DNA of 64,000 nucleotides from an uncultured Candidatus Saccharibacteria bacterium (GTDB lineage: Bacteria; Patescibacteriota; UBA1384; CAILIB01; JAUSJZ01), in contig CAYQWZ010000003.1 of assembly GCA_964421635.1 (NCBI GenBank), positions 1,712 through 65,711 of the forward strand. The letters run 5' to 3'. This document shows positions 1 through 64,000 of this stretch, one piece after another. The position numbers and the translations under genes were made by a program. The first letter of the stretch is position 1. Each line of letters begins with the position of its first letter. The notes under the pieces were generated by a model. The model worked only from the letters and a program-made list of their open reading frames with translations, made no database searches and had not been told where the DNA came from.

Positions 1-120
1 CTGCATGATATCGTCACGGCTGGCTTGAACAGTAGATTGCATAGTCTGCATGATATCGTCACGGCTGGCTTGAACAGTAGATTGCATAGTCTGCATGATA
101 TCGTCACGGCTGGCTTGAAC
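1..120. repeat. Perfect 45-bp tandem repeat, about 2.7 copies (unit ctgcatgatatcgtcacggctggcttgaacagtagattgcatagt), truncated by the window edge
   Basis: Read directly: positions 1-45, 46-90 and 91-120 are identical. On the minus strand the unit encodes a 15-aa repeat, TMQSTVQASRDDIMQ. Confidence 0.9.
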
Positions 121-162
121 AATCTCTTTTATGTCTTGTTTGGTAACATTATTATTTTTCAT
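1..162 (-). CDS. N-terminus of a repeat-containing protein (partial; continues beyond the window start)
   Basis: Minus-strand ATG at 162 reads MKNNNVTKQDIKEIVQASRDDIMQ followed by TMQSTVQASRDDIMQ repeats. A hairpin terminator at 224-252 lies upstream, which argues against the plus-strand ORF 25..288 that would read through it. Confidence 0.35.
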   Translation of the reverse strand, partial: MKNNNVTKQDIKEIVQASRDDIMQTMQSTVQASRDDIMQTMQSTVQASRDDIMQ

Positions 163-223
163 CGTAAAACCATTTTAGCATTAACCAACATTACAAATAG
201 ATTATCTTGTTCTCACAATAAAC

Positions 224-252
224 AAAAAACCGGCCACTTTGACCGGTTTTTT
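224..252. terminator. Bidirectional intrinsic terminator (A-tract / ACCGG-loop-CCGGT / T-tract)
   Basis: aaaaaaCCGGccactttgaCCGGtttttt. It is flanked by an A-run and a T-run, so it could terminate the small minus-strand ORF 437..289. Confidence 0.55.
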
Positions 253-288
253 GTTTGTCCTCTAAAACAGATAATTACTTTTAATTAA

Positions 289-437
289 GCAGCCTCTCCC
301 AACTCATCAAAATCCTCAACCCTAACACCGTCTGCAACATCTCTTTCTCTTAACTCATCTAACGCTTTATCATAGGGGTCTTTCTCATCTTCTGGTTTTT
401 CATCTTCAATATCTTCTCTTTCTGTTTCTTTTTCCAT
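289..437 (-). CDS. Small acidic hypothetical protein (~49 aa)
   Basis: Minus-strand ATG at 437 and stop at 289-291. Highly acidic (E/D-rich). Below the ORF-track size cutoff, so weakly supported. Confidence 0.3.
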
Positions 438-546
438 AATCCTCAACTTATTTATAAATTATATGATTATATATGAATTCATCATACAAGTCAACCTAAA
501 CCCCTTCACCTTGTCTGTTAACGCAGGCTGGTGAAGAATTTACAGA

Positions 547-1590
547 TTATTTTAGTTCAATTATTTTGGCTTTTTGGCGCCAAACTTTTGGTACATGGTC
601 AAGGTCAGTAGTGGTGAGGACTGTTTGAACGCTTGAGGTCACTTCTACGAGTCGTTCGCGACGATTATGGTCTAATTCACTCATCACATCATCTAATAGT
701 AAAACAACATCATTATCGTCCTCTCTTGCTGCTTTACTCAAAAAATCTAACTCTACCATTTTTAAACCAAAAACTAGGGAGCGCACCTCGCCGCGAGAAG
801 CGCAGCTTCGAGCGGGCACATTATTAAAGCTAATTATAAAGTCATCTCGGTGCGGACCGCGTATAGTTTGACCAAACATTATCTCGCGTTCCCGAAGTGC
901 CGCTTGTTCTTCTTCCAGCCTTTCTGTCTCCGCCGGATGCGTCTCATGTTTGATTGTTATCTTAGTATTATCTTGGCTCAAACAGACATAATGTTTAGGT
1001 AATTCGCGCTGCGCTAAACTAATAAAAGCTGATCTTGTGAGCCAAATTTGGTTAGCCAAAATTGCCAGTTCTTTGTCCCAAAAATTCAATTCATCTTCTT
1101 TGCTTTGTTTGTCGCGAATACGTTTTAAAAGCTTATTGCGTTGCATCACTACCTGCCTATATTTAACTAAGCTGTCGCTATAATTTCGGTCTGACTGCGA
1201 TAAAACAACATTTAAAAAGTGGCGCCGGACGGCCGGGGAACCGAGCACCAACAATAAATCTTCTGGCTCAAATAAAACTGTTTTAATGGTACCAACCACC
1301 TCTTTGGCAATCCTTCTGACGCCCGAAACTGCATACTCTTTTTTGTAAGGATTATTATGCACCACCACTACCACATCATCAGCTTGAATCTTGGCAAAGT
1401 TTTTATTATAACTAATTACCTCGATATCACTTTTAGTGCGCCAAGAGCGAGTAGTAGACGCGAGTGAGATTGCTTCCAAAATATTTGTTTTTCCCACTCC
1501 ATTTGGCCCAACAATTAAGGTCAAATTAGACAACTCAAAAGAGATATTTTTATGAGAGCGAAAATTTTGCAATTCGATTTTCTTGAGCAT
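547..1590 (-). CDS. recF: DNA replication and repair protein RecF
   Basis: N-terminal LKKIELQNFRSH...LIVGPNGVGKTNILEAISL Walker A plus an SMC-like C-terminal signature. Start overlaps the dnaN stop. Confidence 0.9.
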   Translation of the reverse strand: MLKKIELQNFRSHKNISFELSNLTLIVGPNGVGKTNILEAISLASTTRSWRTKSDIEVISYNKNFAKIQADDVVVVVHNNPYKKEYAVSGVRRIAKEVVGTIKTVLFEPEDLLLVLGSPAVRRHFLNVVLSQSDRNYSDSLVKYRQVVMQRNKLLKRIRDKQSKEDELNFWDKELAILANQIWLTRSAFISLAQRELPKHYVCLSQDNTKITIKHETHPAETERLEEEQAALREREIMFGQTIRGPHRDDFIISFNNVPARSCASRGEVRSLVFGLKMVELDFLSKAAREDDNDVVLLLDDVMSELDHNRRERLVEVTSSVQTVLTTTDLDHVPKVWRQKAKIIELK

Positions 1591-2705
1591 TAATTACTGA
1601 CACGAATCGGCATCACAATATGTTGATAGCTCGGCATATCAGGATTAGCCACCACAGCCGGCGCCGTAGGACCAGCGAACTTGATGATAATTTTGCTGCC
1701 CGCGGCGGCGTTAACTGCATCTAAAAGATATCTGGTATTAAAAGCGATATCTAGGGTTTTTTCATTTGTATTGTGCATTACTTCTGCATCTAGGGCAGAA
1801 ACCTCTTGCCCATACTGCGAGGCCACAGAGGTCAGGCGCACATTTTGATCTTCAATTTTAATGTGAACATTATTGGCTTGGTTAGTAGTAAAAACAGAGG
1901 CCATACGCAAAGCATTAGCAATGTTTGCTGAATCTAATACCACTTCTGTCACAAAATCTGTAGGAATGACTTTGGTGTATTCAGGGAAGGTTGCCTCTAT
2001 TAGGCGAGTCACAATAATGCTGTCACCAACAGTAATTTGCACCTGATTATTACTGGCCACAAATTGTACAACATCTATATCTTCTGCCGACATAATTCGC
2101 ACTGCTTCGTGTACTGCCCGTGAAGGAATAATGACTTCTAGTTCACCATTTAGGTCGTTAGTCTCTAAAATATATTCAGCTAAGCGAAAGCTGTCTGTGG
2201 CAGCAATATTAATGCTATTATTTTTTCCTTTTAAATAAACTCCGGCTAGGGCTGGACGCGCTTCATCAACAGCGGTGGCTACTACTACAACTGAGAGAGC
2301 GGTCAGTAACTCATTTTTAGAAAGAGAGAATGAAGTGCCTTTTTCAATTGACGGAATAGAAGGATATTCAGTAGCAGCAATACCCGGAATTTCAGCTTTG
2401 AAGGATTCTGAAAGAGCGATGATTTTTTCTTTATCTGTTTTAAAGGAAATTGTTTCGTCATTATTGTTATTAACAAATTCAACCAGTGTTCTAGCCGGTA
2501 CAGTGGTTGAACCATCAACTTCTACCTTAGCGCCAACCCAAGTGATAACGCCAATTTCCAAGTCTGTGGCTGACAAGCGAAGACGACCCTTCTCTGTCTC
2601 CATTAATATATTAGCTAAAACAGGCAGCGTGGCGGCATTACCAACTGCGCGTGACACTAGGGTTAGACCTTTACTTAAATTTTTCTGCGTTGCGGATAAC
2701 TTCAT
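1590..2705 (-). CDS. dnaN: DNA polymerase III beta sliding clamp
   Basis: 371 aa with beta-clamp three-domain architecture, in the conserved dnaA-dnaN-recF order. Confidence 0.9.
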   Translation of the reverse strand: MKLSATQKNLSKGLTLVSRAVGNAATLPVLANILMETEKGRLRLSATDLEIGVITWVGAKVEVDGSTTVPARTLVEFVNNNNDETISFKTDKEKIIALSESFKAEIPGIAATEYPSIPSIEKGTSFSLSKNELLTALSVVVVATAVDEARPALAGVYLKGKNNSINIAATDSFRLAEYILETNDLNGELEVIIPSRAVHEAVRIMSAEDIDVVQFVASNNQVQITVGDSIIVTRLIEATFPEYTKVIPTDFVTEVVLDSANIANALRMASVFTTNQANNVHIKIEDQNVRLTSVASQYGQEVSALDAEVMHNTNEKTLDIAFNTRYLLDAVNAAAGSKIIIKFAGPTAPAVVANPDMPSYQHIVMPIRVSN

Positions 2706-3090
2706 TAAAATATTTTATCTGTAATATGGGTCAATAACTAATTTGGTACTACTTCATTAATATTACCTTTTTAGTTGGAATTATTCTTTGTGTATAACAT
2801 GTGTACAACTTTATTATTTTTGTGGATTAATTGTTAATAAGTATAACCACATATTCACAACCTCGAGCCTCGTGCCAAAATTTATCTCTAAATATTAGTT
2901 ACTTATACAAATTTATAATCATTTACACACAGCTTAATCCACATAAAATATTAACAACCTTGATATAAATATTTGAATACTAGAATTTTTATTGATGTCT
3001 TTTCCACAAATCCACAAGACTTATTATTACTAACACTACTTATCTTAATTAATAAGAGATTAATAATATAAGAGACTTATAAAAATCTAA
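2706..3090. promoter_or_regulatory. AT-rich dnaA-dnaN intergenic region with several DnaA-box-like 9-mers (candidate oriC / DnaA-box cluster)
   Basis: tgtggatta (2821-2829), taatccaca (2935-2943), ctttccaca (2999-3008) and aaatccaca (3008-3016) each have 1-2 mismatches to TTATCCACA. The 385-bp region is very AT-rich. Confidence 0.45.
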
Positions 3091-4515
3091 TTAAGTAACT
3101 TGATAAAGTTTAGATTTTAGATTCTTTATTTCAGAAAATAAATCTTCATTCTTCTTGAGCTCTTTTTCTATTTTGCCGCATCCGTGCATGACTGTAGTAT
3201 GATCTCTTCCCCCAAGGTAGCGCCCAATATTAGGGTAGGATAGGCGCAACTCATTCTTTAATAAATACATTAAAATTTGTCTTGGACGAACATACTCTTT
3301 ATTGCGACGCGGTCCAATAACATCTTTTTTATCAATGCTATAAAAATCACAAATCATTTCATTTATTTGGTCAGCCGATAAAAGCTTCTTCTTCTTATTT
3401 TGTTTTAAGATGCCCTTTAAAGCTTCTTCAACCACCTTAAGTTCAGGCTCTACATTATTGACCATAACATGCGTCTGAATGGTCGTTAGGGCCCCCTCAA
3501 GCTCTCTAATATTTGATTCTATGTTCTCCGCAACATAATTAATAGATTCGTCTGGCATCTCAAAGTTTTTTTCTTCACACTTCACTCTTAAAATTGCTGA
3601 CCTCATTTCTAAATCTGGTGGCTGGATATCTGCAATCATACCTGATTGAAAACGGCTAGCCAGCCTTTCTTCCAATTTTGGAATATCTTGAGGTACTTTG
3701 TCTGAAGTTAAAATAATTTGTTTATTCTTTTGATAAAGAGCATTAAAAGTATGAAAAAATTCTTCTTGTGTGCCACTTTTACCAGCAATAAATTGGATGT
3801 CGTCTATTAAGATTAAATCTGCATTGCGGTAACGATTTTTAAACTCTTCTTTATTTCCACTAGAAATTGAGGATACAAACTCATTCATAAAGTTCTCGCA
3901 ACTAACATAAATAACTTTCTTATTAGGTTTTTTGCGCAAAACCTCATTTCCTACTGCTTGAATTAGATGTGTTTTTCCTAATCCTACGCCACCATAAATA
4001 TAAAAAGGATTATGTTGTGTACCAGGATTATTTGAGACTGCTTGGGCGGTAGCGTGCGAGAGACGGTTAGTGTTGCCAACGACGAAATTTTCAAATGTAT
4101 AGCGAGGATTTAAATTGGCGTTCTCGGCTGCTCGAGCCCAAGCGATAGCCGGCCGAGACTGTTTTTTGCCAGCATTCTTTTCATCTTCAAGTAAGCTCGT
4201 TTGGTTAGGATCAACAATCTGTTTAGTCTTTTGAATGCGGCTTTGAGGAAGGACAGTAAAACATATTTTTTTGATTTGTTGCTCGAGGTGTTTATTTAAA
4301 ATTTTAAGTAAGTCTACCTCGAAATGGTTTTTAATCCATTCAATAGTGAAGGCATTGGCCACACCGACAGTGACGGTGGTGCGATCGACTTTTAACAAAA
4401 TAGAATTGGAAAACCAAGTTTTGAAATTAGCACCCGAGACGGAGACTTCTAATTCTCCTAAAACCCCTTTCCAAAGTGAATGTAATTCTTCAGGATTCAT
4501 TAAAAATTTAGTCAA
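3091..4515 (-). CDS. dnaA: Chromosomal replication initiator DnaA
   Basis: AAA+ Walker A GVGLGKTHLIQAVGNE and a C-terminal DNA-binding domain (KKDVIGPRRNKEYVRPRQILMYL); 474 aa. Confidence 0.95.
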   Translation of the reverse strand: MTKFLMNPEELHSLWKGVLGELEVSVSGANFKTWFSNSILLKVDRTTVTVGVANAFTIEWIKNHFEVDLLKILNKHLEQQIKKICFTVLPQSRIQKTKQIVDPNQTSLLEDEKNAGKKQSRPAIAWARAAENANLNPRYTFENFVVGNTNRLSHATAQAVSNNPGTQHNPFYIYGGVGLGKTHLIQAVGNEVLRKKPNKKVIYVSCENFMNEFVSSISSGNKEEFKNRYRNADLILIDDIQFIAGKSGTQEEFFHTFNALYQKNKQIILTSDKVPQDIPKLEERLASRFQSGMIADIQPPDLEMRSAILRVKCEEKNFEMPDESINYVAENIESNIRELEGALTTIQTHVMVNNVEPELKVVEEALKGILKQNKKKKLLSADQINEMICDFYSIDKKDVIGPRRNKEYVRPRQILMYLLKNELRLSYPNIGRYLGGRDHTTVMHGCGKIEKELKKNEDLFSEIKNLKSKLYQVT

Positions 4516-4547
4516 AAAAATTAGCTTCTACAAACATTGTAGCATAC

Positions 4548-4556
4548 TTATCCACA
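4548..4556. promoter_or_regulatory. Perfect consensus DnaA box TTATCCACA upstream of dnaA
   Basis: Exact ttatccaca about 35 bp upstream of the dnaA start codon. It could be an autoregulatory site or part of the origin. Confidence 0.5.
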
Positions 4557-4570
4557 GTGGGTTTAGACAT

Positions 4571-4595
4571 AAAAAAGGGACGGCCAGTGGCCGTC
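4571..4595 (-). terminator. Intrinsic terminator for the minus-strand gene ending at 4626
   Basis: Hairpin GACGGCC-agt-GGCCGTC preceded on the plus strand by aaaaaa, giving a U-tract on the minus-strand transcript. Confidence 0.5.
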
Positions 4596-4625
4596 TCTTG
4601 GGGTTCTCTCCTGATATCAGAGCTG

Positions 4626-5429
4626 TCAGTAGATTAGACAATCTGCCCTTACCCCAGGTGATGTAAACTCTAGTGCCCTGCTGAGGTACGCTTGTGGCGA
4701 TTCGTCTGACTCTCTCTTAAGTTCACCTGGAACAGTAAACCCTCCGTCTTGCTCATTCATATTTTTGTAGCGGAAGGTGATTCCACCGAAGTCAAAGAAC
4801 ATTATGATTTCATCAATATCAATAACTTCAGTCAGTGTGACATCCTCAATTCTTGCTGGGGGAGCTTGAGATATGATGATGGTTCCACCTAGAGAGAAAC
4901 GTTGTAATTGTTCAAGCACGGCAGACATGTGTCTATCAAGAATCTCCTGGTAGTGAATTTGACACCAGTCAGCGAGAGACTCGACAAACATCGATCTTAC
5001 CCTTTCCCGATAGTCCTTGTAGGACTCACTGTGTTCTCGATAAACCAACCTCATGTTGGCAGTGTTTTTGTCAAAAGTGTAGTCGGAAGACATCTCTGCA
5101 CAGGTCAGTGGTACGAAGGGAATCTCTATAGCTCGGCAAAACAATCTACTATTAATGACCCGTGTGCCAACAAAATATGTATTGTCTTTTGGTTTGCGTA
5201 AGGATTGAACTATTGAGATATAGATCCAACCAATACAAGTAAGTATTAAGCATGATAGCCATGATGTGACTAAGTGATGCCAACTTTGCATAGTAAGATT
5301 CCAAAAAAACAGAGCAAAACAGATAAAACAGGCTCCTGCTGAAATAAGCCAGCCCAGCGCTAGAGAGTAGAAGGTAATCTCAAGAAGCTTCTCTTTCAGG
5401 TAGAACGCGAAGCGGCCCAACTTGGTCAT
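4626..5429 (-). CDS. Hypothetical membrane protein
   Basis: ORF-track frame. Start placed at the internal ATG (5429), which is preceded by AAGGAGGAG at 5-nt spacing. Two or three predicted TM helices; no recognisable motif. Confidence 0.5.
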   Translation of the reverse strand: MTKLGRFAFYLKEKLLEITFYSLALGWLISAGACFICFALFFWNLTMQSWHHLVTSWLSCLILTCIGWIYISIVQSLRKPKDNTYFVGTRVINSRLFCRAIEIPFVPLTCAEMSSDYTFDKNTANMRLVYREHSESYKDYRERVRSMFVESLADWCQIHYQEILDRHMSAVLEQLQRFSLGGTIIISQAPPARIEDVTLTEVIDIDEIIMFFDFGGITFRYKNMNEQDGGFTVPGELKRESDESPQAYLSRALEFTSPGVRADCLIY

Positions 5430-5523
5430 GTCCCTCCTCCTTCGTGCAACACGAAGTCGCAACCAGAGAATACAAAATTTACTACTCCGAGTCAATAGAA
5501 AGGCTATAAAACTGTAGGATTAA

Positions 5524-7050
5524 TTAAAGATCTGTTCTTTGAGAGACGCGCATAATTTCTTCTTTAGAAGTTAAGCCAGCCTTTACTTTGGCTTCCCCGT
5601 CTTCGTGCATAGTAATCATGCCGTCTTTCCTAGCGATTTCAAATAAAGTTGTGAAGTCAGTTTTTTTCAGCACGGCTCTTTCAAATTCGGCACTCGGTTT
5701 AATAGTTTCCGCAATAACCGTGCGACCAAAATATTCTAGTTGGTTCGTCTGTTCATTCTGTCTGACTTTGCGCACCAGTCTTTGGGCGACAATCAAATTA
5801 ATAGAGCCGGATAAGAAAAAGGGTTCTATATTCATATCTACTAGTCGAGGCATGGCCATTACGGCGTTGTTGGCGTGGACGGTACTTAAAACTAGGTGGC
5901 CAGTTAGGGCGGCGTTGAGGGCAATGCGAGCTGTCTCTTCATCACGAATTTCACCGATCATTATTACATCAGGATCTTGCCGCAACGCCGCCCGCAGCGC
6001 ATCGGCAAAAGAATAACTTTTTGAAGAATCAATTTGGCTTTGTTCCACGCCCTCCAGCCGATACTCAATTGGGTCTTCTAGTGTAATTATCTTTTTATTC
6101 GGCTGATTCAATTTATTTAGCAAAGCGTACAAAGAAGTAGTTTTTCCAGATCCGGTCGGCCCAGTAATTACAATCATGCCGTACGGTTTAGTTATGGCCT
6201 CATTGATTTTTGCCAAATCTTTCGGGTTGAATCCTAATTGCTTAAGGTCTAGCTGCTGTACATCTTGACGAAGGATTCGAAGCACTATACTTTCCCCATA
6301 TTGAGAAGGTAAAGATGAAACACGAAAATCAATTGACTGATTACCAACCTGCATTGAGAAACGGCCGTCTTGCGGTTTTTCCCCCAAATCGAGCTTCAAA
6401 TTAGCGTGCATTTTAATGCGGCTAACAATTGGTTTAAATTTATCTGTGCCCAAATGGATGGCCTCCTGCAACACGCCGTCAATGCGAAAGCGAATTAAAA
6501 AACCTTGCTCTTCGGGCTCGATATGAATGTCAGAAGCGCGCAGATTGACCGCCGCAGCGATAAGCAGATCTAAAAGTTCAGTAGTAGAAACATTTTGGGC
6601 GAACTTTTTTAAATCCTCAAAAGTATTAACTCGTTTGGAAAAATCTTTCTCGTCAGCCATCTTTGCTTTTTGGGCCAACTCTTTTTGTTGTTCGTCGGCC
6701 TGTTCGAGTAGCTCTTCATACAAGCTAATCATATATGCCAGACTGCTTTCAGAGATAACAACCAAAGTGAGAGTTAAATTATTTCTATCTGCCAGCTGAC
6801 GCAAAAAAGCCATCGCCTGATTATTCTCTGGGTGTACAATGCCCACCTTTACTTTGGTGCCCTGTTTAATATAGGGAGCAGCTTTCCATTTTTTAACTTC
6901 ATCAAGGGTCATTAATGAAAGGATTTCTAAGTTAGACGGAAAACGATCGAGCATTTCGTAGGGGAAGCTCATCTTCTGTGCCTTGTCGCGAGTAATTTTT
7001 TCTTCAGAGCGACGAGTAATATTAGAAATTGTGCGTTGAACGTTGGCCAT
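5524..7050 (-). CDS. pilB: Type II/IV secretion-family ATPase (GspE/PilB-like), probable type IV pilus assembly ATPase
   Basis: Walker A GPTGSGKTTSLYAL, His-box and Asp-box motifs of the GspE/PilB family, and an N-terminal GSPII_E-like domain. The start overlaps the rpiB stop (ATGA). Confidence 0.85.
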   Translation of the reverse strand: MANVQRTISNITRRSEEKITRDKAQKMSFPYEMLDRFPSNLEILSLMTLDEVKKWKAAPYIKQGTKVKVGIVHPENNQAMAFLRQLADRNNLTLTLVVISESSLAYMISLYEELLEQADEQQKELAQKAKMADEKDFSKRVNTFEDLKKFAQNVSTTELLDLLIAAAVNLRASDIHIEPEEQGFLIRFRIDGVLQEAIHLGTDKFKPIVSRIKMHANLKLDLGEKPQDGRFSMQVGNQSIDFRVSSLPSQYGESIVLRILRQDVQQLDLKQLGFNPKDLAKINEAITKPYGMIVITGPTGSGKTTSLYALLNKLNQPNKKIITLEDPIEYRLEGVEQSQIDSSKSYSFADALRAALRQDPDVIMIGEIRDEETARIALNAALTGHLVLSTVHANNAVMAMPRLVDMNIEPFFLSGSINLIVAQRLVRKVRQNEQTNQLEYFGRTVIAETIKPSAEFERAVLKKTDFTTLFEIARKDGMITMHEDGEAKVKAGLTSKEEIMRVSQRTDL

Positions 7051-7481
7051 TATATTTTATTGACTCTTCGGTGATGTCTTTTGGCACTACTAAAATCTGT
7101 ATTGAGCCAAGTATTAATTATTTTTTTTACTTTAAAAAAAGATAGATAGTGTGATGCTAAGCACAGAACATTAGTATTATTATGTTCGCGAGACTTAGCC
7201 GCAATTTTGCTGTTCCATGCGTTTACAGCGCGGACCTTTTTGATGCGGTTGGCGGAAATTTGCATGCCTACGCCCGAGTCGCAAATTAAGATACCTCGGT
7301 TGTTTTGCGGATTTTTAGCGACAGCGCCAGCCACTTTTTTAGCAAAATCTGGATAGTCGTCGCGCGGACGAAAATTTTCATTTCCCAAATCTTCGACCAC
7401 AAAATCTTTGCCTTGTAGGTATTTTATAATCCTTTCTTTGTAAGCAAATCCAGCGTGATCAGCCCCAATAAAAATCTTCAT
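7050..7481 (-). CDS. rpiB: Ribose-5-phosphate isomerase B (RpiB/LacAB family)
   Basis: MKIFIGADHAGF...ICDSGVGMQISANRI signature. Start moved to the internal ATG (MKIF); the longer track ORF 7050..7571 is rejected. Confidence 0.8.
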   Translation of the reverse strand: MKIFIGADHAGFAYKERIIKYLQGKDFVVEDLGNENFRPRDDYPDFAKKVAGAVAKNPQNNRGILICDSGVGMQISANRIKKVRAVNAWNSKIAAKSREHNNTNVLCLASHYLSFFKVKKIINTWLNTDFSSAKRHHRRVNKI

Positions 7482-7549
7482 ATCTTCTATATTCTCTCTT
7501 ATCGAAGGATGCAAAACAAGCCAACTAAAAAACCGCCCGGTTCGGACGG

Positions 7550-8212
7550 CTAGTAGTAGCGGACTTCCCAAACGACCGTATTACGACCCCACACTACTCC
7601 CACTGGGCGGGAGAAGCTAGTAGTTTCAATAACATGATCGGGGAACATTGCCAGAAGCATAAAAATATCTTCAAAGCTGGCAAAATCAAGATGGCGTCTG
7701 AGCCATATTCTAGCGTTTATACCTTTAAGTATAGTAACACTTTCTTGATCTGCGAAGGCGGTACGCATAGGTACCTGACCGGTAGCAGTCTTCACTACCA
7801 AGCCGAAATCACGATCACATATTTCACAGGAGACTGTGCCGTACTGATGAGGCGCCATTTGAGAGATATGAATCTTCGGATAGTATCTGAGACCCAATTC
7901 ATTGATGGCGGGGACAACCTCATTGGGTTTAAGATGGTATCTCACGGGTTTACCGGGAATAAGACAGCGAACACCGAAAGTCATCTTAGTCATGTTGGGC
8001 TCGTCCGCGGAGGCTAAGTCATTTTCGAATTGTTCGACGCTGGTCCAAAACAGTAGATGGTTACCAAACAAACCTCTTTCGTACAGCTCATACATGGTCA
8101 TTTTTTCCCTGACGCGTCTGGGTATTGTCAGAGCCAATCTGGCTTCTATTGCTTCAACAAGAGCTAAATTGGCAGCGACTATTTCGTTACTGGGCAGTTC
8201 TCGTATAACCAT
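7550..8212 (-). CDS. Hypothetical protein (220 aa)
   Basis: Long ORF, GC-richer than its neighbours, no recognisable motif. Confidence 0.5.
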   Translation of the reverse strand: MVIRELPSNEIVAANLALVEAIEARLALTIPRRVREKMTMYELYERGLFGNHLLFWTSVEQFENDLASADEPNMTKMTFGVRCLIPGKPVRYHLKPNEVVPAINELGLRYYPKIHISQMAPHQYGTVSCEICDRDFGLVVKTATGQVPMRTAFADQESVTILKGINARIWLRRHLDFASFEDIFMLLAMFPDHVIETTSFSRPVGVVWGRNTVVWEVRYY

Positions 8213-8277
8213 AGCTAAACTCCTTTTTCAGAGCTAAAACTAGTATATCAAAAACAAGATCTACGCTTTTTAATAGT

Positions 8278-8622
8278 TCAGTCTATTAGAAAGATTGCAA
8301 TTCCTACAATTAAGACCAGTAGCAATATAAGCATTAACCAAAGTTTTACCGTTCTCTCTTCTTTGGATAAATCTGACCAGCGAGTGCGATTCTGCTCCCA
8401 CTTATTAAAATTTACCAAACCGGCTGCTACAAATATTAATCCTAAAATTAATAAAGGATTATTATTTGTGGGAACACTGACAGCCGAGAAAATAGCACCC
8501 ATCACGAACAGATTTCGGTAATCTACCTTCTGACTTCTCTTTTTATCTACTAAGAAGAAAGCGATGCCCAAAACGATTATTGCTATTAAAATTGCAATCA
8601 GCAGCCATAAGTTTGAGGTCAT
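8278..8622 (-). CDS. Small hypothetical membrane protein (3-4 TM helices)
   Basis: Hydrophobic segments LLIAILIAIIVLGIAFFL and LILLLVLIVGIAIFL. Confidence 0.5.
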   Translation of the reverse strand: MTSNLWLLIAILIAIIVLGIAFFLVDKKRSQKVDYRNLFVMGAIFSAVSVPTNNNPLLILGLIFVAAGLVNFNKWEQNRTRWSDLSKEERTVKLWLMLILLLVLIVGIAIFLID

Positions 8623-8745
8623 AAAAAATATTTAATTACTGAATCAATTGAAGCATGTTTAAAAAATTGAAGAAAGTATAATTTTTTGTGTGTCAAAAAA
8701 TGCGATATACTAATAGCGGCTACTAGCCAAGAGAAGGAGGCTGCA

Positions 8746-10257
8746 ATGGCAGCACAGATAGCATCCAGTGGCGCTCAAGTCATTGCGGTGCACGGATACA
8801 CACCTGAACAAACTGCGACCGCTTTAGCTATGATCTCGCGTACTACTTACCCAATACTAAAAGTATTGGCAGAAGTTACTGGGGGCAAAGCTCTAGAATT
8901 CTTTGAGAAATATTTTGTTAACTATGGTCATGCTTCCATTGCCGATATGGCCACGATAGTGTTTGTTTGTGAAGGTATTTCTCAGATTAGCGCTTGGGAG
9001 CTTTGGTTTGAATATTTAGCTGGTGGGCAAGAAAAATCGACTCGGTATGGAGATTTCGGTAATAAGTCGGCTATTACCATACCTCCAGAGATTATACTAG
9101 CCGGAAAAGAAGACACATATATGAGAATTGCTGAAGGATTGCTTGTTCAATATCGTTTTTGGCTTGAAACAGTCTTTGAGCGTTATAGAACGAGCATTCC
9201 AAAGCCAGACGGAATGAGCGACAGACAGTACGAGAGTACTCTCAGGGCGCGCGCTTTCGATGTTGCTCGTTACTGGCTGTTTGGTGGAATTAAGACTACT
9301 GTTGCTCAAGTAATGAGCATTCGTATTTTGGAACGGCAGCTTTGTCGTATGATGGCTTCACCTTATTCTGAGGTGCGAAAGCTGGCGGAGCAGATTCGAG
9401 TGGCTACTATGGAGGTTCCCCCACACACTCCTGAAGGAATGGAGAGTGTTTACACTGAGCCCGTGGCTGCTTCGTTAGTCAGACATATTGAAGCCAACCA
9501 ATTCCTGATCAACCTAGGAAACAAGCGTTATCGATGCGCCGAGCCATATGATAGAGGCTTTGATTATCAAGACTTGAGCTTGGTCGAATCGACCTTCTTA
9601 TATGATTGTGATCCGTTGGTGCTGCAGGCTTCTTTGCTTGTTTACGAAGGGGCAACTGTGCCACTAAGTTACATTATGAAACAGGTTGCGCAAGAGAGTC
9701 GAAGCAGTGTTGAAGCGATGATTCACTTCTATCTTCAAGATAGGGGGCCGCACGATGAACTGCCTTTGGCCATGGCGGCTGCCCGCGAGTGTATGTTTGA
9801 AGTAAGACTTGATCGCGGAGCAGCTCGAGACTTTCATCGACATCGGGCTGGGGTGCAGCTACATCAACGCATTGGTGGGCATCTTGGCTTTGCTATACCC
9901 GATGTTGTGGTTCAGATGGGTCTTGATGATAGGTGGGCTCACACTATGAGAGAGACAATTAAGTTAGTAGACCAACTAAGAGGAACTTTGTTTAATATGT
10001 TTGCTGGCCAGCGTTTGGACTACGGAGCAGACTATCTTTACCCGTTTGCTTGTCGGCAGGCTAGCATTTACGCAGGTGATACAAGGGCGATGACTTATCT
10101 TTGTGAATTGCGCACCAAGCCTGCAGGCCACTTCTCTTACCGCGAAGCTGCTTGGATGATGTGGCAGCAGATGTGCGAAAGGTTCCCTTGGATGGAATCT
10201 GAGGGTCGGGCTATTCCCTTCGCTCCTGACTCTGAAATTGATATCTTTCAGCGGTAG
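8746..10257 (+). CDS. thyX: ThyX-like (flavin-dependent thymidylate synthase family) protein with two tandem ThyX-like domains
   Basis: Start chosen at the ATG preceded by GAAGGAGG (6-nt spacer). The N-terminal half has a ThyX-like block (VIAVHGYTPEQTATALAMISRTTY; GHASIADMATIVFVCEGISQISAWELW...STRY) but lacks the RHR motif. The C-terminal half has MFEVRLDRGAARDFHRHRAGVQLHQR, where RHR is retained. Confidence 0.55.
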   Translation: MAAQIASSGAQVIAVHGYTPEQTATALAMISRTTYPILKVLAEVTGGKALEFFEKYFVNYGHASIADMATIVFVCEGISQISAWELWFEYLAGGQEKSTRYGDFGNKSAITIPPEIILAGKEDTYMRIAEGLLVQYRFWLETVFERYRTSIPKPDGMSDRQYESTLRARAFDVARYWLFGGIKTTVAQVMSIRILERQLCRMMASPYSEVRKLAEQIRVATMEVPPHTPEGMESVYTEPVAASLVRHIEANQFLINLGNKRYRCAEPYDRGFDYQDLSLVESTFLYDCDPLVLQASLLVYEGATVPLSYIMKQVAQESRSSVEAMIHFYLQDRGPHDELPLAMAAARECMFEVRLDRGAARDFHRHRAGVQLHQRIGGHLGFAIPDVVVQMGLDDRWAHTMRETIKLVDQLRGTLFNMFAGQRLDYGADYLYPFACRQASIYAGDTRAMTYLCELRTKPAGHFSYREAAWMMWQQMCERFPWMESEGRAIPFAPDSEIDIFQR

Positions 10258-10270
10258 CTTCGGCTATCAC

Positions 10271-10317
10271 AAACCCTACCCACTCAAAGTTGTCCGTACG
10301 ACAGGGTGGGTTTTTTT
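10271..10317 (+). terminator. Intrinsic terminator after thyX-like gene
   Basis: AACCC(T)ACCC...GGGTGGGTT stem followed by ttttttt. Confidence 0.5.
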
Positions 10318-10351
10318 ATGAGATATTAAATGCAATAAGTAACAATTTATT

Positions 10352-11167
10352 ATGGCTAATCCAGAAATGCCTTCTAGGCACGAAGGTGAAGTTGACGAAG
10401 CGGAAATTAAGAAATTAGGATTAATAAGTAGTATAGCTGAACTAATACGCACCTCACCTTACGGCAAACAAATCCTTGCAGTTATTGCGGCGGGAGTAGC
10501 ATCAGTTGGTGCTCCAAAGCCGGCAGAAGCAATGACGGCGGTAGAAGAGAAAATGCAGGCAGCTCTTACCTACAGAGTGACCAGCCAAGTTGTCGGATTA
10601 GCAGAAGGAGAAAGGCTACAACCAACCCAAGATCTACGCGAAGCAATGGAAAGATCGCGCAATGCAGTGTTAAGTGAATATTTACAATTGGCTGATGACC
10701 AGGAAGTGGCTAAACGTTTTTACGAGAGAGCTTCCGAAATATTAGATAGTGTCAAACTAAGTGAAGAGATTGATGAGGAAGCAAAACTGTCTCTACTAGA
10801 TTACATGACCATTAATGTTATGTTGGCGACTGGCGAATCACCAAGTAATTTAATTAAGGAAGATGGGCCAACAACAACGGATGAGCAGGGAACAGGCTGG
10901 CTAGACAACAATCAGCTGAAGGTAAAAGACTTGATGGATCATATTACAATTTTACGCAATGAACCTAGCCCAATAAGTGGTCGATCCCTTGAGGATATCG
11001 CAAATGTTGCCAAAGGCATTGATAAGCAGAACGAAAAAGATTTTCGTCATTTAATGAACCAAGCAGATATTGAATGGGCCATAGCTGCGCTAGCACTAGA
11101 ACTTAATGATGAAGAGGATGCTGAAGAGCGCTATTCAGCTGTTCTTGAAAACGAACCTCCAGCTTAA
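10352..11167 (+). CDS. Hypothetical acidic protein (271 aa)
   Basis: Long ORF with a terminator downstream; no recognisable motif. Confidence 0.5.
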   Translation: MANPEMPSRHEGEVDEAEIKKLGLISSIAELIRTSPYGKQILAVIAAGVASVGAPKPAEAMTAVEEKMQAALTYRVTSQVVGLAEGERLQPTQDLREAMERSRNAVLSEYLQLADDQEVAKRFYERASEILDSVKLSEEIDEEAKLSLLDYMTINVMLATGESPSNLIKEDGPTTTDEQGTGWLDNNQLKVKDLMDHITILRNEPSPISGRSLEDIANVAKGIDKQNEKDFRHLMNQADIEWAIAALALELNDEEDAEERYSAVLENEPPA

Positions 11168-11183
11168 AAAATAGATAAATTAA

Positions 11184-11220
11184 AAATACCCTTTATTTGT
11201 ATAAGAAGGGTATTTTTATT
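11184..11220. terminator. Bidirectional intrinsic terminator (AAATACCCTT / AAGGGTATTT hairpin with flanking A/T tracts)
   Basis: Read directly; it sits between the 10352..11167 stop and tRNA-Ser. Confidence 0.5.
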
Positions 11221-11310
11221 TGGCGGAGAGGGTGGGATTCGAACCCACGAGACCCGTGAAGGCCTAACGGTTTTCAAGACCGTCCTATTCAACCACTCTA
11301 GCACCTCTCC
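11221..11310 (-). tRNA. tRNA-Ser (anticodon UGA), class II with a long variable arm
   Basis: Manual fold: acceptor GGAGAGG, anticodon stem ACGGT/ACCGT, loop CTTGAAA, long variable arm, T-arm GTGGGTTCGAATCCCAC, 3' CCA encoded. Confidence 0.85.
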
Positions 11311-11381
11311 ATAATTAAATTGTACTCGAAAGTACCTAGGTAGTTTAGCCGAAAAGGGCTAAATTGTCCATACCAAAGGGC

Positions 11382-12389
11382 TTAGCTTTGCGGGTTTGAA
11401 TATTTTCGCACCAAGTACTTTTTTTGAACAGTGAAGCTGCCCCAACCAAGTAACATAATAATAATTCCACTAAAGACTAAAGCGAAGGTGACATCTGGGA
11501 AGATGCGGAAAGTTAGCCAAATTAGATAAACAGTTAAATAGATTGAGGAAACCGCATAGACCCACTTTTGACCCTGTCGAACTCCTAAATACATCATGCC
11601 AAGCGCCAACAGCGGAAAGACCATAGAGTATAGCGCACTACCATAGACGAAAGAGAAAAACCCTCCGAGCACAGTAATTGAGCCGAAAAACTGAAGGATT
11701 GAACCGAAACGAGGCCATCCTTTATGCATTTTAGAAGAGAAATAATTTCCGACAGTCATCACAATTGCGCCATGGAAAATGACCTCGTAAGTTATAAGTG
11801 TTTGGTTGAGGTTGATATTTTGATTAAGTAAAGTTGTAATAACACCTAGTAAATACAGCGCCCATGCAGTGCCTACTACCAAATAGACCTCTGTTTTTCG
11901 CAGAAACAACATTGGCAAATATATTAGGGACATTAAAGTTGCCAATACAGCCTGCATGCTTAAAGCTTCTATATCGACGCCCATTTCGTAGAATAAGATA
12001 TTCAAGCCAAGAGGCAGGGCAAAGATTGCAATAATATGGATGGCGTTGGAAATCTTAACATTGGTATTTCTATTCTCTAACAAAACAGCCGTGATAAAAG
12101 CAATAACTCCGGTGCCTAAAGTTACCAATACTCTCAGAAAAGAACCTAGAGCCTCCCAGTTCTCGCCGATAACGACAGATATTCCAATAGCAATTAAAAT
12201 AGCGCCAATATAAAAAAACGCTTCTGTAATTTTATTAGAGGAGGATTTATCTTTTACTTCTTCAAGGCCGGACATTTCTGCTACTGAATTATCTGTGGAG
12301 AAAGAAGAAAGAGAAGCTAAATCGCTACTCGTAATTGTGCCCTCACTCAAACCTCTTTTTATCTCTTGCAGTAAATAGTTTTTATCCAT
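11382..12389 (-). CDS. Hypothetical polytopic membrane protein (335 aa)
   Basis: At least 8 hydrophobic helices following a soluble N-terminal segment. Confidence 0.5.
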   Translation of the reverse strand: MDKNYLLQEIKRGLSEGTITSSDLASLSSFSTDNSVAEMSGLEEVKDKSSSNKITEAFFYIGAILIAIGISVVIGENWEALGSFLRVLVTLGTGVIAFITAVLLENRNTNVKISNAIHIIAIFALPLGLNILFYEMGVDIEALSMQAVLATLMSLIYLPMLFLRKTEVYLVVGTAWALYLLGVITTLLNQNINLNQTLITYEVIFHGAIVMTVGNYFSSKMHKGWPRFGSILQFFGSITVLGGFFSFVYGSALYSMVFPLLALGMMYLGVRQGQKWVYAVSSIYLTVYLIWLTFRIFPDVTFALVFSGIIIMLLGWGSFTVQKKYLVRKYSNPQS

Positions 12390-12402
12390 AGTGTTTTAGT
12401 TT

Positions 12403-12942
12403 TTAATCAGTTATTACCCAACCTAAGAAATTAAAATCGTAGCTACTGTCGGTGTCGATTTCAATTTTATCTTTAGCGAAATCCTTAATTAAATATACAT
12501 CTTTGTAAGAGCTGTAAGAGCCACCGATTAATACTTCGTTTACTAATCCGCCGCGGTAGCTTGCGCCGTCGATTTTGTAGCCATCGGGAGCCGTTGATTC
12601 ATTTGAAAGTTCAAGCTTATTAGCCTCAGCTGCAGTTAAAGTTATACTTTTCTTTTCTCTAACCAGATATCTTTTTATCTCAACTGAGTTCAGATCAATT
12701 TCTGGTAAATCAGCGTCTAACAGCTTGGAGTTATAGTTGTAGTTATGTGGAGTAGCGGTGATTCTTCCGCCCTTGCTGCTGAGCTGGTAGCCAGCGTTAT
12801 AAGCTCTGTCAGTGCTGTAAATAAAATCGTACTGCGGGGATGACATAAAACTTGGAATAAAGTAAAAAGCAGATAAAATTACGACAAAAACCACGGGTAA
12901 TGAGATAGCCCAAAAGAGTTTCCAATCAAACCTATTATTCAT
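12403..12942 (-). CDS. Hypothetical protein with N-terminal signal anchor (179 aa)
   Basis: N-terminal TM helix WKLFWAISLPVVFVVILSAFYFI. Confidence 0.5.
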   Translation of the reverse strand: MNNRFDWKLFWAISLPVVFVVILSAFYFIPSFMSSPQYDFIYSTDRAYNAGYQLSSKGGRITATPHNYNYNSKLLDADLPEIDLNSVEIKRYLVREKKSITLTAAEANKLELSNESTAPDGYKIDGASYRGGLVNEVLIGGSYSSYKDVYLIKDFAKDKIEIDTDSSYDFNFLGWVITD

Positions 12943-12996
12943 AGTAAATAAATTACTTCTGTCTGAATTGTATCAAATTGAAACCGGAAGGGGCAA

Positions 12997-13824
12997 TTAT
13001 TTGCTAGGGCGACGGACAGTAATTTCAATGCCGCGTTTAGAGCTTTTCTCTTCGCTGGTCGAATCTTTAGATTTTGAATTTGATGATTCAGACAGAGCTT
13101 TGGTATGTTTATGAGTTTTTGGTGGCTCCAAGCTTGAAGCGTGAACGACATCTGTCTTAGAGCGATTAACTAGAACTTGTTGGAAGATGCCGAAAATGGT
13201 TGTTACTACCCAGTATAAAACAACACCCGCGTTTACTTTTTGGGCAATCATAAAGGTCATAAAAGCGAAGAAGTACATAATTCCCATGCCCTGAGTTTTC
13301 TGTCCGCGCTTCTTGTTGACCGCCATAGTGGCTAAAATTTGAATGAACTGGAAGCCAGCGGCCAGCACAGGCAGAATATAAGTGGTGTCGACTTGAGATA
13401 AATTTATGCCGAATAAAAATTGATTAATAAACTCTGGCTGCGGCACAAATGAGTACAGTTGAGACATAGTCTCTGGGGCGAATCCTCCTTGCAGCACACG
13501 ATATAAAATAATAAGGATTGGTAGCTGAATAAGCATTGGCAGACAAGAACCAAACGGGCTGATATTGTTTTTTTGGTAGAGCTCCATGGTAGCTTTGGCC
13601 TGCTCTTGTTGATCTTTGTACTCTTTGCGGATAGTTTCAATTTCGGGCTGTAAGACCTGCAGTTTCTTCTGGTTTTCAAGGGCGTGACGGTTGGGAATAA
13701 GCAAAATAAATCTGATTATCAAAGTAACTACAACAATAGCTAAAGCAGAGCTGTGTCCCGGCATAACAGCAATTAAAAAGACCAGTAGGTTGAAGAACGG
13801 AATGTAAATAAACTGTTTTAACAT
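12997..13824 (-). CDS. yidC: Membrane protein insertase YidC/Oxa1 family (short form)
   Basis: Conserved core LPMLIQLPILIILYRVL plus five TM helices; preceded by yidD and rnpA. Confidence 0.85.
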   Translation of the reverse strand: MLKQFIYIPFFNLLVFLIAVMPGHSSALAIVVVTLIIRFILLIPNRHALENQKKLQVLQPEIETIRKEYKDQQEQAKATMELYQKNNISPFGSCLPMLIQLPILIILYRVLQGGFAPETMSQLYSFVPQPEFINQFLFGINLSQVDTTYILPVLAAGFQFIQILATMAVNKKRGQKTQGMGIMYFFAFMTFMIAQKVNAGVVLYWVVTTIFGIFQQVLVNRSKTDVVHASSLEPPKTHKHTKALSESSNSKSKDSTSEEKSSKRGIEITVRRPSK

Positions 13825-13827
13825 AAA

Positions 13828-14067
13828 TTATTTTTTGGGGACCTCGTCTACGCCACCTTTATTCCAAGGGTTGCAGCGTAGCACTCTCTTGCTTCCTAAA
13901 TAACTGCCTTTTATAATACCAAAGCGGTCAATAGCTTGGTAGGTGTAATGGCTACAAGTAGGATGAAAACGGCAATAACCGTTGGGATTCATTCTTTTAA
14001 ACCAGCCATGGTCAGGTGATAAGGTGCGCTGATATAAAACAATCAAGCCCAAGACAAGCTTTTTCAT
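13828..14067 (-). CDS. yidD: Membrane protein insertion efficiency factor YidD
   Basis: YidD signature CRFHPTCSHYTYQAI...GSYLGSKRVLRCNPW. Confidence 0.85.
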   Translation of the reverse strand: MKKLVLGLIVLYQRTLSPDHGWFKRMNPNGYCRFHPTCSHYTYQAIDRFGIIKGSYLGSKRVLRCNPWNKGGVDEVPKK

Positions 14068-14068
14068 A

Positions 14069-14410
14069 CTATCTTATTTTCTTAATCAGTGCCGATAAAT
14101 TATCGACTAAAACTTCGAACGGCAGATCTAAAACTTTCTCTTTCGGAAAAATCACTAAGTCGAAACCAGCCGGCATCTGCAGACTCTTCAGGGCTGCCCT
14201 TGTTCGTCTTTTAATGCGATTACGAGTGACTGCACCTTTGGCAACTTTCTTGCCAACGACGACGGTTGAACGGGTCGGTAGAGCCTGCTCATTATTGTTT
14301 TTATTGAGCTGCCAATAAATTTTGAAATGGGGAGCAATTTGGCGCTCACCAAATTTAACTACCTTTTGTATATCGACAGATCTTCGGAGTCGAAAATTTC
14401 GTGCTAGCAT
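14069..14410 (-). CDS. rnpA: Ribonuclease P protein component
   Basis: RLRRSVDIQKV...KKVAKGAVTRNRIKRR motif region; follows rpmH in the conserved order. Confidence 0.85.
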   Translation of the reverse strand: MLARNFRLRRSVDIQKVVKFGERQIAPHFKIYWQLNKNNNEQALPTRSTVVVGKKVAKGAVTRNRIKRRTRAALKSLQMPAGFDLVIFPKEKVLDLPFEVLVDNLSALIKKIR

Positions 14411-14413
14411 TAT

Positions 14414-14668
14414 TTATGCTTGTTTTGCAGGGGCTTTGTTAGCAGGGGCTTTAACTTGGCTTTTGCCTAATCCTTTTACACGACGAGCTCTTTTCAGGCT
14501 AATTCTGGTAGCTACATATTTGCGGTTTTCATTGGACACGCTCAATTTAGCTCGACCTTTCTTGCGGCGAGATGCCAAAACAGCCCGACCATTCTTAGTT
14601 TTCATTCTTTCGCGAAAACCGTGTGTGCGGACTCTTTTTCGTTTGTTAGGTTTAAAAGATAATTTCAT
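14414..14668 (-). CDS. rpmH: 50S ribosomal protein L34 with a ~40-aa Lys/Ala-rich C-terminal extension
   Basis: The first 44 aa ([44 protein letters not shown]) are canonical L34. The ORF continues in frame for 40 more residues ([39 protein letters not shown]). Confidence 0.8.
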
Positions 14669-14741
14669 TACCTGTAAATGCTAGCTTATTTGGTCATTCT
14701 TTGCAACTATTTAGCAATATTTTAAGGTTTTATATAGTACC

Positions 14742-14770
14742 TTGACAAAAGGGGAATATTAAGGTACAAT
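14742..14770 (+). promoter_or_regulatory. Consensus sigma70-type promoter (TTGACA, 17 nt, TACAAT) for the small GC-rich ORF. The complementary TTGTCA overlaps a candidate rpmH promoter on the other strand.
   Basis: ccTTGACAaaaggggaatattaaggTACAATac, followed by AGGAGGTG 8 nt before GTG 14795. Confidence 0.5.
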
Positions 14771-14794
14771 ACTGGCAATCAGGAGGTGTTTAGA

Positions 14795-15166
14795 GTGTCT
14801 AAGAAACGAGTTGTGCTGGCCGCCTTCGGCGCGGTCGTCCTCCTGGTGGTGTGCGCCGTACTTGCTTCGCAACTGATCGATAATGGTCATAAGCTGAGGC
14901 AAGTCCAGTATGTGCCCCTGCCCGGGGTAGCGTACAAGTACTCCACGTTTCATAAGGAAGAGCCGATACGGCTGAGTTACAGCGACAGAACGATCATTCT
15001 GTCAGTTCGCCGAAAGGACTTCCTACCACTTCCGGCTAGTCGAATCTGGTCGAAAGAACAGGTCATGAAACCGGGGTGGACGTACTTCACCGTCGTGTGG
15101 AACCACCAAGACAAATCATTTCAACGATTTGATATCGAGGTGGAACCGCTCGAGCAAGACCCGTGA
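14795..15166 (+). CDS. Small GC-rich membrane-anchored hypothetical protein (124 aa, GTG start)
   Basis: Strong SD AGGAGG at 8-nt spacing, N-terminal TM helix VVLAAFGAVVLLVVCAVLA, strong terminator immediately after the stop. GC content is clearly above the local background. Confidence 0.5.
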   Translation: MSKKRVVLAAFGAVVLLVVCAVLASQLIDNGHKLRQVQYVPLPGVAYKYSTFHKEEPIRLSYSDRTIILSVRRKDFLPLPASRIWSKEQVMKPGWTYFTVVWNHQDKSFQRFDIEVEPLEQDP

Positions 15167-15199
15167 GCGGCCGCGTTGTACGCGGCCGCTTTTCTTTTA
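15167..15199 (+). terminator. Strong intrinsic terminator (GCGGCCGCG-ttgta-CGCGGCCGC followed by ttttctttt)
   Basis: Read directly. It overlaps the stop codon of the convergent minus-strand gene ending at 15197. Confidence 0.7.
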
Positions 15200-17377
15200 C
15201 CAAATATTCCAGATGTCGTCGATATAGTCTAAAGAGTAGTCTATAACTGCTACAAAAGTGTCATACATAAAATCAAGTGGATCCATTGAGATATAGTCGA
15301 GTGGCTCATTAAAGTATTCCTTTTCAGGGCTAGGTTTATATAAGTAGTCTATGTTGGTAGCCGGGTCACTATAAACCACAGGGTCTGGTTCGAGATTAAA
15401 GAAATCTGTTAGAAATGGTTCTTCATATGTTGGTGCATATTCCGGTAATTCTGTTATTTCTTGAAGATCAAAAGCAGTTATCTCTTCAGTAAAAATATTT
15501 TCATCTGGACTCCAATCATTTATTTCGGTAAACCATTTATAATCATCTCCTACTGGTTTAAATGTCATTTCTGGCTCGGACACTATCTCGCTGTATTCAT
15601 CTTCAAACACCGAGCTGGTTTCAGTTTCCGGAATGCTTGTTGTTGGTTCTGAATTTGTACTTTGAGTTGCAGAGGTTCCTTGTTCGTTGCCACTCTCTTC
15701 ACTTTGATCTTCAGATTCTGATTTTGAATCGGTATTTTCAGCTGTCGACATAGTAGTTGCATCTGTTTTACTAGGAGGATAATTTTCAAATTCATCGGCT
15801 AAGGCAATGAAGTCATTGTCTGTATGATTGATTTTAGCAATCTGTTTTACTACCACACCCCAGCGAGGCAGGTCCTTTAATTCTGACGAGGTTAAATTAG
15901 ATGTGTTTAAATCTAATTCGATATCTTTAACATTGCCGTAATTAACATAAAAGGTCGCCAGAGCTCCTCCACCCGTCATTTCTTCAAATTCTCTGTTTTC
16001 GGCTCCTTCTTCTAAAGACATTAGGGCCCACGGTTCGTGGTTATTGCTACCATAACCTACATCATTCCAAGGAATAGAAGCTCTATAAACAGCGAACTTA
16101 GAAACTGGAGCGTCTTCGACGCTTATTCCCTCCCCGATTTCTCCAAGTTTAGGAAAATAGTCTTTGATTGGCAGAACAACCCGATATCCCTCTTTTTCCG
16201 ATCCTTCTATAACAGAATTAGAGGCAAAAAAGTCCCAGCCACTAGCTAATAAATTACCGTGATAGCCAGTCGGGCACCATTGACCAAAGTAGTAAGAATA
16301 GTTACCATCCATTCCCAGAAGCGCCAAGTTAGTATCGGTAGAACCCTCCTTACTCTCGTACTGTCCGTTTCCATCTTTACGATTGTATCTAACCCAGGTC
16401 TCATCACCGTGGTACCCATCAGCTCCTGAAACAGAAATTTCGTAAGGACCTATCGGTTTAGCAATTTCAGCCAACCACCAATAAGGGTGTCCATCTGTGT
16501 CGGTAAAGTCATGAATTTTGTCTGGGGGGATTGGATTTTTTTCATCTCCTTTACCTTCGACAATGCTTACTTTGGCATTAAGAGGGCCTTTAAACTTCTT
16601 TAACCCAGCTTTTTCGTCTATTATCCAAATATCAGACAGGCTAGTTTTGTGAAAAATCTCGTCGGTTGGATGAATATAACCAGCTAAGGGAATATCGGTT
16701 ACTATAATATTTTTGCCCTCGTGTTTATAGTCGATTAAAGCCTCTACTATGTCAGTAGTACTTCTAATACAACCAGCTGTGAAATTGATAAGGTTGTCAT
16801 CACCTGTGCTGTGAATCCCTATATGTCGACAATTGTTTTTTTCTGAATCTGTCTCAAGGCCGCAAAGCGAACTACCTTCGTCTACGGGTGTCCCTTCTAG
16901 ATCGATAAAGAACGGTCCAAAGGAGCCCTTTCTTGCTATTCCGTCGTTATAGGGGATAAATGTGCCATTGTGATTGGTTCCAGGGTTTCCATTTTCGTCT
17001 ACAGCATCTTGGCGATTGGTCCAAGCCTGTCCCATTTTGTACACACCAAGAGGGGTCATTCCTGTGAGGGATTCTTCGTTTGTAAAATAAGATTCTTCAC
17101 CAATATTTTCAAAGGTTGCGTTGGCTAATACAGCAGGAGCATTAATTATGACTACTCCATTTTCATTATAGGCAGTTAGTGTATGTTTAGGATTGCTTTT
17201 GTTTACATCTACCACAACCACCTCAATGTTATAATCAATATTTTCACAAACAGAGGAATCAAAAACATCGGCTGATGGTCTGACTAGTACATACTTAAAT
17301 AAAATAAATACACAGAGAGCTATTACGACACCCAAAACAGAGTAAAGTAACAGCCTCGAATTAATCCCTCTTTTCAT
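15197..17377 (-). CDS. Secreted/membrane-anchored protein with an L,D-transpeptidase (YkuD)-like catalytic domain and an acidic S/E/T-rich region
   Basis: N-terminal TM helix LLLYSVLGVVIALCVFILF. Catalytic-like motif HIGIHSTGDDNLINFTAGCIRS matches the H...(S/T)xGC(I/V)R pattern of YkuD domains. Low-complexity acidic stretch in the C-terminal half. Confidence 0.55.
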   Translation of the reverse strand: MKRGINSRLLLYSVLGVVIALCVFILFKYVLVRPSADVFDSSVCENIDYNIEVVVVDVNKSNPKHTLTAYNENGVVIINAPAVLANATFENIGEESYFTNEESLTGMTPLGVYKMGQAWTNRQDAVDENGNPGTNHNGTFIPYNDGIARKGSFGPFFIDLEGTPVDEGSSLCGLETDSEKNNCRHIGIHSTGDDNLINFTAGCIRSTTDIVEALIDYKHEGKNIIVTDIPLAGYIHPTDEIFHKTSLSDIWIIDEKAGLKKFKGPLNAKVSIVEGKGDEKNPIPPDKIHDFTDTDGHPYWWLAEIAKPIGPYEISVSGADGYHGDETWVRYNRKDGNGQYESKEGSTDTNLALLGMDGNYSYYFGQWCPTGYHGNLLASGWDFFASNSVIEGSEKEGYRVVLPIKDYFPKLGEIGEGISVEDAPVSKFAVYRASIPWNDVGYGSNNHEPWALMSLEEGAENREFEEMTGGGALATFYVNYGNVKDIELDLNTSNLTSSELKDLPRWGVVVKQIAKINHTDNDFIALADEFENYPPSKTDATTMSTAENTDSKSESEDQSEESGNEQGTSATQSTNSEPTTSIPETETSSVFEDEYSEIVSEPEMTFKPVGDDYKWFTEINDWSPDENIFTEEITAFDLQEITELPEYAPTYEEPFLTDFFNLEPDPVVYSDPATNIDYLYKPSPEKEYFNEPLDYISMDPLDFMYDTFVAVIDYSLDYIDDIWNIW

Positions 17378-17431
17378 TTTATTAGTGTTTAAGACTTAGA
17401 CTTGTAAAATAATTTTATCACTATTACTACA

Positions 17432-20400
17432 TTACCATGCAATATGGATTACATCCCAGAAGTCAGGGGAGGTGCAGATGCCGTAATTCTTCGGATCACC
17501 AGTAGCGTTTGAGTTACAGGCTCCTGAACGATAGCGCAAATTGAGAGCGTAAATTTGGTCAGCGTATTGGCTGTCTTCTTGATATAGGTCATGATTTTGT
17601 ACAGAAGTTTCGATTCCCTGAACCTTATTGGCGTCATCGGCCGACTCGTTAATGCGGTGAATTAATACTTGAGTAGGATAAAAATCGGAAGTGTAGTATT
17701 CAGCCCCGCGCTCTTCTCCCATAAAAAGGTCAGTTACCAAATTAATCACCTTGCCGCGCGCCGCCTCTTTGAATCCGTGGAGTTTTTGCACTTCATTTGT
17801 CGGATCAAATTCGCCGAAATAGGTACCCTTTAATTTACCAATATCATTCAGCGTCTCGGCCGCTGGCCACTGAGTGTACGGCACATTGCCCGTGCTCGGG
17901 TCGAAAGGTGGGGAGAACTCTCCCACCTTACCCACAAAAGGATAATAGCCGTCGGCGGTGGCTTTGGTAGTTATTCTAGTTTTGCCAAAGCCAAAGATTG
18001 TGACTAACACAAAGATGGCTAAGCTGACGAAGAACATTGGGCCGGTGCCAATTATTAAGGCGGTTAAAACTAAACTTAGTGCACCCGTAATTGTGCCTGG
18101 TGGTAAACCGATAGCGGTTTCAATTTTAGCAATCTCTTTGCCAAAAATTAAGTCTACTACATAAATTCCTAGCTCAATAGCCGCGTTAACCATTTGCGTT
18201 TTGAGCATGGCTATCTGTTCAGCACTCTGTTTTAATTTTACGGCTTGACTGTATGAATCGTAAGTTTTGTAGAAATTGTATGAAAGCTGGTAGGCATGCG
18301 CCAGTTTACCAGCTTGAATTCCCAGAATTTGTTCACCAAAGTAGAATGCTCGACCAAGCAGCCAGTTGGTATCGTAAAGCTCTGATAATCCTTTTACACC
18401 TACTCCTGAAATTGAGAAGGATTGATCGTTGCCGTTAAGCGCAAAGCCAAACACACCGGCCAAGGTGCCATCAACTAAGCCTAGGTCTTTAAATAGGGCG
18501 GAGCCGAACAGATCGTCTTCAAAACCAGAGAGACGGACTAATCCTTGTTCCGTTAGAAGCTCATTAATATTAGCGCTGTTGCCCTGAATCATTTCAATAG
18601 TGGCCTTAATGGTTTGCTGTTCTGTCAGCCAGCCCAACCCTTGACTGTCTAAATCACTGCGGAACTGCTTGGCCAAAACATTGGAGCTAATATAGGCAAT
18701 AGCGTTTGTTCTCTCTTCAGGCGTTCCTTCGAATAAAATTCGAGATAAGCCAGGCGCTACTAATCCTTTTTGATCGAGTAGCTTCGATAAACCAAAGTCC
18801 ATAGAGGCGTAGCCGAACTCTTTGCCAATGTAATCCCAAGAAGTTTGGGCGACCATTTGAGTGCTCTTGGTGGCGGCAGCGCGGGAGCTATCTGTCTGTA
18901 CAGCCGCTTTTATGCTGTCTAGGGTGGCTTGGTCTAGTCGCTCGTCAGCGGTGTCGTAGCTGGCATCGTTATTTGTTTGTGCCACTTCAGAGTCTGGTTC
19001 TTCAACCACATTCTCATTAGCTGTTTCGGCGTCACCACCTTCAAAGTTTTGTTGTAGCTCGTTTTCGGTGTCAGTGCGTTTATTATCTAAACTTAGCTCA
19101 GCGCCAGCCGCCACCGCCTGCAACACTAGCTGCTCTACTTCATTAGCTAATCCTTCTTCCTCGGTTAGGGCGGGAGCATGGCTGCTGGTTTGCAAAACAT
19201 TGCGAACTCTATTAATTTCACCATCGACATCGACGCCATCTTCGCGTGCTTCTGTAATAGATCTATTGGCGGTGCTTGCGAAGGATACATAACTGTCTTT
19301 AGTAGACAGAGCCTCAATATTTAAATCGGCGATAGCCATAACGGCGTTGATAGGAACTTGGAAGAACGGCCAAACTTCGCCTCCAATTTGTTGCTGAATG
19401 TACTGGCCAGCGATATCTCTAAACTCGCTTAAGGCGCCTACCATAGCTGCAGTAGGATTAACTCCTGCTAACTCGAAGTGACCTGAATCGCGATTATATA
19501 AAGCGCCAAACAGCACTCGTTGCATTACTCTCTTGGCATTAATGCTACGGTCATAATCATTAGTGTTAGTATCTGACATATTGATACCGAAAGCGCGGCC
19601 AGCTAATAATCGGACTCCTTGGTCGAATAGAATTTCATCTGCCTGTTTTGGTTTAGCAATGAGGTCGGCCATGGTGCCCGCTTCAAATCCTAAAGATTTA
19701 TCAATATTGAAGCTGAAGGCCTCAGACATAATTTTATAAACCCGAGCTAAACTGGCTGAGTCATACTCAGACTGTTTAAAGAAATCGATGAGAAAATTAC
19801 GATTGCTGCTGTTAGAAATTAAACCATCAAAAATTGGATCCTCAACACCTAGTCTTTGGAGTATGGCTGCAAACGCCTCGCCACCAAACTCTGTGGCTCC
19901 CTGCTCTCCAGCCATAGATACAAGCTGAGCGGTACTGATTTTTCCTTCAATCCACTTTCGAGTTGGCCCGTTATTCTCTTCATCTAAAATGCCTAGTCGG
20001 CGGTCAATGCCGTTCAGTCTAATTTCGTAGTAGTTATTTGATAAGCTTCCACCGAAGGCAGCGTCAATACTGCTGTTGATTAATCCGTCGTACTGATGAG
20101 CTAGAGCAAAATAATCATCTAGTAGATAGAAAATTCCTCGGTCAGCGCCTTCAGATTCAACAAAAATCTCTCGTGCTTCAAGATAAGATAACCTCATAGA
20201 AGTGGTCATCTCGTACATCTCTGTTTCAATGTCGTTCATCTTTTTGGTAATAGCTTTTGCTTCATCAGGAACAGGAATACTAAAAGCAGCCATTATTTTC
20301 TTCTGCCAGTCTCTCTTTTCAAGATCGTTCATAGAACCGGAGCCTTTCAACATCTCTTCTCTGGTGCCCTTAAATTCGCCTGTTTGTAATCCTAATATCT

Positions 20401-23400
20401 TTTCAATTCTGGCCTGCCCCATGCTCTCTACCGGATTATCTGTTAAGGTGAATCCTTTTGGCAGATCAAGTTCAATGCCCAGTTTGCCTAAAGTGGCGCT
20501 GATTATTGCCTGCTGCCGGTTCTCATCGCGCTCCGCGTCTGTGTTACCGTCAGGATAAATTACAGAATTGAAAAAATCACTTGGCAGCTCTAAGGTTTGC
20601 TCTAACTTACGACCACCAACACCCACCAAAGTTTTAACAGGATCACCCAAAATAAAGTCAGCGATATCGTCGGCCGTTAGCCAGTCAGGAATTTTGACAC
20701 CTAGCTTCTGAGCCAGTGAGCTAATGGTGCGAGCGGTAATATGCTCGCGACCCTTTTCGATTAGGCTTTGTCGGTCTGTTTCTCCGCCATCATTTCGAGA
20801 CGAGCCAACAGCGAAGAATAAATTATCGGCAGTCTGGTCGCCTTCGTAGAAAAGATAGAGTGCCTCTTTTGGTAAATCTAGGGTGTCAGCTAATTTTTGA
20901 ATTCCCAAATGCACCAAAATGTTATCTATATTGCCTCCAGCTAAAGCGCCTTGTGCCGAACTGATCAGCAATTTGTCAGAGCCAAAAAGTATTCGTAAAG
21001 GATTCAGAGGGACATCTTCTAGTGAACCAACATTCGTATTTAAACTCTCCAAACTAATCTCGCTTGGAATGTGCGAGCTGTAAGCAACAGAATCGCCCTC
21101 CATAATTTCCATCACCGCTCGTTCGATATCTGAGGCGGCGCCTAATATCTGATTGACGGAATCGAAACTGTCTGAATCCTCAACAAAATCAATAATGCTA
21201 AAGAGGTCATCTTTAACATCGCGCACAGTGTAGCTGCTCTCTAGGTTGGTTAAATTGTCACCTAGCTCTACCACGCCCGCAATAGTGCGTTTGCTGTTGT
21301 TAATTATGTTTTGTACCTGACCCTGTACTCCATCTGGGAAATCGCTGACGCGCCGCTCAATGATGCGCAAGGAGTCATAAATTTTTTGATAGCGATTAAC
21401 ATAGAAAAAGATATCAGAGGCTAATTCAGTGTCTTCCAGCTGTTCGTATTCTGGGCTGTCTTGTACTTTTTCTATTAAAAGGCGGCGACCGATGCGTCTA
21501 AATTCGTGGGCTGGTTTATCACTCAAAAAGACATCGGCGTAGAAGTTGTCTTTTGGATTAGAGGCTACGAAATTTGTGTCACCGCTAACATTTGTAACAC
21601 TTGTTCTAAACTCTTTTTGGTCGTGGCTAGGTAGAGTTTCAGACAGGTACCAAACGCCAGCTATTTTGAAAGCGCTCTCGGCGTTGCTGCCCCCAATAAT
21701 ATCGAACATCGTGCCAGCCGGAAAGCCGAAAACTCGGTCGCGTTGCTGTGAAGTACCATCAGGGTTTTGACCATAGTCGCGGTAGTCATGCAGTGTTTGT
21801 AAAGAGTCATTCAAAATATTTAAAGATGCATTATACAGGGCTATTTTTTTCTGCTCTTCTTGAGTGAGATTGTTGGCAGTGATTATTGAGCCGTTGCCAG
21901 GGACATTTAAGCTAGCGATTAATCCTTCAATGGTGCCAGTCAAAGTTTCTAAAGAAGAGATTTCGGACGCTGCATTGCTTAAGAAACTTGTGCGAGCATC
22001 TTTGTTAGAAGGATTATATGTAATCATGCCTTCAAGCGGATCATAGGTTGGCCCAGGATTTTCTGCTTGGTAGGCCTTAGCCTTAAGCCGTTCAGCTATT
22101 TGTACAACACTGTTAGCAATATCTCCTTGTCCGGCATCCTGTAAATATTTTTTTAGAATAAACAGTGAGCCTGACTGGCCAGCCCCTCCTTCGTTCTCTC
22201 TATTGGTCAGCTGCTGCACTATAAATAGAGGGCTGGCTGGAGTATAATCTTCAGCTGCATTTGCAGATTCGACATGGTAGCGACCTAAATTAGCATCCCA
22301 GACTTTTTGGCCGGCCGCCTGTTTGAACTCAGCCACATTGCCAGAGTTAATAAAGCGCAAAGTAGTATTGGCTGGTAGTCGCAGTCGCTCATCAATTATG
22401 ATGGCATTTTGAGCGGCAAAAACAGTATTGTATCGAGCCTCTCCTATAGCGGCTTTGACTTCATTAATATCATTTGAAGCGAAGGATCTCTCTGGTACGG
22501 GCAAGCGCTCTTCAATGTATCCCCATCCTAAATGCTCCTTAAACCCATTCACTGAGTCGTAGTTATTTAGGGCGTAACTTTTGATGCCCAAGAGGTCTGC
22601 TAGCCGCTGTTTTCCAATGTTCGTAAGTAAATCGTTAGGACTATCTCCTTCAGGCAGTCTATCGAGCCCAATCTGTTTAGCTACAAACTGACGGCCAGTG
22701 TACTCTTCAATATCGGCCAAAGAGTTGGCGTTGCGAATTGCTTCAGGGTCAACATTAAGAGCTCCTCCCAAAACAATAGCACCAAAATCTTTAATAGTGT
22801 CGCCAAAATTAAACTGTGAAATATCTTGGCCGTCGAGCAGAGTTCCCAGCAGCTGGCCACCGACAAACTTGGCTAAATCTTCTGTACTCAAGCTGTCGAG
22901 GGTGCGGCCATCAAAATTGAATTCACCTAAAATTTCTTCTGCATCTAAAAGCTCAAAAATGCTATTAAAAGATAGATCTTGCAGCATTTCATGAATAGCC
23001 AACTCGGGTAGAGGTTCGGCGGCAATTCCGTCATCTGATTGCCAAGCGACTTTAATGTTTATTGGTTTTTGGAACTTATAGCTGTTAGAGCTGCTGAATA
23101 TTCCGGTTTTTCGAATGCGGGTGGTGACTCGAATGCGATCAATCTCTGAAATATCAATAGCCTGTGAAACGGCGTGCGAGCCTTCATTAAACTTAATTGG
23201 CACATCTTGGCCGTTGATTTTTTGAGTTGAAAAATCGCGGCTAGTTAAATCTACGAAGTGAGGGCTACGGGTAGTCTCTAAGCTTTTATCCCATTTACCG
23301 TTACCGTTGGTGTCAATGTATTCTTCGCCTTCATTCTGCTCGTAAATTCCGTCACCGTCATCATCTAAAATTGGTTCTGCTCGGTTCTGCTGCTCCTTGC

Positions 23401-24316
23401 CTTTCTCAATAAACTGAGTTAATCTTTCAACTTTCAAGTATTCTCGGCCGGCACCTCCATCGCTGCGTGGTTTGAGTAGGTAGTCAAGGGCTAAAATTAC
23501 CCGTACATCAACGCGCGGAGGGTCGCAGTATTGGTCTTTATCGCGGGCACCATTAATGAATTCGTTGTCTTCGCTAGCGTTCCAATTAAGACAATCCCCG
23601 TTGTTCTCACCTGTAATAGCCACTAAATCTCGGCTGTGCTCAAATACCAAGCGCCGCTCATAAGTAGTTAGAGGATTCAGCCGTTCTTGTAGATCAGAAT
23701 TAATTGTATAGAAGTTTGGTAGGTATTTTGTTAATACTTCAGCCGTCAGATCTTCTTCAAGAGAAGATGAAATATTATTGCTCTCATCATTATTAATATT
23801 TTCTAGTTTTTGAGCATCTTCTCTTGGAACATAAGCATAAGTTCGGCTATTGTCGTCTTGGCTAACACTTTCATCTGGGATAAAAGATTGATTTTCAATC
23901 TTATCAATAACCTCTCGTTTATTCAGAAAAATAACAACATCATTGTCGTAAGCTGTTTCAAAACTGTTGTGTTCATCAATGACAAGGGTTAGGGCATAGC
24001 TATCAATGTCGTCGGGAAATCCTTCTCCAGGTGTGTAGACAAGGTCGTGGTCGTTGTTTGTAATAAAAGATCGACTCAATGGCGCTTCTAAATCATTTGC
24101 TCTTGGTATATCGCCTAAATCAGAAGGATTGGAACTTTCTTGATTCAAAAGCTCAATATCTTCCCCACTTCCTTCAAAGTCGCTTTCATCTGATGAGTTG
24201 GGTAATTCATCAGGATCAATTTGGGCATAAACAGTCAGAGTACTTAAAGGTAAAAATAAAGATAGTGAAGCAATTATATTTAAGCAGATGAATTGTTTAA
24301 ATAATCCTTTTTTCAT
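17432..24316 (-). CDS. Giant surface/envelope protein (2294 aa) with N-terminal signal peptide and C-terminal TM segments
   Basis: Uninterrupted 6.9-kb ORF. Signal peptide MKKGLFKQFICLNIIASLSLFLPLSTLTVYAQ. Two hydrophobic helices near the C-terminus (LSLVLTALIIGTGPMFFVSLAIFVLVTIFGFG). The start overlaps the upstream gene by 4 nt. Confidence 0.7.
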   Translation of the reverse strand: MKKGLFKQFICLNIIASLSLFLPLSTLTVYAQIDPDELPNSSDESDFEGSGEDIELLNQESSNPSDLGDIPRANDLEAPLSRSFITNNDHDLVYTPGEGFPDDIDSYALTLVIDEHNSFETAYDNDVVIFLNKREVIDKIENQSFIPDESVSQDDNSRTYAYVPREDAQKLENINNDESNNISSSLEEDLTAEVLTKYLPNFYTINSDLQERLNPLTTYERRLVFEHSRDLVAITGENNGDCLNWNASEDNEFINGARDKDQYCDPPRVDVRVILALDYLLKPRSDGGAGREYLKVERLTQFIEKGKEQQNRAEPILDDDGDGIYEQNEGEEYIDTNGNGKWDKSLETTRSPHFVDLTSRDFSTQKINGQDVPIKFNEGSHAVSQAIDISEIDRIRVTTRIRKTGIFSSSNSYKFQKPINIKVAWQSDDGIAAEPLPELAIHEMLQDLSFNSIFELLDAEEILGEFNFDGRTLDSLSTEDLAKFVGGQLLGTLLDGQDISQFNFGDTIKDFGAIVLGGALNVDPEAIRNANSLADIEEYTGRQFVAKQIGLDRLPEGDSPNDLLTNIGKQRLADLLGIKSYALNNYDSVNGFKEHLGWGYIEERLPVPERSFASNDINEVKAAIGEARYNTVFAAQNAIIIDERLRLPANTTLRFINSGNVAEFKQAAGQKVWDANLGRYHVESANAAEDYTPASPLFIVQQLTNRENEGGAGQSGSLFILKKYLQDAGQGDIANSVVQIAERLKAKAYQAENPGPTYDPLEGMITYNPSNKDARTSFLSNAASEISSLETLTGTIEGLIASLNVPGNGSIITANNLTQEEQKKIALYNASLNILNDSLQTLHDYRDYGQNPDGTSQQRDRVFGFPAGTMFDIIGGSNAESAFKIAGVWYLSETLPSHDQKEFRTSVTNVSGDTNFVASNPKDNFYADVFLSDKPAHEFRRIGRRLLIEKVQDSPEYEQLEDTELASDIFFYVNRYQKIYDSLRIIERRVSDFPDGVQGQVQNIINNSKRTIAGVVELGDNLTNLESSYTVRDVKDDLFSIIDFVEDSDSFDSVNQILGAASDIERAVMEIMEGDSVAYSSHIPSEISLESLNTNVGSLEDVPLNPLRILFGSDKLLISSAQGALAGGNIDNILVHLGIQKLADTLDLPKEALYLFYEGDQTADNLFFAVGSSRNDGGETDRQSLIEKGREHITARTISSLAQKLGVKIPDWLTADDIADFILGDPVKTLVGVGGRKLEQTLELPSDFFNSVIYPDGNTDAERDENRQQAIISATLGKLGIELDLPKGFTLTDNPVESMGQARIEKILGLQTGEFKGTREEMLKGSGSMNDLEKRDWQKKIMAAFSIPVPDEAKAITKKMNDIETEMYEMTTSMRLSYLEAREIFVESEGADRGIFYLLDDYFALAHQYDGLINSSIDAAFGGSLSNNYYEIRLNGIDRRLGILDEENNGPTRKWIEGKISTAQLVSMAGEQGATEFGGEAFAAILQRLGVEDPIFDGLISNSSNRNFLIDFFKQSEYDSASLARVYKIMSEAFSFNIDKSLGFEAGTMADLIAKPKQADEILFDQGVRLLAGRAFGINMSDTNTNDYDRSINAKRVMQRVLFGALYNRDSGHFELAGVNPTAAMVGALSEFRDIAGQYIQQQIGGEVWPFFQVPINAVMAIADLNIEALSTKDSYVSFASTANRSITEAREDGVDVDGEINRVRNVLQTSSHAPALTEEEGLANEVEQLVLQAVAAGAELSLDNKRTDTENELQQNFEGGDAETANENVVEEPDSEVAQTNNDASYDTADERLDQATLDSIKAAVQTDSSRAAATKSTQMVAQTSWDYIGKEFGYASMDFGLSKLLDQKGLVAPGLSRILFEGTPEERTNAIAYISSNVLAKQFRSDLDSQGLGWLTEQQTIKATIEMIQGNSANINELLTEQGLVRLSGFEDDLFGSALFKDLGLVDGTLAGVFGFALNGNDQSFSISGVGVKGLSELYDTNWLLGRAFYFGEQILGIQAGKLAHAYQLSYNFYKTYDSYSQAVKLKQSAEQIAMLKTQMVNAAIELGIYVVDLIFGKEIAKIETAIGLPPGTITGALSLVLTALIIGTGPMFFVSLAIFVLVTIFGFGKTRITTKATADGYYPFVGKVGEFSPPFDPSTGNVPYTQWPAAETLNDIGKLKGTYFGEFDPTNEVQKLHGFKEAARGKVINLVTDLFMGEERGAEYYTSDFYPTQVLIHRINESADDANKVQGIETSVQNHDLYQEDSQYADQIYALNLRYRSGACNSNATGDPKNYGICTSPDFWDVIHIAW

Positions 24317-25986
24317 TCTGTTAGTTGTGGCCTAGATACCTTTAGGATTTGATTTATTTGGCGATTGTCTTGGAATAATATAGCCTCATCTTCACTGCGA
24401 GGGCCGCCATCTGAACTGCAGAAATAGACTCTTTTTTGAGAATCAGAGAAGACAAACAGACCGTAGTGTGTTTCGTTGTCAACTTCTTTGGAGGTGATAA
24501 TAATGTCGCCATCCTCTAATGATTCGGCGTCGAAATCTTCGCCAACCTTGCTTGGTTTTAAGATTGTGCTAAAGGTTTTTGGTAAATCTACAGCATTAGG
24601 GCTGAGACACAAAATACAGTTACTGTCGTTGCCGCGAATCAGATATGTAATAAATCCGCTGGGGTCGCAGCCGCGTTTACCGCCCACCACATTGCTGCCG
24701 TCGCGAAGAGGCAAGCTTGTACTTTTAGGATTATCATTAGTACTGCCGACCCAATTTCCACTATCTCCAACCGCAGATATTGCCCTGCTGGCTAGCTCTT
24801 GCGGAGTTTTGACTGTCACGCCGAGAGTGAGATTAATTAATTCATCGAGATTTTGAAATAGCTCTTTTAGTTTATCTTCAATATCTTCTGTGCCGCCCAC
24901 AATCTCTTGAGCTAAAGTTTTGGCAGTGGCTAAAGGTCCCGCCACTATGGCTTCAGAGTTTGGTTTGCCAGCAATCTCTTCTTCAACCTTGTCTAAAAAC
25001 TCAATAATGCCACTTTCTGTCAGCTCCTTAGCCGAAGTAATCTGTCGAATCTCTTCATCACCAGCTAAGGTAGCTAGCCGTTCAATGGCTTCTTTGACAG
25101 TAGGATTAGACAGGTCTGCAGGCTGAGATAAAGTACCGCCGCGTGATCCGCCGCCAATTAAACTGGCGATGCCAGCCCCAAGACCTATTAATAAAATTAC
25201 AATTAATATTGGCCCAATATTGGCCACAATGAAAGGTATAACGACTGAGGCAACGCGAGCGCCCAATTGGGCGGCAATTTTAGCACCGGCCTGAGCTGCC
25301 TTGCCAGCCGCTCGCGCACCTGTTTTAACAGCAGAGCCAGCGGCTTTTGTCCCTGCCTTCACTCCAGATTTTGCTGCTTTTTCAGCTGCCCCTTTAGCCG
25401 CTTGACCACTGGCTTGCCCAGCTTTGCTTGCTGCCTGTTTACCAATCTGACTACCAGTTTTCATTGTTTGCTTGCCGGCTTTGCCGCCATATTCGGTAAC
25501 CGTTCTGGTGTCAGGAGTTTTGCTAGCTCTGGTTTTAGGGTCAATTTGTCGACTTTGTGGGTCTTCGCCTCTTTTATCAGCTGGCCTCTCAGCTTTCTGC
25601 TCTCGGGCTTTCTCTAAACTATCTTGTTCTTGTTGTCTGTTTTGGTCTGACTGCGACTGTTCAGCCCGTTCCTGCTGTTGCTCAAGCTGCTCCGACTCAT
25701 CTTCTTCTGAATATTGAGCGTTATTTAATTCTTCCAACTCCTCGTCACTAAGCTCCAAATCTTCATCAAAATCTTCTTCGCGATCACCAGTCGGCCCAGC
25801 ATCGCGACCAGCCCCAGACAGCGGAGCACCTTTCTGTCTTAACAGCGCCGCCAAATTAACAACATTTGAGGCCCCCGGTTTGGAAGGAACATTTCGACGA
25901 CGGATTATCTCAGCGCGCAAAGACCGACGGCTGCGCCCCATCCTTCTATTATTGTTATTTGGTTTTTTGTTAGGTGTATTGGCCAT
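24313..25986 (-). CDS. Membrane-anchored protein with a C-terminal NlpC/P60-like cysteine peptidase (cell-wall hydrolase) domain
   Basis: Basic N-terminus, acidic region, Ala/Lys-rich repeats, one TM helix (VVIPFIVANIGPILIVILLIGLGAGIASLIG), then GCDPSGFITYLI ... GDIIITSKEVDNETHYGLFVF, which resembles the Cys/His motifs of NlpC/P60 domains. Confidence 0.5.
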   Translation of the reverse strand: MANTPNKKPNNNNRRMGRSRRSLRAEIIRRRNVPSKPGASNVVNLAALLRQKGAPLSGAGRDAGPTGDREEDFDEDLELSDEELEELNNAQYSEEDESEQLEQQQERAEQSQSDQNRQQEQDSLEKAREQKAERPADKRGEDPQSRQIDPKTRASKTPDTRTVTEYGGKAGKQTMKTGSQIGKQAASKAGQASGQAAKGAAEKAAKSGVKAGTKAAGSAVKTGARAAGKAAQAGAKIAAQLGARVASVVIPFIVANIGPILIVILLIGLGAGIASLIGGGSRGGTLSQPADLSNPTVKEAIERLATLAGDEEIRQITSAKELTESGIIEFLDKVEEEIAGKPNSEAIVAGPLATAKTLAQEIVGGTEDIEDKLKELFQNLDELINLTLGVTVKTPQELASRAISAVGDSGNWVGSTNDNPKSTSLPLRDGSNVVGGKRGCDPSGFITYLIRGNDSNCILCLSPNAVDLPKTFSTILKPSKVGEDFDAESLEDGDIIITSKEVDNETHYGLFVFSDSQKRVYFCSSDGGPRSEDEAILFQDNRQINQILKVSRPQLTE

Positions 25987-27264
25987 TCAAGGAGCTAATT
26001 TTAGAGGAAAACTATAAAGAGTATTGTTGCTGACAAAATGCAATGTCGATTCATCGTTCGTCAAATAAATATGCTCGATATTATTGGTAATAGTTGGTGA
26101 GGATTCATACAGCTGAACCTCTTTTGAACTGACATTAAACTTAATTAATTGCGAGTTGCCGTTATCGTCAATGGCCTGAACTGTTAGGAAGTTGCTGTCG
26201 TCGTGCCAAACGAAAGCGCCAGATTTTGCCAAAGTGAACAGCTCGTCGCTTTCTCCTGTATCTGGATTAATTAGCACCAAGACAGGCAAAGCGGTGTCGT
26301 TCTCTTCTGCTACCAAGTAGGCGCCATTTGGGCTAAAACTGGCTTTAGATACACTCTTAGCGTTAGCGGAGTAGAGCTGATCAATAGCTAAATCGTAAAT
26401 AAAGAGATTGCCTTTGCTGTATAAAGGATTATCAATAACGGCGATTTTTGTGCCCGCCTTTGACCAAACAAACTCAGGAGCAGATAATTTGTCTAAAACA
26501 GCCAGAATGTTTTTATTATTCATACCGGTGTCAGCAGTACCAAAAACTGGTTCGTTGTCGCGGAACTCAACAAAACCTAGACGGTTGTGAGTGGCGTCAT
26601 ATTTAATATCTAGCACATTAGGATCAGCTAAAAGTTTAAACTCAGAGTTAACGAAATCTGGTTTAGTGAAGTCAAAAATGTACCAAATATTTTTGCTATC
26701 TTTGGTAATCACTGCTTTGTGCGAAGTAATCCATTCTAAATCGGAATTTCTTTTAAAGATTGGGTCTGAGATGGCTACTTTTTCGCCCGTGTCTAAGTTA
26801 TAACGAACAAGCGTGGTTAAATCTCGGCCTAAATAGTAAAGGGTATTAGTCGCTCGGTCGTAAGAAAGATAGGTGGCTTGACCAACCACATCTGATTCAG
26901 GATTAGAAGCGATAGTGACTGTTGGGGTAATTTCCACCGTTCTGCCTCGGGGAGCTTCAATAACCTCTTTATGGTTTACTTCTTGACCCGACATAATGCT
27001 AATGGTGTGTTTACCCGGAATGGTGACGAATTTAAAAGTATCCTCATCAATTTGTGCCAGACTAACTTCTTGCCCATCAATTAAAATTTCAACTTCCTGA
27101 TACTGTAAATTTATTAAAATGGTGCTGCGATTTAGAATGAATCTATTGACAGCTAGTGCCAGCAAAAAAACCGCCAGCAAAGTAGACAAAATTACATACT
27201 GCCGATGCTTGTACTCTTTCGAGGTGATATGTTTAATTTTTTTGATGACTTTTTTAAATGGCAT
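25987..27264 (-). CDS. Membrane-anchored protein with PEGA-like and TolB-like beta-propeller-like regions
   Basis: N-terminal TM helix; segment VEILIDGQEVSLA...GKHTISI is PEGA-like; repetitive beta-strand-rich C-terminal region with SPNGAYLV-type blades. Confidence 0.45.
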   Translation of the reverse strand: MPFKKVIKKIKHITSKEYKHRQYVILSTLLAVFLLALAVNRFILNRSTILINLQYQEVEILIDGQEVSLAQIDEDTFKFVTIPGKHTISIMSGQEVNHKEVIEAPRGRTVEITPTVTIASNPESDVVGQATYLSYDRATNTLYYLGRDLTTLVRYNLDTGEKVAISDPIFKRNSDLEWITSHKAVITKDSKNIWYIFDFTKPDFVNSEFKLLADPNVLDIKYDATHNRLGFVEFRDNEPVFGTADTGMNNKNILAVLDKLSAPEFVWSKAGTKIAVIDNPLYSKGNLFIYDLAIDQLYSANAKSVSKASFSPNGAYLVAEENDTALPVLVLINPDTGESDELFTLAKSGAFVWHDDSNFLTVQAIDDNGNSQLIKFNVSSKEVQLYESSPTITNNIEHIYLTNDESTLHFVSNNTLYSFPLKLAP

Positions 27265-27265
27265 T

Positions 27266-27679
27266 TTATTTTTCTACAACTTCAAAACTAATTGACTCAA
27301 CTGGTGCGTTTATTTTTTGTAACCAGTTTTTTGCGTCTACTTTTATACTATCCTGTTGCTTAAAATATTGTGAGGGTATTTCTAACCTTAAACTATTTAA
27401 ATCAACGAAATATAGGCTGTAATTGTCTGCAAAGTGGGGTAAGAAATCTAGCCACGGGTTATTTTTAATTTTTTCAGAGTAAGGCTGTGCTATCTCGTCA
27501 TTATCACTAGGTGCTGATTCAGCAACATCTGGTTGATTATCTCCAAAGTCAGTTATCTCAGTATCTGATTTTGTTGTTGGTGCTTTAATAGCTTTGTTAT
27601 TTGATGAGATCATAAAAAATCCAATTACGATTAAGACAATAATAAGTACGACAATTATTATTTTGGTTCTATTATCCAT
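27266..27679 (-). CDS. Small membrane-anchored hypothetical protein (137 aa)
   Basis: N-terminal TM helix IIIVVLIIVLIVIGFFMI; overlaps the upstream gene by 22 nt, suggesting translational coupling. Confidence 0.45.
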   Translation of the reverse strand: MDNRTKIIIVVLIIVLIVIGFFMISSNNKAIKAPTTKSDTEITDFGDNQPDVAESAPSDNDEIAQPYSEKIKNNPWLDFLPHFADNYSLYFVDLNSLRLEIPSQYFKQQDSIKVDAKNWLQKINAPVESISFEVVEK

Positions 27680-29130
27680 AATCCTTTTTTATTATTACTA
27701 ACGATGTTAGTTTTTGCTGCTGTGATATTTCTTTTGTAAGAATCAGCTAGAAAAATAATGTTACGGCTGTTATCTATGGCAAATAAAGTTACATAATGTC
27801 CACCACTAGTAAAATCTCCACTTTTCATTAAGGCGATGACTGGTTTGCCTTGGGCTAGGGCGCTAAGTGATGCTTGCCAACCAGCACTGGTTACTTTTAA
27901 TCCAAACAAACTTCCGACGCTGTTAAGCATTGCGCCACTTGTGCCGCTACCACAAAGTCGCCACCTACCTCTGGTTGATAGTTCAGCAGTAACTCCTGGG
28001 TCAAATTTTCCACCAAATTCTTGATTAATAGAGCTATTAAAGCTGTTTGTTGAAAGAACTCCTCTTTCAACATAATAAGCGATGGCATTAGACAGTGATG
28101 TTGGGCCACAGCCAGAAGAAGAAATATTGGCACCACAACTTACAATGGATGCGTTTGTATTACCTAATTGACCTGCGCTGTTTACACCTTTATAAGGCGT
28201 ATTTGCCCAAGGGCCTTGGTGCTGAGTAAAGCGTGGAAAGTCCGCAAAGGTTCTATAAAAACCATCAGCTTCTTTTGTTGTTCCTCCTTTGTAAACTTTT
28301 CCATTAAAGGTTACGCTATCTGGTATTACAATAGAAGAAGGATTTTGCAGAGGTCTATTTGTAAAGTTAATATTACCTCCAATTTGAGTTAAATCACCAG
28401 TAAAAGCATTTCCTTGATAAACTGTGACGCCTGAAACCTCACAAGCGTATAGGTCGTTATCTACCCCTTGGCAATTCATTCGACTGCGAGCTGCCTGTTC
28501 ATCGCGCGTGCCAGTAAAGGCTAAATCGAGTCTCTTTGTCATATCCTTGCCAGTCGACAACATCGTTTGGTAATAGCGTTCGTTAATATTAGTAGCAGTA
28601 CCAAAGGTATCAATAACAGGAGCTGGTTGGTCGGTGTAACCGGGAATGTGTAGCCAGTAAGCAGTGCCTGTCTGTACTTGTGCACTGTCGCTGGTTTTTA
28701 TTGGCCACTTAGCCCCGTTTTTCCACATTGTTGGGTGATTAACTGCAATGCCACCAACTGCGTAATTATTATTGGAGAAAGCTGAGACTAGCTCGTAGTT
28801 AGCATCGTCTTGATATTTCTTCCGATCTTCATTAGAGAGGCTACAATGATTGATAATTTGTTGAGTAGTTTTATTGCGGTAGGCATAATTTACACCAGAG
28901 AAGGTTCCGCAACCACCCTCTATTTTGTCTGAAACCTTCCACCCAGGAGTATAAAAAGTGACAAAAACTGTTTCATCAGATGAGATAGAACGAAGACCGG
29001 CGCTACTAAATATTCCTCCCGTGTTTAAAAATCTTAGCCACCCAAAAGGGCTGAAAATAAGACCAACAAATATACCGGCAATAGCTATTATTACCATAAA
29101 GACGATAATATATGATAAATATTTGTTCAT
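27658..29130 (-). CDS. Membrane-anchored protein with a C-terminal peptidase C39-like (papain-fold) domain
   Basis: N-terminal TM helix. C-terminal SCGANISSSGCGPTSLSNAIAYY ... GGHYVTLFAIDN resembles the CGP(A/T)SL and downstream His motifs of Peptidase_C39-like domains. Confidence 0.45.
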   Translation of the reverse strand: MNKYLSYIIVFMVIIAIAGIFVGLIFSPFGWLRFLNTGGIFSSAGLRSISSDETVFVTFYTPGWKVSDKIEGGCGTFSGVNYAYRNKTTQQIINHCSLSNEDRKKYQDDANYELVSAFSNNNYAVGGIAVNHPTMWKNGAKWPIKTSDSAQVQTGTAYWLHIPGYTDQPAPVIDTFGTATNINERYYQTMLSTGKDMTKRLDLAFTGTRDEQAARSRMNCQGVDNDLYACEVSGVTVYQGNAFTGDLTQIGGNINFTNRPLQNPSSIVIPDSVTFNGKVYKGGTTKEADGFYRTFADFPRFTQHQGPWANTPYKGVNSAGQLGNTNASIVSCGANISSSGCGPTSLSNAIAYYVERGVLSTNSFNSSINQEFGGKFDPGVTAELSTRGRWRLCGSGTSGAMLNSVGSLFGLKVTSAGWQASLSALAQGKPVIALMKSGDFTSGGHYVTLFAIDNSRNIIFLADSYKRNITAAKTNIVSNNKKGLWIIEPK

Positions 29131-29798
29131 TTTATAAGTGGTGCTCTGTTGCTTCTAACAAATTGAACAGCTGCTTTCTCAGCTTCGGTTGCAGGAAATT
29201 CCATCCAGTTACAACCAGCTCTATCTGCTAGACCATCCCCATCATTAAGAAAGGATGTTATCTGATCTTCTAGCTGACTTTTAGATGGTATTCCGGCATA
29301 AGCCGCATGAATATGTTCGTTTCCACACCAATCCCTTCTTGTTTTACACGAACGATACCAAGCTGCCCACCCTTGAGAGCGCATAGCTCGTACAATCTTT
29401 TCAATATCTCCATGAGATTTGCCACGAACAGATACATCAATAGCAGCTGTGTATGTTGAACCGGGCTCGGCAGCATGGTAGCCATGACTAGCTTTGGCAT
29501 TGCCTCGCCCTTGAATAACTGTCCAGCTCATGCCAGTTAGCTCTACTGCTTTTCTGTAAGCAGATGACGCAACTGGATGCACATGTTTAATTGAACCTTG
29601 ACCATCATTGGCTATTAAAATATCTCCTCCTGTGTACACAACTGGTGTTGAATAATCAGAGCCTTCTCGCGAGCCTAAAAAAGGAACAGCGTTAATTGCT
29701 CCTTGCATGGCCAAACCAAAAGCGGCGCCGCCACCAAAAAGAATTATTATTAGGCCAAAAGCCATAATCCATATTGATGCGTCCCCTCTCTTTTGCAT
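29127..29798 (-). CDS. Secreted hypothetical protein (223 aa), possible cell-wall hydrolase
   Basis: N-terminal TM/signal segment, His-rich motifs (IKHVHP; NEHIH), GC-richer than its neighbours. 4-nt overlaps on both sides indicate operon membership. Function not assignable by eye. Confidence 0.45.
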   Translation of the reverse strand: MQKRGDASIWIMAFGLIIILFGGGAAFGLAMQGAINAVPFLGSREGSDYSTPVVYTGGDILIANDGQGSIKHVHPVASSAYRKAVELTGMSWTVIQGRGNAKASHGYHAAEPGSTYTAAIDVSVRGKSHGDIEKIVRAMRSQGWAAWYRSCKTRRDWCGNEHIHAAYAGIPSKSQLEDQITSFLNDGDGLADRAGCNWMEFPATEAEKAAVQFVRSNRAPLIK

Positions 29799-31619
29799 TT
29801 AATTAATGTTTTTGTTGCGCAAGGCTAGCAGCTCTTTAGGGTCAGAAGTAATAATTTGATTCTCTGTGTAGCTGGCAATAACCTTAATAGCTACATGATT
29901 TTGCCCAGCAAAGAATAATCCTTCACCAACATTAGCGTTTAGCAGCAGATATTTTTCTTGTTCCGTCAGGTTAAAAACCTCCGCTACTTTTTCAATAGAA
30001 CTGGAGGATTGCTTAAGTAGAAGCTGCATGGAAGAGTTGGCCACAATTGGTTTGCCGTACTTGTTTTCTAAAAAGTCCTCCACATCTTGCGAAATTATGG
30101 TTAAGCCAAGATAGTACTTGCGGGCGCGTTTGGCTAAACTTTGCAGATATTTGGCGGAATCTTCGTATTGCATCATTAACCAGGCTTCATCAACAATCAT
30201 CAGGCGGCGCTTGAGTTTACCACGAATTACATTCCAAACATAGTTTAAAATAACGAACATAGCGACCGGCCGTAAGGATTCTTCAAGGTCGCGTACTGAG
30301 AAAACGACAAATCCTCCTTTGAGCTCGAAGTTGGTTGGTTGGTTGAATAAACCGGCGAAAGAGCCTTCAGTATATTTAGTTAAGCGTTGAATTAAGCTGT
30401 CGGAGTTACGAATGTTTTGCAGCACAGAAACGAAATCACCTAAAATTGGCGGTTCATTTTTGTGGCTACTTGGGTCTTCGGTGATGTCTTTCAGGGCGTA
30501 AGTTTCTCGTAAGGCGGTGTCGATGATACCGTCCTCTTCAGGGGAGACACCGCCGACCATAATGCGAATTAGACTTGAAAGGGAAGCGATATTAGATTTT
30601 AAGACATCCTCATCTTCGCCCCGCTCATTCTCAATTACTGGCAAATCAAAAGGATTAATTCTTTGCGCTGAACTCAAGGAGATATTCAGGAAAGATCCGC
30701 CGACGGCTTCAGCTAAGCGCTGATACTCGTTTTCTGGGTCAACCACAATGATGTCAGTGCCAAGCATTAAATAGCGAAGTGCTTCGAGTTTAATAGCGAA
30801 AGATTTACCACCACCAGATTTAGCCAGCACAATTGAGTTAGCGTTTTCCAAGTCGAAGCGATCAAACAGAATTAGGGAGTCGTTGTGACGGTTTAATCCG
30901 TAAAGAATTCCTTTGTCTTCTGTCAGTTCAGCAGATGTGAAAGGAAAAGTAGTAGAGAGTGAGCCGGTGTCGAGATTGCGCAAAACCCCCAGCTCGTCGT
31001 GGCCAATTGGCAGGGTCGAGTTGAATCCTTGCTCCATTTGCAGGGTCGATTCCTTAGTGTAAATAAGGGTGCCACCTAAAGCTGACTCCAGCTGGTTCGA
31101 AATTTCTTCCAGATCTTTTAAGGATTTTGAAGAAATGGTGAAATAAAGGGCGAAGTGGAATAGTTTGTTGTGACCTTGAGTCAGTGCATCTCGCATCTCG
31201 TCAATATCTTGCAGGGCGACATCTAATTTAGGGTCGCGCACTAATCCTTTTTCACGCTCAATTTGACGGGTAGATTCCAAGCGGCCAGTCTGCCGTTCTA
31301 ATTTATTTAGTACAGATGAAGTGTCTTGAGGATAAATAAACATAGATATGTCAATGGTGATATCAAAGTTTATTACAGGAGAGAGCCAGTTAGTGTTCAA
31401 GAAACGCGGATAATTATAGACGAACATTGTTTTAGTGTAGGTTTCGCCTAGCTGCAAGTAATTCGGTTTTATTATCATGCCAGAAGGAGAAATAATATCG
31501 CGCACCGAAGTTGTGCCGGCTGAGTAGGCCTGTTTAGCTTGGCGCTGCAAATCTCTCTCAGATGTTGTCTCTTCAGATTTTTTGCGTTTATTGAAACCGA
31601 AAGGTAATTTTAGAGCCAT
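29799..31619 (-). CDS. VirB4/TrbE/CagE-family type IV secretion ATPase (C-terminal two-thirds)
   Basis: Walker A AKSGGGKS, Walker B MIVDEAW, C-terminal RARKYYLGLTIISQDVEDF block, and an upstream CagE_TrbE_VirB-like region (YNYPRFLNTNWLSPV). Confidence 0.75.
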   Translation of the reverse strand: MALKLPFGFNKRKKSEETTSERDLQRQAKQAYSAGTTSVRDIISPSGMIIKPNYLQLGETYTKTMFVYNYPRFLNTNWLSPVINFDITIDISMFIYPQDTSSVLNKLERQTGRLESTRQIEREKGLVRDPKLDVALQDIDEMRDALTQGHNKLFHFALYFTISSKSLKDLEEISNQLESALGGTLIYTKESTLQMEQGFNSTLPIGHDELGVLRNLDTGSLSTTFPFTSAELTEDKGILYGLNRHNDSLILFDRFDLENANSIVLAKSGGGKSFAIKLEALRYLMLGTDIIVVDPENEYQRLAEAVGGSFLNISLSSAQRINPFDLPVIENERGEDEDVLKSNIASLSSLIRIMVGGVSPEEDGIIDTALRETYALKDITEDPSSHKNEPPILGDFVSVLQNIRNSDSLIQRLTKYTEGSFAGLFNQPTNFELKGGFVVFSVRDLEESLRPVAMFVILNYVWNVIRGKLKRRLMIVDEAWLMMQYEDSAKYLQSLAKRARKYYLGLTIISQDVEDFLENKYGKPIVANSSMQLLLKQSSSSIEKVAEVFNLTEQEKYLLLNANVGEGLFFAGQNHVAIKVIASYTENQIITSDPKELLALRNKNIN

Positions 31620-31621
31620 AA

Positions 31622-32593
31622 TTATTGTGGTTGATTAGGTTGGTTAGGATTAGGATTTGAATCTGGCGCTGCTGGTTCGGTTGGCGCCGTCGGTTCAGTC
31701 GGCTGGACTGGTGGTTCTGGTTCGGCCGGCGCGGTTGGTTTTTCAGCGAACTTCTGTGCTTCCTGAGGAACATCGGCTACTTCAATCTGGCTCATTACGC
31801 TGTCACTAGTCGTATCTAGTTTTATTTCATCCGAGCTGGCATCCAGATGCTGGGCCTCGTTTGGCTGATCGCCAACAATTAACTGTTCTTGTGGGCTAGC
31901 TTCTTTTTGCGAAGTATCTTTTGTAATAATCTGTTCTTTGGAAACAACTTCTGTTTGAATTTTCTCTAAATCAACCAGCCTTTCTGTATCTGAAATATCA
32001 GGATTATAAATGCCGTAGAAAAGCTCAATTAGCTGTTGAGTGTTAAGCGCTTCGATGCGAACGCCGAGCTGTGATAATCCACCCGCTACGGCGTTCGCCT
32101 GAGTGTTAAGCTCATCACGGTAGCGGTTAAAGCTTGACCGGCTAAGTGAAGGGGCAGCCTGTTTTTTGAATAAAGATAGCATTCCGCCAGAAGCGCCTTT
32201 AATAGAGGCACTTCTATAAGTCAAAACAATGAAGTAATGCTTTGACATAATATTGGCTACAGAAACTAGACTACGCATAAAATTGATGTAGTCTTGAGCG
32301 TGAATTTGGAGCAACTCGTTGTCTATCTGTTTTGTATGTCGCTCCATACCAATTAAATAAGGTTCTAAATCTAGCCGTAGCGACTTAATAATTATCTGGA
32401 TTGGAAAATCTAGGCTATTTAAAAATCCTTGATATTTAGCAATTATTGAGTTTTGCTCTAACTCGTTTTTTAAATCAAAGTTAATAGGTAATGCTTTAAG
32501 TACAACCGCTAAAGAGCCATCCTTCAGAATGGCTACACCTTCTTCAATGCCAGCAATGGGCAAATTAATTTGAGGGATATCTTTATTCATCAT
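31622..32593 (-). CDS. Protein resembling the N-terminal domain of VirB4-family ATPases, encoded separately, with a Pro/Gln-rich tail
   Basis: IAGIEEGVAILKDGSLAVVLKALPINFDLK is typical of VirB4/TraC N-termini. It ends TAA, then 2 nt, then the ATG of the ATPase ORF in a different frame. Confidence 0.5.
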   Translation of the reverse strand: MMNKDIPQINLPIAGIEEGVAILKDGSLAVVLKALPINFDLKNELEQNSIIAKYQGFLNSLDFPIQIIIKSLRLDLEPYLIGMERHTKQIDNELLQIHAQDYINFMRSLVSVANIMSKHYFIVLTYRSASIKGASGGMLSLFKKQAAPSLSRSSFNRYRDELNTQANAVAGGLSQLGVRIEALNTQQLIELFYGIYNPDISDTERLVDLEKIQTEVVSKEQIITKDTSQKEASPQEQLIVGDQPNEAQHLDASSDEIKLDTTSDSVMSQIEVADVPQEAQKFAEKPTAPAEPEPPVQPTEPTAPTEPAAPDSNPNPNQPNQPQ

Positions 32594-33011
32594 CTAGTTC
32601 TGAATAACCATGACTATCTACCACTTCGGCCACATTAGCTAAATCTTTTTTAGAATATATTTTTTTAGCAACCTTCTTATTACTTTTCTTTTGCGCTTTA
32701 TCGGCTCTGATAATTGGCTTACCTGAGGATTGATACTGTGACCATCCTCGCTCTTTGGGAGTAATAATGTATTTAAACAATGAGGATAAAAACTTAGGCA
32801 TTGGCTCACCCTGAACTTTAATAGCTGCTAGGGCGAAAGCAAAAATACCAATTGCGCCCGCAATAACCATGCCTAAAAATCCGCCAATTTTAATTAGCGC
32901 CAGATAGGCAATTAACCCACCCAAAGCCAAATAACCAAATTGGATAAGCGTAAACTTACCTACAATTCGATCCTCCATATCAAGATTTTGGGGGACTTTA
33001 AACTGTGGCAT
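32583..33011 (-). CDS. PrgI/VirB3-like small membrane protein (2 TM helices)
   Basis: 142 aa with two adjacent hydrophobic helices (FGYLALGGLIAYLALIKIGGFLGMVIAGAIGIFAFALAAI). It sits immediately upstream of the VirB4-like genes and overlaps the next gene by 11 nt. Confidence 0.5.
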   Translation of the reverse strand: MPQFKVPQNLDMEDRIVGKFTLIQFGYLALGGLIAYLALIKIGGFLGMVIAGAIGIFAFALAAIKVQGEPMPKFLSSLFKYIITPKERGWSQYQSSGKPIIRADKAQKKSNKKVAKKIYSKKDLANVAEVVDSHGYSELDDE

Positions 33012-33097
33012 CTACTCTATTATAGAAGAAAAATCGACTGTTTGGGCAGCCAAAAGAGTGGACAAAATTTGAGGCTTTTTAATATTAAATAATCTTT

Positions 33098-33117
33098 CCT
33101 GCCTGCCGGCAGGCAGG
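33098..33117. repeat. Perfect 20-bp GC-rich palindrome CCTGCCTGCCGGCAGGCAGG in the divergent promoter region upstream of the T4SS-like operon
   Basis: Read directly. A second copy with one mismatch lies at 42821-42840. Confidence 0.6.
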
Positions 33118-33151
33118 TTGTAATGTAGGGTTTTGTTATAATATTTACACG

Positions 33152-33475
33152 ATGAAGAAAAGAGTCACTAATAATGATTTAGCAAATTCTATTCTAAGAA
33201 TTGAGAAATCTCAAGAAATATTTACCAGAAAGCTAGAAAGTTTTGAGAATAGACTAGAAGGCTTCTCGAGTACACAAGAAAGTTTACTGAGTGCAATTTT
33301 AAATACTAGAAACGAACTTAAGCAAGATCTCAAAGGGACAGAAGCAAGATTAGATAATAAAATTGATACAAAAACTGACGATATTATTGCTTTGCTGCGA
33401 GATTTTATCCATTATTCATCTGCAAAATACGATAATCACGATAATAGAATTACTAAACTTGAAGGAGCAATTTAA
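33152..33475 (+). CDS. Hypothetical coiled-coil protein (107 aa)
   Basis: Extended -10 element ttgtTATAAT at 33133-33142, about 9 nt before the ATG, implying a leaderless or near-leaderless mRNA. Confidence 0.45.
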   Translation: MKKRVTNNDLANSILRIEKSQEIFTRKLESFENRLEGFSSTQESLLSAILNTRNELKQDLKGTEARLDNKIDTKTDDIIALLRDFIHYSSAKYDNHDNRITKLEGAI

Positions 33476-33502
33476 TGGTATCTTGGTAAAAGGAGGATGC
33501 CG

Positions 33503-33721
33503 ATGTCAGGAACTAACAATCAACCAGCTGAAGCTTGGGTGGCTGAGCGCATTAGGGCTTTTCGAGCTGGTGAGTTGCCAGTCATAGATGAACCTGAGAA
33601 CGAAGGTCTGGCAGGCTGGTATCGAAATGTCGAAGAACCAGCCGCGAGGGCTATCGCTGAAATGGAGGAGGTCGAAGCTCAGGCGACGATCGAAGTCGAG
33701 AATCTGCGTTTCGTGGGCTGA
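33503..33721 (+). CDS. Small GC-rich acidic hypothetical protein (~72 aa)
   Basis: AAGGAGG SD 6 nt upstream of the second ATG; intrinsic terminator overlaps the stop codon. Confidence 0.35.
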   Translation: MSGTNNQPAEAWVAERIRAFRAGELPVIDEPENEGLAGWYRNVEEPAARAIAEMEEVEAQATIEVENLRFVG

Positions 33722-33742
33722 GAGTACCCAGCCCGCTTTTTT
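33715..33742 (+). terminator. Intrinsic terminator (GGGCTG-loop-CAGCCC followed by gctttttt)
   Basis: Read directly. Confidence 0.5.
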
Positions 33743-33757
33743 ATGTTTACAAATTTT

Positions 33758-33846
33758 TGGTGCCGAGGGCCGGACTTGAACCGGCACAGGGTATAAACCC
33801 CAAGGGATTTTAAGTCCCTCGCGTCTACCGATTCCGCCACCCCGGC
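33758..33846 (-). tRNA. tRNA-Leu (anticodon UAA), class II
   Basis: Manual fold: acceptor GCCGGGG, anticodon stem AGGGA/TCCCT, loop CTTAAAA, long variable arm, T-arm GCCGGTTCAAGTCCGGC, CCA encoded. Confidence 0.85.
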
Positions 33847-33902
33847 ATGTTGGTAATTGGTAACCCGATAAGATTAGCGCAATTACAATAAATTGTCCAC
33901 CT

Positions 33903-34367
33903 TTATTCCAAGACAGTAATGTCTGTTCCTTCTTCTGGTAGGCTAGTTGGTACAACATTCAGTTTATCGACTGGGTCAGTACTTAAACTGAGCTCTTTTT
34001 TAAAATCTTCTAAAGGCAGAGAGCCGAACAGTATTAAACCGGATGGTTCCAAATCTTTGGCGTTCTTGTCAGCCAGCTTGAGCTCTTCTTTTGAGGTTAC
34101 CCGAACAGCCAAAACATCGATATTAGAAAAATTCTCGTTGTCTTTGTCAATTTCGTAAGGACGATCTAAATACATCACCTGTAATCCTTCAATTCCCAAA
34201 ACTGCGGTGCTAATTTTTTCGGGCAATACAATGGCGCTGACCCCGTTGACATCGTACTCACCGGGGCCGGGGACTTCAAAATCTGCAATATGGATTGAGT
34301 CGTTCAGCTCGACGCTAACATCGGCTGTTTTAATAATCAGCGTGTTGTCTTTTCTGCTTATTTTCAT
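33903..34367 (-). CDS. Hypothetical protein (154 aa)
   Basis: Long ORF; 3-nt gap to rpsA upstream. Confidence 0.5.
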   Translation of the reverse strand: MKISRKDNTLIIKTADVSVELNDSIHIADFEVPGPGEYDVNGVSAIVLPEKISTAVLGIEGLQVMYLDRPYEIDKDNENFSNIDVLAVRVTSKEELKLADKNAKDLEPSGLILFGSLPLEDFKKELSLSTDPVDKLNVVPTSLPEEGTDITVLE

Positions 34368-34370
34368 AAT

Positions 34371-35705
34371 TTATTTCTTGATCTTCGTAGAGGTTTTTTT
34401 AGCTTTTGCGATAGTCTTATTTTCCTCTTTTTTCACCTTTTTGCCAACTTTTATGATTGGCTTTCGAACAGCTTTCTTCTTGACGGCCTTTTTCTTGTTA
34501 ACCTTGGCTGTTTTTTTGATCACTTTTTTCGTTTTCTTCGTCACCTTAGCTTTCTTGGCCGCTTTGCCTTGATTAGCTTGCTTGAAGCTCAAACCAAGGC
34601 GATGCTTCTTAGGCTCAATAGTTAAAATCTTGAAATTGTATTCCTTTGCTGGAGTAAGGATGTCAGAAGGATCAACTACCTTATCGTCAGATAATTCTGA
34701 GATATGAACTAATCCGTCAATTTCGTCATCAAGTTTTACGAAAACGCCAAACGGAGTGATGCGAGTAACATTGCCCAGCACTATATCTCCTTCTTTGTAG
34801 CGTTTCTCAATCTCTTTCCAAGGGTCAGAAGTTAGGCGCTTCAAAGATAATGAAATGCGATTGTCATCTGTGGAAACGACGATAGCTTTAATTTTGGTGC
34901 CCGGTTTAAACATATCGTCTAAGCTAGAAACGCGACCCCAAGCTACTTCTGAGATATGGACTAATCCTTCTAATTTCTTACCTTCATTTTTTAGCTGTAC
35001 GAAAAGGCCAAAATCAACGATTCCAGAAATGGTACCTTCCATAATGTCGCCAACCTTGATGCCTTTAATTTTCTCTTCCTGCTCTTTGTCGCCGGCTGCT
35101 TTTTCAGAAAAAATCAATTTGCCATTCTTGGGCTCGAAGGATATCACTTTTACGGTCAGGGTTTTGCCAAGCAATTCTTTTAATTTGACGAAGATCTCTT
35201 CGGAATTGCCTCCATCTACTTTAGGATAATGCTTTGATGCCAGCTGAGAAACGGGCAAGAAGCCGGAGAAGTCCCCGTAGTCTACCAGTAACCCGCCTTT
35301 ATTGGCGTCAGAAATTTTAACATCGACAGTCTCATCTTCGTCGTAAGCGGTGGTAAGAGTATTAATCACACGATCGCGGTCAGCTCGGCGAACAGACAAA
35401 ACCATATTGCCTTTGTGATCTTCCAAAGCGACCACAGTGGCGCTCATCTCATCACCAGGAGAAAGACTTTTTGGCAAAGCACTCATCTCGCGTTCTGGAA
35501 TAACACCAATGCTCATGCCGCCGATATCGACATAAATAACTTTTGAAGTGGCGTGAATAACGGTGCCTTCAACAATAGAGCCGATGCGGTGAGGAATCAA
35601 ATCGCCACCTTTCTTCTCTACTAGCTGCGCCATTATTGAGTTGTCTACTGCGACCCCCTCAGTTTTTTTAGCCGGTTTTTTATCTTTAATTGCTTGTTTT
35701 GTCAT
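34371..35705 (-). CDS. rpsA: 30S ribosomal protein S1 with a Lys-rich C-terminal tail
   Basis: Multiple S1 domains (GTVIHATSKVIYVDIGG...; GTISGIVDFGLFVQL...; GNVTRITPFGVFVKLDD...). The last ~80 aa form a KK/AK-rich tail. Confidence 0.8.
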   Translation of the reverse strand: MTKQAIKDKKPAKKTEGVAVDNSIMAQLVEKKGGDLIPHRIGSIVEGTVIHATSKVIYVDIGGMSIGVIPEREMSALPKSLSPGDEMSATVVALEDHKGNMVLSVRRADRDRVINTLTTAYDEDETVDVKISDANKGGLLVDYGDFSGFLPVSQLASKHYPKVDGGNSEEIFVKLKELLGKTLTVKVISFEPKNGKLIFSEKAAGDKEQEEKIKGIKVGDIMEGTISGIVDFGLFVQLKNEGKKLEGLVHISEVAWGRVSSLDDMFKPGTKIKAIVVSTDDNRISLSLKRLTSDPWKEIEKRYKEGDIVLGNVTRITPFGVFVKLDDEIDGLVHISELSDDKVVDPSDILTPAKEYNFKILTIEPKKHRLGLSFKQANQGKAAKKAKVTKKTKKVIKKTAKVNKKKAVKKKAVRKPIIKVGKKVKKEENKTIAKAKKTSTKIKK

Positions 35706-35861
35706 GATTTAAAAAATCTCTGGTCAAGCCAGAGCATAACAGGCCCAAGGCTTGGATGGTTTTTTACTTTTATTTTTTACCATCCGGCCTTTTTGAAGCC
35801 GGATAATCTAATTAGTACATTAGCGCAAAGTAGTTTTTTTGTAAAGGATTTTGAATATAAA

Positions 35862-35888
35862 TTTAAAAACGACTTGCTTAGCAAGCAA
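35862..35888 (-). terminator. Hairpin (GACTTGCTT-agc-AAGCAAGTC) with a minus-strand U-tract, downstream of the small ORF 36096..35893
   Basis: Read directly. Confidence 0.4.
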
Positions 35889-35892
35889 GTCG

Positions 35893-36096
35893 TCAGGAGA
35901 AGGCGCCGCGGCTGTGCCAGCGTTCTTTTCGGGCGCGCGGACTTCCAACAGATGGAACCGGCCGTAAGCGGCCAGAGATTGCCAAAAGGGGCAGAAAGAT
36001 GGCACAAATAACAAGGGCGATCAAGACGAAGACGATTTGCAGCGCGAAGGATCCAACACTTTGAAACGGTCCGACCCGCTTGGTCTCTTCGAGCAT
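35893..36096 (-). CDS. Small GC-rich membrane peptide (67 aa)
   Basis: AAGGAG 6 nt upstream of the ATG; one TM helix (ALQIVFVLIALVICAIFLPLLAI); own terminator. Confidence 0.4.
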   Translation of the reverse strand: MLEETKRVGPFQSVGSFALQIVFVLIALVICAIFLPLLAISGRLRPVPSVGSPRARKERWHSRGAFS

Positions 36097-36202
36097 CGAT
36101 ATCTCCTTTCGCTTAAATTATAAATAAATGGTTTAGTCTTGGCAATCCTATCTGCTTCTGATAAATTGAATGCAGATTTAAGTAACTAGTTATTTTTTTG
36201 TT

Positions 36203-38215
36203 ATGAGTAATTATCAAATTTTTGTGGTGGCCGCAGGGGCTTTGGCCGTTCTTTACGGGGCTTGGTTGATTGGCTCGATTATGAAAAGATCAGCAGGAAA
36301 TTCTAAAATGCAAGAAATTGCAGCGGCAATTCAAAAAGGTGCCAAGGCTTATTTGGCGCGTCAGAATAAAGCTGTGTCAGTGGTGGCAGTTATTTTGGGG
36401 GCACTACTTTGGTACGCTCTTGGTATTAATACGGCTATCGGTTTTATAGTTGGTGCAATCCTTTCGGCTTTGGCTGGCTACATTGGTATGAGTGTCGCGG
36501 TGCGAGCCAATGTTCGTACGACTGAGGCGGCGCGTGACGGTTTACCTGCTGCCATGGATGTAGCGGTCCGCGGTGGCAATGTCACCGGACTTTTAGTGGT
36601 TGGGTTAGGATTACTCGGCGTCGCCATTTTGTGGCTAACCACCGGAAATGTTAAAACTTTGGTTGGCATGGGCTTCGGAGGCTCTTTAATTTCTGTCTTC
36701 GCTCGCTTGGGAGGAGGAATATTTACTAAAGCAGCTGATGTAGGAGCCGATTTAGTGGGTAAGGTTGAAGCGGGTATTCCTGAAGACGACCCTCGTAATC
36801 CGGCGGTTATCGCTGATAATGTCGGTGATAATGTCGGTGACTGTGCGGGCATGGCAGCAGATTTATTTGAAACTTATGTGGTGACGGCCGTTGGCGCAAT
36901 TTTACTCGGATCAATTATTTTTGGTGCTAACGAAGTAATCATTTTATATCCTTTGGTTTTGGGTGGGGCAGCTATTTTCGCTTCAATTATTGGTTCGTGG
37001 TTCATTAAACTTGGCGGTTCAGAGAACATTATGGGCGCTTTGTATAAAGGATTAATCGCGTCCGGAATTTTATCTTTAATTGCTTTTTATTTTGTCACCA
37101 ACAGCTTGCTAGCCACTGTCCCCGGAATAGATGTAATGAGCGTTTTTTATAGTGCTGTGGTTGGCTTGGTGGTTACTACTTTATTGGTTGTTGTTACTGA
37201 CTATTACACTTCAGACAAATATGCACCAGTGAAAGAGATCGCGGAGGCTTCAACTACGGGGCACGGCACGAATATTATCGCCGGATTATCTGTCGGAATG
37301 CGCTCAACTGGTTGGCCAATTATTGTTATTGCAGCCGGAATTTTAGGCGCTTTCACTTTGGCTGGCATTTACGGAGTAGCAATTGCTTCAATGGCTATGC
37401 TTTCTTTGGCCGGCATTATTGTCACAGTTGACGCTTTTGGCCCAATTACAGATAACGCTGGGGGAATTGCTGAAATGGCTAAGCTGTCAGAAAGTGTGCG
37501 CGAAGTTACAGATAAGCTTGACGCGGTTGGCAACACCACAAAAGCGGTCACTAAAGGATACGCCATTGGCTCTGCAGCGCTAGCTGCAATGGTACTGTTC
37601 GCCGCCTATACAGAAGAAGTAAAAATCTTTATTGCCGAGCACGGTTTGAACAAAGTGCTCGATTTCAGTTTAGAAAATCCTTATGTCTTAGTCGGTTTGT
37701 TTATTGGAGGATTGCTCCCTTACATCTTCAGTGCTATTTCAATGAAGGCAGTTGGCCGAGCAGCCGGCAAGGTAGTCGAAGAGGTTCGTCGTCAATTCAA
37801 AGCCGATAAAGGAATTATGAAAGGCACTTCCAAGCCAGATTACGCCAAGGCTGTAGATATTGTGACCATTGCTGCTTTGCGCGAAATGATTGTGCCCGCG
37901 CTAATTCCTGTTTTGACCCCAATTTTAGTTGGTTACTTTTTAGGAGTTAATGCTTTGGGAGGCTTGTTAGTCGGCGCCATCGTTACCGGATTATTCGTGG
38001 CCATCTCTATGACTACGGGCGGCGCCGCTTGGGATAACGCTAAAAAATACATTGAAGCCGGAGAACACGGGGGCAAAAATTCAGAAGCTCACAAAGCAGC
38101 AGTCACGGGTGACACTGTTGGAGACCCATACAAAGACACTGCTGGCCCAGCTATCAACCCAATGATTAAGATCGTCAATGTTGTCGCGCTATTGATTATC
38201 GCTTTTATAGTTTAG
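36203..38215 (+). CDS. hppA: Membrane-bound H+/Na+-translocating pyrophosphatase
   Basis: Diagnostic motif [21 protein letters not shown]; 670 aa with about 15 TM helices. Confidence 0.9.
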
Positions 38216-38289
38216 GTTAAGTTAAATTAAACAAACTCAATTTTCAGTTTGGTGCCCGTAGCGCCGCGGTTTTTTTGTTACAATAATTG

Positions 38290-38460
38290 TGGAGATCGCC
38301 TATGAAACTGCCGAAGCGGTACACTCAGAAGCTGCCCGAGCCCCTTCGGAGGAGGTGATCTGAATCTTAGGATACTGCCAGTGTCGATCTGGTAAGTCCG
38401 CCCGAGCCTAGCCCGCTCGGCCAGAGTTCTATGCGGGGTCCAAGGAGGGCCCCCTTTTTT
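38290..38460 (+). ncRNA. Candidate ~170-nt structured small RNA (unassigned family) with extended -10 promoter and intrinsic terminator. It contains an 18-codon sORF (MKLPKRYTQKLPEPLRRR) with a GGAG SD.
   Basis: TGtTACAAT at 38275-38283. GC-rich internal hairpins (CCGAGC-ctagccc-GCTCGG). Terminator GGGGTCC-aagga-GGGCCCC plus tttttt at 38435-38460. No long ORF on either strand. Confidence 0.35.
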
Positions 38461-38490
38461 ATGTAGCGAGACTGTTAAAATATTATTTTT

Positions 38491-38577
38491 TGGTGCCGAG
38501 AAGAGGATTTGAACCTCCACAGGCTCGCGCCTACAGCCACCTCAAGGCTGCGTGTCTACCAATTCCACCATCCCGGC
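38491..38577 (-). tRNA. tRNA-Leu (anticodon GAG), class II
   Basis: Manual fold: acceptor GCCGGGA, anticodon stem CAGCC/GGCTG, loop TTGAGGT, long variable arm, T-arm GGAGGTTCAAATCCTC, CCA encoded. Confidence 0.85.
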
Positions 38578-38632
38578 AAAGACTACATTAGATTTTACAA
38601 TTAATCTTTTTGGCAGTCAATTGGCTAATAAA

Positions 38633-38806
38633 TAAAAAAACCCTGCGCAGTACGACAAGCGCAGGGTTCCGGGTGTGCGACACGCGCGAAGGTTGGGGCT
38701 GAAGTAGAGAGCCACCAGCATTGGGGGGGGTTGTCACGGCCTGGAGGATCCTGCTTTGGAGGTGCTGGAGAGAAACTCTCTATGGATTCAGCCCGCGGGA
38801 GGTAGG
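38633..38806 (-). ncRNA. Candidate ~175-nt GC-rich structured small RNA (unassigned; 6S-like or other) with extended -10 promoter and intrinsic terminator
   Basis: Minus-strand TGcTAATAT at 38812-38820. Long closing helix GGCTGAATCCATAGAGAG / CTCTCTACTTCAGCC with an inner CCAGCA/TGCTGG stem. Terminator CCCTGCGC-loop-GCGCAGGG plus an 8-nt U-tract (38633-38666). Confidence 0.35.
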
Positions 38807-38874
38807 GTTTACGGTAATTGCATATTAGCACAAAGATAATCTTTTGTTAATGTTCAAGCTGCCATAATGCCAAT

Positions 38875-40410
38875 ATGAAGGTTGTAAAGGTGAAAACGCT
38901 AGCTCCAAATGGGTTGGCGATGCAGCAAATTACGGTCGAGGTAGCCACTAGGCCGGGCTTGGCATCTCTGACAATTGTTGGGTTAGCGGGTAAATCTTTG
39001 GTTGAATCAAAGGAACGAATACGTTTGGCGTTGCGGTCTATTGGAGTAACGCTACCTGCCACATGTATTGTAGTTAATTTAGCGCCGGCCGAAATCACCA
39101 AAGACGGCACCCACTACGACTTACCAATCGCGCTAGCACTTTTAGCTTGTACCAAATATATTAATCCGTTGCCTAAAGATTTACTTGTTTTTGGTGAGCT
39201 GGGGTTAAATGGCCAAATTCGACGAGTCAAGCAGGCAGTATCCTTCGCTATTTATGCTAAGCAGAATCATTTGCGTACAATCTTTCCCAAAGCGGTGCAG
39301 AATGAGGTGGCGCTGGTAAAAAATTTGCGCTGCTATTTCGCTCGAAATTTGCGTCAACTAGTCGCCCAGCTGCAGTCAGATATCCGTTTTAAGACTAGTC
39401 ACAAAGCCGTAATAGAAGAGTTAAAGGATGCGGCCGGAAGCAGAGCTGTTACAGATGGCAGAAAAGATGAGAACGCGGTTTTACTAGATAATATTTTGGG
39501 TCAAAGCTTAGCCAAAAGGGCGGCCCTAATAGCAGTTAGCGGAAATCACAACCTACTACTGACTGGGCCGCCCGGCGTCGGAAAAAGTTTACTGGCTTTG
39601 GCTATCAAAAACTTGATGCCTGAAATTGATGAAAAAGGCCAGCTAGAGGCGACTTCAATCTATTCTTCCAAAGGATTACTAAATTCAGATCAACCCGTAA
39701 TTCGGCAAGCACCGTTTAGAAATCCGCACCATACCAGCTCGCAGGTGGCCATGATTGGCGGGGGCAATCCAATTCTGCCGGGTGAAATCTCTTTGGCTCA
39801 CAAAGGATTACTCTTTTTAGATGAACTACCTCTGTTTCCCAGACCAGTGCTAGAATCTTTGCGCGAGCCTCTACAGAACAACCACATAACGGTGGCTCGC
39901 GCCAAACAGGTAGTTACTTATCCGGCAGACTTTCTGTTGGTCGGGGCGTTTAATCCTTGCCCTTGCGGATATTTAGGTAGTCAAAAAGAGTGTAGCTGTA
40001 GCGTGGCGCAAATTAATTCCTACCACTCAAAACTGTCTGGCCCAATGTTAGATCGCTTCCAAATCTTCGTCAGGCTGACTTCAATCGATCAATTATCCTG
40101 CCAAAAAAATAAGGGCGAGGAACACGAAAGGGCACGAAAACTAGTCGAAAATGCGCGGGCGAATCAGTACGCTCGGTGCGCAAAACTCAATAATTTATTA
40201 ACTCAAGATGAACTAAATTTAATAATTGAGCAAAACAGTTTGCGCGAACCTTTGGAGCTTTCTATGAAAAAGTTGCAGCTGTCTTTGCGGTCTGTCTATT
40301 CGGCGGTGCGAGTGGCGCAAACGATTGCTAATTTAGAGCAATCTTCAAAAATTACACCGGCTCACATTGCGGAAGCCATTTCGTACCTGCCTCCTATGCG
40401 AATTGGCTAA
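38875..40410 (+). CDS. comM: ComM/YifB-family Mg-chelatase-like AAA+ ATPase (competence-associated)
   Basis: N-terminal Lon-like domain (LAPNGLAMQQITVEV...), Walker A LLLTGPPGVGKSLLA, Walker B LLFLDELPLF, C-terminal YifB domain. Confidence 0.85.
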   Translation: MKVVKVKTLAPNGLAMQQITVEVATRPGLASLTIVGLAGKSLVESKERIRLALRSIGVTLPATCIVVNLAPAEITKDGTHYDLPIALALLACTKYINPLPKDLLVFGELGLNGQIRRVKQAVSFAIYAKQNHLRTIFPKAVQNEVALVKNLRCYFARNLRQLVAQLQSDIRFKTSHKAVIEELKDAAGSRAVTDGRKDENAVLLDNILGQSLAKRAALIAVSGNHNLLLTGPPGVGKSLLALAIKNLMPEIDEKGQLEATSIYSSKGLLNSDQPVIRQAPFRNPHHTSSQVAMIGGGNPILPGEISLAHKGLLFLDELPLFPRPVLESLREPLQNNHITVARAKQVVTYPADFLLVGAFNPCPCGYLGSQKECSCSVAQINSYHSKLSGPMLDRFQIFVRLTSIDQLSCQKNKGEEHERARKLVENARANQYARCAKLNNLLTQDELNLIIEQNSLREPLELSMKKLQLSLRSVYSAVRVAQTIANLEQSSKITPAHIAEAISYLPPMRIG

Positions 40411-40472
40411 AGGGGTAGATTTAATACTGCTAAACTGATATTATACAGGTTGATTTGAGGTGTTTTTTATAT

Positions 40473-40549
40473 GGGTGCGTAGCTCAGTTGGTTAGAGCTT
40501 TCGGCTTATATCCGAACGGTCCCAGGTTCAAGTCCTGGCGCACCCACCA
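40473..40549 (+). tRNA. tRNA-Ile (anticodon UAU)
   Basis: Manual fold: acceptor GGGTGCG, D-arm GCTCAGTTGGTTAGAGC, anticodon stem TTCGG/CCGAA, loop CTTATAT (anticodon TAT), T-arm CCAGGTTCAAGTCCTGG, CCA encoded. Confidence 0.8.
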
Positions 40550-40665
40550 AAATTGTTAAACGAACAAAATAACCGCCTTACTTCGCTCGGGTGATCGCTT
40601 CGTAGGTGTTATTATGTCCGTTTAGGTAATAAGGAGTCAAAAATTACCGAGCAAGTAGCTAATTT

Positions 40666-40974
40666 TTGACGATTAATATTCAGAACAATGGAATCCCTTT
40701 AAAATCAATATTAAAAACAGCTATGACTAAAAAAATTGTAGAAAAAGAGATCTTCTTGCCTAAATGGCAGCGGTGGTATGTCGGGCCACTTTTCATATTT
40801 CTAATTGGACTTTTCACCTATATTGAGTTCCTCAGTCCAGATGAATCTGAAAAGATGGGATTAATTCCTTATATCTTAATGGTAGTGCTAATGCTCTTTA
40901 TTTTGGGCATTATGTGGTCAATGACCACCGGAAAACTGCCAGCCCACATCATTCGTGAGAAGCACGAAGAATAA
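40666..40974 (+). CDS. Small hypothetical membrane protein
   Basis: Two TM helices. Start uncertain: TTG at 40666 or ATG at 40723 (MTKKIV), neither with a clear SD. Confidence 0.4.
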   Translation: MTINIQNNGIPLKSILKTAMTKKIVEKEIFLPKWQRWYVGPLFIFLIGLFTYIEFLSPDESEKMGLIPYILMVVLMLFILGIMWSMTTGKLPAHIIREKHEE

Positions 40975-40988
40975 AGCTATAAAAAAAA

Positions 40989-41008
40989 CCGCCCGGACGA
41001 CCGGGCGG
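40989..41008 (-). terminator. Intrinsic terminator for the minus-strand gene 41034..41477
   Basis: CCGCCCGG-acga-CCGGGCGG preceded on the plus strand by aaaaaaaa. Confidence 0.5.
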
Positions 41009-41033
41009 AGTACTGGGGTGAAACGGCTCTGTT

Positions 41034-41477
41034 TCAGAGCCGGAGCGGTGCCGGTAGATCAGTCGAGATGATCAGGCCGCGGGCTCTCAAACCAGTCAGG
41101 GAGACTGGCACCTCCTTCTCGAGCAGGAGCCTCAGATACAGCTTACGAGTCGTGTCGGCCGATGTCTCACCTGGGGCATAGGGCCGTGTCGAGGTCGTCA
41201 GCGTCGCAGCCGTTTCGGCGAGGTTGCCGTCGTAAAGCGACATAGACGATACAGCGTCAATGGTGCGCGTGGTACTCGCCTGGAGCGTGTCGATCGCCGA
41301 AGCGTCCCGCTCAGTCGTGATACCGAGCATGCTGGAGGTGGTGATCGAAACAGCTGCCAATGCAAGCTCAGCCGGTCCGTGTCGAGGAGCCGCATTGCTG
41401 AGAGTAGCCATTGCCACAACCGTGACAAGTGCCACCGCCAGCAACGCAGACAGATTCGTCGGGCGCAAGGTTTGCAA
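41034..41477 (-). CDS. GC-rich secreted Ala/Thr-rich hypothetical protein (147 aa)
   Basis: Signal-peptide-like N-terminus (LSALLAVALVTVVAMATLSNAAP). Codon usage and GC content are far above the window background. Confidence 0.5.
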   Translation of the reverse strand: MQTLRPTNLSALLAVALVTVVAMATLSNAAPRHGPAELALAAVSITTSSMLGITTERDASAIDTLQASTTRTIDAVSSMSLYDGNLAETAATLTTSTRPYAPGETSADTTRKLYLRLLLEKEVPVSLTGLRARGLIISTDLPAPLRL

Positions 41478-41639
41478 AGCAGATCTCCTTGCGTACAGGA
41501 TAGATCGCGAGTCGACCTTCTCTATTATTTAAACGCACAATTTAAAAAAGTCAAGCTTACCGAGGGTTTTATTGACAAAAATATCACAGTACGCTAGCCT
41601 GTTAGCAGGATTGTAACTGAACAACGAAGGAGAAGAGCG

Positions 41640-41843
41640 ATGAACCTTCAGCCAGACTGGCAGTCAATTGTACTATTGGCTGCATTCGGTGCGACCACAA
41701 TCTTCTTGGCGGGAATCAAGCCCGAAGGAATCAGACGTTTCAGCTGGTTGCCTTTCTTGGCAGCCCTAGCATTAACCACTCACCTTATTTTCAGAATGCT
41801 GAGTAATACAGCAATGCTTGGCGGGTACTACTTCAACCAATAG
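41640..41843 (+). CDS. Small hypothetical membrane protein (67 aa)
   Basis: AAGGAG 8 nt upstream of the ATG; two TM helices; co-transcribed with the next gene. Confidence 0.45.
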   Translation: MNLQPDWQSIVLLAAFGATTIFLAGIKPEGIRRFSWLPFLAALALTTHLIFRMLSNTAMLGGYYFNQ

Positions 41844-41855
41844 GCCGCCAAGCAC

Positions 41856-42674
41856 ATGTCAGGGGGAACTGCCTTATTCAGTTTCTTGGCTGTCTTATTG
41901 GTTGCGCTGCTGGGTTGTTGGGCAGCAACTGCTTTCAACATGGGCATCTTTATTCTCACTTCACCTAGCATTACCTACGACAACAAAAAGGGTGTCATGA
42001 AGATTAGAGAAACAAGCAGAGCCGGTTCTTTCTTCAGAAATTGGCTTGATTTTGACCATTTTCTGCATAGCTCACTTTGCGGTCTTTCTTGGTGGGCAGC
42101 AGGTAGGCTCTGGGTCTATTCAATAGGCTTTGTCGTTACTCTAATCTTATCGACACTCGTCAACTTGTTAGGGTTTTTCGCCTTGGGTATGAATCCTTTG
42201 CCTGGTATTGCCAATGAGGTGATGCCATTTTTCGATAGTAGCCACCATCGAAAAAGTCTGCCCAATCCTGCTTTCCAGTTCTGGGGCTTTGTGCCGAAAT
42301 CGCCACTCTTCTGGTTTTATGTTTATGTTGAAGTTTCTCAGCCAGGAATCATGTGGCTTACCAAGGCAGTTCTAGTAGTAGGAGTATTGGCGGCAATCAT
42401 ATGGCTTTTGTGTAAACTGTACGATCTTTATGTGAACATCAAGAATGCCGTAGACACCAAACAGGACGTAACTATTCCAGCCCAATTCTTCTATAACGGT
42501 GTCAGACGAATAGGGCACTGGGGTAGGAGCACAGGAAAGGCTATTGGCAGAATGCGTCTTTGGAATGTTCTAAACACTGGAATATGCAACTTCTTCAACA
42601 TGATGGATAAAGTGCATTCCAAGGTCTGTCCGGTAGTCACCTTCGGCAATGAAGACAAAGACAATGACGACTGA
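41856..42674 (+). CDS. Hypothetical polytopic membrane protein (272 aa)
   Basis: About 6 TM helices; strong terminator downstream. Confidence 0.55.
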   Translation: MSGGTALFSFLAVLLVALLGCWAATAFNMGIFILTSPSITYDNKKGVMKIRETSRAGSFFRNWLDFDHFLHSSLCGLSWWAAGRLWVYSIGFVVTLILSTLVNLLGFFALGMNPLPGIANEVMPFFDSSHHRKSLPNPAFQFWGFVPKSPLFWFYVYVEVSQPGIMWLTKAVLVVGVLAAIIWLLCKLYDLYVNIKNAVDTKQDVTIPAQFFYNGVRRIGHWGRSTGKAIGRMRLWNVLNTGICNFFNMMDKVHSKVCPVVTFGNEDKDNDD

Positions 42675-42694
42675 CGCGAAGTCAAGAACCCCAC

Positions 42695-42722
42695 ACCGCC
42701 CCAACTCGGGCGGTTTTTTTTT
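42695..42722 (+). terminator. Strong intrinsic terminator (CCGCCC-caactc-GGGCGG followed by 9 T)
   Basis: Read directly. Confidence 0.65.
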
Positions 42723-42820
42723 ATTACGTTTTTGAGTTAATGAAGTCTGCCGGTAAGTAGTTTTTAGAGCTTTTTCTATTTTAAGAGCGGACAATGTTTA
42801 GGAGACAATTTCAATTGGCT

Positions 42821-42840
42821 CCCTGCCTACCGGCAGGCAG
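42821..42840. repeat. Second copy (1 mismatch) of the 20-bp palindrome: CCTGCCTACCGGCAGGCAGG
   Basis: Read directly; lies in the convergent intergenic region between the membrane-protein operon and the pnp terminator. Confidence 0.55.
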
Positions 42841-42866
42841 GCGAAAAGAGAAGACTTCCGTAGGAA
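42841..42866 (-). terminator. Putative pnp terminator (CTTCC-gta-GGAAG hairpin followed on the minus strand by a U-rich tract)
   Basis: Read directly; short stem, weak. Confidence 0.35.
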
Positions 42867-42918
42867 GGCTTCGGATTATATGACTGAGCGCTCGAACAAA
42901 CTACTTACCAGCAGACTG

Positions 42919-45036
42919 TTATTTCTTAGCGGCAGCTTTGATAGACAAAGCGATACGACCGCGGGCGGCGTCTACTTCTTTAACTTTTACTTTAACTTTC
43001 TGACCAATTTTGACTACATCAGAGGCTTTCTTGACGAATCCTTCTGCCATTTCAGAAACATGAATCATGCCAACTTTGCCTGGCAATACTTGCGCTAGGG
43101 CGCCAATTTCATTGCCTTCGCGAGTGGTGACGAAATCGACAATCTCCGCGTCGTAAATAGTGCCTACTTCCACATCGGCGGTGATGCCTTCAACAATAGC
43201 AATAGCTTTTTTAGACATCTCTTGGTCAGTCGAAGTAATCATTACTAAACCTGAATCTTCAATGTCAATTTGGGTAACATCTGCGCCGCCAGAATCTTCA
43301 ATAATCTTATTGATAGTTTTGCCCCCAGGACCAATTAATTCACCAATCTTTTCAGGATTAATTTTTATGGATGTAATTTTTGGTGCGTACTTAGAAAGTT
43401 CAGCGCGAGGTTCAGAAATAACTTTTAGCATCTCATCCATTATGTGTAGGCGACCAGCTTTGGCCTGTTTCATTGTTTGTTCAACAATTTCCATAGTCAA
43501 ACCGGCAATTTTGGTATCCATCTGTACGGCCGTGATGCCATCTTTGGTGCCTGCAATTTTGAAATCCATATCGCCGGCGAAGTCTTCTAACCCTTGTAGG
43601 TCAGTTAACACTTTGAATTTTGAAGCATCCTCGTTAGCGACTAAACCCATAGCAATTCCAGAAACGGGTTTTTTCAAAGGAACTCCGGCATCCATTAAAC
43701 TCAAAGTTGAAGCACAGGTGGCGCCCATTGAGGTTGAACCGTTGGAGCTTAAAACCTCTGAGACGACACGAATAGTGTAGGGGAAATCTTCTTCGGTTGG
43801 AATCATTGGTAGCAGTGCTCGTTCGGCTAGTGCGCCGTGACCAATCTCTCGTCTTCCAACGCCGCGCATGGGAGCAACCTCGCCCGTGGAGTAAGGTGGA
43901 AAATTATAGTGATGCATGTATCGCTTAGAACCTTCTTCATCCATTGTGTCGACGAGTTGTTTCTCGCCAGGTCCGCCGAGTGTAACGATGCCCAAAACTT
44001 GCGTTAGGCCGCGTTTGAACAAGCCTGAGCCATGTGGCCGTGGAAGGATGCCAACCTCTGCACCAATTGGTCGAACATCTTCAATGCCACGACCGTCAGG
44101 ACGATGATCTTGCTCTAAAATATTTTGTCTAATTGTTTTCAGGTATAAAGTTTCGACTGCTTGGGCAATATCTAGCTGCTTCATTTCACCTTCAAGCTCT
44201 TCTAAAACTTTGCTTTTTAGCTCTGCTAAAGCGTTGTCTCGCTCGTTTCGGTTAACCGTCATAGCAACTTTTTGCATATCGCCGTTGTATTTGCTTTTCA
44301 CTAATTCAAGCGCGTTGGCGGCTACCTCTTCTTCAGTCGAAGTTTCTACGGCAACATCAGATTTCATCTGTTCTTGAGTTACAATACTTGGTTGTAGCGC
44401 TTGCAAAGCAAACTTCATTGCCTCAAACATATCTTGATCGGCAACTTCATTAGCTCCAGCTTCAATCATCATAATGCGTTCCTTTGTGCCAGCGATAATT
44501 AAATCTAAATCAGACTTTTCCATTTCTAAACTTGAAGGATTAGCAACAAGGTTTCCCTCAACTCGGCCCACTCGGACAGCCCCAACCGGACCTTTAAAAG
44601 GTGAACCTTCGACATGCATTAGGGCAGCCGAGGCAGCGTTAATGGCCAACACATCAGGATCATTATCTTCATCAAGCGATAATACGGTAACAATTACTTG
44701 AATGTCGCGACGGAAGTTTTTAGGAAATAGAGGACGCAAAGGTCTATCTATTAAACGGGAAGTGAGAGTCGCTTTTTCTGAGGGCCGACCTTCGCGTTTA
44801 ACAAAGCGGCTGCCATTAATTTTGCCCGTAGCGTAAAATTTCTCCTCAAAATCTACCATAAAAGGAAGATAATCCATTCCTTCTCTAGCTTCTTTTGTAA
44901 TTGTGGCTGTCGCTAAAATTACTGTTTCACCAGCAGTAGCGGTGATTGCGGCACCAGCCTGTTCAGCCAGTTTGCCGCTCTTAAAAGTTATCTCTTGATT
45001 ACCAACTTTGGCGCTCCAAACTTGTTCTTTATTCAT
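42919..45036 (-). CDS. pnp: Polyribonucleotide nucleotidyltransferase (PNPase)
   Basis: Two RNase PH-like domains plus KH (GPGGKTINKIIEDSGG) and S1 (GTIYDAEIVDFVTT...) domains. Start ambiguous: ATG at 45036 (MNKEQVW) or at 45042 (MHMNKEQVW, two codons upstream), neither with a clear SD. The longer track ORF to 45105 is unlikely. Confidence 0.9.
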   Translation of the reverse strand: MNKEQVWSAKVGNQEITFKSGKLAEQAGAAITATAGETVILATATITKEAREGMDYLPFMVDFEEKFYATGKINGSRFVKREGRPSEKATLTSRLIDRPLRPLFPKNFRRDIQVIVTVLSLDEDNDPDVLAINAASAALMHVEGSPFKGPVGAVRVGRVEGNLVANPSSLEMEKSDLDLIIAGTKERIMMIEAGANEVADQDMFEAMKFALQALQPSIVTQEQMKSDVAVETSTEEEVAANALELVKSKYNGDMQKVAMTVNRNERDNALAELKSKVLEELEGEMKQLDIAQAVETLYLKTIRQNILEQDHRPDGRGIEDVRPIGAEVGILPRPHGSGLFKRGLTQVLGIVTLGGPGEKQLVDTMDEEGSKRYMHHYNFPPYSTGEVAPMRGVGRREIGHGALAERALLPMIPTEEDFPYTIRVVSEVLSSNGSTSMGATCASTLSLMDAGVPLKKPVSGIAMGLVANEDASKFKVLTDLQGLEDFAGDMDFKIAGTKDGITAVQMDTKIAGLTMEIVEQTMKQAKAGRLHIMDEMLKVISEPRAELSKYAPKITSIKINPEKIGELIGPGGKTINKIIEDSGGADVTQIDIEDSGLVMITSTDQEMSKKAIAIVEGITADVEVGTIYDAEIVDFVTTREGNEIGALAQVLPGKVGMIHVSEMAEGFVKKASDVVKIGQKVKVKVKEVDAARGRIALSIKAAAKK

Positions 45037-45165
45037 ATGCATAAAAGCCCAGGGGTAATGCGAGGATCTCGATGATTGGCAAACTCGCAAAAAGCGAGAT
45101 TGCAAAACTTCGGCATCCCCTCAATCAACCCCCAATATTGGGCGTTACTTACTTAAATTTTTAAT

Positions 45166-45600
45166 TTACTTTCTAAGCTTTAAATCTTTAACTAAAGCCT
45201 GATACTTAGCATCGTCACCGGCACGAAGGAAATTCATCAAACGGCGACGACGACCAACCATCTTTAACAACCCCTGTCTTGAGTCATGGTCTTTAGGATG
45301 ATCTTTTAAATGTTTGGCCAAATCGTTAATCTTGCCTGTTAAAAGAGCAATTTGGACATCGGTTGAGCCGGTGTCTTTATCGTGTGACTGAGAATCTTTA
45401 ACTAACTTGCGGCGGCCCTGTTTTAGCGGCTTTTCTACAGCCGGTTTTTTAGCAACTGCTTTTTTAACTTCGGCTTTTTTGATTTCTGTTTTTTTGGCGG
45501 CAACCTTTTTGGCAACAGCTTTTTTAGCTGGGGCCTTAGCGGTTTTTTTAGCCGGAGCTTTTTTAGCTACAGATTTCTTGGTTGTTTTTTTTGTAGGCAT
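45166..45600 (-). CDS. rpsO: 30S ribosomal protein S15 with a ~55-aa Lys/Ala-rich (histone-H1-like) N-terminal extension
   Basis: C-terminal 88 aa (TGSTDVQIALLTGKINDLAKHLKDHPKDHDSRQGLLKMVGRRRRLMNFL) are canonical S15. The N-terminal AKK/PAKK repeats are additional. Confidence 0.85.
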   Translation of the reverse strand: MPTKKTTKKSVAKKAPAKKTAKAPAKKAVAKKVAAKKTEIKKAEVKKAVAKKPAVEKPLKQGRRKLVKDSQSHDKDTGSTDVQIALLTGKINDLAKHLKDHPKDHDSRQGLLKMVGRRRRLMNFLRAGDDAKYQALVKDLKLRK

Positions 45601-45646
45601 AGTTTACAAAGGTGATAGTAACAAATAAAAGGCTCATTTGCAAGCC

Positions 45647-46969
45647 TTATTTATTTATACGCTCTCTTTGGGCGTTACGCAAGGTGTTAATTATTCTCTG
45701 TTCATATTCAGCTACATTAGCGTTAGGCACGAAAAAAGCCGCTGCTTGCTTGTGGCCGCCACCATTAAACAGTTTGGCTAAGCTTTCAACATCAAAGCCT
45801 GGTTTTATGCTGCGTAATGAGCCGTGTACGCCATCTTTTCGCTCACTTAGTAAAAGTACAAAATCGGTGTCAGCAGTGGTTTTTATTAGAGTGTCTATTA
45901 GGCCAGAGGTTTGTTCTTCATCTGCTTGAGAGGCGACAAAATCTTGTTTGCTCAAAGTGGCCCAAGCAAAGCGCAAAGGTTTGTCTTCTTTTAGATGAGC
46001 CAAAGCTTTACCCCAAAGACGCAACTTTGAAATTGGACGGGTATTAAAAACGCGATTAATAATGGTGGCGTGATCGGCGCCGGAGGCGTGCATTTGAGCA
46101 GCTACAGTTAAAGATTTTGGCGTAGTATTGCTGTTTTGGAAGCTGCCCGTATCTGTCATTAAGCCTGTTAATAAAGCAGTGGCCACATGTTTATCTATTA
46201 AGTTAACTGAACGGCCGTTAGTTTGGCCTAAAGCTTCAATAATTGAAACCATAATTTCAGCGGTGGCAGCTGCTTTATCTTCTGAAACATTGACTGTTCC
46301 GAATCTGTCATGATTCAGATGATGATCAATTGAAATTACATCGGTATTGTCGAACAAGTCTTGGTTATCTGTGCAAATGTCCCCAACCTGCTCAATGTTA
46401 GGGCAGTCAAGCACAATAATTAAATCGTAAGGATAATCTCCTTCTTTAAAACTAATATTTTCAGGTGTGAATTTGCCTTTTTCTGAAGTTAAAACTAAAG
46501 CGACTTTATTATCTTCTAGGCGGCGCACTTCAACATTTTTAGCCTTGGCCTCGTTCTCATCGAGCACAATCATAAATTCTGGCTGCGATTTAATCTCAGC
46601 TAAAACGCTGCTGAAGTTATTCAAGTAGTCGAATGTTTTATCTAGCTTGCCGCTTAAAGCCACAGTAGCGTGTTTGCCAATTCTATCTAATACATGTTGT
46701 AGAGCTAAACAGCTGCCCAAAGCGTCACCATCAGGATTTTGATGTGAGGTGATTAAAATTTTATCGGCTGCTTTAATTTTTTCAATTGCTTGCTGTTTCT
46801 GGTTGACTTTAGGAGCGCGAGGAATTTCTGGTGTATCCATCTGTTTATTAATGGCTTGTTCGTCATGCTCCCCATTTGCAAGCTGCTCCACCGAAGTTGG
46901 TGGAGTGACTGGCGCCGTTGTTTCGCCATGATTATTAATTGGCTCCTGAACAGGAGAACTTTCTGGCAT
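45647..46969 (-). CDS. nrnA: DHH-family phosphoesterase (NrnA-like oligoribonuclease / pAp phosphatase)
   Basis: DHH motifs (HQNPDGDALGS; IDHHLNHD) and DHHA1 motif (GGGHKQAAAF); about 60-aa N-terminal extension. Confidence 0.7.
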   Translation of the reverse strand: MPESSPVQEPINNHGETTAPVTPPTSVEQLANGEHDEQAINKQMDTPEIPRAPKVNQKQQAIEKIKAADKILITSHQNPDGDALGSCLALQHVLDRIGKHATVALSGKLDKTFDYLNNFSSVLAEIKSQPEFMIVLDENEAKAKNVEVRRLEDNKVALVLTSEKGKFTPENISFKEGDYPYDLIIVLDCPNIEQVGDICTDNQDLFDNTDVISIDHHLNHDRFGTVNVSEDKAAATAEIMVSIIEALGQTNGRSVNLIDKHVATALLTGLMTDTGSFQNSNTTPKSLTVAAQMHASGADHATIINRVFNTRPISKLRLWGKALAHLKEDKPLRFAWATLSKQDFVASQADEEQTSGLIDTLIKTTADTDFVLLLSERKDGVHGSLRSIKPGFDVESLAKLFNGGGHKQAAAFFVPNANVAEYEQRIINTLRNAQRERINK

Positions 46970-47038
46970 TATGTGTTAAGGCTAACAAAAAAAAGTCATC
47001 TTTGCAAGAAGCAAGGCTAGAAAAAGAATTTAGAAGGA

Positions 47039-47539
47039 TTAAGATTTAGGTCCTAAGATATATGCAGTGTGACGAGTGCCGCCGCAGCTACTATCATCGG
47101 CCTGGATAACAGTTTGATTAAGTGGGTGTTTGGTGCCGATTCGATCTAACTCCGCGCCGAACCAGAAGGCGTATTGACGACCACTACCCCAAGAAGTATT
47201 GGTTGGACTAGCATAAATATAACCGCTACAAATTGGTGGAGGAAAGGTAGCAGTGCCTGAAGAGGGTTTAGGATCAACTGGCAGTGTATTAATTAAGCCT
47301 TGGTTTTCTAAGATAGTTAATTGTGAGGTGCTATAATAATTACCATTATTGAGCGGATACGCATTATATATTCCGCGGTAACTCTCAACTGCAATAGCCA
47401 AGTTGCCAACATCTGTAATGCGAGCAGTGTCGCGACTAGTCTTTTGTTGCTGAGAAAACCCTAAAGTGGCTGCTACAGATAAAAGGGCAACAATAGATAG
47501 TGCCACTAAAATTTCAATTAAAGAGAATCCTTTTTTCAT
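47039..47539 (-). CDS. Type IV pilin-like protein (prepilin N-terminal cleavage/methylation domain)
   Basis: MKKGFSLIEILVALSIVALL class III signal peptide. Confidence 0.75.
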   Translation of the reverse strand: MKKGFSLIEILVALSIVALLSVAATLGFSQQQKTSRDTARITDVGNLAIAVESYRGIYNAYPLNNGNYYSTSQLTILENQGLINTLPVDPKPSSGTATFPPPICSGYIYASPTNTSWGSGRQYAFWFGAELDRIGTKHPLNQTVIQADDSSCGGTRHTAYILGPKS

Positions 47540-48082
47540 TTATTTTCTGTCTCCCCAAAGTATTCCTACCCAGCGAGAGCTGTTACATGCCGTATAGACG
47601 GGTCGATGAAAAACGGCATTATTATATGGGTGAGTATTAGTTGTCCCTTCTGGTCTAACTTCAGAGCCAAAAGCGATATAAAAAGTTCTGGTGCCAACTG
47701 TACTAGAACCAAAAACTTCGGAGGAAGAGGCAGAGTCATCATACTGATAATTAATGCAAAGAGGAGGACTGCTGACACCCCCAGGTAAAGGATCTCGGGG
47801 AATGTCATTGATAATGCCAGCAGTGACTAACGGAACGAGGGCGGTGTCAACAATAGTACCGGCACTTACAACGGGAATTTTTTTACCCATTGCCTCATAA
47901 CTACGCAAAGCGGTAGCCATTTCACTAACATCCTCTATTCTTTTTGTTTCTCTTCCACGCACTCTTTGACTGGAGTAACTCAAAGTGGCCGCCACGGCAA
48001 TTAAAGCCACAATGCCGACTGCTACGATAATTTCTATTAGGGAGAATCCGGGTTTTTTATCAATCTGGGTTTTCATTTTCAA
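47540..48082 (-). CDS. Type IV pilin-like protein
   Basis: KKPGFSLIEIIVAVGIVALIAVA prepilin motif. Confidence 0.75.
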   Translation of the reverse strand: MKMKTQIDKKPGFSLIEIIVAVGIVALIAVAATLSYSSQRVRGRETKRIEDVSEMATALRSYEAMGKKIPVVSAGTIVDTALVPLVTAGIINDIPRDPLPGGVSSPPLCINYQYDDSASSSEVFGSSTVGTRTFYIAFGSEVRPEGTTNTHPYNNAVFHRPVYTACNSSRWVGILWGDRK

Positions 48083-48554
48083 TATAATCTTTACTAATTA
48101 GGGTGAATGTTCTGCCATTGTTGGCGTTGCCTTCTTTCTTTTCTAATTTGACGGCCTGTATTAAATAGCCGCGTAGTTGGTCGTCTAGCTCAAAGCGGTA
48201 ATGATAATCAGTATTATTGATTGGGTCTTTGGGTAGGCTTGAGAGGTAATTTTGGGTTACTAAATCGCGAAGATCACTATTTGGTGCCCAGTCACTTAAA
48301 GCGGGGCTGGGAGGAGTTGCCCCCAAACTTGCTCCAATGCTAGTGTCTGCATACCAAGTTTCCTTTGGGGCATATTTACCGTTGTCTTCAAAATAAAATT
48401 CCAAGGCGTCGGAAATTTTCTTAACATCTTCAAAGCGGCGAGTATCACGAGCTGAACCTTGCTGAGAAGAATAGCCAACTACGGCGGCAGTAGCCAAAAG
48501 ACCAATAATGCCCATGACAATAATTATTTCAATTAAGCTGAATCCGTCTTTCAT
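48060..48554 (-). CDS. Type IV pilin-like protein
   Basis: MKDGFSLIEIIIVMGIIGLLATA prepilin motif. Confidence 0.75.
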   Translation of the reverse strand: MKDGFSLIEIIIVMGIIGLLATAAVVGYSSQQGSARDTRRFEDVKKISDALEFYFEDNGKYAPKETWYADTSIGASLGATPPSPALSDWAPNSDLRDLVTQNYLSSLPKDPINNTDYHYRFELDDQLRGYLIQAVKLEKKEGNANNGRTFTLISKDYIENENPD

Positions 48555-49090
48555 TATCTTTTTATTACCGTTTCTGGTGTACGAATAACTTTATTATATA
48601 TAACTTCTCCACTATACATAACTTCGTAGTTTGCATTTAGTTGATAGGTTTTATATCCGTTAATGTCATGACTTGTGCTTGTTTTGTAGTAATAATAGCT
48701 ATAAGCATATCCGGTGCCACTGAAGTGCACATCACCAACGCCATCATTTATGGGGTCTACTGGTATTTTGTCTGTGTATCCTTCATCAATTAAAAACTTT
48801 AAAAATTCAGGATTGGAAACTACCACACCGCCCGTTTGGCTTGAGTAATCCCAGCCTCCGTTGTCTATGGCACTATATTCAGCAGTAGTTTTAGGCTCAA
48901 TATTATCTGAAATATAGTCGGTTAGTACAATTTTAATTTGTGCCAGGTCGCTTATGCGACGAGTATCTCGAGCTTTAGCTTGTTGACGAGATAATCCAAT
49001 AATTGTGGCCACAGCCAAAATAGCGATAATGGCCATCACTACTAAAAGCTCGATGATGGTAAAACCTCGTTTTGCCCCTTTTGATTTCAT
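48554..49090 (-). CDS. Type IV pilin-like protein
   Basis: KRGFTIIELLVVMAIIAILAVA prepilin motif. Confidence 0.75.
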   Translation of the reverse strand: MKSKGAKRGFTIIELLVVMAIIAILAVATIIGLSRQQAKARDTRRISDLAQIKIVLTDYISDNIEPKTTAEYSAIDNGGWDYSSQTGGVVVSNPEFLKFLIDEGYTDKIPVDPINDGVGDVHFSGTGYAYSYYYYKTSTSHDINGYKTYQLNANYEVMYSGEVIYNKVIRTPETVIKR

Positions 49091-49122
49091 ATAAAAACCA
49101 CTACTTGTTCAGATTAAGGATA

Positions 49123-51897
49123 TCACATTTTAAGCCCTAACATGTTGGCGTCTATCACTAGCTTTTGCGATTTATCAATCTGCTGGCTTAATAGTAAATC
49201 GGCAATTTTTGTTTCTACATTATCGGCAATGGCGCGTTTTAGTGGGCGAGCACCGAATTTAGGATCAAATCCTACTTTAGAAACATAGGCAATAACATCG
49301 TTGGCGAAGATTGTCTCAACACCTTGCTCTTTGAGTTTCTTTGTTACAGCTGATAAAAGGATAATGGCTATTTTTTGTACATTCTCAAAGCTTAGCGGCT
49401 TAAAGACTACGGTGGCGTCGAAACGGTTAATAAATTCTGGGCGGAAGGCTTTAGTCAAAGCGGCGGTGGCCACTCGGTTTATTTCGTTTTGAGAGGCGCC
49501 GCCCTCAATAGTTTTGACCAAGTTGGCGGCGCCGGCATTAGAAGTAGCAATAATTATTGTGTTGGCGAAAGATACGGTACGACCCGTGTTTTCGGTTAGG
49601 CGACCATCATCTAGCATCTGCAAAAATAGATTTAGCACATCTGGATGAGCTTTTTCTATTTCGTCGAGCAAAATTATAGAGTACGGTTTTTCGCGGACAG
49701 CTTTGGTCAAAGAGCCGCCCTCTGTGAATTCTGATGCTGATGAAGCGGGAGCGCCAATTAAACGATAAATTGCTTTGTTGTCTTGATACTCTGACATATC
49801 GACGCGGACTATATTGTCGCGGCTTCCAAAGTAGCTGCCAGCTAAAGTGCGGGCAGTTTCCGTTTTTCCTACACCAGTTGGGCCGACGAACAAAAATGAG
49901 CCGATAGGTTTTTCTTCTTCTTTGAGGCCAGCTCGTGCTCGGCGCAAAGACTCTGCAATTTTATCGACTGCTTCATCTTGGCCGATCACTCGCTCTTTCA
50001 TCTTTTGGTCTAAATTAATTAGTCTGGCGCGTTCGTTTTCGGTCAGATCTTCAACGGGCACATTGCTGCGCTCAGACAATACTGCTTGTACATCGGCTTT
50101 GGTGACGAATTTCTTTTTCTCTTTGGAGGCTTGTTGGGCCGCATCAGATAAAACCTCAATTGCTTTGTCTGGTAAAACCTTATCAGGAATTAATTTGCGA
50201 GATAAAATTACAGCGGCCTCAATAGCCGGATATGTCAGAAGCACTTTATATTTAGTCTGAATAACAGGCGATTCTTCTTCCAAAATAGTGATGGCATCTT
50301 CGTCGCTGACCTCTTCAATTACTACCTTTTGAAAGCTATTAGAGAAAGAAGCGTTTGATTCAATGTAGCGATGATAGTCAGCAAAAGTGGAAGTACCAAT
50401 AATTTGTAGCTGAGCCGATTTGGCAGCTGCTTCTAGTAGGGCGGCGCCTGTTAATCCTCCATCTTTAGAAACCAAAGATTCAACATGGCCAATAAATAAA
50501 ATAACATTTCCGGCGGCCTTGACTTCCTGCAGTACCTTATCTAAGTTAGTTTTTTCACTCCGGCCGCCGCTGACTAAAGCTGACAAATCTAGCTCTATTA
50601 AGCGTTTATCTTTGAGCGGCTCTGGCACATTCTCTTCAACCATGTGAGCGGCCACAGCGCCAATAATTGAGGTCTTGCCAACTCCTGGCTCGCCAACAAT
50701 TAAAGCGTTATTCTTTTCGCCTGCAGCCAAAACGCGAATTACTTGATCTATCTCTTTGTCGCGGACTTTTACAATGGGCATATTTCCCAGCGCTGCCAAC
50801 TTAGTGAAGTCCCTGCTATAACTATCTAAAAATGGGGTAGGCAGCGCTGTCCAAGCGCGGTTCATATAGCCAGTCGGCCGAGTGCGGCCCCGTTCACGCC
50901 AGAACTGCCAACGACGGATGCTCTCTAACTCTTCGTTTAACCAAAAAGCAATTGATCTTACTTTTTCATACGGTAATCCTAGAGCGTCAAGTTCGTCTTT
51001 ATACGGCCCTTCAAAATTAGTCATAGCTAGCAGATAATCTTCTACATCTACATAATTGAATCCGTTTCTATAAGCTTCTATAAAAGCGTCCATAATTATC
51101 TCTCGCGTGCCGGGGCTAACAGTAACGCTGCGATTGCTTTTATCTGATTTTTGAATTTTACCCAAAACTGTTTTGCAGGTAGCCTGTGGGTCAAGCTCCA
51201 GCCGTTTTACAATTAAAGCTGTTTTGCCCGAGCATAAAAGGGAAGCCATAAAAATTTCGGGTGTCAGCTCTGAGCTTTTTAATCTTTCTGTCAAAATTAT
51301 GGCGTTATCGATAGCCATTAAGGCGGCTTTTGTAAAGTACGGAATTATGTCTATGGAGCCGTCTTCTTCTTGATGCCATTGCCGACGCTTTTTTTCATCC
51401 TTCTCTCGTAAGTCATCAAGCAGATGAGGCGGGGTAAAACTTTCAACGCGAAGAAAGACAGAAAATAGTGTCAGAAGAAGGATTGCCCAAAAAATAAAAT
51501 GATAAACATCTGTCGGCTTGGTGAAGCGCTCAATTAGACCAAGCTGCGAAGCGCTGGTGGTGCCCGTTTGGGCGAATCCTGACAATGCATCTGTTGTGAC
51601 TGTATCAGTACTGCTATATATATGGATTGCGGAGCTGGCCAAAAAAAGTAATCCTACAAAAACAAGCCACGGCTTTATCTTTGTCCATAATTGCTCGCGC
51701 GCAGTGGCATCGTAAGGAACATCGTTGGGCAGGTGAGCGACAAAAATATGATCGCCAATTTGTTTGGTGAAACCGTGTCCGCGACATTCCGGGCATTCCG
51801 TGCGAAACGAATTTTTATCTGTCAAAATGCCGTAGCCTTGACAGGTGGCGCAGGTTTTTGTGTTGGCAGAAAAGGTTGTTGTTTCTTCTTTAGCCAT
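49123..51897 (-). CDS. clpC: ClpC/ClpB-family AAA+ chaperone ATPase with an unusual N-terminal CxxCxGxG zinc-ribbon and TM segment
   Basis: Two AAA modules (GEPGVGKTSIIGAVA; FLFVGPTGVGKTETAR) and Clp_N-like repeats. N-terminus CATCQGYG...CPECRGHG (DnaJ-type zinc finger pattern) followed by the hydrophobic helix WLVFVGLLFLASSAIHIY. Confidence 0.8.
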   Translation of the reverse strand: MAKEETTTFSANTKTCATCQGYGILTDKNSFRTECPECRGHGFTKQIGDHIFVAHLPNDVPYDATAREQLWTKIKPWLVFVGLLFLASSAIHIYSSTDTVTTDALSGFAQTGTTSASQLGLIERFTKPTDVYHFIFWAILLLTLFSVFLRVESFTPPHLLDDLREKDEKKRRQWHQEEDGSIDIIPYFTKAALMAIDNAIILTERLKSSELTPEIFMASLLCSGKTALIVKRLELDPQATCKTVLGKIQKSDKSNRSVTVSPGTREIIMDAFIEAYRNGFNYVDVEDYLLAMTNFEGPYKDELDALGLPYEKVRSIAFWLNEELESIRRWQFWRERGRTRPTGYMNRAWTALPTPFLDSYSRDFTKLAALGNMPIVKVRDKEIDQVIRVLAAGEKNNALIVGEPGVGKTSIIGAVAAHMVEENVPEPLKDKRLIELDLSALVSGGRSEKTNLDKVLQEVKAAGNVILFIGHVESLVSKDGGLTGAALLEAAAKSAQLQIIGTSTFADYHRYIESNASFSNSFQKVVIEEVSDEDAITILEEESPVIQTKYKVLLTYPAIEAAVILSRKLIPDKVLPDKAIEVLSDAAQQASKEKKKFVTKADVQAVLSERSNVPVEDLTENERARLINLDQKMKERVIGQDEAVDKIAESLRRARAGLKEEEKPIGSFLFVGPTGVGKTETARTLAGSYFGSRDNIVRVDMSEYQDNKAIYRLIGAPASSASEFTEGGSLTKAVREKPYSIILLDEIEKAHPDVLNLFLQMLDDGRLTENTGRTVSFANTIIIATSNAGAANLVKTIEGGASQNEINRVATAALTKAFRPEFINRFDATVVFKPLSFENVQKIAIILLSAVTKKLKEQGVETIFANDVIAYVSKVGFDPKFGARPLKRAIADNVETKIADLLLSQQIDKSQKLVIDANMLGLKM

Positions 51898-52258
51898 TAA
51901 TGAAAATTAAGTTTCGACCAATTTGGTAAAGCAAATAGTAAGGCAAAATTAACCAAACAACAGCTACGATAGCGAAAAAGATGGCTACCACAATTTGTAC
52001 CGCAATTCCGGCAATTACGCGGATAACTCTAAACAAAAATCCTATTAGCCGACCTTCACGAGAGTAGTCTTGAAAAAGAGGCCTACCTAAATTTTTGAAG
52101 GTGGTAGTAACTGCAATCTGATTTTCAAAACTAGAAGCGGTGTTTTGCCACAGACGATAAACTGCCAAAGTGCCATCGTAGGTCAGCCAAACTAAAAAGT
52201 GACGGATTACATCTAAATACCGCCATATGAAAGACTGTTTGGCGTGTGGTCTAACCAT
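51890..52258 (-). CDS. Hypothetical membrane protein (122 aa)
   Basis: Two TM helices; 8-nt overlap with the clpC-like start. Confidence 0.45.
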   Translation of the reverse strand: MVRPHAKQSFIWRYLDVIRHFLVWLTYDGTLAVYRLWQNTASSFENQIAVTTTFKNLGRPLFQDYSREGRLIGFLFRVIRVIAGIAVQIVVAIFFAIVAVVWLILPYYLLYQIGRNLIFING

Positions 52259-52371
52259 GTCAATACTTATTGTATCAGGTTGGCATCTAATAAATTGTGT
52301 AAAATAAAATAGCTAAATAGTTGACTTTTATAGCCTAATATTAGTACTATTGATTTGGAAGGAGAACGCGC

Positions 52372-52602
52372 ATGTTCACAACGATATCGCTGGTTGCGTC
52401 GCTTATCATCGTTATTTTGGTCTTTGTTGGTAGCAGGGTTGAAAAAGAAATCAAAAAGATCAAAGATGAAGATATGCGTCATTTGGCAGAGGTTATGCAA
52501 GGACTTTGCTACAGCACGTCACTTTTCTTGGCGCTTTTGATGTTGAATCTCGGCTCTATTCTTCTCAAAATCCAAGCGGCTCTTGAAGCTCTGCCGCACT
52601 AG
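52372..52602 (+). CDS. Small hypothetical membrane protein (76 aa)
   Basis: GGAAGGAG SD; two TM helices; terminator downstream. Confidence 0.45.
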   Translation: MFTTISLVASLIIVILVFVGSRVEKEIKKIKDEDMRHLAEVMQGLCYSTSLFLALLMLNLGSILLKIQAALEALPH

Positions 52603-52630
52603 TCATCAGCCGTTCTCTTTCAACCCCCAA

Positions 52631-52657
52631 GTCGGTCAATTCTGGCCGATTTTTTTG
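52631..52657 (+). terminator. Intrinsic terminator (TCGGTCA-attc-TGGCCGA followed by ttttttt)
   Basis: Read directly. Confidence 0.5.
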
Positions 52658-52720
52658 TTATCTAAAAAAGCCACCCCGTAGGGCGACCTTGGTGAAGTGG
52701 AGTAGTAGAGGTAAGAAGGA

Positions 52721-53065
52721 TTAGGCCAATCCGGATAGTTTATCAAGATCTGCGCTGGCAGTGTCACATGGATCAGTCATTCGCGCTTGAGTTGATTCTT
52801 GATTGGTTTGGGCGTATTGGCTTAAAGGTACTTTTAGTATCCAGTGTTGGTTATTTCTAGTCGGGCGAAAAGACCAACGAAGGATTTGCTTTGAACGGAG
52901 TATACCGAACCTAAGGAGAAGCGCTAGTAGCAATAAATCCTTTCCAGTGACAAAGTTGAGCACATCGAGCTTTCTTAATCCGTAAATACCTATGAAAGCG
53001 GCGAAGAAGAGAGCAATGCTAGAGAAGACAGCTGCCTGTTCATCGAGCTCTTTTCCATAGCTCAT
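52721..53065 (-). CDS. Small hypothetical membrane protein (114 aa)
   Basis: Start at the internal ATG (MSYGKEL) preceded by AAGGAGG at 8-nt spacing. The longer track ORF 52721..53239 is rejected. Confidence 0.45.
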   Translation of the reverse strand: MSYGKELDEQAAVFSSIALFFAAFIGIYGLRKLDVLNFVTGKDLLLLALLLRFGILRSKQILRWSFRPTRNNQHWILKVPLSQYAQTNQESTQARMTDPCDTASADLDKLSGLA

Positions 53066-53169
53066 TGTCTGTATCCTCCTTGCTAATGACTCTATAGCGC
53101 CTAATGTTTTTGTCAATGTTTGACTTCTAGCAGATCCGAGTTTACAGTTAGGATTGAAAGAGGAGAAAG

Positions 53170-53571
53170 ATGATGATCGCAATACTTGAGGTGGCCCTAC
53201 GAGAAGATCTAGCTGAACTTTTTCAAATTCTAGAATCAATGGGTACGGTTGTCAATGTAGAAAGTGTGCGTGGTAGAACATTCTCTTATGAGTTTTTGGT
53301 AAGACAGCTTGGTGCCTTAGAACGACTGATTGAAGAATCAACTTTGATAGCTTCGGCGGTACTTCCTAGATTAGATAGTGATGCTCCGCCAAGATCTATG
53401 CGCGGTGGTGGCTATACGCGTTATTTGGAAGATTTAGATAATGATCCGGGGCGACAATATCGGCTGTCTGGCACACCGTCTGAAGCAGTAAGAAACCGTC
53501 GGTGGCTCGCAGATGTACTGGTGCCGCTTGCTTTAAGAGAACTCAGAGAGCGTCAGGAATCCCAACCGTAG
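53170..53571 (+). CDS. Hypothetical protein (133 aa)
   Basis: AAGAGGAG SD; divergent from 52721..53065; terminator downstream. Confidence 0.45.
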   Translation: MMIAILEVALREDLAELFQILESMGTVVNVESVRGRTFSYEFLVRQLGALERLIEESTLIASAVLPRLDSDAPPRSMRGGGYTRYLEDLDNDPGRQYRLSGTPSEAVRNRRWLADVLVPLALRELRERQESQP

Positions 53572-53591
53572 TCAGTGACTGCGGTTTTTTT
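53566..53591 (+). terminator. Intrinsic terminator (CCGTAGT-cagtg-ACTGCGG followed by ttttttt)
   Basis: Read directly; the stem includes one G-U wobble pair. Confidence 0.45.
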
Positions 53592-53805
53592 GTGCTAGGG
53601 GATCTGCTGCTTCGCAGCAGTAGTCATGAAATAAAAAAGTCCCAACTGGGACTAATCGTTCTAAATACTAATCATCGAAAATCATGTCACTTGCTTACTG
53701 ATTTTCGATTCCTACTGTCTGCCCTAAACAGTTCAGGAAGGATTATCTGAGATGTTGCGAAGCAATCATATCAGAATGACGCTCATGAATGTTTAATATC
53801 TTTTT

Positions 53806-53881
53806 GGTGGGTGCTAAGGGAGTCGAACCCCTGACCTTCTGGATGTAAACCAGACGCTCTAACCAGCTGAGCTAAGCACCC
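53806..53881 (-). tRNA. tRNA-Val (anticodon UAC)
   Basis: Manual fold: GGGTGCT...anticodon stem TCTGG/CCAGA, loop TTTACAT, T-loop TTCGACT, CCA encoded. Confidence 0.85.
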
Positions 53882-53890
53882 GAATTATTT

Positions 53891-53966
53891 TGGAGCCACT
53901 TGTCGGACTCGAACCGACGACCTTCACTTTACAAAAGTGCTGCTCTACCAACTGAGCTAAAGTGGC
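53891..53966 (-). tRNA. tRNA-Thr (anticodon UGU)
   Basis: Manual fold: GCCACTT...anticodon loop TTTGTAA (one mismatched closing pair), T-arm GTCGGTTCGAGTCCGAC, CCA encoded. Confidence 0.8.
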
Positions 53967-53969
53967 GGT

Positions 53970-54045
53970 TGGTGGCCGGACTCGGAGTTGAACCGAGGAC
54001 GCAGGGATTTTCAGTCCCTCGCTCTACCACCTGAGCTATCCGGCC
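53970..54045 (-). tRNA. tRNA-Phe (anticodon GAA)
   Basis: Manual fold: GGCCGGA...anticodon stem AGGGA/TCCCT, loop CTGAAAA, T-arm CTCGGTTCAACTCCGAG, CCA encoded. Confidence 0.85.
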
Positions 54046-54087
54046 TAACAGATTACAGACTACCAAAACTGCTAATTATTTCAACCC

Positions 54088-55578
54088 CTAATTTCCAAAT
54101 ACCGACTTTAGTGTACGATGCTTGGTTTTAATATGCCAGAGATTAATATCGAAGAAGCGGTCGGTTGAATCGGAAACGAATTCGGCGGGCGGAATACCCA
54201 GAATTCGATCAGCCGCCCGCCAGTAGATATTGACCTGTTCTAGATCTTTAAAAACAGCTAAATCTTTTAGATGATTCTCGACTTCACGCGTAATTTTTTG
54301 GCGCTTTGCAAACTCAGTACTATTGCGAGCTTCTTCTAGTTTACGATCTGTGTGCGCATCGTCAAGTTGGGAAAAATTATATCCTCCACTGCCGCGTTGA
54401 GACGAATGCCATAGCGGATACAAGTCTAAATCGGCGCGCATATCAATATCAACAAACAAAAGATCATAATCGTGGGCGTCAATACGATCAATCAACCCCA
54501 GCGATTCAAGGGCGATTACCTCGACCTCTAAATCGTTTTTCTGCCACATTGCAATCTGCTCGAGTAATTTTGCATGATTAGCCAAAGAAGTGTGAGTTAA
54601 TAAAGTTAGTTTAGTAGGATTATCTAATTTGTCAGAATTAATAATTTTTTTTCGCTCATTTGTAGTTTTTAAACCATCGCGATTGGTATTCAAAAAGAGT
54701 ATGCGATGGCGCTGAGAGGGAAGGGTGTATAAGTTTCCGGCCAAAGTGTCATCTGCCAGTACGGACTGGTCTATATCACTGACATAGAAAAAGCTATCAA
54801 TGTCGCGAGCCATATAAGATCTTTTCATTTCATCTTCTGAATTGAAGAAACGAAAACAAATATTGCTAATGTATGGTTCGCCCAAAATCCAATCCTTATT
54901 GCTGACTAAGTTGACTTGATTAATAAACTCGCCATCTAAATCTGTATCCTTATATTTATAAGGGCCGTTGCCGATTAAGTTTTTCTGTAGCTCGTCCGTT
55001 GGAATGTGAAAAGGAATAATTGGAATATTGGTAGCCGCCAAAAATGGGCTAGAAACTTCGTCTAAATGAAAAGTGACAGTACGCTCGTCAACCACTTCTA
55101 CCACCACTCCTTCCCAGTCGTGTTTTAAAATAGATTTTGTCTGCGGATCTGTAATTAGTCGAATAGTCTCTGCTACATCGGATGCAGTAATAGGTTGACC
55201 GTCGTGCCAACGAATATTCTCTTTTAAAGTAAAAGTATAGCTGCGACCATCTTCAGAGATTACCCAGCTCTCTGCCAGCATCGGTTGAGTGCGTCCATCG
55301 GCAGTAGTTTTAGTTAATCCGACAAATAGCAGCGAAAGGATTGTGCGATCATTAATATCGGTGGAACTTTGGGGGCTTAAAATTTTTGGTTGACCGACTA
55401 ATCCTTCTGTATAAGTACCGCCAACCGCGGGTATAACAATGAGTCGGTTGTAAATAAAGTTTTTAGTTTTAATGCCGCCAAAAACTAGGAGTAAAATAAG
55501 CAGTGCTAGGGCCCAAGTTTTTTCTTTTTTTGAGAGATGACGAGGCAGGTCGACTAATCGTCGCCAAAAATTAATCAT
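54088..55578 (-). CDS. Family-5 solute-binding protein (OppA/DppA/NikA-like) with N-terminal membrane anchor
   Basis: ENIRWHDGQPITASDV signature region, length ~500 aa, N-terminal TM helix. No adjacent permease or ATPase genes. Confidence 0.7.
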   Translation of the reverse strand: MINFWRRLVDLPRHLSKKEKTWALALLILLLVFGGIKTKNFIYNRLIVIPAVGGTYTEGLVGQPKILSPQSSTDINDRTILSLLFVGLTKTTADGRTQPMLAESWVISEDGRSYTFTLKENIRWHDGQPITASDVAETIRLITDPQTKSILKHDWEGVVVEVVDERTVTFHLDEVSSPFLAATNIPIIPFHIPTDELQKNLIGNGPYKYKDTDLDGEFINQVNLVSNKDWILGEPYISNICFRFFNSEDEMKRSYMARDIDSFFYVSDIDQSVLADDTLAGNLYTLPSQRHRILFLNTNRDGLKTTNERKKIINSDKLDNPTKLTLLTHTSLANHAKLLEQIAMWQKNDLEVEVIALESLGLIDRIDAHDYDLLFVDIDMRADLDLYPLWHSSQRGSGGYNFSQLDDAHTDRKLEEARNSTEFAKRQKITREVENHLKDLAVFKDLEQVNIYWRAADRILGIPPAEFVSDSTDRFFDINLWHIKTKHRTLKSVFGN

Positions 55579-55579
55579 T

Positions 55580-55894
55580 CTATTGATTAGTTGTCTCTTT
55601 CTCGTTTACTGTTTCGGTTGTCTGCTCTACCTGTTCGGCATTCTCAACTACAGGGGCAATATTTGGTATATTCGATTGACTTTTTTGGTAAAGACTAAAT
55701 AAAGCTAACCCGACAAAAATTACAGCCAAGGCAATTGTAATTTGATATAAAGATTTTTCTGCTCCGCGACGAGACGAGAATGTGTTTGAACTGCCACCGA
55801 AAGCTTCTCCTAAACCAGCGCCTCTTTGTTGCAGTAAAACTACTACTATTAACAGAATTGCGACTATCAAATATGTGATTTCTAATGCACTCAT
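55580..55894 (-). CDS. secG: Preprotein translocase subunit SecG
   Basis: Two TM helices with the LLQQRGAGLGEAFGGSSNTFSSRRG loop signature. Confidence 0.75.
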   Translation of the reverse strand: MSALEITYLIVAILLIVVVLLQQRGAGLGEAFGGSSNTFSSRRGAEKSLYQITIALAVIFVGLALFSLYQKSQSNIPNIAPVVENAEQVEQTTETVNEKETTNQ

Positions 55895-55908
55895 AATGTT
55901 TTATTTAT

Positions 55909-55985
55909 TTGGAGGCGTGGGTGGGATTTGAACCCACGGATCGCGGTTTTGCAAACCGCTCCCTTAGACCACTTGGGTACCACGC
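55909..55985 (-). tRNA. tRNA-Cys (anticodon GCA)
   Basis: Manual fold: GGCGTGG...anticodon stem GCGGT/ACCGC, loop TTGCAAA, T-arm GTGGGTTCAAATCCCAC, CCA encoded. Confidence 0.8.
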
Positions 55986-56069
55986 CAATTCTTTAATACT
56001 TCTTTAATCCTATTTCTACTGTTTTTATTGTAGCGCACCTAAACTAGCAGAAACTAGCTTAATTTTCAA

Positions 56070-57689
56070 TTATTTACGGCGGCGGCCAATAATTTTGTGA
56101 AGAACATCTCTTGCTAATCCTAAAAAGAACAACTTTGATGATAGGCCAAAATTATCTGTTTGTCTTTTAATTGTGTTTGCGTAAAATGTAGGCAATTGTT
56201 TTATAGGAACAGATCTACCAAAGAGAACTCCTAAATGATATTTAAAATCTTCATCAATATTTTGGTCAGCTAATTTTGTCAAATGGGAAGAGATCACAAT
56301 GTTTATATTTTTAGCCCAAAGTTGAGTAGAAGTATTGAATCCTAATATAGCAGGATTATTTCCAAGCGCTGGTGCGAATACTAGATAGTCAACTAAATCG
56401 CGTCTAATAATGGTAGCGCTTAAATTAATTATTGAAGATGCATGTGGGTCATACTGTTTATTAGTCTTGCTGGTGTTATCTAAGTTCCAATAACTAGCAT
56501 CATGATTGTATGACCCTGAAGTAGCAGACAGAATTTTTAAGTGACCTCCATAAAACTCAGCTATAGCGGTAGCGATATAGCTATCTAATTTATTCTTGGC
56601 ATTAAAGATAAAAGCGTTTGAGGATAATGAACGAAAAGATGAATTTAGGTTATTGCTCAATTCATCTACTGGTTTTAAAATTGTATTTTTAAGCTGCTTC
56701 GAATTCGCTATTAATTCATAGGCTGCTTCGTTTTTTGGAATTAAAATTGTTTGTGTAAATTCAAGATTATATTTATCACAAAAAAATCTAAATTGCTCCA
56801 CTTCTTGTGTTTTTTCAATATTAAAAAGGATTAAAGAGAGTGGTAGATAAATTATTAATCCTTTTTTATCAGAAAGTTTCTTAGAGTAATTTTTAGGAAT
56901 GCTAAATTGAGTTTTACATTTTTTTGAACGGTACAGCCTGACGGCACCTTCTTCAAATCCTATATGAATAGCCTTAATTGACCAATCTAGCATCAAAAAT
57001 TTGCCCATTCTGTTGATGTTGTAGCCGGCCATCACATCTTGCCCCCGCTCCTCAGAAGATTCAAAGTAGTGAACTCTTAAAAAATCTTTTGAATAGAAGG
57101 TAAAACCAGTGGCCGCAGAGCCGATGCTCTCAACGCCGTAATCTTTCTCTTCTTCTTTTTGAACTTGAGTAGATTCTAACAGCCCCTTGTAGTTTGGCAG
57201 TAGCTGCTCTTTAGGCCAGTGCCAAATTAGTAATTCGTTTGCCCAGTCAGGATTTCTTGAGTATTGAGTAACAGTGGCTGAATAAATATCGCTTGACCAA
57301 TTGAATGTTTTTATTAATTTATAGTAGGCGTCGTTTGGTACTAGTATGTCGTCCTCCCACAAGAGTGCGTCTCCGTCTATCATGCCAAAAAGTATTCTCA
57401 TGGTTTCGCTGACAGATTTTCGTTTAGTGAGAAAATCTTTAGAATCTAGTCGGGGCATGTCAATTAAATTAGGATATTTCTTGTCAATTTTATTGACATA
57501 TCGGCAAGACCTAAATTTTGGCCCTTCTTCAACTAAAGTCTTTTTCAAAAGATTGCTTATCTCTTCGCTCTCACTTAGGTCGAGCCACAACAAATCAATG
57601 CTGTGGCGAGGCATTTTGAGATTTTTAAAATTCTCTATCCATAAAGGAATAGCGTAAGGTTTGTTTGTAAAAGGAGTTACTAAGTTCAT
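56070..57689 (-). CDS. Hypothetical protein (539 aa) sharing a C-terminal domain with the downstream GT2 protein
   Basis: Its C-terminal ~130 aa (…FKYHLGVLFGRSVPIKQLPTFY…) align by eye with the C-terminus of 58259..60751 (…FYFHLGVLAGLEIPIKNILRFY…). Confidence 0.5.
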   Translation of the reverse strand: MNLVTPFTNKPYAIPLWIENFKNLKMPRHSIDLLWLDLSESEEISNLLKKTLVEEGPKFRSCRYVNKIDKKYPNLIDMPRLDSKDFLTKRKSVSETMRILFGMIDGDALLWEDDILVPNDAYYKLIKTFNWSSDIYSATVTQYSRNPDWANELLIWHWPKEQLLPNYKGLLESTQVQKEEEKDYGVESIGSAATGFTFYSKDFLRVHYFESSEERGQDVMAGYNINRMGKFLMLDWSIKAIHIGFEEGAVRLYRSKKCKTQFSIPKNYSKKLSDKKGLIIYLPLSLILFNIEKTQEVEQFRFFCDKYNLEFTQTILIPKNEAAYELIANSKQLKNTILKPVDELSNNLNSSFRSLSSNAFIFNAKNKLDSYIATAIAEFYGGHLKILSATSGSYNHDASYWNLDNTSKTNKQYDPHASSIINLSATIIRRDLVDYLVFAPALGNNPAILGFNTSTQLWAKNINIVISSHLTKLADQNIDEDFKYHLGVLFGRSVPIKQLPTFYANTIKRQTDNFGLSSKLFFLGLARDVLHKIIGRRRK

Positions 57690-58252
57690 TTCTTAATTGC
57701 AACCAAAAAACCGCGGCGAATTAGCTTTCTATCCCATTTATTAATTAAGACATCGATAGTCGTTTTTACATCTGGCCAAGCCTTTCTATCGTAATCGTGC
57801 CAAGCCAAATAGCCCCCTTTGGGAAGTTTGTCCCAAGCCCATATACTTTGCATCAGAACCTGATCAACCGTGTGACCAGCGTCAATGAAAATTAATCCCC
57901 ATTGGCCCCCTAAAGTTGGCAGTAAAGTTTTAATATCTTGTTTTATTGAGATCACACTTTTATCTAATCCTCTAGTAGTCAGGTTCTGCCAAAAGTCTAG
58001 ATAAGTATCTTTGATAATATGATCATTAGTCCAGTCGGTAGCATTTTGGGGAAAGTAATCACAGGCTATGACTAATCCTTCAGATTCTTGCATAGCCAAA
58101 GCTAAAACTATAGTTGATTTGCCAACAAAACTGCCTAATTCCAAAACTCGATTAATTGGTGCGTCTTGGGCTAATTCATAAAGGAAGGGAATTTCATCTT
58201 TTTCAATGCCTGCGGTTATGCCTTCTAATAATTTGTCAAAATTAATATCCAT
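57686..58252 (-). CDS. Class I SAM-dependent methyltransferase-like protein
   Basis: VLELGSFVGKSTIVLA (motif I-like) and LIFIDAGHT; 188 aa; 4-nt overlap with the upstream gene. Confidence 0.6.
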   Translation of the reverse strand: MDINFDKLLEGITAGIEKDEIPFLYELAQDAPINRVLELGSFVGKSTIVLALAMQESEGLVIACDYFPQNATDWTNDHIIKDTYLDFWQNLTTRGLDKSVISIKQDIKTLLPTLGGQWGLIFIDAGHTVDQVLMQSIWAWDKLPKGGYLAWHDYDRKAWPDVKTTIDVLINKWDRKLIRRGFLVAIKK

Positions 58253-58258
58253 AGTAAA

Positions 58259-60751
58259 TTAACTAGTAGCTTCTTTTTCTGATGGTGAAGGATACTGCCG
58301 GCGTTTGTTTGGAGCAATAATTCTTAAAATGAAATCAAAAATCACACCTTCCCAAAATAATAGTGTTTGGTAGCTGGTGGTTCGAAAACGATAACGCACA
58401 GTTCGTTTATAAAACCGCAGAATATTTTTTATGGGAATTTCCAGTCCAGCCAGTACACCGAGATGAAAATAGAATTGATTAGGACGATTGCTCATTTGTT
58501 TATTGAGATATGACCCAAAGGCAATAGGAATTTCTAATTGCCAAAGTTGTCGACTTAATTGCCACTCTAATAGGGGCAGATTATCACCTAAGCGTGGTTC
58601 TAAATGAATGAATCCTTTTGTATGTTTAGGTATGGTGACAAACAGTAGACTAACGACTCCTCTTTCTGAAAATGATTCAAAAGAAATAAAAGGTTGAATA
58701 TTTTTCATTGAGTACCAGTCAATTATTTTTTGGTCAAAGATTGATCCAAATTCAGAGATTGCCATATTTAACATTGAAGGCAGAAACAAATGCTGATTTT
58801 TGTTTATTATCTGTACTCCTGCATGTACAATCATTGGACAATAATCACTCCAATTTAGTGCTTTAGTAATATTTTCAGCTAAGCTGCTGGGTTGAAATAG
58901 TGAAGTGTTGGTAGGCCAGTTGTGTTGGCGTAATTTTTGGTAAGCGCTTGGGTTTTTTGGCAATAGTATTATTTGTTTTATAAATGAGAAAGAATCAATA
59001 ATCTTTTCTATTTCTTGAATTTCTGTGATGGAATGAATGATTAAAGAGTAATAATTTTCTTCCCTAATAGCGTTAGAATATTGTTGAGAGATTTTATATG
59101 GTTCGTTTGTTTTTAGGGGAATAGATATAGATTGAGCATCAATTTGTAATTGTTGAATATTGTCATAGCATGGAAAAATGGGCATCTTATCTTTTGTAAG
59201 AACTGACTTTGGAGCAATATTATATTTAAAGGGGTGATACTGTTTATAAAAGATTGAATCAGGCTCACTATAAGAATTTGGGGAGAGAATATATACTTGA
59301 CCATCTTGGGCGAGAGCAAAGTGATTGCAGTTAACTGACCAATCCATAAAAAACTTCTTACCGCGTATTAATAAGTCCCAACCGTGAGTAATGTCTGGTC
59401 CGCCCTTGCTGTGATCTTCGGGTAAGTCTTGTCTTAAACGAAACCTATAATTTTGTTTGTACCATGATCCTTTAAGCAGAAGACAAAAAAAACCCCCAGC
59501 ACCAATGCGTACTACGCCGTCACTCTGTGAGACAGGGAAGAGATTCAGAACCTCTCTTTGTTCGTTGAACGCCCAAGCACCAATGGAATATTTTGTTATA
59601 CGAGATCGTTCGACTCCTTGTACAGCTACACAATCAGGGTCGCTGTTGAGTGATTTTTTAAATTTGTGCAATGTGTCAGGTGGGCAGTCAGTGTCATCCT
59701 CTAATATAAACAGGTATGGAGTGGTTAAATTATCAACAAAGTACTGCATCATATCTACAATATGTATATAACGATCAGGGCGATCTTTGGAATCTAAACT
59801 ATCAAGTGAACCCATTATTTTGGGTGTGTGATTGGTCTTAATATGAACACCGTTAATGTGTTGTTTTATACGGTTTGCAAAAGGCAGAAGGTAGGTATCA
59901 AAAAAATGCTTATTATTACTCTGATCATATATTTGTAAATTTAATTTTTCCTTTGGGTAATCAAGCCCTTCTATAGCCCTAAACCATTCGTCAACACAGA
60001 AATAACGGCCAATTGTAGGAGCGCCGATAGTGATTTCCGCATTACTTGCAGTGTCGAGCTGATATTTTTGTTGCAGATATTGAGTTGAATCATCAAGATG
60101 TTTTTTGTTGTGATACTTTCGTAGCTGATTGCGTGCTGCTAATCTGTAATTAAAAAGTTCTTGGTCAATAAAATGATAATTGACACCTCTTTTCATATTG
60201 TTGAGGTGATAATCCCAATCTTCATTACGAATAAGTAGTGCATCCCAAGGTTCAGGTGTGAGGGCAGATCTTTTTATAGCAGAAGCTGTATCTATGCAAG
60301 ACCCCATTTTTAAATCTTCATAAGTATATTGCATTCTATTATATGCACTATAACGATATCTATCTGTATCTCCGATTAAGGAAAAGCGGCTGTAAGTAAC
60401 ATCAATATTAGTTGGTTGATTTGTTAGTAGTGGCTCAACTAGTCTTTGTAATCCGTCAATTTTCCAAGTATTGTCGGCATCAAACCAAACAATAATTTCT
60501 CCTTTAGCTTGAGTAAAGCCAAAATTACGGGCAACATTGGCGTTGCTTTTTTCAAGGCGAAAATATCTAGCGCCAAAATAATCGCAGACTGGCTTAGGAT
60601 TATCGGTTGAAGCATCGTCAACTACAATAATTTCAAAAGAAAAGGTAGTTTTTTGTTTTTTTAAGGAGAATAAACACTCCCATAGAAAATTACGATGGTT
60701 ATAACAAGGAATGATAATGCTGACTATGGGTTTGGTTGTTTTAACATCCAT
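58259..60751 (-). CDS. Large family-2 glycosyltransferase (GT-A fold) multidomain protein
   Basis: N-terminal PIVSIIIPCYNHRNFL...VVDDASTDN and a DxD-like motif (FDADNTW); 830 aa with additional domains. Confidence 0.7.
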   Translation of the reverse strand: MDVKTTKPIVSIIIPCYNHRNFLWECLFSLKKQKTTFSFEIIVVDDASTDNPKPVCDYFGARYFRLEKSNANVARNFGFTQAKGEIIVWFDADNTWKIDGLQRLVEPLLTNQPTNIDVTYSRFSLIGDTDRYRYSAYNRMQYTYEDLKMGSCIDTASAIKRSALTPEPWDALLIRNEDWDYHLNNMKRGVNYHFIDQELFNYRLAARNQLRKYHNKKHLDDSTQYLQQKYQLDTASNAEITIGAPTIGRYFCVDEWFRAIEGLDYPKEKLNLQIYDQSNNKHFFDTYLLPFANRIKQHINGVHIKTNHTPKIMGSLDSLDSKDRPDRYIHIVDMMQYFVDNLTTPYLFILEDDTDCPPDTLHKFKKSLNSDPDCVAVQGVERSRITKYSIGAWAFNEQREVLNLFPVSQSDGVVRIGAGGFFCLLLKGSWYKQNYRFRLRQDLPEDHSKGGPDITHGWDLLIRGKKFFMDWSVNCNHFALAQDGQVYILSPNSYSEPDSIFYKQYHPFKYNIAPKSVLTKDKMPIFPCYDNIQQLQIDAQSISIPLKTNEPYKISQQYSNAIREENYYSLIIHSITEIQEIEKIIDSFSFIKQIILLPKNPSAYQKLRQHNWPTNTSLFQPSSLAENITKALNWSDYCPMIVHAGVQIINKNQHLFLPSMLNMAISEFGSIFDQKIIDWYSMKNIQPFISFESFSERGVVSLLFVTIPKHTKGFIHLEPRLGDNLPLLEWQLSRQLWQLEIPIAFGSYLNKQMSNRPNQFYFHLGVLAGLEIPIKNILRFYKRTVRYRFRTTSYQTLLFWEGVIFDFILRIIAPNKRRQYPSPSEKEATS

Positions 60752-60829
60752 TATGCAAAAAACATAGTTGTGTACTTAATTATAGCATTATAGAATTTTT
60801 CAAATAGTTCTAAATTGTTAGTTGACAGA

Positions 60830-61816
60830 ATGAGTAAAATAGGATACAAAGAGATTGCTGATCTCAGCGGAAAGGAGCCTCTTATGTTGAGGCTTGGAGC
60901 GAGCATAGCGTCATTTGCTCCGGCTGTAGGATTGCCTCTATGCGGAGCACGCTTTGACGCGGTGGCCTCGTGGCTTGAGAAGATGCGACAAGAACGAGAC
61001 TGGTGGCTGCAAGGATTTCCCTTGCGGGGCTGCGCTGCCAGTGAAGTACGGTTTGATTCGGTCGAAATGCCCTGGTGTGGTATTTCTGAAGAAGAAGGGA
61101 AGCTAGGACATTTTCATTTCAAGCGTGAGTTTTACAGATCATTCAAGCATTGGTTTGAAGCGCAGCTTGTTTTAAAGTTGTACGACAGTCCTGGCAATTG
61201 CATTGAATGGCTGCGGCGACAGTGTAATTCTGATAATCAACAGGAACCAACAATGTCTGCAGCTCGACTGATTATCAACCAGATTCAATATACCGAGTTG
61301 GGGGTGCAGACTTGTAGCACCACATTAGTAGAGGCAGAGCATGTCTGGTTGGAATTGAATTGTAAGGATTCTACTGGTGGGAACGCTAGCATTGCGTACA
61401 GATTATGTAATCAATCGAATGGGGCAACCCAGTTAGTCTTTGACACCCTTCATTTTGCCGAAAGAGAGGCTAGTCTAGGGCAGCCGTATAGTTACAGGGA
61501 AATGACGATGATTGCCCAAAAGCTTGGTCTGGTGCATTGGCAACCCAGTAGAGAAACAGACGATGGTTCAGGCAAGCCTGAAATATGGCGATTACTTGAT
61601 GGCCAGACCACAGAATCGGTAGATCGATTACGGCGATTGCGTGGCGAGTCTCATCTTTATTACCATGCGTTTCGAGTAGCGCCTATTGTCATGGAGCCAT
61701 CTATCTACCACTGGAGACAGCTAGCTGGTCCTAGAAGCTGGCTAAGCGTTGCGTGGGTTCAAAACAAGCTCGTTGAGTGTGCTGAGGCACTTGAACATCA
61801 ATTGACACGCATATGA
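60830..61816 (+). CDS. GC-rich, Cys/Trp-rich hypothetical protein (~329 aa)
   Basis: Start taken at the first ATG (MSKIGYKEIADL). The track's upstream TTG start (60815) is unsupported. Strong terminator downstream. Confidence 0.45.
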   Translation: MSKIGYKEIADLSGKEPLMLRLGASIASFAPAVGLPLCGARFDAVASWLEKMRQERDWWLQGFPLRGCAASEVRFDSVEMPWCGISEEEGKLGHFHFKREFYRSFKHWFEAQLVLKLYDSPGNCIEWLRRQCNSDNQQEPTMSAARLIINQIQYTELGVQTCSTTLVEAEHVWLELNCKDSTGGNASIAYRLCNQSNGATQLVFDTLHFAEREASLGQPYSYREMTMIAQKLGLVHWQPSRETDDGSGKPEIWRLLDGQTTESVDRLRRLRGESHLYYHAFRVAPIVMEPSIYHWRQLAGPRSWLSVAWVQNKLVECAEALEHQLTRI

Positions 61817-61833
61817 TAGCTACTTGGCAACCC

Positions 61834-61866
61834 AGCTCACCCTAACGGGGGTGGGCTTTTTTTTAC
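61834..61866 (+). terminator. Intrinsic terminator (AGCTCACCC-loop-GGGTGGGCT followed by 8 T)
   Basis: Read directly. Confidence 0.55.
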
Positions 61867-61925
61867 TAGCGTAGTGCAGGATAATTGCTAAATTGAGCTG
61901 TAATTGCTATATTATTTCTGATTAC

Positions 61926-62001
61926 GCGGGAATAGCTCAGTTGATAGAGCGCCACCTTGCCAAGGTGGAAGTCGCGGGTTTAAGTCCCGTTTCCCGCTCC
62001 A
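61926..62001 (+). tRNA. tRNA-Gly (anticodon GCC)
   Basis: Manual fold: GCGGGAA...anticodon stem CCACC/GGTGG, loop TTGCCAA, T-arm CGCGGGTTTAAGTCCCGT, CCA encoded. Confidence 0.85.
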
Positions 62002-62006
62002 AAAAA

Positions 62007-62321
62007 ATGGCAAAAAAGAGGTCTAGCAAATTGCATAAACATTTAAAGAGACTCTATCGCAACAGCGCGAAAGAGTCTGTTTCGAAAAGCAAAGAAAACA
62101 AAACAGAAAATAAGGCAAAGTCAGACAGTGAGCAAACCGATTCAGCTGGCGAAATTGAAATATTGTCAAAACAAGAAGTTTTGTATTTAAAGCGCGACAT
62201 CACCAAAACCATCATTGCCACTTTAGCTATTGCGGTAGTAATTATTGTCCTTTGGCTGAATCTTTCCAATCCTGCTATTAGCAATTTCATTGACTCAACC
62301 TCAAAGTCGTTCGGTTTTTAA
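62007..62321 (+). CDS. Small basic protein with C-terminal TM helix (104 aa)
   Basis: ATG 5 nt after the tRNA-Gly 3' end. The track ORF start at 61893 overlaps the tRNA and is rejected. Confidence 0.45.
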   Translation: MAKKRSSKLHKHLKRLYRNSAKESVSKSKENKTENKAKSDSEQTDSAGEIEILSKQEVLYLKRDITKTIIATLAIAVVIIVLWLNLSNPAISNFIDSTSKSFGF

Positions 62322-62337
62322 CTGATATTATTACTAT

Positions 62338-63171
62338 ATGAAACCAACTGTTATTACGCATGTTCGGCCGCATTTAGATGAAGTTTGTGCTATCTGGATT
62401 ATCCAGAAGTTTTGGACGCATTTTGATCATGCGGATGTTGAGTTTGTGCGCACGGGGCCTTCAGGCGGGGAGCGATGGGAGAATGTTGAGCCTGAAGAGA
62501 ATGATTTCGTAGTTTATGTTGGGGTGGGGCAAGGTAAGTTTGATGAACATAAAGGTGACGATAAAGATTCAGCGGCCAGTTTGGTTTGGACAGAAACGCT
62601 TGAAAAATACAAAGTTCGTAAAGGTGACAAAGAGGCGGTTTCGCGCATTGTTGAATATGTGAAGGATGAAGATATGGGCCAGTATCTTAAACAAAAAAAT
62701 CATGAATTTTCACTGCCCACAATTTTGGCTGGATTATATGTCGACAACAATAAAGATTCGCTAGCGGTTTACGAAATTGGTAAGAAAATGGTTAACGCCC
62801 TTTACATTGAAATGATGAAGCGAATTTCGGCGGAGAAAGATTGGCAGGGCCGCATAGAATTTGAATCGTATTGGGGGCCGGCAGCGGCAGTCGTTTCCGA
62901 TATTCCTGGTGTCGAGCGCATCGCTTACGACGCAGGATTTGTTTTGGTGGTAATTCATAATAATGCGAAGACCTTTCATGGGTTACGAGCAGACCCAGAT
63001 AGTGATGTAGATTTTTCAAAAGCAGCCATGAAGCTGGAACAGATTGAGCCAGAAGCAGATTGGTTTTTACATCAAAGCAAACGCATGCTACTTTGTGGTG
63101 GTGAGATTGCTAAAGGCTCCCAAAGTTCTAATTTATCCCTCGACCAATTAACCGAACTAGTAAAAAAATAA
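62338..63171 (+). CDS. Hypothetical protein, possibly a MYG1/UPF0160-like metal-dependent hydrolase
   Basis: The N-terminal THVRPHLDEVCAIWI pattern resembles the THxGxFHxDE motif; weak. Confidence 0.35.
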   Translation: MKPTVITHVRPHLDEVCAIWIIQKFWTHFDHADVEFVRTGPSGGERWENVEPEENDFVVYVGVGQGKFDEHKGDDKDSAASLVWTETLEKYKVRKGDKEAVSRIVEYVKDEDMGQYLKQKNHEFSLPTILAGLYVDNNKDSLAVYEIGKKMVNALYIEMMKRISAEKDWQGRIEFESYWGPAAAVVSDIPGVERIAYDAGFVLVVIHNNAKTFHGLRADPDSDVDFSKAAMKLEQIEPEADWFLHQSKRMLLCGGEIAKGSQSSNLSLDQLTELVKK

Positions 63172-63258
63172 TCGCTATTTCGCGGCTAGATTAGACAAAA
63201 GCCAACAAATTGGTCAGAATAAAAGTAGCCAAAATGGCGAAAGAAGTAAAGCTACGGC

Positions 63259-63519
63259 ATGGCAGATGAAAATACTAGTTCAGAAGCCCCACAAATACAG
63301 GCAGAAGAGCTAGCTAATGAGAGGATGGAGACCAAGCGGAAAACGTTCTTTTTAGATCTTAAGAAGAACGATAGAGGTATGTTTGTGAAGATATCTGAAC
63401 GGTCAGGCGGTAGACGCTCCACCGTTATGATACCTTACGAGTATCTCGAAGAGTTTATGCAGAAGATGCAAATCCTTAAGGATGCTGGTCCGAAAGACGC
63501 TGAAAAGACCGAAGAATAA
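63259..63519 (+). CDS. Small PUR-alpha-like (DUF3276-like) nucleic-acid-binding protein candidate (86 aa)
   Basis: RKTFFLDLKKNDRGMFVKISERSGGRRSTVMIPYEYLEEF resembles PUR repeats; assigned from memory only. Confidence 0.4.
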   Translation: MADENTSSEAPQIQAEELANERMETKRKTFFLDLKKNDRGMFVKISERSGGRRSTVMIPYEYLEEFMQKMQILKDAGPKDAEKTEE

Positions 63520-63567
63520 TTTATACTGTAGTCAATGCGAGCTTTGTAGCTGACTATGTTAGTGCTT

Positions 63568-64000
63568 TTATTGTTGAGGAGGATTAACTGACTGTTGTGC
63601 ATTAGGTATTGTGGGCTGGGCTTCATTTGGTGGAATTTGATTGTCGGGCACCGGACTGACAGGCATTTGTATTGGTGGTTCGGCTGGCGTTTCATCTTCT
63701 AAGTTCAAATCGTCAATATTTAATTCTGGTAAATCTAAACTTTCAACCGGCTCCTCAGGCTCAACTGGTTTGGCCTGTTTTTCAACTGCATCAGAACTTG
63801 TTGTATTAGAAGCGGCTGTTTTAGTTAGACCAGCCGTCGGAATTGGCCCAACCGGCTCGCCCGCAGTAGCGACTGGCTTATCAAACCGATCATACTTGTC
63901 GTAATCTTCCGCTTCTTCTATATTTTTACCCATTAGTTCTTGTAAATAATCGACATTAACCAGCGCGGCTTTAGGGCGACCATTTTTGGTAATTACAAAA
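63568..64000 (-). CDS. Partial CDS: Phd/YefM-antitoxin-like N-terminal segment followed by an acidic/Pro-rich extension (start beyond the window end)
   Basis: The reading frame stays open upstream of the track's first ATG through to the window end and reads ...FVITKNGRPKAALVNVDYLQELMGKN..., which is Phd/YefM-like. It is followed by PVEPEEP / PPIQMPVSPVP low-complexity sequence. Confidence 0.4.
   Translation of the reverse strand, partial: FVITKNGRPKAALVNVDYLQELMGKNIEEAEDYDKYDRFDKPVATAGEPVGPIPTAGLTKTAASNTTSSDAVEKQAKPVEPEEPVESLDLPELNIDDLNLEDETPAEPPIQMPVSPVPDNQIPPNEAQPTIPNAQQSVNPPQQ

Follow-up and report, generated by a model that had tools for sequence, protein, structure and literature searches.

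A tandem ThyX protein with its catalytic motifs divided between two fused domains in the origin region of a Patescibacteria genome

The thyX gene and its locus

The stretch of DNA analysed here, 64,000 nucleotides in length and referred to below as the window, contains a chromosomal origin region with recF, dnaN, dnaA, a T2SSE ATPase gene, rpiB, an interval holding a thyX gene, a tRNA gene and yidC. The thyX gene, which runs against the direction of its neighbours, lies on the forward strand at positions 8746..10257, where an ATG start and a TAG stop delimit a coding sequence of 503 amino acids plus the stop codon; this assignment is based on the list of open reading frames, the sequence itself, the match to Pfam Thy1 and the full-length homologues. 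Direct reading of the sequence places a Shine-Dalgarno motif, AAGGAGG, at 8734..8740 of the same strand, 5 nt 5' of the ATG. A TTG codon at position 8686 was considered as an alternative start, which would add 20 residues with no counterpart in the homologues; it was rejected in favour of the ATG at 8746, because the homologues begin near this ATG and the Shine-Dalgarno motif precedes it. Downstream of the stop codon, RNA folding identified a terminator-like element on the forward strand at 10278..10317, consisting of a hairpin at 10278-10311 (-17.1 kcal/mol, z = -1.98 against shuffled sequences) and a run of seven T residues at 10311-10317. The hairpin was missed by a consensus terminator scan because its stem is interrupted by an internal loop and encloses a further hairpin. 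The first-pass annotation had described the gene as having its own Shine-Dalgarno sequence and terminator, and both are present.

The same annotation had called the gene GC-richer than its surroundings. The excess exists: the gene has a GC content of 0.471 and a GC3 of 0.421, and the means over 39 open reading frames in the window are 0.417 (sd 0.033) and 0.373 (sd 0.052) respectively; however, it is mild (z of about 1.6), and four other window genes have a GC content of at least 0.46. We rejected GC content as weak evidence for a foreign origin of thyX. Comparison of the locus with that of relatives is the better argument on this point. The 39 open reading frames scanned comprise 38 of at least 150 amino acids and one of 114 amino acids, and two further frames were covered through precomputed Pfam annotation on matching contigs. 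None of the 39 frames scanned within the 64-kb window encodes thyA, folA, glyA, dut or tmk.

The best named relatives of the DnaA protein of the window are about 50% identical and belong to Patescibacteria, Berkelbacteria or CPR2, and two closer relatives allow the locus to be compared directly. In the first, with a DnaA 63% identical to that of the window, the gene order around the locus is preserved, tRNA gene and yidC included, and the interval between rpiB and the tRNA gene holds a His_Phos_1 gene and small open reading frames; thyX is absent from this interval. In the second, on a contig labelled Patescibacteria_CAILIB01 with a DnaA 91% identical, the gene adjoining rpiB resembles the window open reading frame at 8278-8622, and the 519 bp beyond it are without similarity to ThyX.

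The protein itself stands apart from other ThyX sequences. In a set of 5.8 billion proteins the closest sequence beyond its own cluster shares 40% identity with it, and identities to the homologues listed range from 31 to 40%, with E-values from 1e-62 to 1.5e-104; at 50% clustering the protein is its own representative. Independent contigs that derive from four sources carry the same 503-residue protein. Considering that no other protein more than 40% identical was found despite relatives with 63-91% DnaA identity, and that the gene is oriented against its neighbours with its own Shine-Dalgarno motif and terminator, thyX is, as judged from these sequences, lineage-specific at the origin locus. 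The locus comparison suggests a lineage-specific gain, which was likely horizontal; alternatively, the gene may have been lost in the relatives.

Two Thy1 domains and the distribution of catalytic motifs

When the whole protein is compared with Pfam Thy1 (PF02511) it scores 84.4 bits in two stretches, against a gathering cut-off of 24.8, and each half matches the profile separately when taken alone. Residues 21-226 align to profile positions 10-190 of 191 (E 3.1e-13, 50.4 bits), and residues 347-481 align to positions 58-191 of 191 (E 1.8e-9, 38.1 bits). At these profile scores the presence of two separate Thy1 matches is far beyond chance, in agreement with the first-pass proposal that the frame contains two ThyX-like halves, for which two Pfam Thy1 hits had been expected. 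Domain 1 (residues 21-226; 8806..9423, forward strand) was delimited from the Pfam match, alignment to the ThyX of Mycobacterium tuberculosis and column conservation. Domain 2 (about residues 275-503 according to secondary structure; 9568..10254, forward strand) was delimited from the Pfam match, an AlphaFold2 model and alignment to the ThyX proteins of Corynebacterium glutamicum and M. tuberculosis.

The relationship between the two halves is distant. BLASTP of half 1 against half 2 gave nothing significant; profile-profile comparison of the two half-alignments with hhalign gave an E-value of 6e-5 at 17% identity, and the N-terminal parts of the halves have no alignable sequence similarity. 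The AlphaFold2 model of the single chain, for which 69 family sequences were used as input, is compact and confident (pLDDT 91.1, pTM 0.90), and in it the secondary-structure elements of residues 20-96 recur one for one in residues 290-373. On the evidence of the profile comparison the halves are homologous and very old copies, the duplication being visible through profiles only. A Foldseek search of the PDB with the model returned ThyX structures only, all with a probability of 1.00 and each covering about half of the query; the TM-scores were about 0.6 when normalised to the target and half that, about 0.3, when normalised to the query. Comparisons with the PDB revealed no solved structure that covers both halves. 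The NCBIfam equivalog model for thyX, TIGR02170, gave 38.7 bits against a curated cut-off of 87.9, which is thus not reached.

Catalytic residues were mapped by profile alignment to the M. tuberculosis and C. glutamicum enzymes, and column conservation was read from an alignment of 69 tandem ThyX sequences. In domain 1 the canonical RHR position (R95-H96-R97 in M. tuberculosis; R78-H79-R80 in Thermotoga maritima) is occupied by F88-E89-Y90, encoded at 9007..9015 of the forward strand, and the triplet is lost, as had been noticed from the sequence at the outset. The family consensus at this former RHR site is D-E-Q/P, with D in 65/69 sequences, E in 65/69, and Q in 42/69 or P in 22/69. The S-x-R-Y catalytic loop is kept in this domain as S98-T99-R100-Y101 (9037..9048, forward strand), which aligns to S105-Q106-R107-Y108 of M. 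tuberculosis and to S88, R90 and Y91 of T. maritima. S98 and R100 are each found in 69/69 sequences and Y101 in 66/69; the second position of the motif is variable (T in 44/69, S in 25/69, and Q in M. tuberculosis). STRY in place of SQRY, which had been read as a loss, is therefore a retained motif with a substitution at a variable position. Domain 1 also keeps R175 (R172 in M. tuberculosis; R147 in T. maritima), R201, which corresponds to R199 and R174 respectively and is conserved in 67/69 sequences, and the canonical G-H pair (H53 in T. maritima) as G61-H62 within G61-H62-x-S64.

Domain 2 holds the only RHR of the protein, in the segment R361-D-F-H-R365-H366-R367 (9826..9846, forward strand), which aligns to the RHRH segment of solved ThyX structures and gives R365-H366-R367 at the canonical triplet, as originally proposed for this half. 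R361, D362, H364, R365, H366 and R367 are each conserved in 68/69 sequences. The register in which the domain 2 HRHR pairs with the RHRH of the solved enzymes is uncertain by two residues; in either register the loop Ser and Arg are missing, and no conserved S-x-R-Y follows the RHR. The position of M. tuberculosis R172 and T. maritima R147 is taken by D429, and this arginine is lost, while R456 is kept at the position of R199 and R174. The alignment leaves the G-H position unmapped in this domain, which keeps a conserved R-G-x-H336-D337.

Read around the RHR-x7 position, domain 1 is FEY-x7-STRY and domain 2 is RHR-x7-R without the S-x-R-Y. The motif RHR-x7-S-x-R-Y is incomplete in each single domain and is complete for both domains combined, with S-x-R-Y in domain 1 alone and RHR in domain 2 alone, and the complementary retention described in the first-pass annotation stands. 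All of the mapped catalytic residues are kept in the window protein, namely G-H62, S98, R100, Y101, R175, R361, R365-R367 and R456. The protein deviates from the family at 17 of the 97 columns that are conserved at 90% or more; examples are H70T, D88F, W92A, D93G, Q102G and C369G. Its companion in the same divergent branch, the sequence P0002, deviates at 21 of these 97 columns.

A large family of tandem ThyX proteins

The set of 5.8 billion proteins contains at least 1810 homologues of the window protein, and each of the 120 matches listed is 456-596 amino acids long with 92-100% query coverage. An exhaustive profile search of 1.84 billion representatives recovered 1869 clusters (50% identity) at E<=1e-30; the window protein reaches 557 bits when scored with the family profile. 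With one genome counted per species, tandem ThyX is present in at least 570 species, and the best 80 loci of these belong to Terriglobia, Bryobacterales, Nitrospira, Acidimicrobiia, Verrucomicrobiia, Thermotogae and Wallbacteria. Cultured strains with the tandem form include Tumebacillus flagellatus GST4, Acidobacteriaceae bacterium ZG23-2 and Bryobacterales bacterium F-183, and CPR (Yanofskybacteria) and Chloroflexi are among the protein matches listed. Ten more distant clusters that were looked up came from groups including Armatimonadota, Myxococcota, Tectomicrobia and Eisenbacteria, and none of the ten was from Chlamydia. The source names of the homologues are 'FAD-dependent thymidylate synthase' and 'thymidylate synthase ThyX', with a few entered as 'hypothetical protein'. 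There is no universal operon partner, the commonest neighbour family being found in 18 of 80 loci.

The partition of motifs seen in the window protein, with no RHR in the N-terminal half, RHR in the C-terminal half and SxR[YF] in the N-terminal half, is shared by 226 of 237 full-length members, and a complete RHRx7SxRY is found in a single domain of none of the 237. The split motif is no peculiarity of one gene, given the number of members that are alike, the many phyla in which they occur and a duplication already noted in 2009. From the sequence alignments, a tandem ThyX with split motifs is the norm in a large, already annotated family of 470-530 amino acids, and the window protein is a member of the tandem branch of the Thy1/ThyX superfamily. 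The protein is best kept apart from the canonical ThyX enzymes, because it misses the TIGR02170 cut-off and has no complete motif in one domain. Like the tandem proteins of Chloroflexi, Acidobacteriota, Nitrospira and CPR, it has two Thy1 domains with the same motif partition and aligns with them from end to end; the two differ at the former RHR loop of domain 1, which reads DEQ-LWD in the family and FEY-LAG in the window copy. The tandem architecture is thus known already, as an annotated family that was noticed in 2009, and the window gene is a divergent member of it and no new kind of system. The tandem branch is the form of ThyX found in many Acidobacteriota, Nitrospira and Chloroflexi and in some CPR.

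The ThyX of Chlamydia trachomatis (CT632) has about 529 amino acids, roughly double the usual length, and is an active flavin-dependent thymidylate synthase. If this enzyme is of the tandem type, it would be the biochemically characterised relative. In the literature and PDB searched we found no structure or enzymology of a tandem ThyX, and the sole mention of the duplication is one line in PMC3224940. There, Valas and Bourne (2009) describe a duplicated, uncharacterised ThyX as the sole thymidylate synthase in most Chloroflexi, Dehalococcoides being the exception. A COG survey places ThyX in 6/6 Acidobacteria genomes and ThyA in 0/6. Since the tandem protein is the sole such enzyme in many Chloroflexi, Acidobacteria have ThyX without ThyA, and cultured members carry the tandem form, the family appears to work as a thymidylate synthase.

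Proposed active-site arrangement and alternative explanations

ThyX, a target for antibacterials, has a mechanism that relies on the sharing of active sites between subunits; the three-monomer active site was reportedly described by Leduc and colleagues in PNAS in 2004. The enzyme is a homotetramer with four sites, each located at the interface of three monomers (PMC4913046; PMC11940539). In PBCV-1 ThyX, monomer A contributes Gln75 and Arg182 to the uracil pocket, and monomer B contributes Ser88/Gln89 (PMC3498832). Gln75 of this enzyme is located shortly before the RHR triplet, and Arg182 appears to be the counterpart of T. maritima R174. In T. maritima ThyX, S88 and Y91 are needed for catalysis and R90 is proposed to assist Y91; R78 stabilises the reduced flavin, and H53 is supplied by a third monomer (PMC11940539).

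Single-domain ThyX proteins, such as those of T. maritima (TM0449), M. tuberculosis (Rv2754c), PBCV-1 (A674R) and Helicobacter pylori, have the same fold as each domain of the window protein and the same catalytic residues as its two domains taken together, and their chemistry is presumably the same. In contrast to these enzymes, which have one domain of 220-260 amino acids, a complete RHRx7SxRY in each subunit and four identical sites, the window protein has its motif split over two fused domains with 17% identity, and we expect no more than two sites in each dimer.

We propose that the protein consists of two ThyX folds that arose by an old internal duplication and were fused, with each domain lacking half of the catalytic inventory. 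Domain 1 would provide the substrate and flavin loop S98-x-R100-Y101 together with R175 (corresponding to S88, R90, Y91 and R147 of T. maritima), and domain 2 would provide R361, R365-H366-R367 and R456 (corresponding to R74, R78-H79-R80 and R174). The domain 2 set would stand in the place of 'monomer A', and the S-x-R-Y loop of domain 1 in that of 'monomer B'; we add R175 to the monomer B set, as R147 lies on the Ser-loop side in the T. maritima structure. The residues missing from domain 2 are precisely those of monomer B, and domain 1 is the one without the RHR. In canonical ThyX the RHR side and the Ser88 loop of one site are contributed by different monomers; two fused chains would therefore pair into a pseudo-tetramer that has two composite sites where the canonical enzyme has four. 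The live sites would be those that combine the RHR side of domain 2 with the Ser loop of domain 1, leaving two reciprocal sites dead. The reaction would be the conversion of dUMP to dTMP with FAD, NAD(P)H and methylene-tetrahydrofolate, as in other ThyX enzymes. The division of labour suggested in the first-pass annotation fits the published geometry, in which the Gln75/RHR side and the Ser88 loop belong to different monomers.

The best explanation of these observations, and one that we consider probable, is that the gene encodes a tandem ThyX with complementary domains, whose dimer would form a pseudo-tetramer with two composite sites for dTMP synthesis. By analogy with the single-domain enzymes, we infer how the chains assemble, how many of the sites are live and that the protein is active.

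An alternative is that the window protein is a neofunctionalised ThyX-like enzyme that carries out another flavin-dependent methylation or hydroxymethylation, for example on another pyrimidine nucleotide, as in the PolB of nucleoside-antibiotic pathways. Such a change of function would be in keeping with the identity of at most 40% to any other protein among 5.8 billion, the deviation at 17 of 97 conserved columns (including the six substitutions given above), the failure to reach the thyX equivalog cut-off, the absence of the gene from the syntenic locus of relatives, and the weak appearance of a PolB-type structure, 6j61, among the PDB matches to domain 2 (E 0.077). However, the residues that map to dUMP and flavin chemistry are all kept; the protein aligns end to end with proteins named by their sources as thymidylate synthases, which in Chloroflexi are the sole enzyme of this kind; and its surroundings are origin-region housekeeping genes with no biosynthetic-cluster neighbours. 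We consider this explanation unlikely.

A second alternative holds that a single domain matters for function, its partner having decayed into a structural scaffold (a pseudoenzyme domain) without any catalytic contribution. The match of domain 2, which is limited to the last two thirds of the Thy1 profile (58-191), and the unalignable N-terminal parts of the halves could be taken as signs of such decay, but neither domain has a complete motif, the sole RHR being in domain 2 and the sole S-x-R-Y in domain 1, and both residue sets are essentially invariant across the family. This invariance implies selection on both domains, and it makes a decayed domain decidedly improbable. The idea that thyX is a relic without function, or that two neighbouring thyX genes were joined by an error of assembly or annotation, is scarcely credible and already largely refuted: the locus is variable among relatives and the sequence is divergent, but independent contigs of four origins encode the identical protein, the reading frame is intact with its Shine-Dalgarno motif and terminator, the single-chain layout recurs in more than 1800 homologues, and the catalytic residues are kept.

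The reading in which complementary domains build composite sites can be carried further, to tandem ThyX proteins that are obligate pseudo-heterotetramers with two composite sites, 'half-of-the-sites by design', and to a window copy that would be a horizontally acquired, unusually divergent member providing the reduced genome of a Patescibacteria cell with its own route to dTMP; for this fuller account the arguments seem to us evenly balanced. The presence of the gene suggests that a Patescibacteria cell with this thyX can make its own thymidylate. A fusion with a split site offers a natural system for asking which subunit contributes what to the ThyX active site, how many sites are needed, and by what path a homo-oligomer evolves into a fused pseudo-hetero-oligomer.

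A strict assignment of one role to each domain fits the residues poorly, as domain 1 keeps both R201 and the G-H62 pair. With G-H62 in domain 1 and R-G-x-H336-D337 in domain 2, either domain may supply the histidine that canonically comes from the third monomer.

The loop that replaces RHR in domain 1

In the alignment of 69 tandem ThyX sequences, the domain-1 loop that stands in place of the RHR motif (positions 88-93 of the window protein) is nearly invariant at D88, E89, W92 and D93 in most members of the family, and this conservation suggests that the loop may have taken on a new conserved role. The signature is lost in the window protein, which reads FEYLAG at these positions, and in P0002, its nearest relative, which reads ELPLVD.

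Variable intervals near the replication origin

Comparison of window positions 8746-11167 with the matching loci of two relatives, L084 and L085, places thyX in a variable interval running from rpiB to a conserved tRNA (11224-11310). This interval also contains an ORF in the same orientation as thyX (10352-11167), which encodes an acidic protein of 271 aa with no Pfam hit. Different genes occupy the rpiB-tRNA interval in the relative whose DnaA is 63% identical to that of the window, and no ThyX similarity was found at the rpiB-side interval of the closest relative, whose DnaA is 91% identical. The thyX interval looks like a lineage-specific gain, or else a loss in the relatives. A second difference lies beside dnaA, where an ORF of 289 aa that matches no Pfam family (4626-5495, minus strand) separates dnaA from the T2SSE ATPase gene (5524-7050). 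These two genes are adjacent in both L084 and L085, with a gap of about 80-120 bp, and the ORF is therefore an insertion.

Possible secretion genes, pilin-like genes and a giant ORF

For a giant ORF of 2294 aa (17432-24316, minus strand), Pfam gave nothing at E≤0.001; L085 carries a 2344-aa counterpart in the same position, adjoining rpmH-yidD-yidC. The series of co-oriented genes at 24313-32593 (minus strand) includes a Peptidase_C39_2 protein (27658-29130) and a TraG-like P-loop ATPase (29799-31619), both on that strand; its remaining genes gave no Pfam hits. Type IV secretion, or a process resembling conjugation, is a possible function of this module. Four successive small genes at 47039-49090 (minus strand) are pilin- or pseudopilin-like, all with the prokaryotic N-terminal methylation motif, and are directly adjoined by a ClpB-type AAA+ ATPase gene (49123-51897).

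Pyrophosphatase and tRNA genes

The Patescibacteria genome, which seems to be a reduced one, encodes a membrane H+-translocating pyrophosphatase (36203-38215, plus strand; 887 bits to PF03030). Three of the nine tRNA genes in the 64-kb window lie side by side at 53808-54045 (minus strand).

Follow-up and report, generated by a model that had tools for sequence, protein, structure and literature searches.

Gene content of the locus

The 64-kb window, the whole stretch of DNA that was analysed, carries on its minus strand a compact run of ten co-oriented genes (33011-15197) that overlap or abut one another (Table 1). The ORF coordinates and tight junctions agree with those of the first-pass annotation; its count of eleven genes is wrong, and its own list also holds ten. 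From 5' to 3', the first four junctions are an 11-nt overlap, a 2-nt gap, an exact abutment and a 4-nt overlap, and the last five a 22-nt overlap, a 1-nt gap, an exact abutment, a 4-nt overlap and a 54-nt gap, found only before the last gene. In the public gene calls the 223-aa ORF begins 11 codons further in, which shortens the product to 212 aa and leaves a 33-nt gap. Promoter-like matches inside the operon (40, with 37.8 expected from shuffles) and terminator-like matches (19, with 18.9 expected) stay at shuffle level, so they offer nothing against one transcription unit, with which the junctions are also consistent. The unit likely ends at the hairpin that separates the ykuD-type gene from the convergent plus-strand ORF at 14786-15166; only on the plus strand does a T-run come after it. 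Base composition is not atypical (GC 0.38-0.45 in the operon, 0.34-0.47 in the window).

Table 1. Genes and sequence features of the locus, in window coordinates
Feature	Coordinates	Strand	Description
GC-rich hairpin, 12-bp stem	15165..15191	.	between convergent ykuD-type gene and plus-strand ORF
Anchored YkuD-domain (L,D-transpeptidase) protein, 726 aa	15197..17377	-	PF03734
Giant envelope protein, 2294 aa	17432..24316	-	signal peptide and hydrophobic hairpin 2071-2105
PrgK/CwlT-like protein, 557 aa	24313..25986	-	one TM helix and NlpC/P60 (CHAP/C40)-fold domain
Anchored protein, 425 aa	25987..27264	-	PEGA-like beta-sandwich and TolB/PD40-like beta-propeller
Small N-terminally anchored protein, 137 aa	27266..27679	-	sub-threshold Pfam matches over TM segment only
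Anchored two-domain protein, 490 aa	27658..29130	-	N-domain and C-terminal Peptidase_C39_2
Membrane-anchored protein, 223 aa (or 212 aa)	29127..29798	-	candidate LAS-fold zinc peptidoglycan peptidase
VirB4 ATPase, 606 aa	29799..31619	-	Patescibacteria clade related to MPF-FATA
TrsD-type protein, 323 aa	31622..32593	-	free-standing VirB4 N-terminal-domain homologue
PrgI/VirB3-family protein, 142 aa	32583..33011	-	TM helices 22-43 and 46-64 (hydropathy)
Perfect 20-bp GC-rich palindrome CCTGCCTGCCGGCAGGCAGG	33098..33117	.	divergent intergenic region, 86 nt 5' of prgI ATG

The first three genes encode the core of a type IV secretion system (T4SS), where the PrgI/VirB3-like protein, the split VirB4 and the VirB4-like ATPase initially described are all borne out by profile searches. 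The 142-aa protein matches Pfam PF12666 PrgI (E 3.5e-9, 37.5 bits; cutoff 27). The TrsD-type protein, which has a Pro-rich tail and no TM helix, matches NCBIfam TrsD (E 1.3e-7), and a protein identical to it carries a precomputed match to PF26593 TraC-like. It covers positions 11-130 of the CD1110 VirB4 model and the ATPase covers positions 179-734, so that the two cover complementary parts of this model. The ATPase exceeds the cutoff of NCBIfam NF045971 conju_CD1110 (384 bits; cutoff 325), also matches TIGR00929 (E 3e-35), Pfam P-loop_TraG (E 4.8e-30) and AAA_10, and has Walker A (AKSGGGKS) and Walker B (LMIVDEAW) motifs and the RARKYYLG...SQ block. Of 82 related Patescibacteria loci, 80 have trsD directly 5' of virB4, and in 46 a prgI tblastn match adjoins the pair. 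Gene order and junctions thus describe a conserved triad that is predicted to be translationally coupled.

According to hydropathy, no operon product has more than two TM helices, and each of the seven products after VirB4 has one TM helix or signal anchor. With their domain content, this should place the bulk of these seven proteins outside the cell. The protein encoded directly after virB4, first labelled as secreted and His-rich, is indeed an envelope product; it is membrane-anchored, and the label gives way to that of a candidate LAS/M15-like (M15/VanX/Hedgehog-type) peptidoglycan peptidase, whose domain is fused to a glucosaminidase in a relative. The C39-like peptidase that follows scores above the Pfam gathering score for PF13529 Peptidase_C39_2 (E 6.9e-10, 40.1 bits; cutoff 24; residues 337-465) and contains the Cys (GCGPTS) and His (GGHYV) motifs of papain-like cysteine peptidases, and its C-terminal part is accordingly a predicted C39_2 cysteine peptidase with both catalytic residues. 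Its N-domain (about residues 30-270) is lineage-specific, returned no match in a profile search of the PDB, and in the proteins of relatives carries an Amidase_2 head instead (54% identity in L085, 31% in L083). The 137-aa protein has a single, weakly similar counterpart, encoded at the equivalent place in L087 (25% identity, E 3e-9). Between virB4 and the propeller gene, the set of hydrolase genes changes from one examined relative to the next, and each genome has its own selection from among LAS-like, C39_2, amidase, glucosaminidase and M23 enzymes.

The PEGA/beta-propeller description of the 425-aa protein holds through a homologue. Its own sequence has no significant Pfam match; a full-length homologue (L003:4254-5546, E 7e-9) matches PEGA (22.4 bits; cutoff 20.8) and PD40, and counterparts of 30-66% identity occupy the same position in L083, L085, L087 and L088. 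The NlpC/P60-like hydrolase claimed for the next gene stands at the level of fold only. The 557-aa protein has a disordered cytoplasmic N-terminus of about 235 aa, a TM helix, an extracellular helical stalk and a domain of papain-like NlpC/P60 fold, an arrangement shared with VirB1-type hydrolases in Gram-positive T4SSs (PrgK, CwlT, Tn916 Orf14). No NlpC_P60 or CHAP profile matches it or any of the 16 aligned family sequences, and a PDB search with the family profile matched nothing relevant. Within the family the Cys of GCDxSGF is invariant, as is a second Cys at the expected place of the third catalytic residue; where the strand should carry the catalytic His, this protein does have one (THYG), but most homologues have N, D or A at that position.

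The giant protein has the signal peptide and membrane anchor initially described, and hydropathy predicts about 2040 extracytoplasmic residues; its conserved C-terminal domain spans about 190 aa. Its family comprises 10 clusters among 5.8 billion proteins, all of 1798-2492 aa, with conserved blocks along the whole length. No Pfam match was found in any of nine members, and the protein itself has none in NCBIfam, PADLOC, PHROGs or a PDB profile search. In relatives its gene always follows virB4, the propeller gene and the gene of the 557-aa type. Conservation of the propeller, NlpC/P60-fold and giant genes is confined to a narrow lineage, outside which the seven genes after virB4 have no detectable homologues.

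The last gene does encode an L,D-transpeptidase domain, above the cutoff for PF03734 (E 1.8e-6, 29.1 bits; cutoff 23.4) and with the YkuD active-site motif (HIGIH...TAGCIR), followed by a long acidic C-terminal region. Its place in the cluster does not hold: no homologue was found in the 82 loci searched, and L087, L088 and L089, the three relatives with loci that continue beyond the giant gene, have rpmH directly after it. By this distribution, the YkuD gene is best read as having been added in this lineage, outside the conserved cluster.

The palindrome 5' of prgI is likewise real and perfect but not specific to the operon. The sequence is found again, with 1 mismatch, at 42822-42841 (0 expected by chance) amid unrelated flanks, and the 18-nt core recurs in unrelated Patescibacteria loci (L009 and L010), whereas relatives L083-L086 lack the palindrome at this position. 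It is a recurrent hairpin motif, neither T4SS-specific nor a conserved operator.

Genomic context and affiliation

The cluster lies about 10 kb from dnaA (3091-4515), with dnaN and recF also in the window. It is flanked on one side by rpmH-rnpA-yidD-yidC (12997-14668), and on the other by the S1 (34371-35705) and H+-PPase (36203-38215) genes, identified via precomputed Pfam hits of relatives. This chromosomal slot is the same in the relatives examined, and in four of them so are the operon backbone and its place beside rpmH-yidC-pilB-dnaA. The Pfam scan covered the window ORFs of at least 110 aa, leaving aside S1, H+-PPase and spurious overlapping ORFs. Among these, as the first-pass annotation had stated for the VirD4-type coupling protein, the relaxase and VirB6, no family match to a relaxase or coupling protein was found, nor any VirB6-like polytopic protein, VirB8-like protein or VirB2 pilin; the window has no PF18895 or PF04956 match and no array of small 2-TM proteins. 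For VirB6- and VirB8-like proteins, the operon products gave no NCBIfam match either. Precomputed Pfam hits of close relatives place no VirB6, VirB8 or VirB2 type within 10 kb of virB4. The components of the translocation channel are therefore unaccounted for at the locus; other parts of the genome may encode them, or divergence may have put them beyond recognition.

VirB4 has more than 8000 homologues, the named sources of which are Patescibacteria, an unspecified "bacterium", or simply VirB4/TraC. It is up to 91% identical to metagenomic relatives and 48-63% identical to the VirB4 proteins of 80 related loci in species-representative genomes, titled as Saccharibacteria/Saccharimonadales, Doudnabacteria, Berkelbacteria and other candidate groups. 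Identity to plasmid VirB4 proteins (72,556 plasmids) does not exceed 38%, and the best plasmid matches are from Firmicutes and Actinobacteria. By identity, this VirB4 would group with those of Patescibacteria and not with those of plasmids or ICEs.

Proposed function and alternative explanations

The synteny of the triad (80 of 82 loci) and its distance from dnaA identify the locus as the published Patescibacteria-clade T4SS, known from these ultrasmall (CPR) bacteria. As a relaxase and coupling protein are absent and the slot by rpmH-yidC-dnaA is fixed, the machine most likely serves host interaction and not conjugation. We hold this reading, of a chromosomal, origin-proximal T4SS locus of the Patescibacteria clade that acts on a host, with high confidence. 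Profile, fold and synteny comparisons support the proposal initially made, of a monoderm-type T4SS-like apparatus without conjugation functions and with a link to episymbiosis. With PrgI and TrsD keeping it at the membrane, VirB4 would energise the assembly of an envelope-spanning complex and transport through it. The hydrolases would open peptidoglycan. Whose peptidoglycan would they cut? It could be that of the cell itself or, in view of the rapid turnover of the cassette, that of the host. The giant protein would be part of the extracellular contact or conduit, and the machine would serve attachment or the exchange of proteins or other substrates. This reading matches the essential role of the homologous cluster in epibiotic growth of Southlakia epibionticum (PMC10633639), and a role in epibiotic growth here would be an extrapolation from that one cultivated Saccharimonadia species.

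Do the genes after virB4 belong to the same machine? Their assignment to it would follow from linkage and analogy, not from homology to proven T4SS parts. The T4SS core prgI-trsD-virB4 could instead be co-transcribed by chance with an unrelated envelope operon, which would supply wall-remodelling enzymes for the cell's own growth and division along with a giant adhesin. Outside the lineage these downstream genes do not accompany the triad, the giant family has only its 10 clusters, YkuD, amidase and endopeptidase activities belong to the ordinary housekeeping of the wall, and the YkuD gene is demonstrably a later addition. Yet the junctions overlap by 4-22 nt or leave gaps of 0-2 nt, and each of the five relatives examined retains the order virB4, hydrolases, propeller, 557-aa type and giant, including where VirB4 identity is down to 70%. 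At 63% VirB4 identity L003 has an analogous order (PEGA/PD40, M23, C39_2, giant), and the hydrolase and PEGA genes of S. epibionticum share the essential status of its T4SS (PMC10633639). We regard two separate units as unlikely.

That the locus is a decayed ICE or plasmid, left as a non-functional or residual transfer module after loss of relaxase, coupling protein and integrase, is hardly credible. VirB4 does fall in the CD1110 conjugative family, and its nearest non-CPR homologues sit on plasmids mostly typed conjugative. Against decay, the genes are intact and full-length in relatives, including the 6.9-kb ORF; every relative has them in the same slot between S1/PPase and rpmH-yidC-dnaA; the GC content is unremarkable; and no integrase, repeats or att-like boundaries were seen at the locus. 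The clade is largely vertically inherited within classes (PMC12102498). A DNA-uptake machine like Helicobacter ComB or archaeal Ced, importing host DNA or nucleotides, would suit a reduced, host-dependent genome, T4SS-related importers exist, and no export-type coupling protein was found. It is nevertheless quite improbable, as Pfam and NCBIfam searches of the cluster found no DNA-binding or nuclease-like component, and competence of S. epibionticum needs type IV pili and ComEC; cells that lose comEC stay viable but no longer transform, in contrast to the essential T4SS (PMC10633639, as relayed in PMC12857230).

Within the host-interaction reading, a tentative suggestion is that the lineage of relatives of CAILIB01, a placeholder genus, swapped the VirB2 pilus and VirB6 extension of Saccharimonadia for a different outer part. 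This may consist of the hairpin-anchored giant (2,250-2,490 residues), the NlpC/P60-fold anchor, the beta-propeller and the rapidly exchanged hydrolase cassette. If the cassette tracks host wall chemistry, the operon would be a host-wall-penetrating organ, and its enzyme set would predict host range.

Comparison with known systems

The MPF-FATA conjugation machinery of monoderm bacteria is either the ancestor or the sister of the Patescibacteria T4SS clade. The gene sets compared (pCF10 PrgH-I-J-K-L, pGO1 TrsC-D-E), as well as C. difficile CTn/Tn916-like elements and ICEBs1, share with this locus a 2-TM VirB3-like protein followed by a CD1110-family VirB4; pGO1 also has a free-standing TrsD. 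A membrane-anchored wall hydrolase with an NlpC/P60/CHAP domain recalls PrgK, TraG(pIP501), CwlT and Orf14, and a large surface protein recalls PrgB on pCF10, yet the giant is not a relative of the PrgB-type adhesins and matches nothing in Pfam. Unlike these systems, the locus has no relaxase, oriT, coupling protein, VirB6-like (PrgH/ConG) or VirB8-like (PrgL/ConB) gene, occupies a fixed chromosomal position outside any mobile element, and encodes a VirB4 at most 38% identical to theirs. The absence of relaxase, coupling protein, VirB6 and VirB8 from the 64 kb and the housekeeping flanks, which keep their order in relatives, set the locus apart from a classical Gram-positive conjugative T4SS.

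The machine is not of a new kind; it is the Patescibacteria T4SS described in the survey of Quinonero-Coronel et al. 2025 and in S. epibionticum (PMC12102498, PMC10633639). The survey reports 2,425 VirB4 proteins as a monophyletic Patescibacteria clade, associated with TrsD and PrgI, with relaxases rare and loci near dnaA, rpmH and rnpA (PMC12102498). The present locus agrees in its VirB4 with TrsD and PrgI-type VirB3, its MPF-FATA affinity, its position and its lack of a relaxase; VirB6, VirB8 and VirB1 are often undetectable there too. The survey treats core components and Pfam-level neighbours, and in its available part the giant family, the NlpC/P60-fold family of the 557-aa type and the variable cassette are not described (PMC12102498).

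In S. epibionticum ML1, the T4SS cluster SEML1_0006-0019 is essential by Tn-seq, lacks a recognisable coupling protein or relaxase, and carries hydrolase and PEGA genes 3' of virB4 that are essential along with it (Wang et al. 2023, PMC10633639). The resemblance is close: PrgI, TrsD-like and VirB4 in the same order on one strand (SEML1_0004/0006-0019), followed by anchored envelope proteins, among them peptidoglycan hydrolases and one with a PEGA domain, on the chromosome adjoining dnaA-dnaN-recF and without relaxase or adjacent coupling protein. The differences lie around this core. Next to it, S. epibionticum encodes a pair of large VirB6-like proteins, an NTF2-like (VirB8-like) protein and an array of six VirB2-like pilins; the window yielded none of these, and the pilin array and VirB6-like protein are found in Saccharimonadia, not universally. 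Its hydrolases are lysozyme-like, in contrast to the LAS-like, C39_2 and NlpC/P60-fold enzymes here, and its 1113-aa protein comes directly after virB4, whereas the large protein here has 2294 aa and lies six genes after. An HMM from 35 Saccharimonadia proteins of the 1113-aa type matches no protein here, and the giant belongs to a separate, rare family. The contact or conduit role attributed to VirB2-like pili in Saccharimonadia, and to adhesins on enterococcal plasmids, would here fall to the giant protein. What distinguishes this locus is a lineage-specific version of a known machine, with swap-prone wall-cutting enzymes and an unannotated surface protein of 2,294 residues.

The operon and its core

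The minus-strand operon carries the core of a type IV secretion system (T4SS) of the Patescibacteria clade, at a fixed, origin-proximal position on the chromosome. Every ORF claimed for it by the first-pass annotation was recovered at its coordinates in an ORF check, and the number of genes is ten, as in that annotation's own list, not the eleven of its text. From the first gene on, neighbouring ORFs overlap by 11 nt, are 2 nt apart, abut, overlap by 4 nt and then by 22 nt, are 1 nt apart, abut, and overlap by 4 nt; a 54-nt spacer precedes the last gene. Within the operon, promoter-like and terminator-like matches are as frequent as in shuffled sequence.

The first three products form the core triad. 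The 142-aa product belongs to the PrgI family (VirB3-like; PF12666, E 3.5e-9) and has two transmembrane helices by hydropathy. The 606-aa product matches the NCBIfam CD1110-family VirB4 conjugal-transfer ATPase model (384 bits against a cutoff of 325) over model positions 179-734, and contains the Walker A, Walker B and RARKYYLG...SQ motifs that had been read in it. The preceding 323-aa product aligns with positions 11-130 of this CD1110 model and has a second match, to the TrsD/TraD model. The description "split VirB4" is correct, because the two products cover separate stretches of one VirB4 model; the 323-aa product is the TrsD of pGO1-type systems.

VirB4 has more than 8000 homologues in the database, whose source names, where given, are Patescibacteria, an unspecified 'bacterium' or VirB4/TraC. 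A search of species-representative genomes places bacterium ADurb.Bin212 (63%) first and a Berkelbacteria MAG (60%) second; loci whose titles name Doudnabacteria, Saccharibacteria/Saccharimonadales or other candidate groups come next at 48-55%, and identity across the 80 related loci examined is 48-63%. In a set of 72,556 plasmids no match exceeds 38% identity, and the top ones are CD1110-family VirB4 proteins of Firmicutes and Actinobacteria. The trsD-virB4 synteny holds in 80 of 82 loci, and prgI is detectable upstream in 46 of those.

This system has been described before. Tn-seq showed an 'apparent T4SS' (SEML1_0006-0019) of Candidatus Southlakia epibionticum to be essential (Wang et al. 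2023, PMC10633639). Its closest resemblance is to the conjugative systems of Gram-positive bacteria, and it has no recognisable relaxase or coupling protein (PMC10633639). In Quinonero-Coronel et al. 2025 (PMC12102498), 2,425 VirB4 proteins form a monophyletic Patescibacteria clade nested in MPF-FATA; they are associated with TrsD and PrgI, relaxases are rare, and the genes often lie near dnaA, rpmH and rnpA. A 2025 review restates these points (PMC12857230). The operon is the T4SS of these reports (PMC10633639, PMC12102498), so that the first-pass observation and reading were essentially right about a system already on record.

Products downstream of the core

All seven downstream products are envelope proteins, each with one N-terminal or central transmembrane segment by hydropathy, and several carry peptidoglycan-active domains. 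The 223-aa protein has no profile match; in its three-member family H108, D121 and H162-x-H164 are invariant. Its domain is fused to a Glucosaminidase (PF01832) in a relative (L088:2152-3252; 41% identity, E 4e-28), and this Rosetta-stone fusion links the orphan LAS-like domain to peptidoglycan hydrolysis. The protein is a probable candidate for a zinc peptidoglycan peptidase. The 490-aa protein ends in a Peptidase_C39_2 domain with Cys and His motifs. The catalytic module is exchangeable, since the N-terminal domain of ~240 aa that carries C39_2 here has an Amidase_2 head attached to it in relatives. From its sequence, a 3D/DPBB-type (lytic-transglycosylase-like) identity is suspected for this N-terminal domain rather than claimed. 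PDB sequence searches with the 223-, 490- and 557-aa proteins and with a profile of the 490-aa N-terminal domain returned nothing usable. The 425-aa protein is a full-length homologue of a PEGA+PD40 protein in the related locus L003.

The 557-aa protein begins with a disordered cytoplasmic stretch of ~235 aa; one transmembrane helix and a helical stalk lead from there to its C-terminal domain. PrgK, CwlT and Orf14-type T4SS hydrolases have this architecture. Its C-terminal 288 residues were modelled with a pLDDT of 83 from a 16-sequence alignment; sequence profiles did not pick up its NlpC/P60 relationship. The nucleophile Cys is invariant in the family. Its activity is uncertain because the expected His, present here, is missing in most homologues.

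The giant 2294-aa protein has a signal peptide and a hydrophobic hairpin at residues 2071-2105. Only ten clusters of homologues exist among 5.8 billion proteins, nine of them of 2250-2492 aa and one a partial sequence of 1798 aa, and the family alignment shows conserved blocks spread over the whole length. Pfam searches with the giant and 8 homologues found no domain, and neither did NCBIfam, PADLOC, PHROGs or a PDB profile search; no tandem repeats were detected in the gene. In 10 Doudnabacteria-type and 35 Saccharimonadia loci virB4 is followed by a protein of ~1000 aa; HMMs made from these proteins matched none of the operon products, and homology of the giant to SEML1_0007-type proteins was therefore dropped. 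PADLOC and PHROGs gave no support to a defence-system or phage origin of the unassigned genes.

The last gene encodes a 726-aa protein with a YkuD domain above the Pfam cutoff, the HIGIH...TAGCIR motif and a long acidic C-terminal region without recognisable domain; in the protein collection it forms a cluster of its own. No counterpart is found in L087, L088 and L089, the related loci that reach beyond the giant gene. The YkuD gene is a recent insertion at the operon end and not a conserved component, because in these three loci the giant directly precedes rpmH.

Conservation and turnover among relatives

Five relatives (L083/L089, L085, L087, L088; L003 more distant) yielded an operon context. 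All share a backbone of prgI-trsD-virB4, two to four variable genes, the beta-propeller gene, a p557-like gene (the 557-aa family) and the giant. Beyond the giant, L087, L088 and L089 continue with rpmH-(rnpA)-yidD/yidC, and L087 and L089 extend as far as dnaA, which comes next. The variable genes encode C39_2 once or twice, Amidase_2, a Glucosaminidase and LAS-like fusion, or M23 with C39_2, and they differ even between relatives whose VirB4 is 80-91% identical to the present one. Identity to L085 is 91% for VirB4, 77% for PrgI, 74% for TrsD, 66% for the propeller, 63% for the giant, 61% for the LAS-like protein and 49% for the p557-like protein. The core triad is extremely conserved, and all outward-facing parts are lineage-specific.

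Genomic setting

Landmarks are collected in the table; housekeeping genes and a type IV pilus minor-pilin array make up the remaining window. No relaxase, coupling protein, VirB6, VirB8, VirB2 or integrase family was found in the window ORFs scanned, nor any array of small two-TM proteins in the window, and an Rfam search of the window yielded nothing beyond tRNAs.

Features of the window
Feature	Coordinates	Remarks
recF, dnaN, dnaA	547-4515	
PilB-type ATPase gene (pilB)	5524-7050	type IV pilus component
335-aa polytopic membrane protein	11382-12389	DUF2157 (E 1.4e-8); adjoins yidC
rpmH-rnpA-yidD-yidC		directly downstream of operon
Ribosomal protein L34	14414-14668	84 aa; L34 domain at residues 1-44
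Sigma-70-like promoter match (11/12)	14742-14770	precedes 126-aa ORF
126-aa ORF	14786-15166	plus strand, convergent to operon
GC hairpin, 12-bp stem	15165-15191	just past last operon stop codon
Operon	15197-33011	minus strand
726-aa YkuD gene	15197-17377	last gene of operon
Palindrome	33098-33117	20 bp, perfect; 86 nt upstream of first start codon
154-aa protein	33903-34367	between S1 gene and prgI
Ribosomal protein S1	34371-35705	upstream of operon; Lys-rich C-terminal tail
tRNA-Leu, H+-pyrophosphatase		upstream of operon
tRNA-Ile	40473-40549	anticodon UAU
Palindrome, second copy	42822-42841	one mismatch; between two unrelated convergent genes
Ribosomal protein S15	45166-45600	N-terminal extension ~60 aa
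Four N-methylation-motif (type IV pilin-like) genes	47039-49090	type IV pilus components

The palindrome that had been noticed upstream of the first gene is real. Its GC-rich sequence, CCTGCCTRCCGGYAGGCAGG, recurs in a second copy where chance would give none, and the sequence around one copy does not align with that around the other. The same 18-nt core lies in two distant Patescibacteria loci (L009:21308-21325 and L010:13026-13043), intergenic and with unrelated flanks, and relatives lack the palindrome upstream of prgI. A role as T4SS operator was ruled out on these grounds: no conservation at prgI, a copy by unrelated genes and the core in distant CPR loci. It is a recurrent hairpin motif and not a conserved regulator of the operon, and may be a shared hairpin or terminator-like motif.

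Several neighbours merit mention in their own right. The 126-aa ORF has an N-terminal TM helix and no family match, and its terminator is the GC hairpin with a T-run. The 154-aa protein, 60-76% identical in all relatives and in the same place, has no family match and no TM helix; its gene adjoins that of S1, with 3 nt between them here; in relatives the two genes overlap by 1 or 4 nt. The DUF2157 protein is the sole multi-TM protein without known role near the operon, with nothing to tie it to VirB6. Besides the T4SS, Saccharibacteria have one further envelope machine of known essentiality, the type IV pilus. The UAU anticodon is a less common means of reading AUA. Lys/Arg-rich extensions occur on L34, S15 and S1, that of S15 resembling histone-like protein HC2.

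Function and comparison with known systems

Are the downstream proteins parts of the same machine? Linkage, conserved order and the analogy to Gram-positive T4SS hydrolases and to the S. epibionticum cluster suggest that they are. The main rival reading, of a downstream envelope operon functionally separate from the core, is improbable given that linkage and order. The machine would serve host interaction rather than conjugation, because relaxase and coupling protein are absent from the window ORFs scanned and the homologous S. epibionticum cluster is essential. The fast turnover of hydrolase types could reflect adaptation to host walls; a conserved core with variable outer parts is the pattern expected where parts touch a changing host surface.

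Few molecular systems have been proved essential to epibiotic life in the Patescibacteria, a very large uncultivated group, and their T4SS is one of these. Concrete candidates for structural and genetic work are the giant and p557-like families, together with the swappable hydrolase heads. The locus leaves the picture of this T4SS unchanged and adds a comparative data point. Set against the accessible parts of the published accounts, in which the T4SS itself is already known, what is new here is an undescribed giant family, an NlpC/P60 family recognisable by fold only and a modular hydrolase cassette.

Follow-up and report, generated by a model that had tools for sequence, protein, structure and literature searches.

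A giant extracytoplasmic protein of Patescibacteria T4SS operons as a candidate looped scaffold with joined ends

The DNA analyzed here is a 64 kb stretch (the window) in which a giant gene stands next to last in a Patescibacteria T4SS operon that is chromosomal and origin-proximal. The operon order is PrgI/VirB3, TrsD-like, VirB4, wall enzymes, the giant gene, and a YkuD protein, with the following features.

32583..33011, minus strand, PrgI/VirB3-like gene, the first of the operon (PF12666, E 3.5e-9)
31622..32593, minus strand, TrsD/TraC-N-like protein, the separately encoded N-terminal part of VirB4 (profile match)
29799..31619, minus strand, VirB4 ATPase of the CD1110 family (NF045971, E 1.2e-114)
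27658..29130, minus strand, 490-aa membrane-anchored protein with a Peptidase_C39_2 domain (Pfam match)
25987..27264, minus strand, 425-aa single-pass protein, a conserved partner in loci L002, L005, and L023, with faint beta-propeller matches
24313..25986, minus strand, 557-aa protein, NlpC/P60-like by its Cys...His layout only
17432..24316, minus strand, giant gene, 2,294 aa, ATG start (ORF call and full-length homologues)
15197..17377, minus strand, 726-aa membrane-anchored YkuD (L,D-transpeptidase) domain protein, the last gene of the operon (Pfam match)
15165..15191, no strand, 12-bp GC-rich palindrome just past the last gene (pattern match only)

PrgI, TrsD-like, and VirB4 lie upstream of the giant gene on one strand, in genes that overlap or abut, and no terminator-like break separates them from it. 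The last gene is convergent with a plus-strand ORF ending at 15166, and the palindrome likely marks the operon end. A polytopic VirB6-like protein is absent from the operon and from the whole 64 kb. Patescibacteria T4SS have been described as MPF-FATA-like and origin-proximal, with the relaxase usually missing and VirB8 (and in some classes VirB6) not found (PMC12102498).

The giant ORF is real and not an assembly chimera, since full-length, collinear homologues come from independent samples: P0002 (64% identity) and P0003 (40% identity) each cover 100% of the query. A second public record carries the same 20.9-kb stretch, and 2,294 stop-free codons would arise by chance at 43% GC with a probability of ~e^-137. 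The single ORF of the original prediction is intact at exactly the coordinates above, and the 4-nt overlap (ATGA) between its start and the stop of the 557-aa gene is present. The NlpC/P60-like label given to that upstream gene holds for the Cys...His layout, but Pfam does not detect NlpC/P60 in it. The mature giant protein has a computed mass of about 250 kDa and a pI of 4.4. Domain searches assigned it to no known family (zero matches in Pfam, NCBIfam, and PHROGs, none in the PDB), and profile and sequence searches detected no homology to any characterized T4SS component. No fold search produced a significant match (best E values 0.38, 1.2, and 0.59).

The protein is a member of a previously undescribed Patescibacteria family of giant surface proteins, for which 1.84 billion proteins yielded about 205 clusters. 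Where carriers are named, they are Patescibacteria without exception. Nearly all full-length members measure 1,300–3,280 aa, and the N-core described below is always near the N-terminus. Wherever the flank is long enough, VirB4 is found 1.3–6 kb upstream of the homologue, and the PrgI-TrsD-VirB4 synteny is kept in 15 loci from several Patescibacteria lineages (CAILIB01-type, Berkelbacteria, 'Saccharibacteria'-labelled, and other Patescibacteria MAGs). This cross-genome conservation next to VirB4 upholds the proposed membership of a T4SS-like operon. In locus L022 a T4SS pilin-like gene lies directly downstream of the giant homologue. VirB4 synteny is confounded with nearness to oriC, as rpmH, rnpA, yidC, dciA, recF, and dnaN also flank the homologues.

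Along the protein, the following segments were distinguished, from the N- to the C-terminus.

24224..24316, minus strand, residues 1-31, signal peptide (n-region KK..K, h-region 9-27, c-region TVYA/Q, the slash marking the predicted cleavage)
23630..24223, minus strand, residues 32-229, acidic segment, about 21% D+E, poorly conserved
22982..23629, minus strand, residues 230-445, N-core, the conserved family signature
23126..23182, minus strand, residues 379-397, H-x6-D motif (H381, D388) and contact positions R394 and V397 (conservation; covariation with the post-hairpin segment)
18131..22981, minus strand, residues 446-2062, long, mainly helical region (models of parts; length comparison)
22481..22543, minus strand, residues 592-612, LGLPxG helix-loop motif, copy 1 (consensus EIxxNVGQAKIEQTLGLPxGSF)
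20579..20620, minus strand, residues 1233-1246, LGLPxG motif, copy 2 (pattern recurrence)
20372..20428, minus strand, residues 1297-1315, LGLPxG motif, copy 3 (pattern recurrence)
18089..18130, minus strand, residues 2063-2076, LGLPxG motif, copy 4, AKIETAIGLPPGTI, running straight into the hairpin
17984..18094, minus strand, residues 2075-2111, conserved hydrophobic hairpin, ITGALSLVLTALIIGTGPMFFVSLAIFVLVTIFGFG, two helices with a GTGP joint
17918..17983, minus strand, residues 2112-2133, post-hairpin segment KTRITTKA2119TAD2122GYYPFVGK, one of the best conserved stretches and partner of the N-core
17435..17917, minus strand, residues 2134-2294, linker and small alpha/beta C-terminal domain (conservation; model)

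The N-terminus reads MKKGLFKQ ahead of the hydrophobic core, and the '(T/S/V)VYAQ' pattern is kept in close homologues, in agreement with the signal peptide originally proposed and its predicted cleavage. In other subfamilies an uncleaved N-terminal membrane anchor replaces it. The N-core carries the motifs GENxGDC242...C264DPPRVD, GGAGREY, S-H381-AVSQAI-D388-ISEIDRIRV397TT, and PINIKVAW425Q426S, and the C-terminal domain GEFD2171P, PTQVLIH, and C2267...C2281, ending in F-W-D2288-V-I-H2291-I-A-W. AlphaFold models of parts 525-675 and 1830-2070 are helical (pLDDT up to 95), and we infer the same for residues 720-1830. The middle region ranges from 1,271 to 2,747 aa across the family and holds nearly all of its length variation (r=0.98 with total length). 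The hairpin follows the highly conserved pattern LGLPPGT...GTGP...FGFG and was modelled as adjacent helices at 2075-2088 and 2093-2107. Two hydrophobic helices near the C-terminus had been predicted; they are indeed there, although about 185 residues come after them. The post-hairpin flank is K/R-rich (KTRITTK), and the positive-inside rule alone would put it in the cytoplasm.

The main new result of the analysis is that the two ends of the protein touch. An N-terminal hydrophobic segment is present in 87 of 99 complete members, and 85 of the 99 have a hydrophobic stretch of ~42 residues ahead of GYYP, followed by 111-212 residues. A cysteine at N-core position 397 and one four residues before GYYP (GYYP-4) occur together in 59 members and are both missing in 44, with 0 discordant cases (p about 4e-30), and this covariation was reproduced without an alignment. 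A second pair, position 394 and GYYP-1, gave 9 members with both, 0 with the N-terminal and 5 with the C-terminal cysteine only. Moreover, members with the first pair have an odd number of cysteines in both regions (N region 53/59, C region 59/59), and those lacking it have an even number in both (44/44 each). About 5 concordant transitions of the pair were placed on an independently built tree. Because the pair covaries and cysteine parity flips with it, both ends would be extracytoplasmic; with both flanks outside, a two-pass hairpin topology is required, and with the ends also in contact the protein would form a closed loop anchored by the hairpin. The window protein lacks the inter-end pair (V397/A2119), and for it we infer the contact between the N-core and the post-hairpin segment from family conservation. 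Both partner segments rank with the best conserved parts of the protein, yet each is of low confidence when modelled alone, the post-hairpin segment being disordered by itself; this is as expected if the two make up a composite fold. Signal peptide, cysteine parity, and covariation together support the earlier view of an exported, membrane-anchored protein with its bulk outside the cytoplasm.

The statement that the protein has no recognisable catalytic motif was too strong, as a conserved S-H381-x6-D388 and a C-terminal His2291 are present at motif level. The motif S-x-H-x-x-G-Q-A-x-D is found family-wide. Loss of its Asp is associated with loss of the C-terminal His (81/6/4/8, odds ratio 27, p 7e-6), with the two lost together at 4 or more points of the tree. 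About a third of members lack the N-core His or have it displaced, and the Asp three residues ahead of the C-terminal His is not conserved. In 'Saccharibacteria'-labelled loci with the giant family, a separate M15C-like protein of 440-520 aa precedes the giant gene, and hhalign aligns the motif with these 'unsplit' neighbours (E 7e-5 to 1.2e-4, probability 55-63%). In the PDB these neighbours match only the phage T5 M15C peptidase, with the alignment falling on its H66-x6-D73; the zinc ligands of that enzyme are H66, D73, and H133. No family member matched any Pfam M15 model at E<=5, a composite profile of N-core and tail found no M15 structure, and comparison with a genuine VanY domain gave a probability of 0.4%. 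Also against a peptidase role, every cluster already contains dedicated wall peptidases. No significance test established M15 membership. The motif resembles LAS/M15 wall peptidases, and the pattern suggests, as a lead only, that it forms one metal-dependent site of that type with the C-terminal His.

On balance, the protein is probably a giant extracytoplasmic, membrane-anchored, looped scaffold, a dedicated structural part of the Patescibacteria (monoderm, MPF-FATA-like) T4SS. It would be exported by Sec through its signal peptide, and the two-helix hairpin would then enter the producer's own membrane, leaving ~2,040 N-terminal and ~185 C-terminal residues outside, as cysteine parity and covariation indirectly indicate. 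The N-core (230-445) would dock on the ATADGYYP segment, where covariation shows the contact, and on the C-terminal domain, and together they would build a composite base module at the surface of the membrane. The mainly helical middle of ~1,600 residues, the only part of variable length, would thereby be closed into a loop that may project through the wall and surface layers toward the host as a wall-spanning scaffold or spacer. The putative base-module site, whose residues are lost jointly, would open peptidoglycan locally with the other wall enzymes of the operon. The scaffold role would be primary, since lineages without those residues keep the remaining protein. Read from sequence, the best description is therefore an envelope-spanning T4SS scaffold, possibly with peptidase activity, and a strong candidate for the T4SS part that crosses the cell wall toward the host in these ultrasmall parasitic bacteria.

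The original prediction had suggested an adhesin or extracellular filament. On such a reading, a fibre would project from the cell and bind the host cell surface with its distal part, and the T4SS link would reflect adhesion like that of mating-pair formation, as with PrgB in enterococcal conjugation. The protein is indeed extracytoplasmic, very large, acidic, and surface-anchored, and its middle is varied in length and weakly conserved, as expected of host-facing parts. A 2025 survey detected no adhesin, PrgB-like included, in Patescibacteria, leaving that role vacant (PMC12102498). We nevertheless regard this reading as unlikely: no adhesin, lectin, or Ig-like domain, LPXTG, or tandem Ig-like or beta-rich repeats were found, the modelled parts are helical rather than beta-rich, the most conserved parts (hairpin included) are membrane-proximal, and Saccharibacteria host adhesion has been ascribed to type IV pili (PMC12102498, PMC12857230). 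Because both ends are held at the membrane, neither terminus is left free at a distance from it, and this suits a looped scaffold or stalk more than a free fibre ending in a tip; host binding by the tip of the loop would be compatible with the scaffold model.

Considerably more doubtful is a stand-in for VirB6, in which the hairpin would oligomerize into the T4SS membrane channel or platform where VirB6/PrgH is missing, and the ectodomain would lengthen the conduit. The window encodes no polytopic VirB6-like protein, VirB6 is scarce or absent in some classes (PMC12102498), the literature describes 'Extended VirB6' proteins whose hydrophilic domains are large (PMC12857230), and the hairpin is conserved far beyond the needs of a passive anchor. 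Its two hydrophobic helices, however, compare with five or more in VirB6/TrbL/PrgH, Pfam gives no match, and in L012, L014, L017, and L020 the giant homologue coexists with a 719-996-aa protein of 6-14 predicted TM segments encoded upstream of PrgI.

Just as improbable, in our view, is a general envelope or wall maintenance protein (a wall or surface-layer organizer or division-site factor) that adjoins the T4SS only through the origin-proximal block. In all lineages examined rpmH, rnpA, yidD, yidC, dciA, recF, dnaN, and dnaA flank the locus, and the operon neighbors are wall enzymes (YkuD, C39-like, NlpC/P60-like, Amidase_2, M23, VanY). Wall enzymes, of the VirB1-like kind, are, however, usual in T4SS clusters (PMC12102498), and in Southlakia the T4SS cluster is essential for epibiotic growth together with its wall enzymes (PMC10633639). 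Moreover, the distance to VirB4 keeps within 1.3–6 kb, whereas rpmH can be as near as about 40 bp, more than 7 kb away, or outside the locus altogether; the unbroken, same-strand run of overlapping genes from PrgI-TrsD-VirB4 also speaks against it, as does restriction of named carriers to a phylum whose members widely carry a distinct VirB4 clade. A delivered weapon, with the hairpin as a pore-forming or fusion element for the host membrane or the whole as a large secreted T4SS effector or toxin, would suit the extracytoplasmic hairpin flanks, the cleavable-looking signal peptide that leaves the hairpin as sole hydrophobic element in this subfamily, and the effector delivery proposed for Patescibacteria T4SS, but is very improbable, given that a signal peptide implies export by Sec and not translocation through the T4SS, that a hairpin leaving Sec would normally partition into the producer's membrane, that other subfamilies have an extra N-terminal membrane anchor, and that the C-terminal domain is conserved, not variable, with no polymorphic toxin domain or immunity-like small gene.

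Among known systems, LAS/M15 enzymes (phage T5 L-alanyl-D-glutamate peptidase 2mxz, VanY, VanX) share the H-x6-D as part of S-x-H-x-x-G-x-A-x-D-I, together with a His that lies a few residues short of the C-terminal end. The giant family differs in having no significant profile match to them, and its site, if real, would have parts about 1,900 residues apart with a membrane hairpin between; we know of no such split site among LAS/M15 enzymes. The VirB10-like CagY from the cag T4SS of Helicobacter and adhesins of the PrgB type are likewise envelope or surface proteins of very large size that are dedicated to a T4SS and, being so large, can span the envelope or reach beyond it. Tandem repeats and a VirB10 domain are found in CagY, an LPXTG anchor and adhesin domains in PrgB; all are missing from the giant protein, which shares no sequence, repeat, or domain similarity with either. 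Extended VirB6 proteins (rickettsial RvhB6 paralogues; Southlakia SEML1_0011 and SEML1_0013) are T4SS membrane proteins of large size too, and their extensive hydrophilic domains consist in part of helical repeats, but they have five or more TM helices rather than two, and both kinds coexist in several loci.

Southlakia epibionticum ML1 appears to hold a differently built gene at the equivalent place. SEML1_0007 (1,113 aa) is essential, lies directly downstream of VirB4, and has a Hedgehog/DD-peptidase fold at 951-1105 (PMC10633639). Compared by description, the two share the T4SS-cluster position, large size, lack of annotation by sequence, and an M15-type metal-peptidase signature; SEML1_0007 is half as large, with a contiguous peptidase fold at its C-terminal end. 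Because of this different build, the Southlakia essentiality data do not apply directly to the giant family. Finally, the VirB1-like wall hydrolases of Gram-positive T4SSs (PrgK of pCF10, TraG of pIP501, CwlT of ICEBs1) are 330-870 aa long with recognizable SLT, CHAP, or LytM domains, whereas the giant protein lacks these, is 3-7 times larger, and has a C-terminal hairpin and joined ends instead of an N-terminal anchor. The properties of these hydrolases, among them the view that PrgK-type proteins act also as scaffolds, are general background that PMC12102498 covers in part. Like the giant protein, they are encoded in a T4SS operon near VirB4, are membrane-anchored with an extracytoplasmic bulk, and are tied to peptidoglycan remodelling.

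The giant open reading frame runs over 17432..24316 on the minus strand, with an ATG start and 2,294 codons, exactly as in the original prediction. With a GC content of 43%, so many codons without a stop would arise by chance with a probability of ~e^-137. The possibility that it is an assembly chimera is contradicted by ten full-length or near full-length collinear homologues from independent metagenomes. The homologous proteins P0002 and P0003 share 64% and 40% identity with it, each over 100% of the query, and a second public record carries an identical 20.9 kb. The start was also found to overlap the upstream gene by 4 nt (ATGA), as previously noted. From position 33011 down to 15197, every gene is on the minus strand and either overlaps the next or is separated from it by a short gap, and the giant gene is the second to last of them.

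[quoted passage not shown]
32583-33011, minus strand: PrgI/VirB3, operon start
31622-32593, minus strand: TrsD/TraC-like protein, the separately encoded N-terminal part of VirB4
29799-31619, minus strand: VirB4 ATPase (NF045971, E 1e-114)
between VirB4 and the C39 gene, minus strand: 223-aa single-pass protein
after the 223-aa gene, minus strand: 490-aa membrane-anchored Peptidase_C39_2 protein
after the C39 gene, minus strand: 137-aa single-pass protein
after the 137-aa gene, minus strand: 425-aa single-pass protein
24313-25986, minus strand: 557-aa protein whose Cys...His layout is NlpC/P60-like; its stop overlaps the start of the giant gene
17432..24316, minus strand: giant gene
to 15197, minus strand: 726-aa YkuD (L,D-transpeptidase) protein, ending the operon

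The giant gene lies six genes downstream of VirB4, inside the distance of at most 20 CDS from virB4 by which T4SS components have been defined (PMC12102498). Downstream of the operon are rpmH, rnpA, yidD and yidC, followed further on by a T2SSE-type ATPase (5524-7050), dnaA, dnaN and recF. With dnaA/dnaN/recF and rpmH/rnpA as neighbours, the operon is therefore chromosomal and adjoins the replication origin. A search of the window's larger ORFs turned up neither VirD4 nor a relaxase, and neither a polytopic VirB6-like protein nor an array of pilins. A check for pilin genes upstream of the window's PrgI was negative, and no pilin-like gene was seen near the operon. At L022 (11383-11808), another locus with a family member, the gene directly downstream of the giant homologue P0024 encodes 141 aa and matches T4SS_pilin (PF18895) weakly. 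The T4SS of Patescibacteria have been described as MPF-FATA-like, with TrsD and PrgI beside VirB4, located near dnaA/rpmH/rnpA and usually without a relaxase, and the operon in the window matches this description (PMC12102498). The assignment of the window to Patescibacteria follows the labels of homologous contigs.

The two ends of the operon could also be placed. A 150-aa ORF at 33506-33958 (minus strand) overlaps a tRNA-Leu(TAA) gene on the same strand (33758-33846) and is almost certainly spurious, so the true operon start is PrgI at 33011. Just upstream of PrgI, the opposite strand carries a 107-aa coiled-coil-like ORF and a 74-aa acidic ORF. At the other end, a perfect 12-bp stem (GAGCGGCCGCGT/ACGCGGCCGCTT) at 15165-15191 lies where the T4SS operon and a plus-strand ORF converge. 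This palindrome holds two NotI-like GCGGCCGC sites, is unusually GC-rich for a genome of 42% GC, and is likely a bidirectional terminator. Elsewhere in the window, ARAGORN identified a tRNA-Ile with the anticodon TAT (UAU) at 40473-40549 (plus strand). A UAU anticodon is uncommon for AUA reading in bacteria, where a modified CAU is usual. Two stretches of a 523-aa ORF at 8686-10257 (plus strand) match Thy1 (ThyX, the flavin-dependent thymidylate synthase). As its length is about twice that usual for ThyX, it may derive from a tandem duplication or a fusion of ThyX.

The giant protein as a whole matched nothing in Pfam, NCBIfam or PHROG, the last of which argues that it is not phage-like, and public records hold no name for its family. 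The family was defined instead by its N-core (residues 230-445). An exhaustive HMMER search of 1.84 billion proteins with the N-core profile returned 205 clusters at 50% identity, 165 of them at E<=1e-10. With few exceptions, full-length members span 1,300-3,282 aa, and the N-core is always found 80-500 residues from the N-terminus. The window protein is thus a typical member, and the family is giant by design. In searchable literature, no description of this family or of giant proteins in Patescibacteria was found, nor any cultured carrier or Tn-seq data for the family.

Scanning GTDB with one genome for each species revealed 15 further loci with a homologue, labelled as Saccharibacteria, Berkelbacteria or "Patescibacteria group", whose homologous ORFs are 1,430-2,040 aa long. 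Conservation next to VirB4 had been suggested as a check, and tblastn with all operon proteins placed PrgI-TrsD-VirB4 1.3-6 kb upstream of the giant homologue wherever the flank suffices, a result that covers loci around family members and is partly confounded with proximity to the origin. The same arrangement was found upstream of the homologue at L002, L005 and L023. Southlakia has VirB4 and lacks the giant family, so the family is not universal among VirB4 carriers. Gene order establishes that the giant gene belongs to the T4SS operon and that its synteny is conserved. The VirB4 gene itself occurs in two forms. The TrsD-like part and the VirB4 ATPase form one ORF of 873-897 aa in six loci, and they are two overlapping or abutting genes (323 and 606 aa) in the window, L002, L005 and L023. 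The split of VirB4 is therefore lineage-specific.

Loci with a fused TrsD-VirB4 ORF
L012: 5815-8433
L014: 5768-8431
L015: 2051-4741
L018: 1699-4371
L019: 239-2923
L020: 5252-7933

The stretch between VirB4 and the giant gene was compared for L002, L005, L009, L015, L018-L020 and L023 against window positions 24313-29130. The wall enzymes encoded there vary by lineage and are non-orthologous, while the giant gene persists, and so does a beta-propeller-like partner of ~350-425 aa.

Wall enzymes encoded between VirB4 and the giant gene
window: C39-like and NlpC/P60-like
L002: Amidase_2
L023: M23
L009: VanY and glucosaminidase
"Saccharibacteria"-labelled loci: weakly M15C-like protein

The 557-aa protein of the window has orthologues at L002 and L005. 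Its N-terminal half is of basic/acidic low complexity, a TM segment lies at ~237-267, and its C-terminal region contains the conserved motifs K-R-G-C-(D/N)-x-S-G-F and then G-D-I-(I/L)...H. Pfam detected no NlpC/P60 domain in it.

The giant protein is built from conserved ends and a long middle (residues 446-2062).

Segments of the giant protein
1-31: signal peptide (predicted)
32-229: acidic, poorly conserved segment
~230-445: N-core, with C242...C264, GGAGREY, S-H381-AVSQAI-D388-ISEIDRIRVTT and PINIKVAWQS
after the hydrophobic hairpin: T-A-D2122-G-Y-Y-P (the GYYP segment), nearly invariant
C-terminus: linker and small alpha/beta domain (pLDDT 70-83), with C2267...C2281 and the end F-W-D2288-V-I-H2291-I-A-W

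The signal peptide proposed earlier is consistent with the sequence, which begins MKKGLFKQ, has a hydrophobic core at 9-27 and has a predicted cleavage site between TVYA and Q; "(T/S/V)VYAQ" is kept in close relatives. Other subfamilies have a cytoplasmic N-terminal stretch and a membrane anchor in place of the signal peptide. Of the predicted C-terminal anchor, the hydrophobic helices stood, as a 37-residue stretch at 2075-2111; the terminal placement did not, since ~185 further residues follow. This stretch, modelled as a hairpin of two helices (2075-2088 and 2093-2107) with GTGP between them, is among the best conserved segments of the protein. The middle, of ~1,600 residues, is predicted to be helical wherever it was modelled on either side of 720-1830, with pLDDT up to 95 at 525-675. 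Self-BLAST detected no tandem or internal repeats. An iterated HMM recovered a dispersed helix-loop motif of ~22 residues, EIxxNVGQAKIEQTLGLPxGSF, with four detectable copies in the window protein and 5-8 in relatives, and the last copy runs into the hairpin. Among 99 complete members, 87 have an N-terminal hydrophobic segment, and 85 have a hydrophobic stretch of ~42 residues before GYYP followed by 111-212 residues. The middle spans 1,271-2,747 residues and holds nearly all the length variation (r=0.98 against total length). These comparisons establish giant size as a family trait, with constant ends and a variable middle.

The main new finding is that the two ends of the protein touch, as read from their covariation. 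Cys occupies both N-core position 397 and the position four residues before GYYP (GYYP-4) in 59 members and neither of them in 44, and no member has it at one alone (p~4e-30). An alignment-free regex check gave 37 with both, 31 with neither and 1 discordant. A tree computed from another part of the protein shows ~5 changes of state in this pair, each at both positions together; as NJ trees on short alignments are noisy, such counts of independent events are approximate. Position 394 forms a second pair with D2122, the residue before GYYP: 9 members have Cys at both, 0 at the N-terminal position only and 5 at the C-terminal position only, and the remaining combinations are Asp/Asp, or Arg/Lys with Asp. 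Cysteine counts follow the first pair. Members that have it carry an odd number in the N region (53/59) and past the hairpin (59/59), and members without it carry an even number in both (44/44 and 44/44). This parity pattern points to fully disulfide-bonded extracytoplasmic regions and one extra bond joining the two. Together, covariation and parity place both ends outside the cytoplasm, from which it follows that the hydrophobic stretch must enter the membrane and return as a hairpin. With the N-core against the post-hairpin segment, the ~1,600-residue middle forms a closed loop.

For the family, covariation of this kind establishes that the two ends are in contact and that both are extracytoplasmic. 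The window protein has V397 (nine residues after D388) and A2119 (four before GYYP) at these positions, and in its case we infer the contact from the conservation of both segments. Modelled alone, both segments came out with low confidence (model residues 136-197 in the first model, protein residues 2110-2125 in the second). Highly conserved partner segments that are of low confidence alone are what is expected of a composite fold.

The ends also carry residues that could form a metal site. The N-core contains an H-x6-D motif (G-S-H381-A-V-S-Q-A-I-D388 in the window, S-A-H-x-x-G-Q-A-x-D-I in the family), and this S-x-H-x-x-G-Q-A-x-D-I resembles, at the motif level only, the H-x6-D zinc motif of LAS/M15 wall peptidases. 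A His 5-10 residues before the Asp was found in 80/103 members, and the N-core His is absent or shifted in about one third. No third zinc ligand His was found within the N-core, where an invariant Gln follows K-V-A-W. The ending H-(I/V)-x-(aromatic) is shared by nearly all members, and its conserved His, four residues from the C-terminus and a putative ligand, is lost along with the N-core Asp: both are kept in 81 members and both lost in 8, with Asp only in 6 and His only in 4 (odds ratio 27, p 7e-6). Joint loss was placed in at least four positions of an NJ tree, again an approximate count. Conservation does not extend to the Asp that lies three residues ahead of the C-terminal His. Pfam M15 gave no match at E<=5 in 15 members, PDB sequence and profile searches with the N-module gave no significant match, and a composite N-core and tail profile against the PDB recovered no M15 structure. 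Equating the invariant K-V-A-W-Q with the third-ligand motif "E-P-W-H" of VanY was rejected, given an hhalign probability of 0.4% against a true VanY domain.

The gene that immediately precedes the giant homologue in "Saccharibacteria"-labelled loci has both motifs, ~70 residues apart, in its C-terminal part. These neighbours form a family of 445-520 aa with S-x-H-x-c-G-x-A-I-D-I, D-H-I-H-(L/I)-G and conserved cysteines.

Upstream-neighbour genes
L018: 4563-5933
L020: 8076-9500
L019: 2935-4302
L015: 4731-6290

They showed sub-threshold Peptidase_M15_4 matches in Pfam (E 0.015-0.06), and their only PDB match among 177,635 sequences was the phage T5 M15C peptidase (H66-x6-D73, E 0.58). We regard them as likely to be divergent peptidases of the M15C type that belong specifically to the T4SS cluster. 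Aligned with hhalign, the upstream neighbours and the giant family match in the first motif only (20-21 columns, E 7e-5 to 1.2e-4, probability 55-63%). A LAS-like composite site in the giant protein is accordingly treated as a tentative lead, not a finding. Lineages without the motif residues keep everything else, so any catalytic role would be secondary to a structural one.

Epibiotic growth of the sole genetically tractable Patescibacterium requires the T4SS, whose function has been described as completely unknown (PMC10633639, PMC11665869). The route of any Gram-positive-type T4SS across the cell wall is an open question in the literature (PMC12857230). The T4SS of Patescibacteria, its origin-proximal location and its associated wall enzymes have been published (PMC12102498, PMC10633639, PMC12857230). 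A survey detected few VirB8, VirB6 that is scarce or absent in some classes, and no PrgB-like adhesin, and it does not mention a giant protein (PMC12102498). Major structural parts are thus absent from the parts list, and a conserved extracytoplasmic cluster protein of 1,300-3,300 residues is an obvious candidate for one. That the giant gene takes up ~1% of a sub-megabase genome also argues for an important role. We propose that the giant protein would be exported by Sec, that its hairpin would insert in the cell's own membrane, and that its loop would project through the wall and surface layers as an envelope-spanning T4SS scaffold or spacer. If the lead on the metal site holds, that site might cleave peptidoglycan locally alongside the operon's other wall enzymes.

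A stronger version of this model, which we consider unlikely, is that of a closed "hoop". In it, H381, D388 and H2291 would form one LAS-type metallopeptidase site at the membrane surface, and the helical loop of 1,270-2,750 residues would be a wall-spanning conduit or length-setting spacer. H381/D388 and H2291 are ~1,900 positions apart, with the membrane hairpin between them. If true, a monoderm T4SS would reach and open the host envelope through the loop, by a split-domain enzyme-scaffold without precedent among secretion systems.

Among other identities, the adhesin originally suggested is compatible with the scaffold model, as the tip of the loop could touch the host. A sortase-anchored or repeat-type adhesin like PrgB was rejected, as the protein has no LPxTG anywhere, ends in ...DVIHIAW and has no adhesin Pfam domain. 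General replacement of VirB6 is contradicted by a 719-996-aa polytopic protein upstream of PrgI, which coexists with the giant homologue in L012, L014, L017 and L020. VirB6/TrbL/PrgH identity itself was dismissed because the protein has a signal peptide and one two-helix hairpin, not at least five TM helices, and the corresponding Pfam and NCBIfam models did not match it. A VirB1-like hydrolase is likewise dismissed, since no SLT, CHAP, NlpC or M23 domain was recognised in the giant protein and such domains sit on separate neighbouring genes.

On this wholly computational evidence, the giant family adds to a known secretion system a component not described before, whose closed-loop topology is unusual. 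Its nearest functional analogues are the membrane-anchored T4SS wall hydrolases PrgK, TraG and CwlT, to which no homology was detected, and SEML1_0007, the essential 1,113-aa protein encoded directly downstream of VirB4 in Southlakia epibionticum ML1, whose Hedgehog/DD-peptidase fold, compared by description only, is contiguous.
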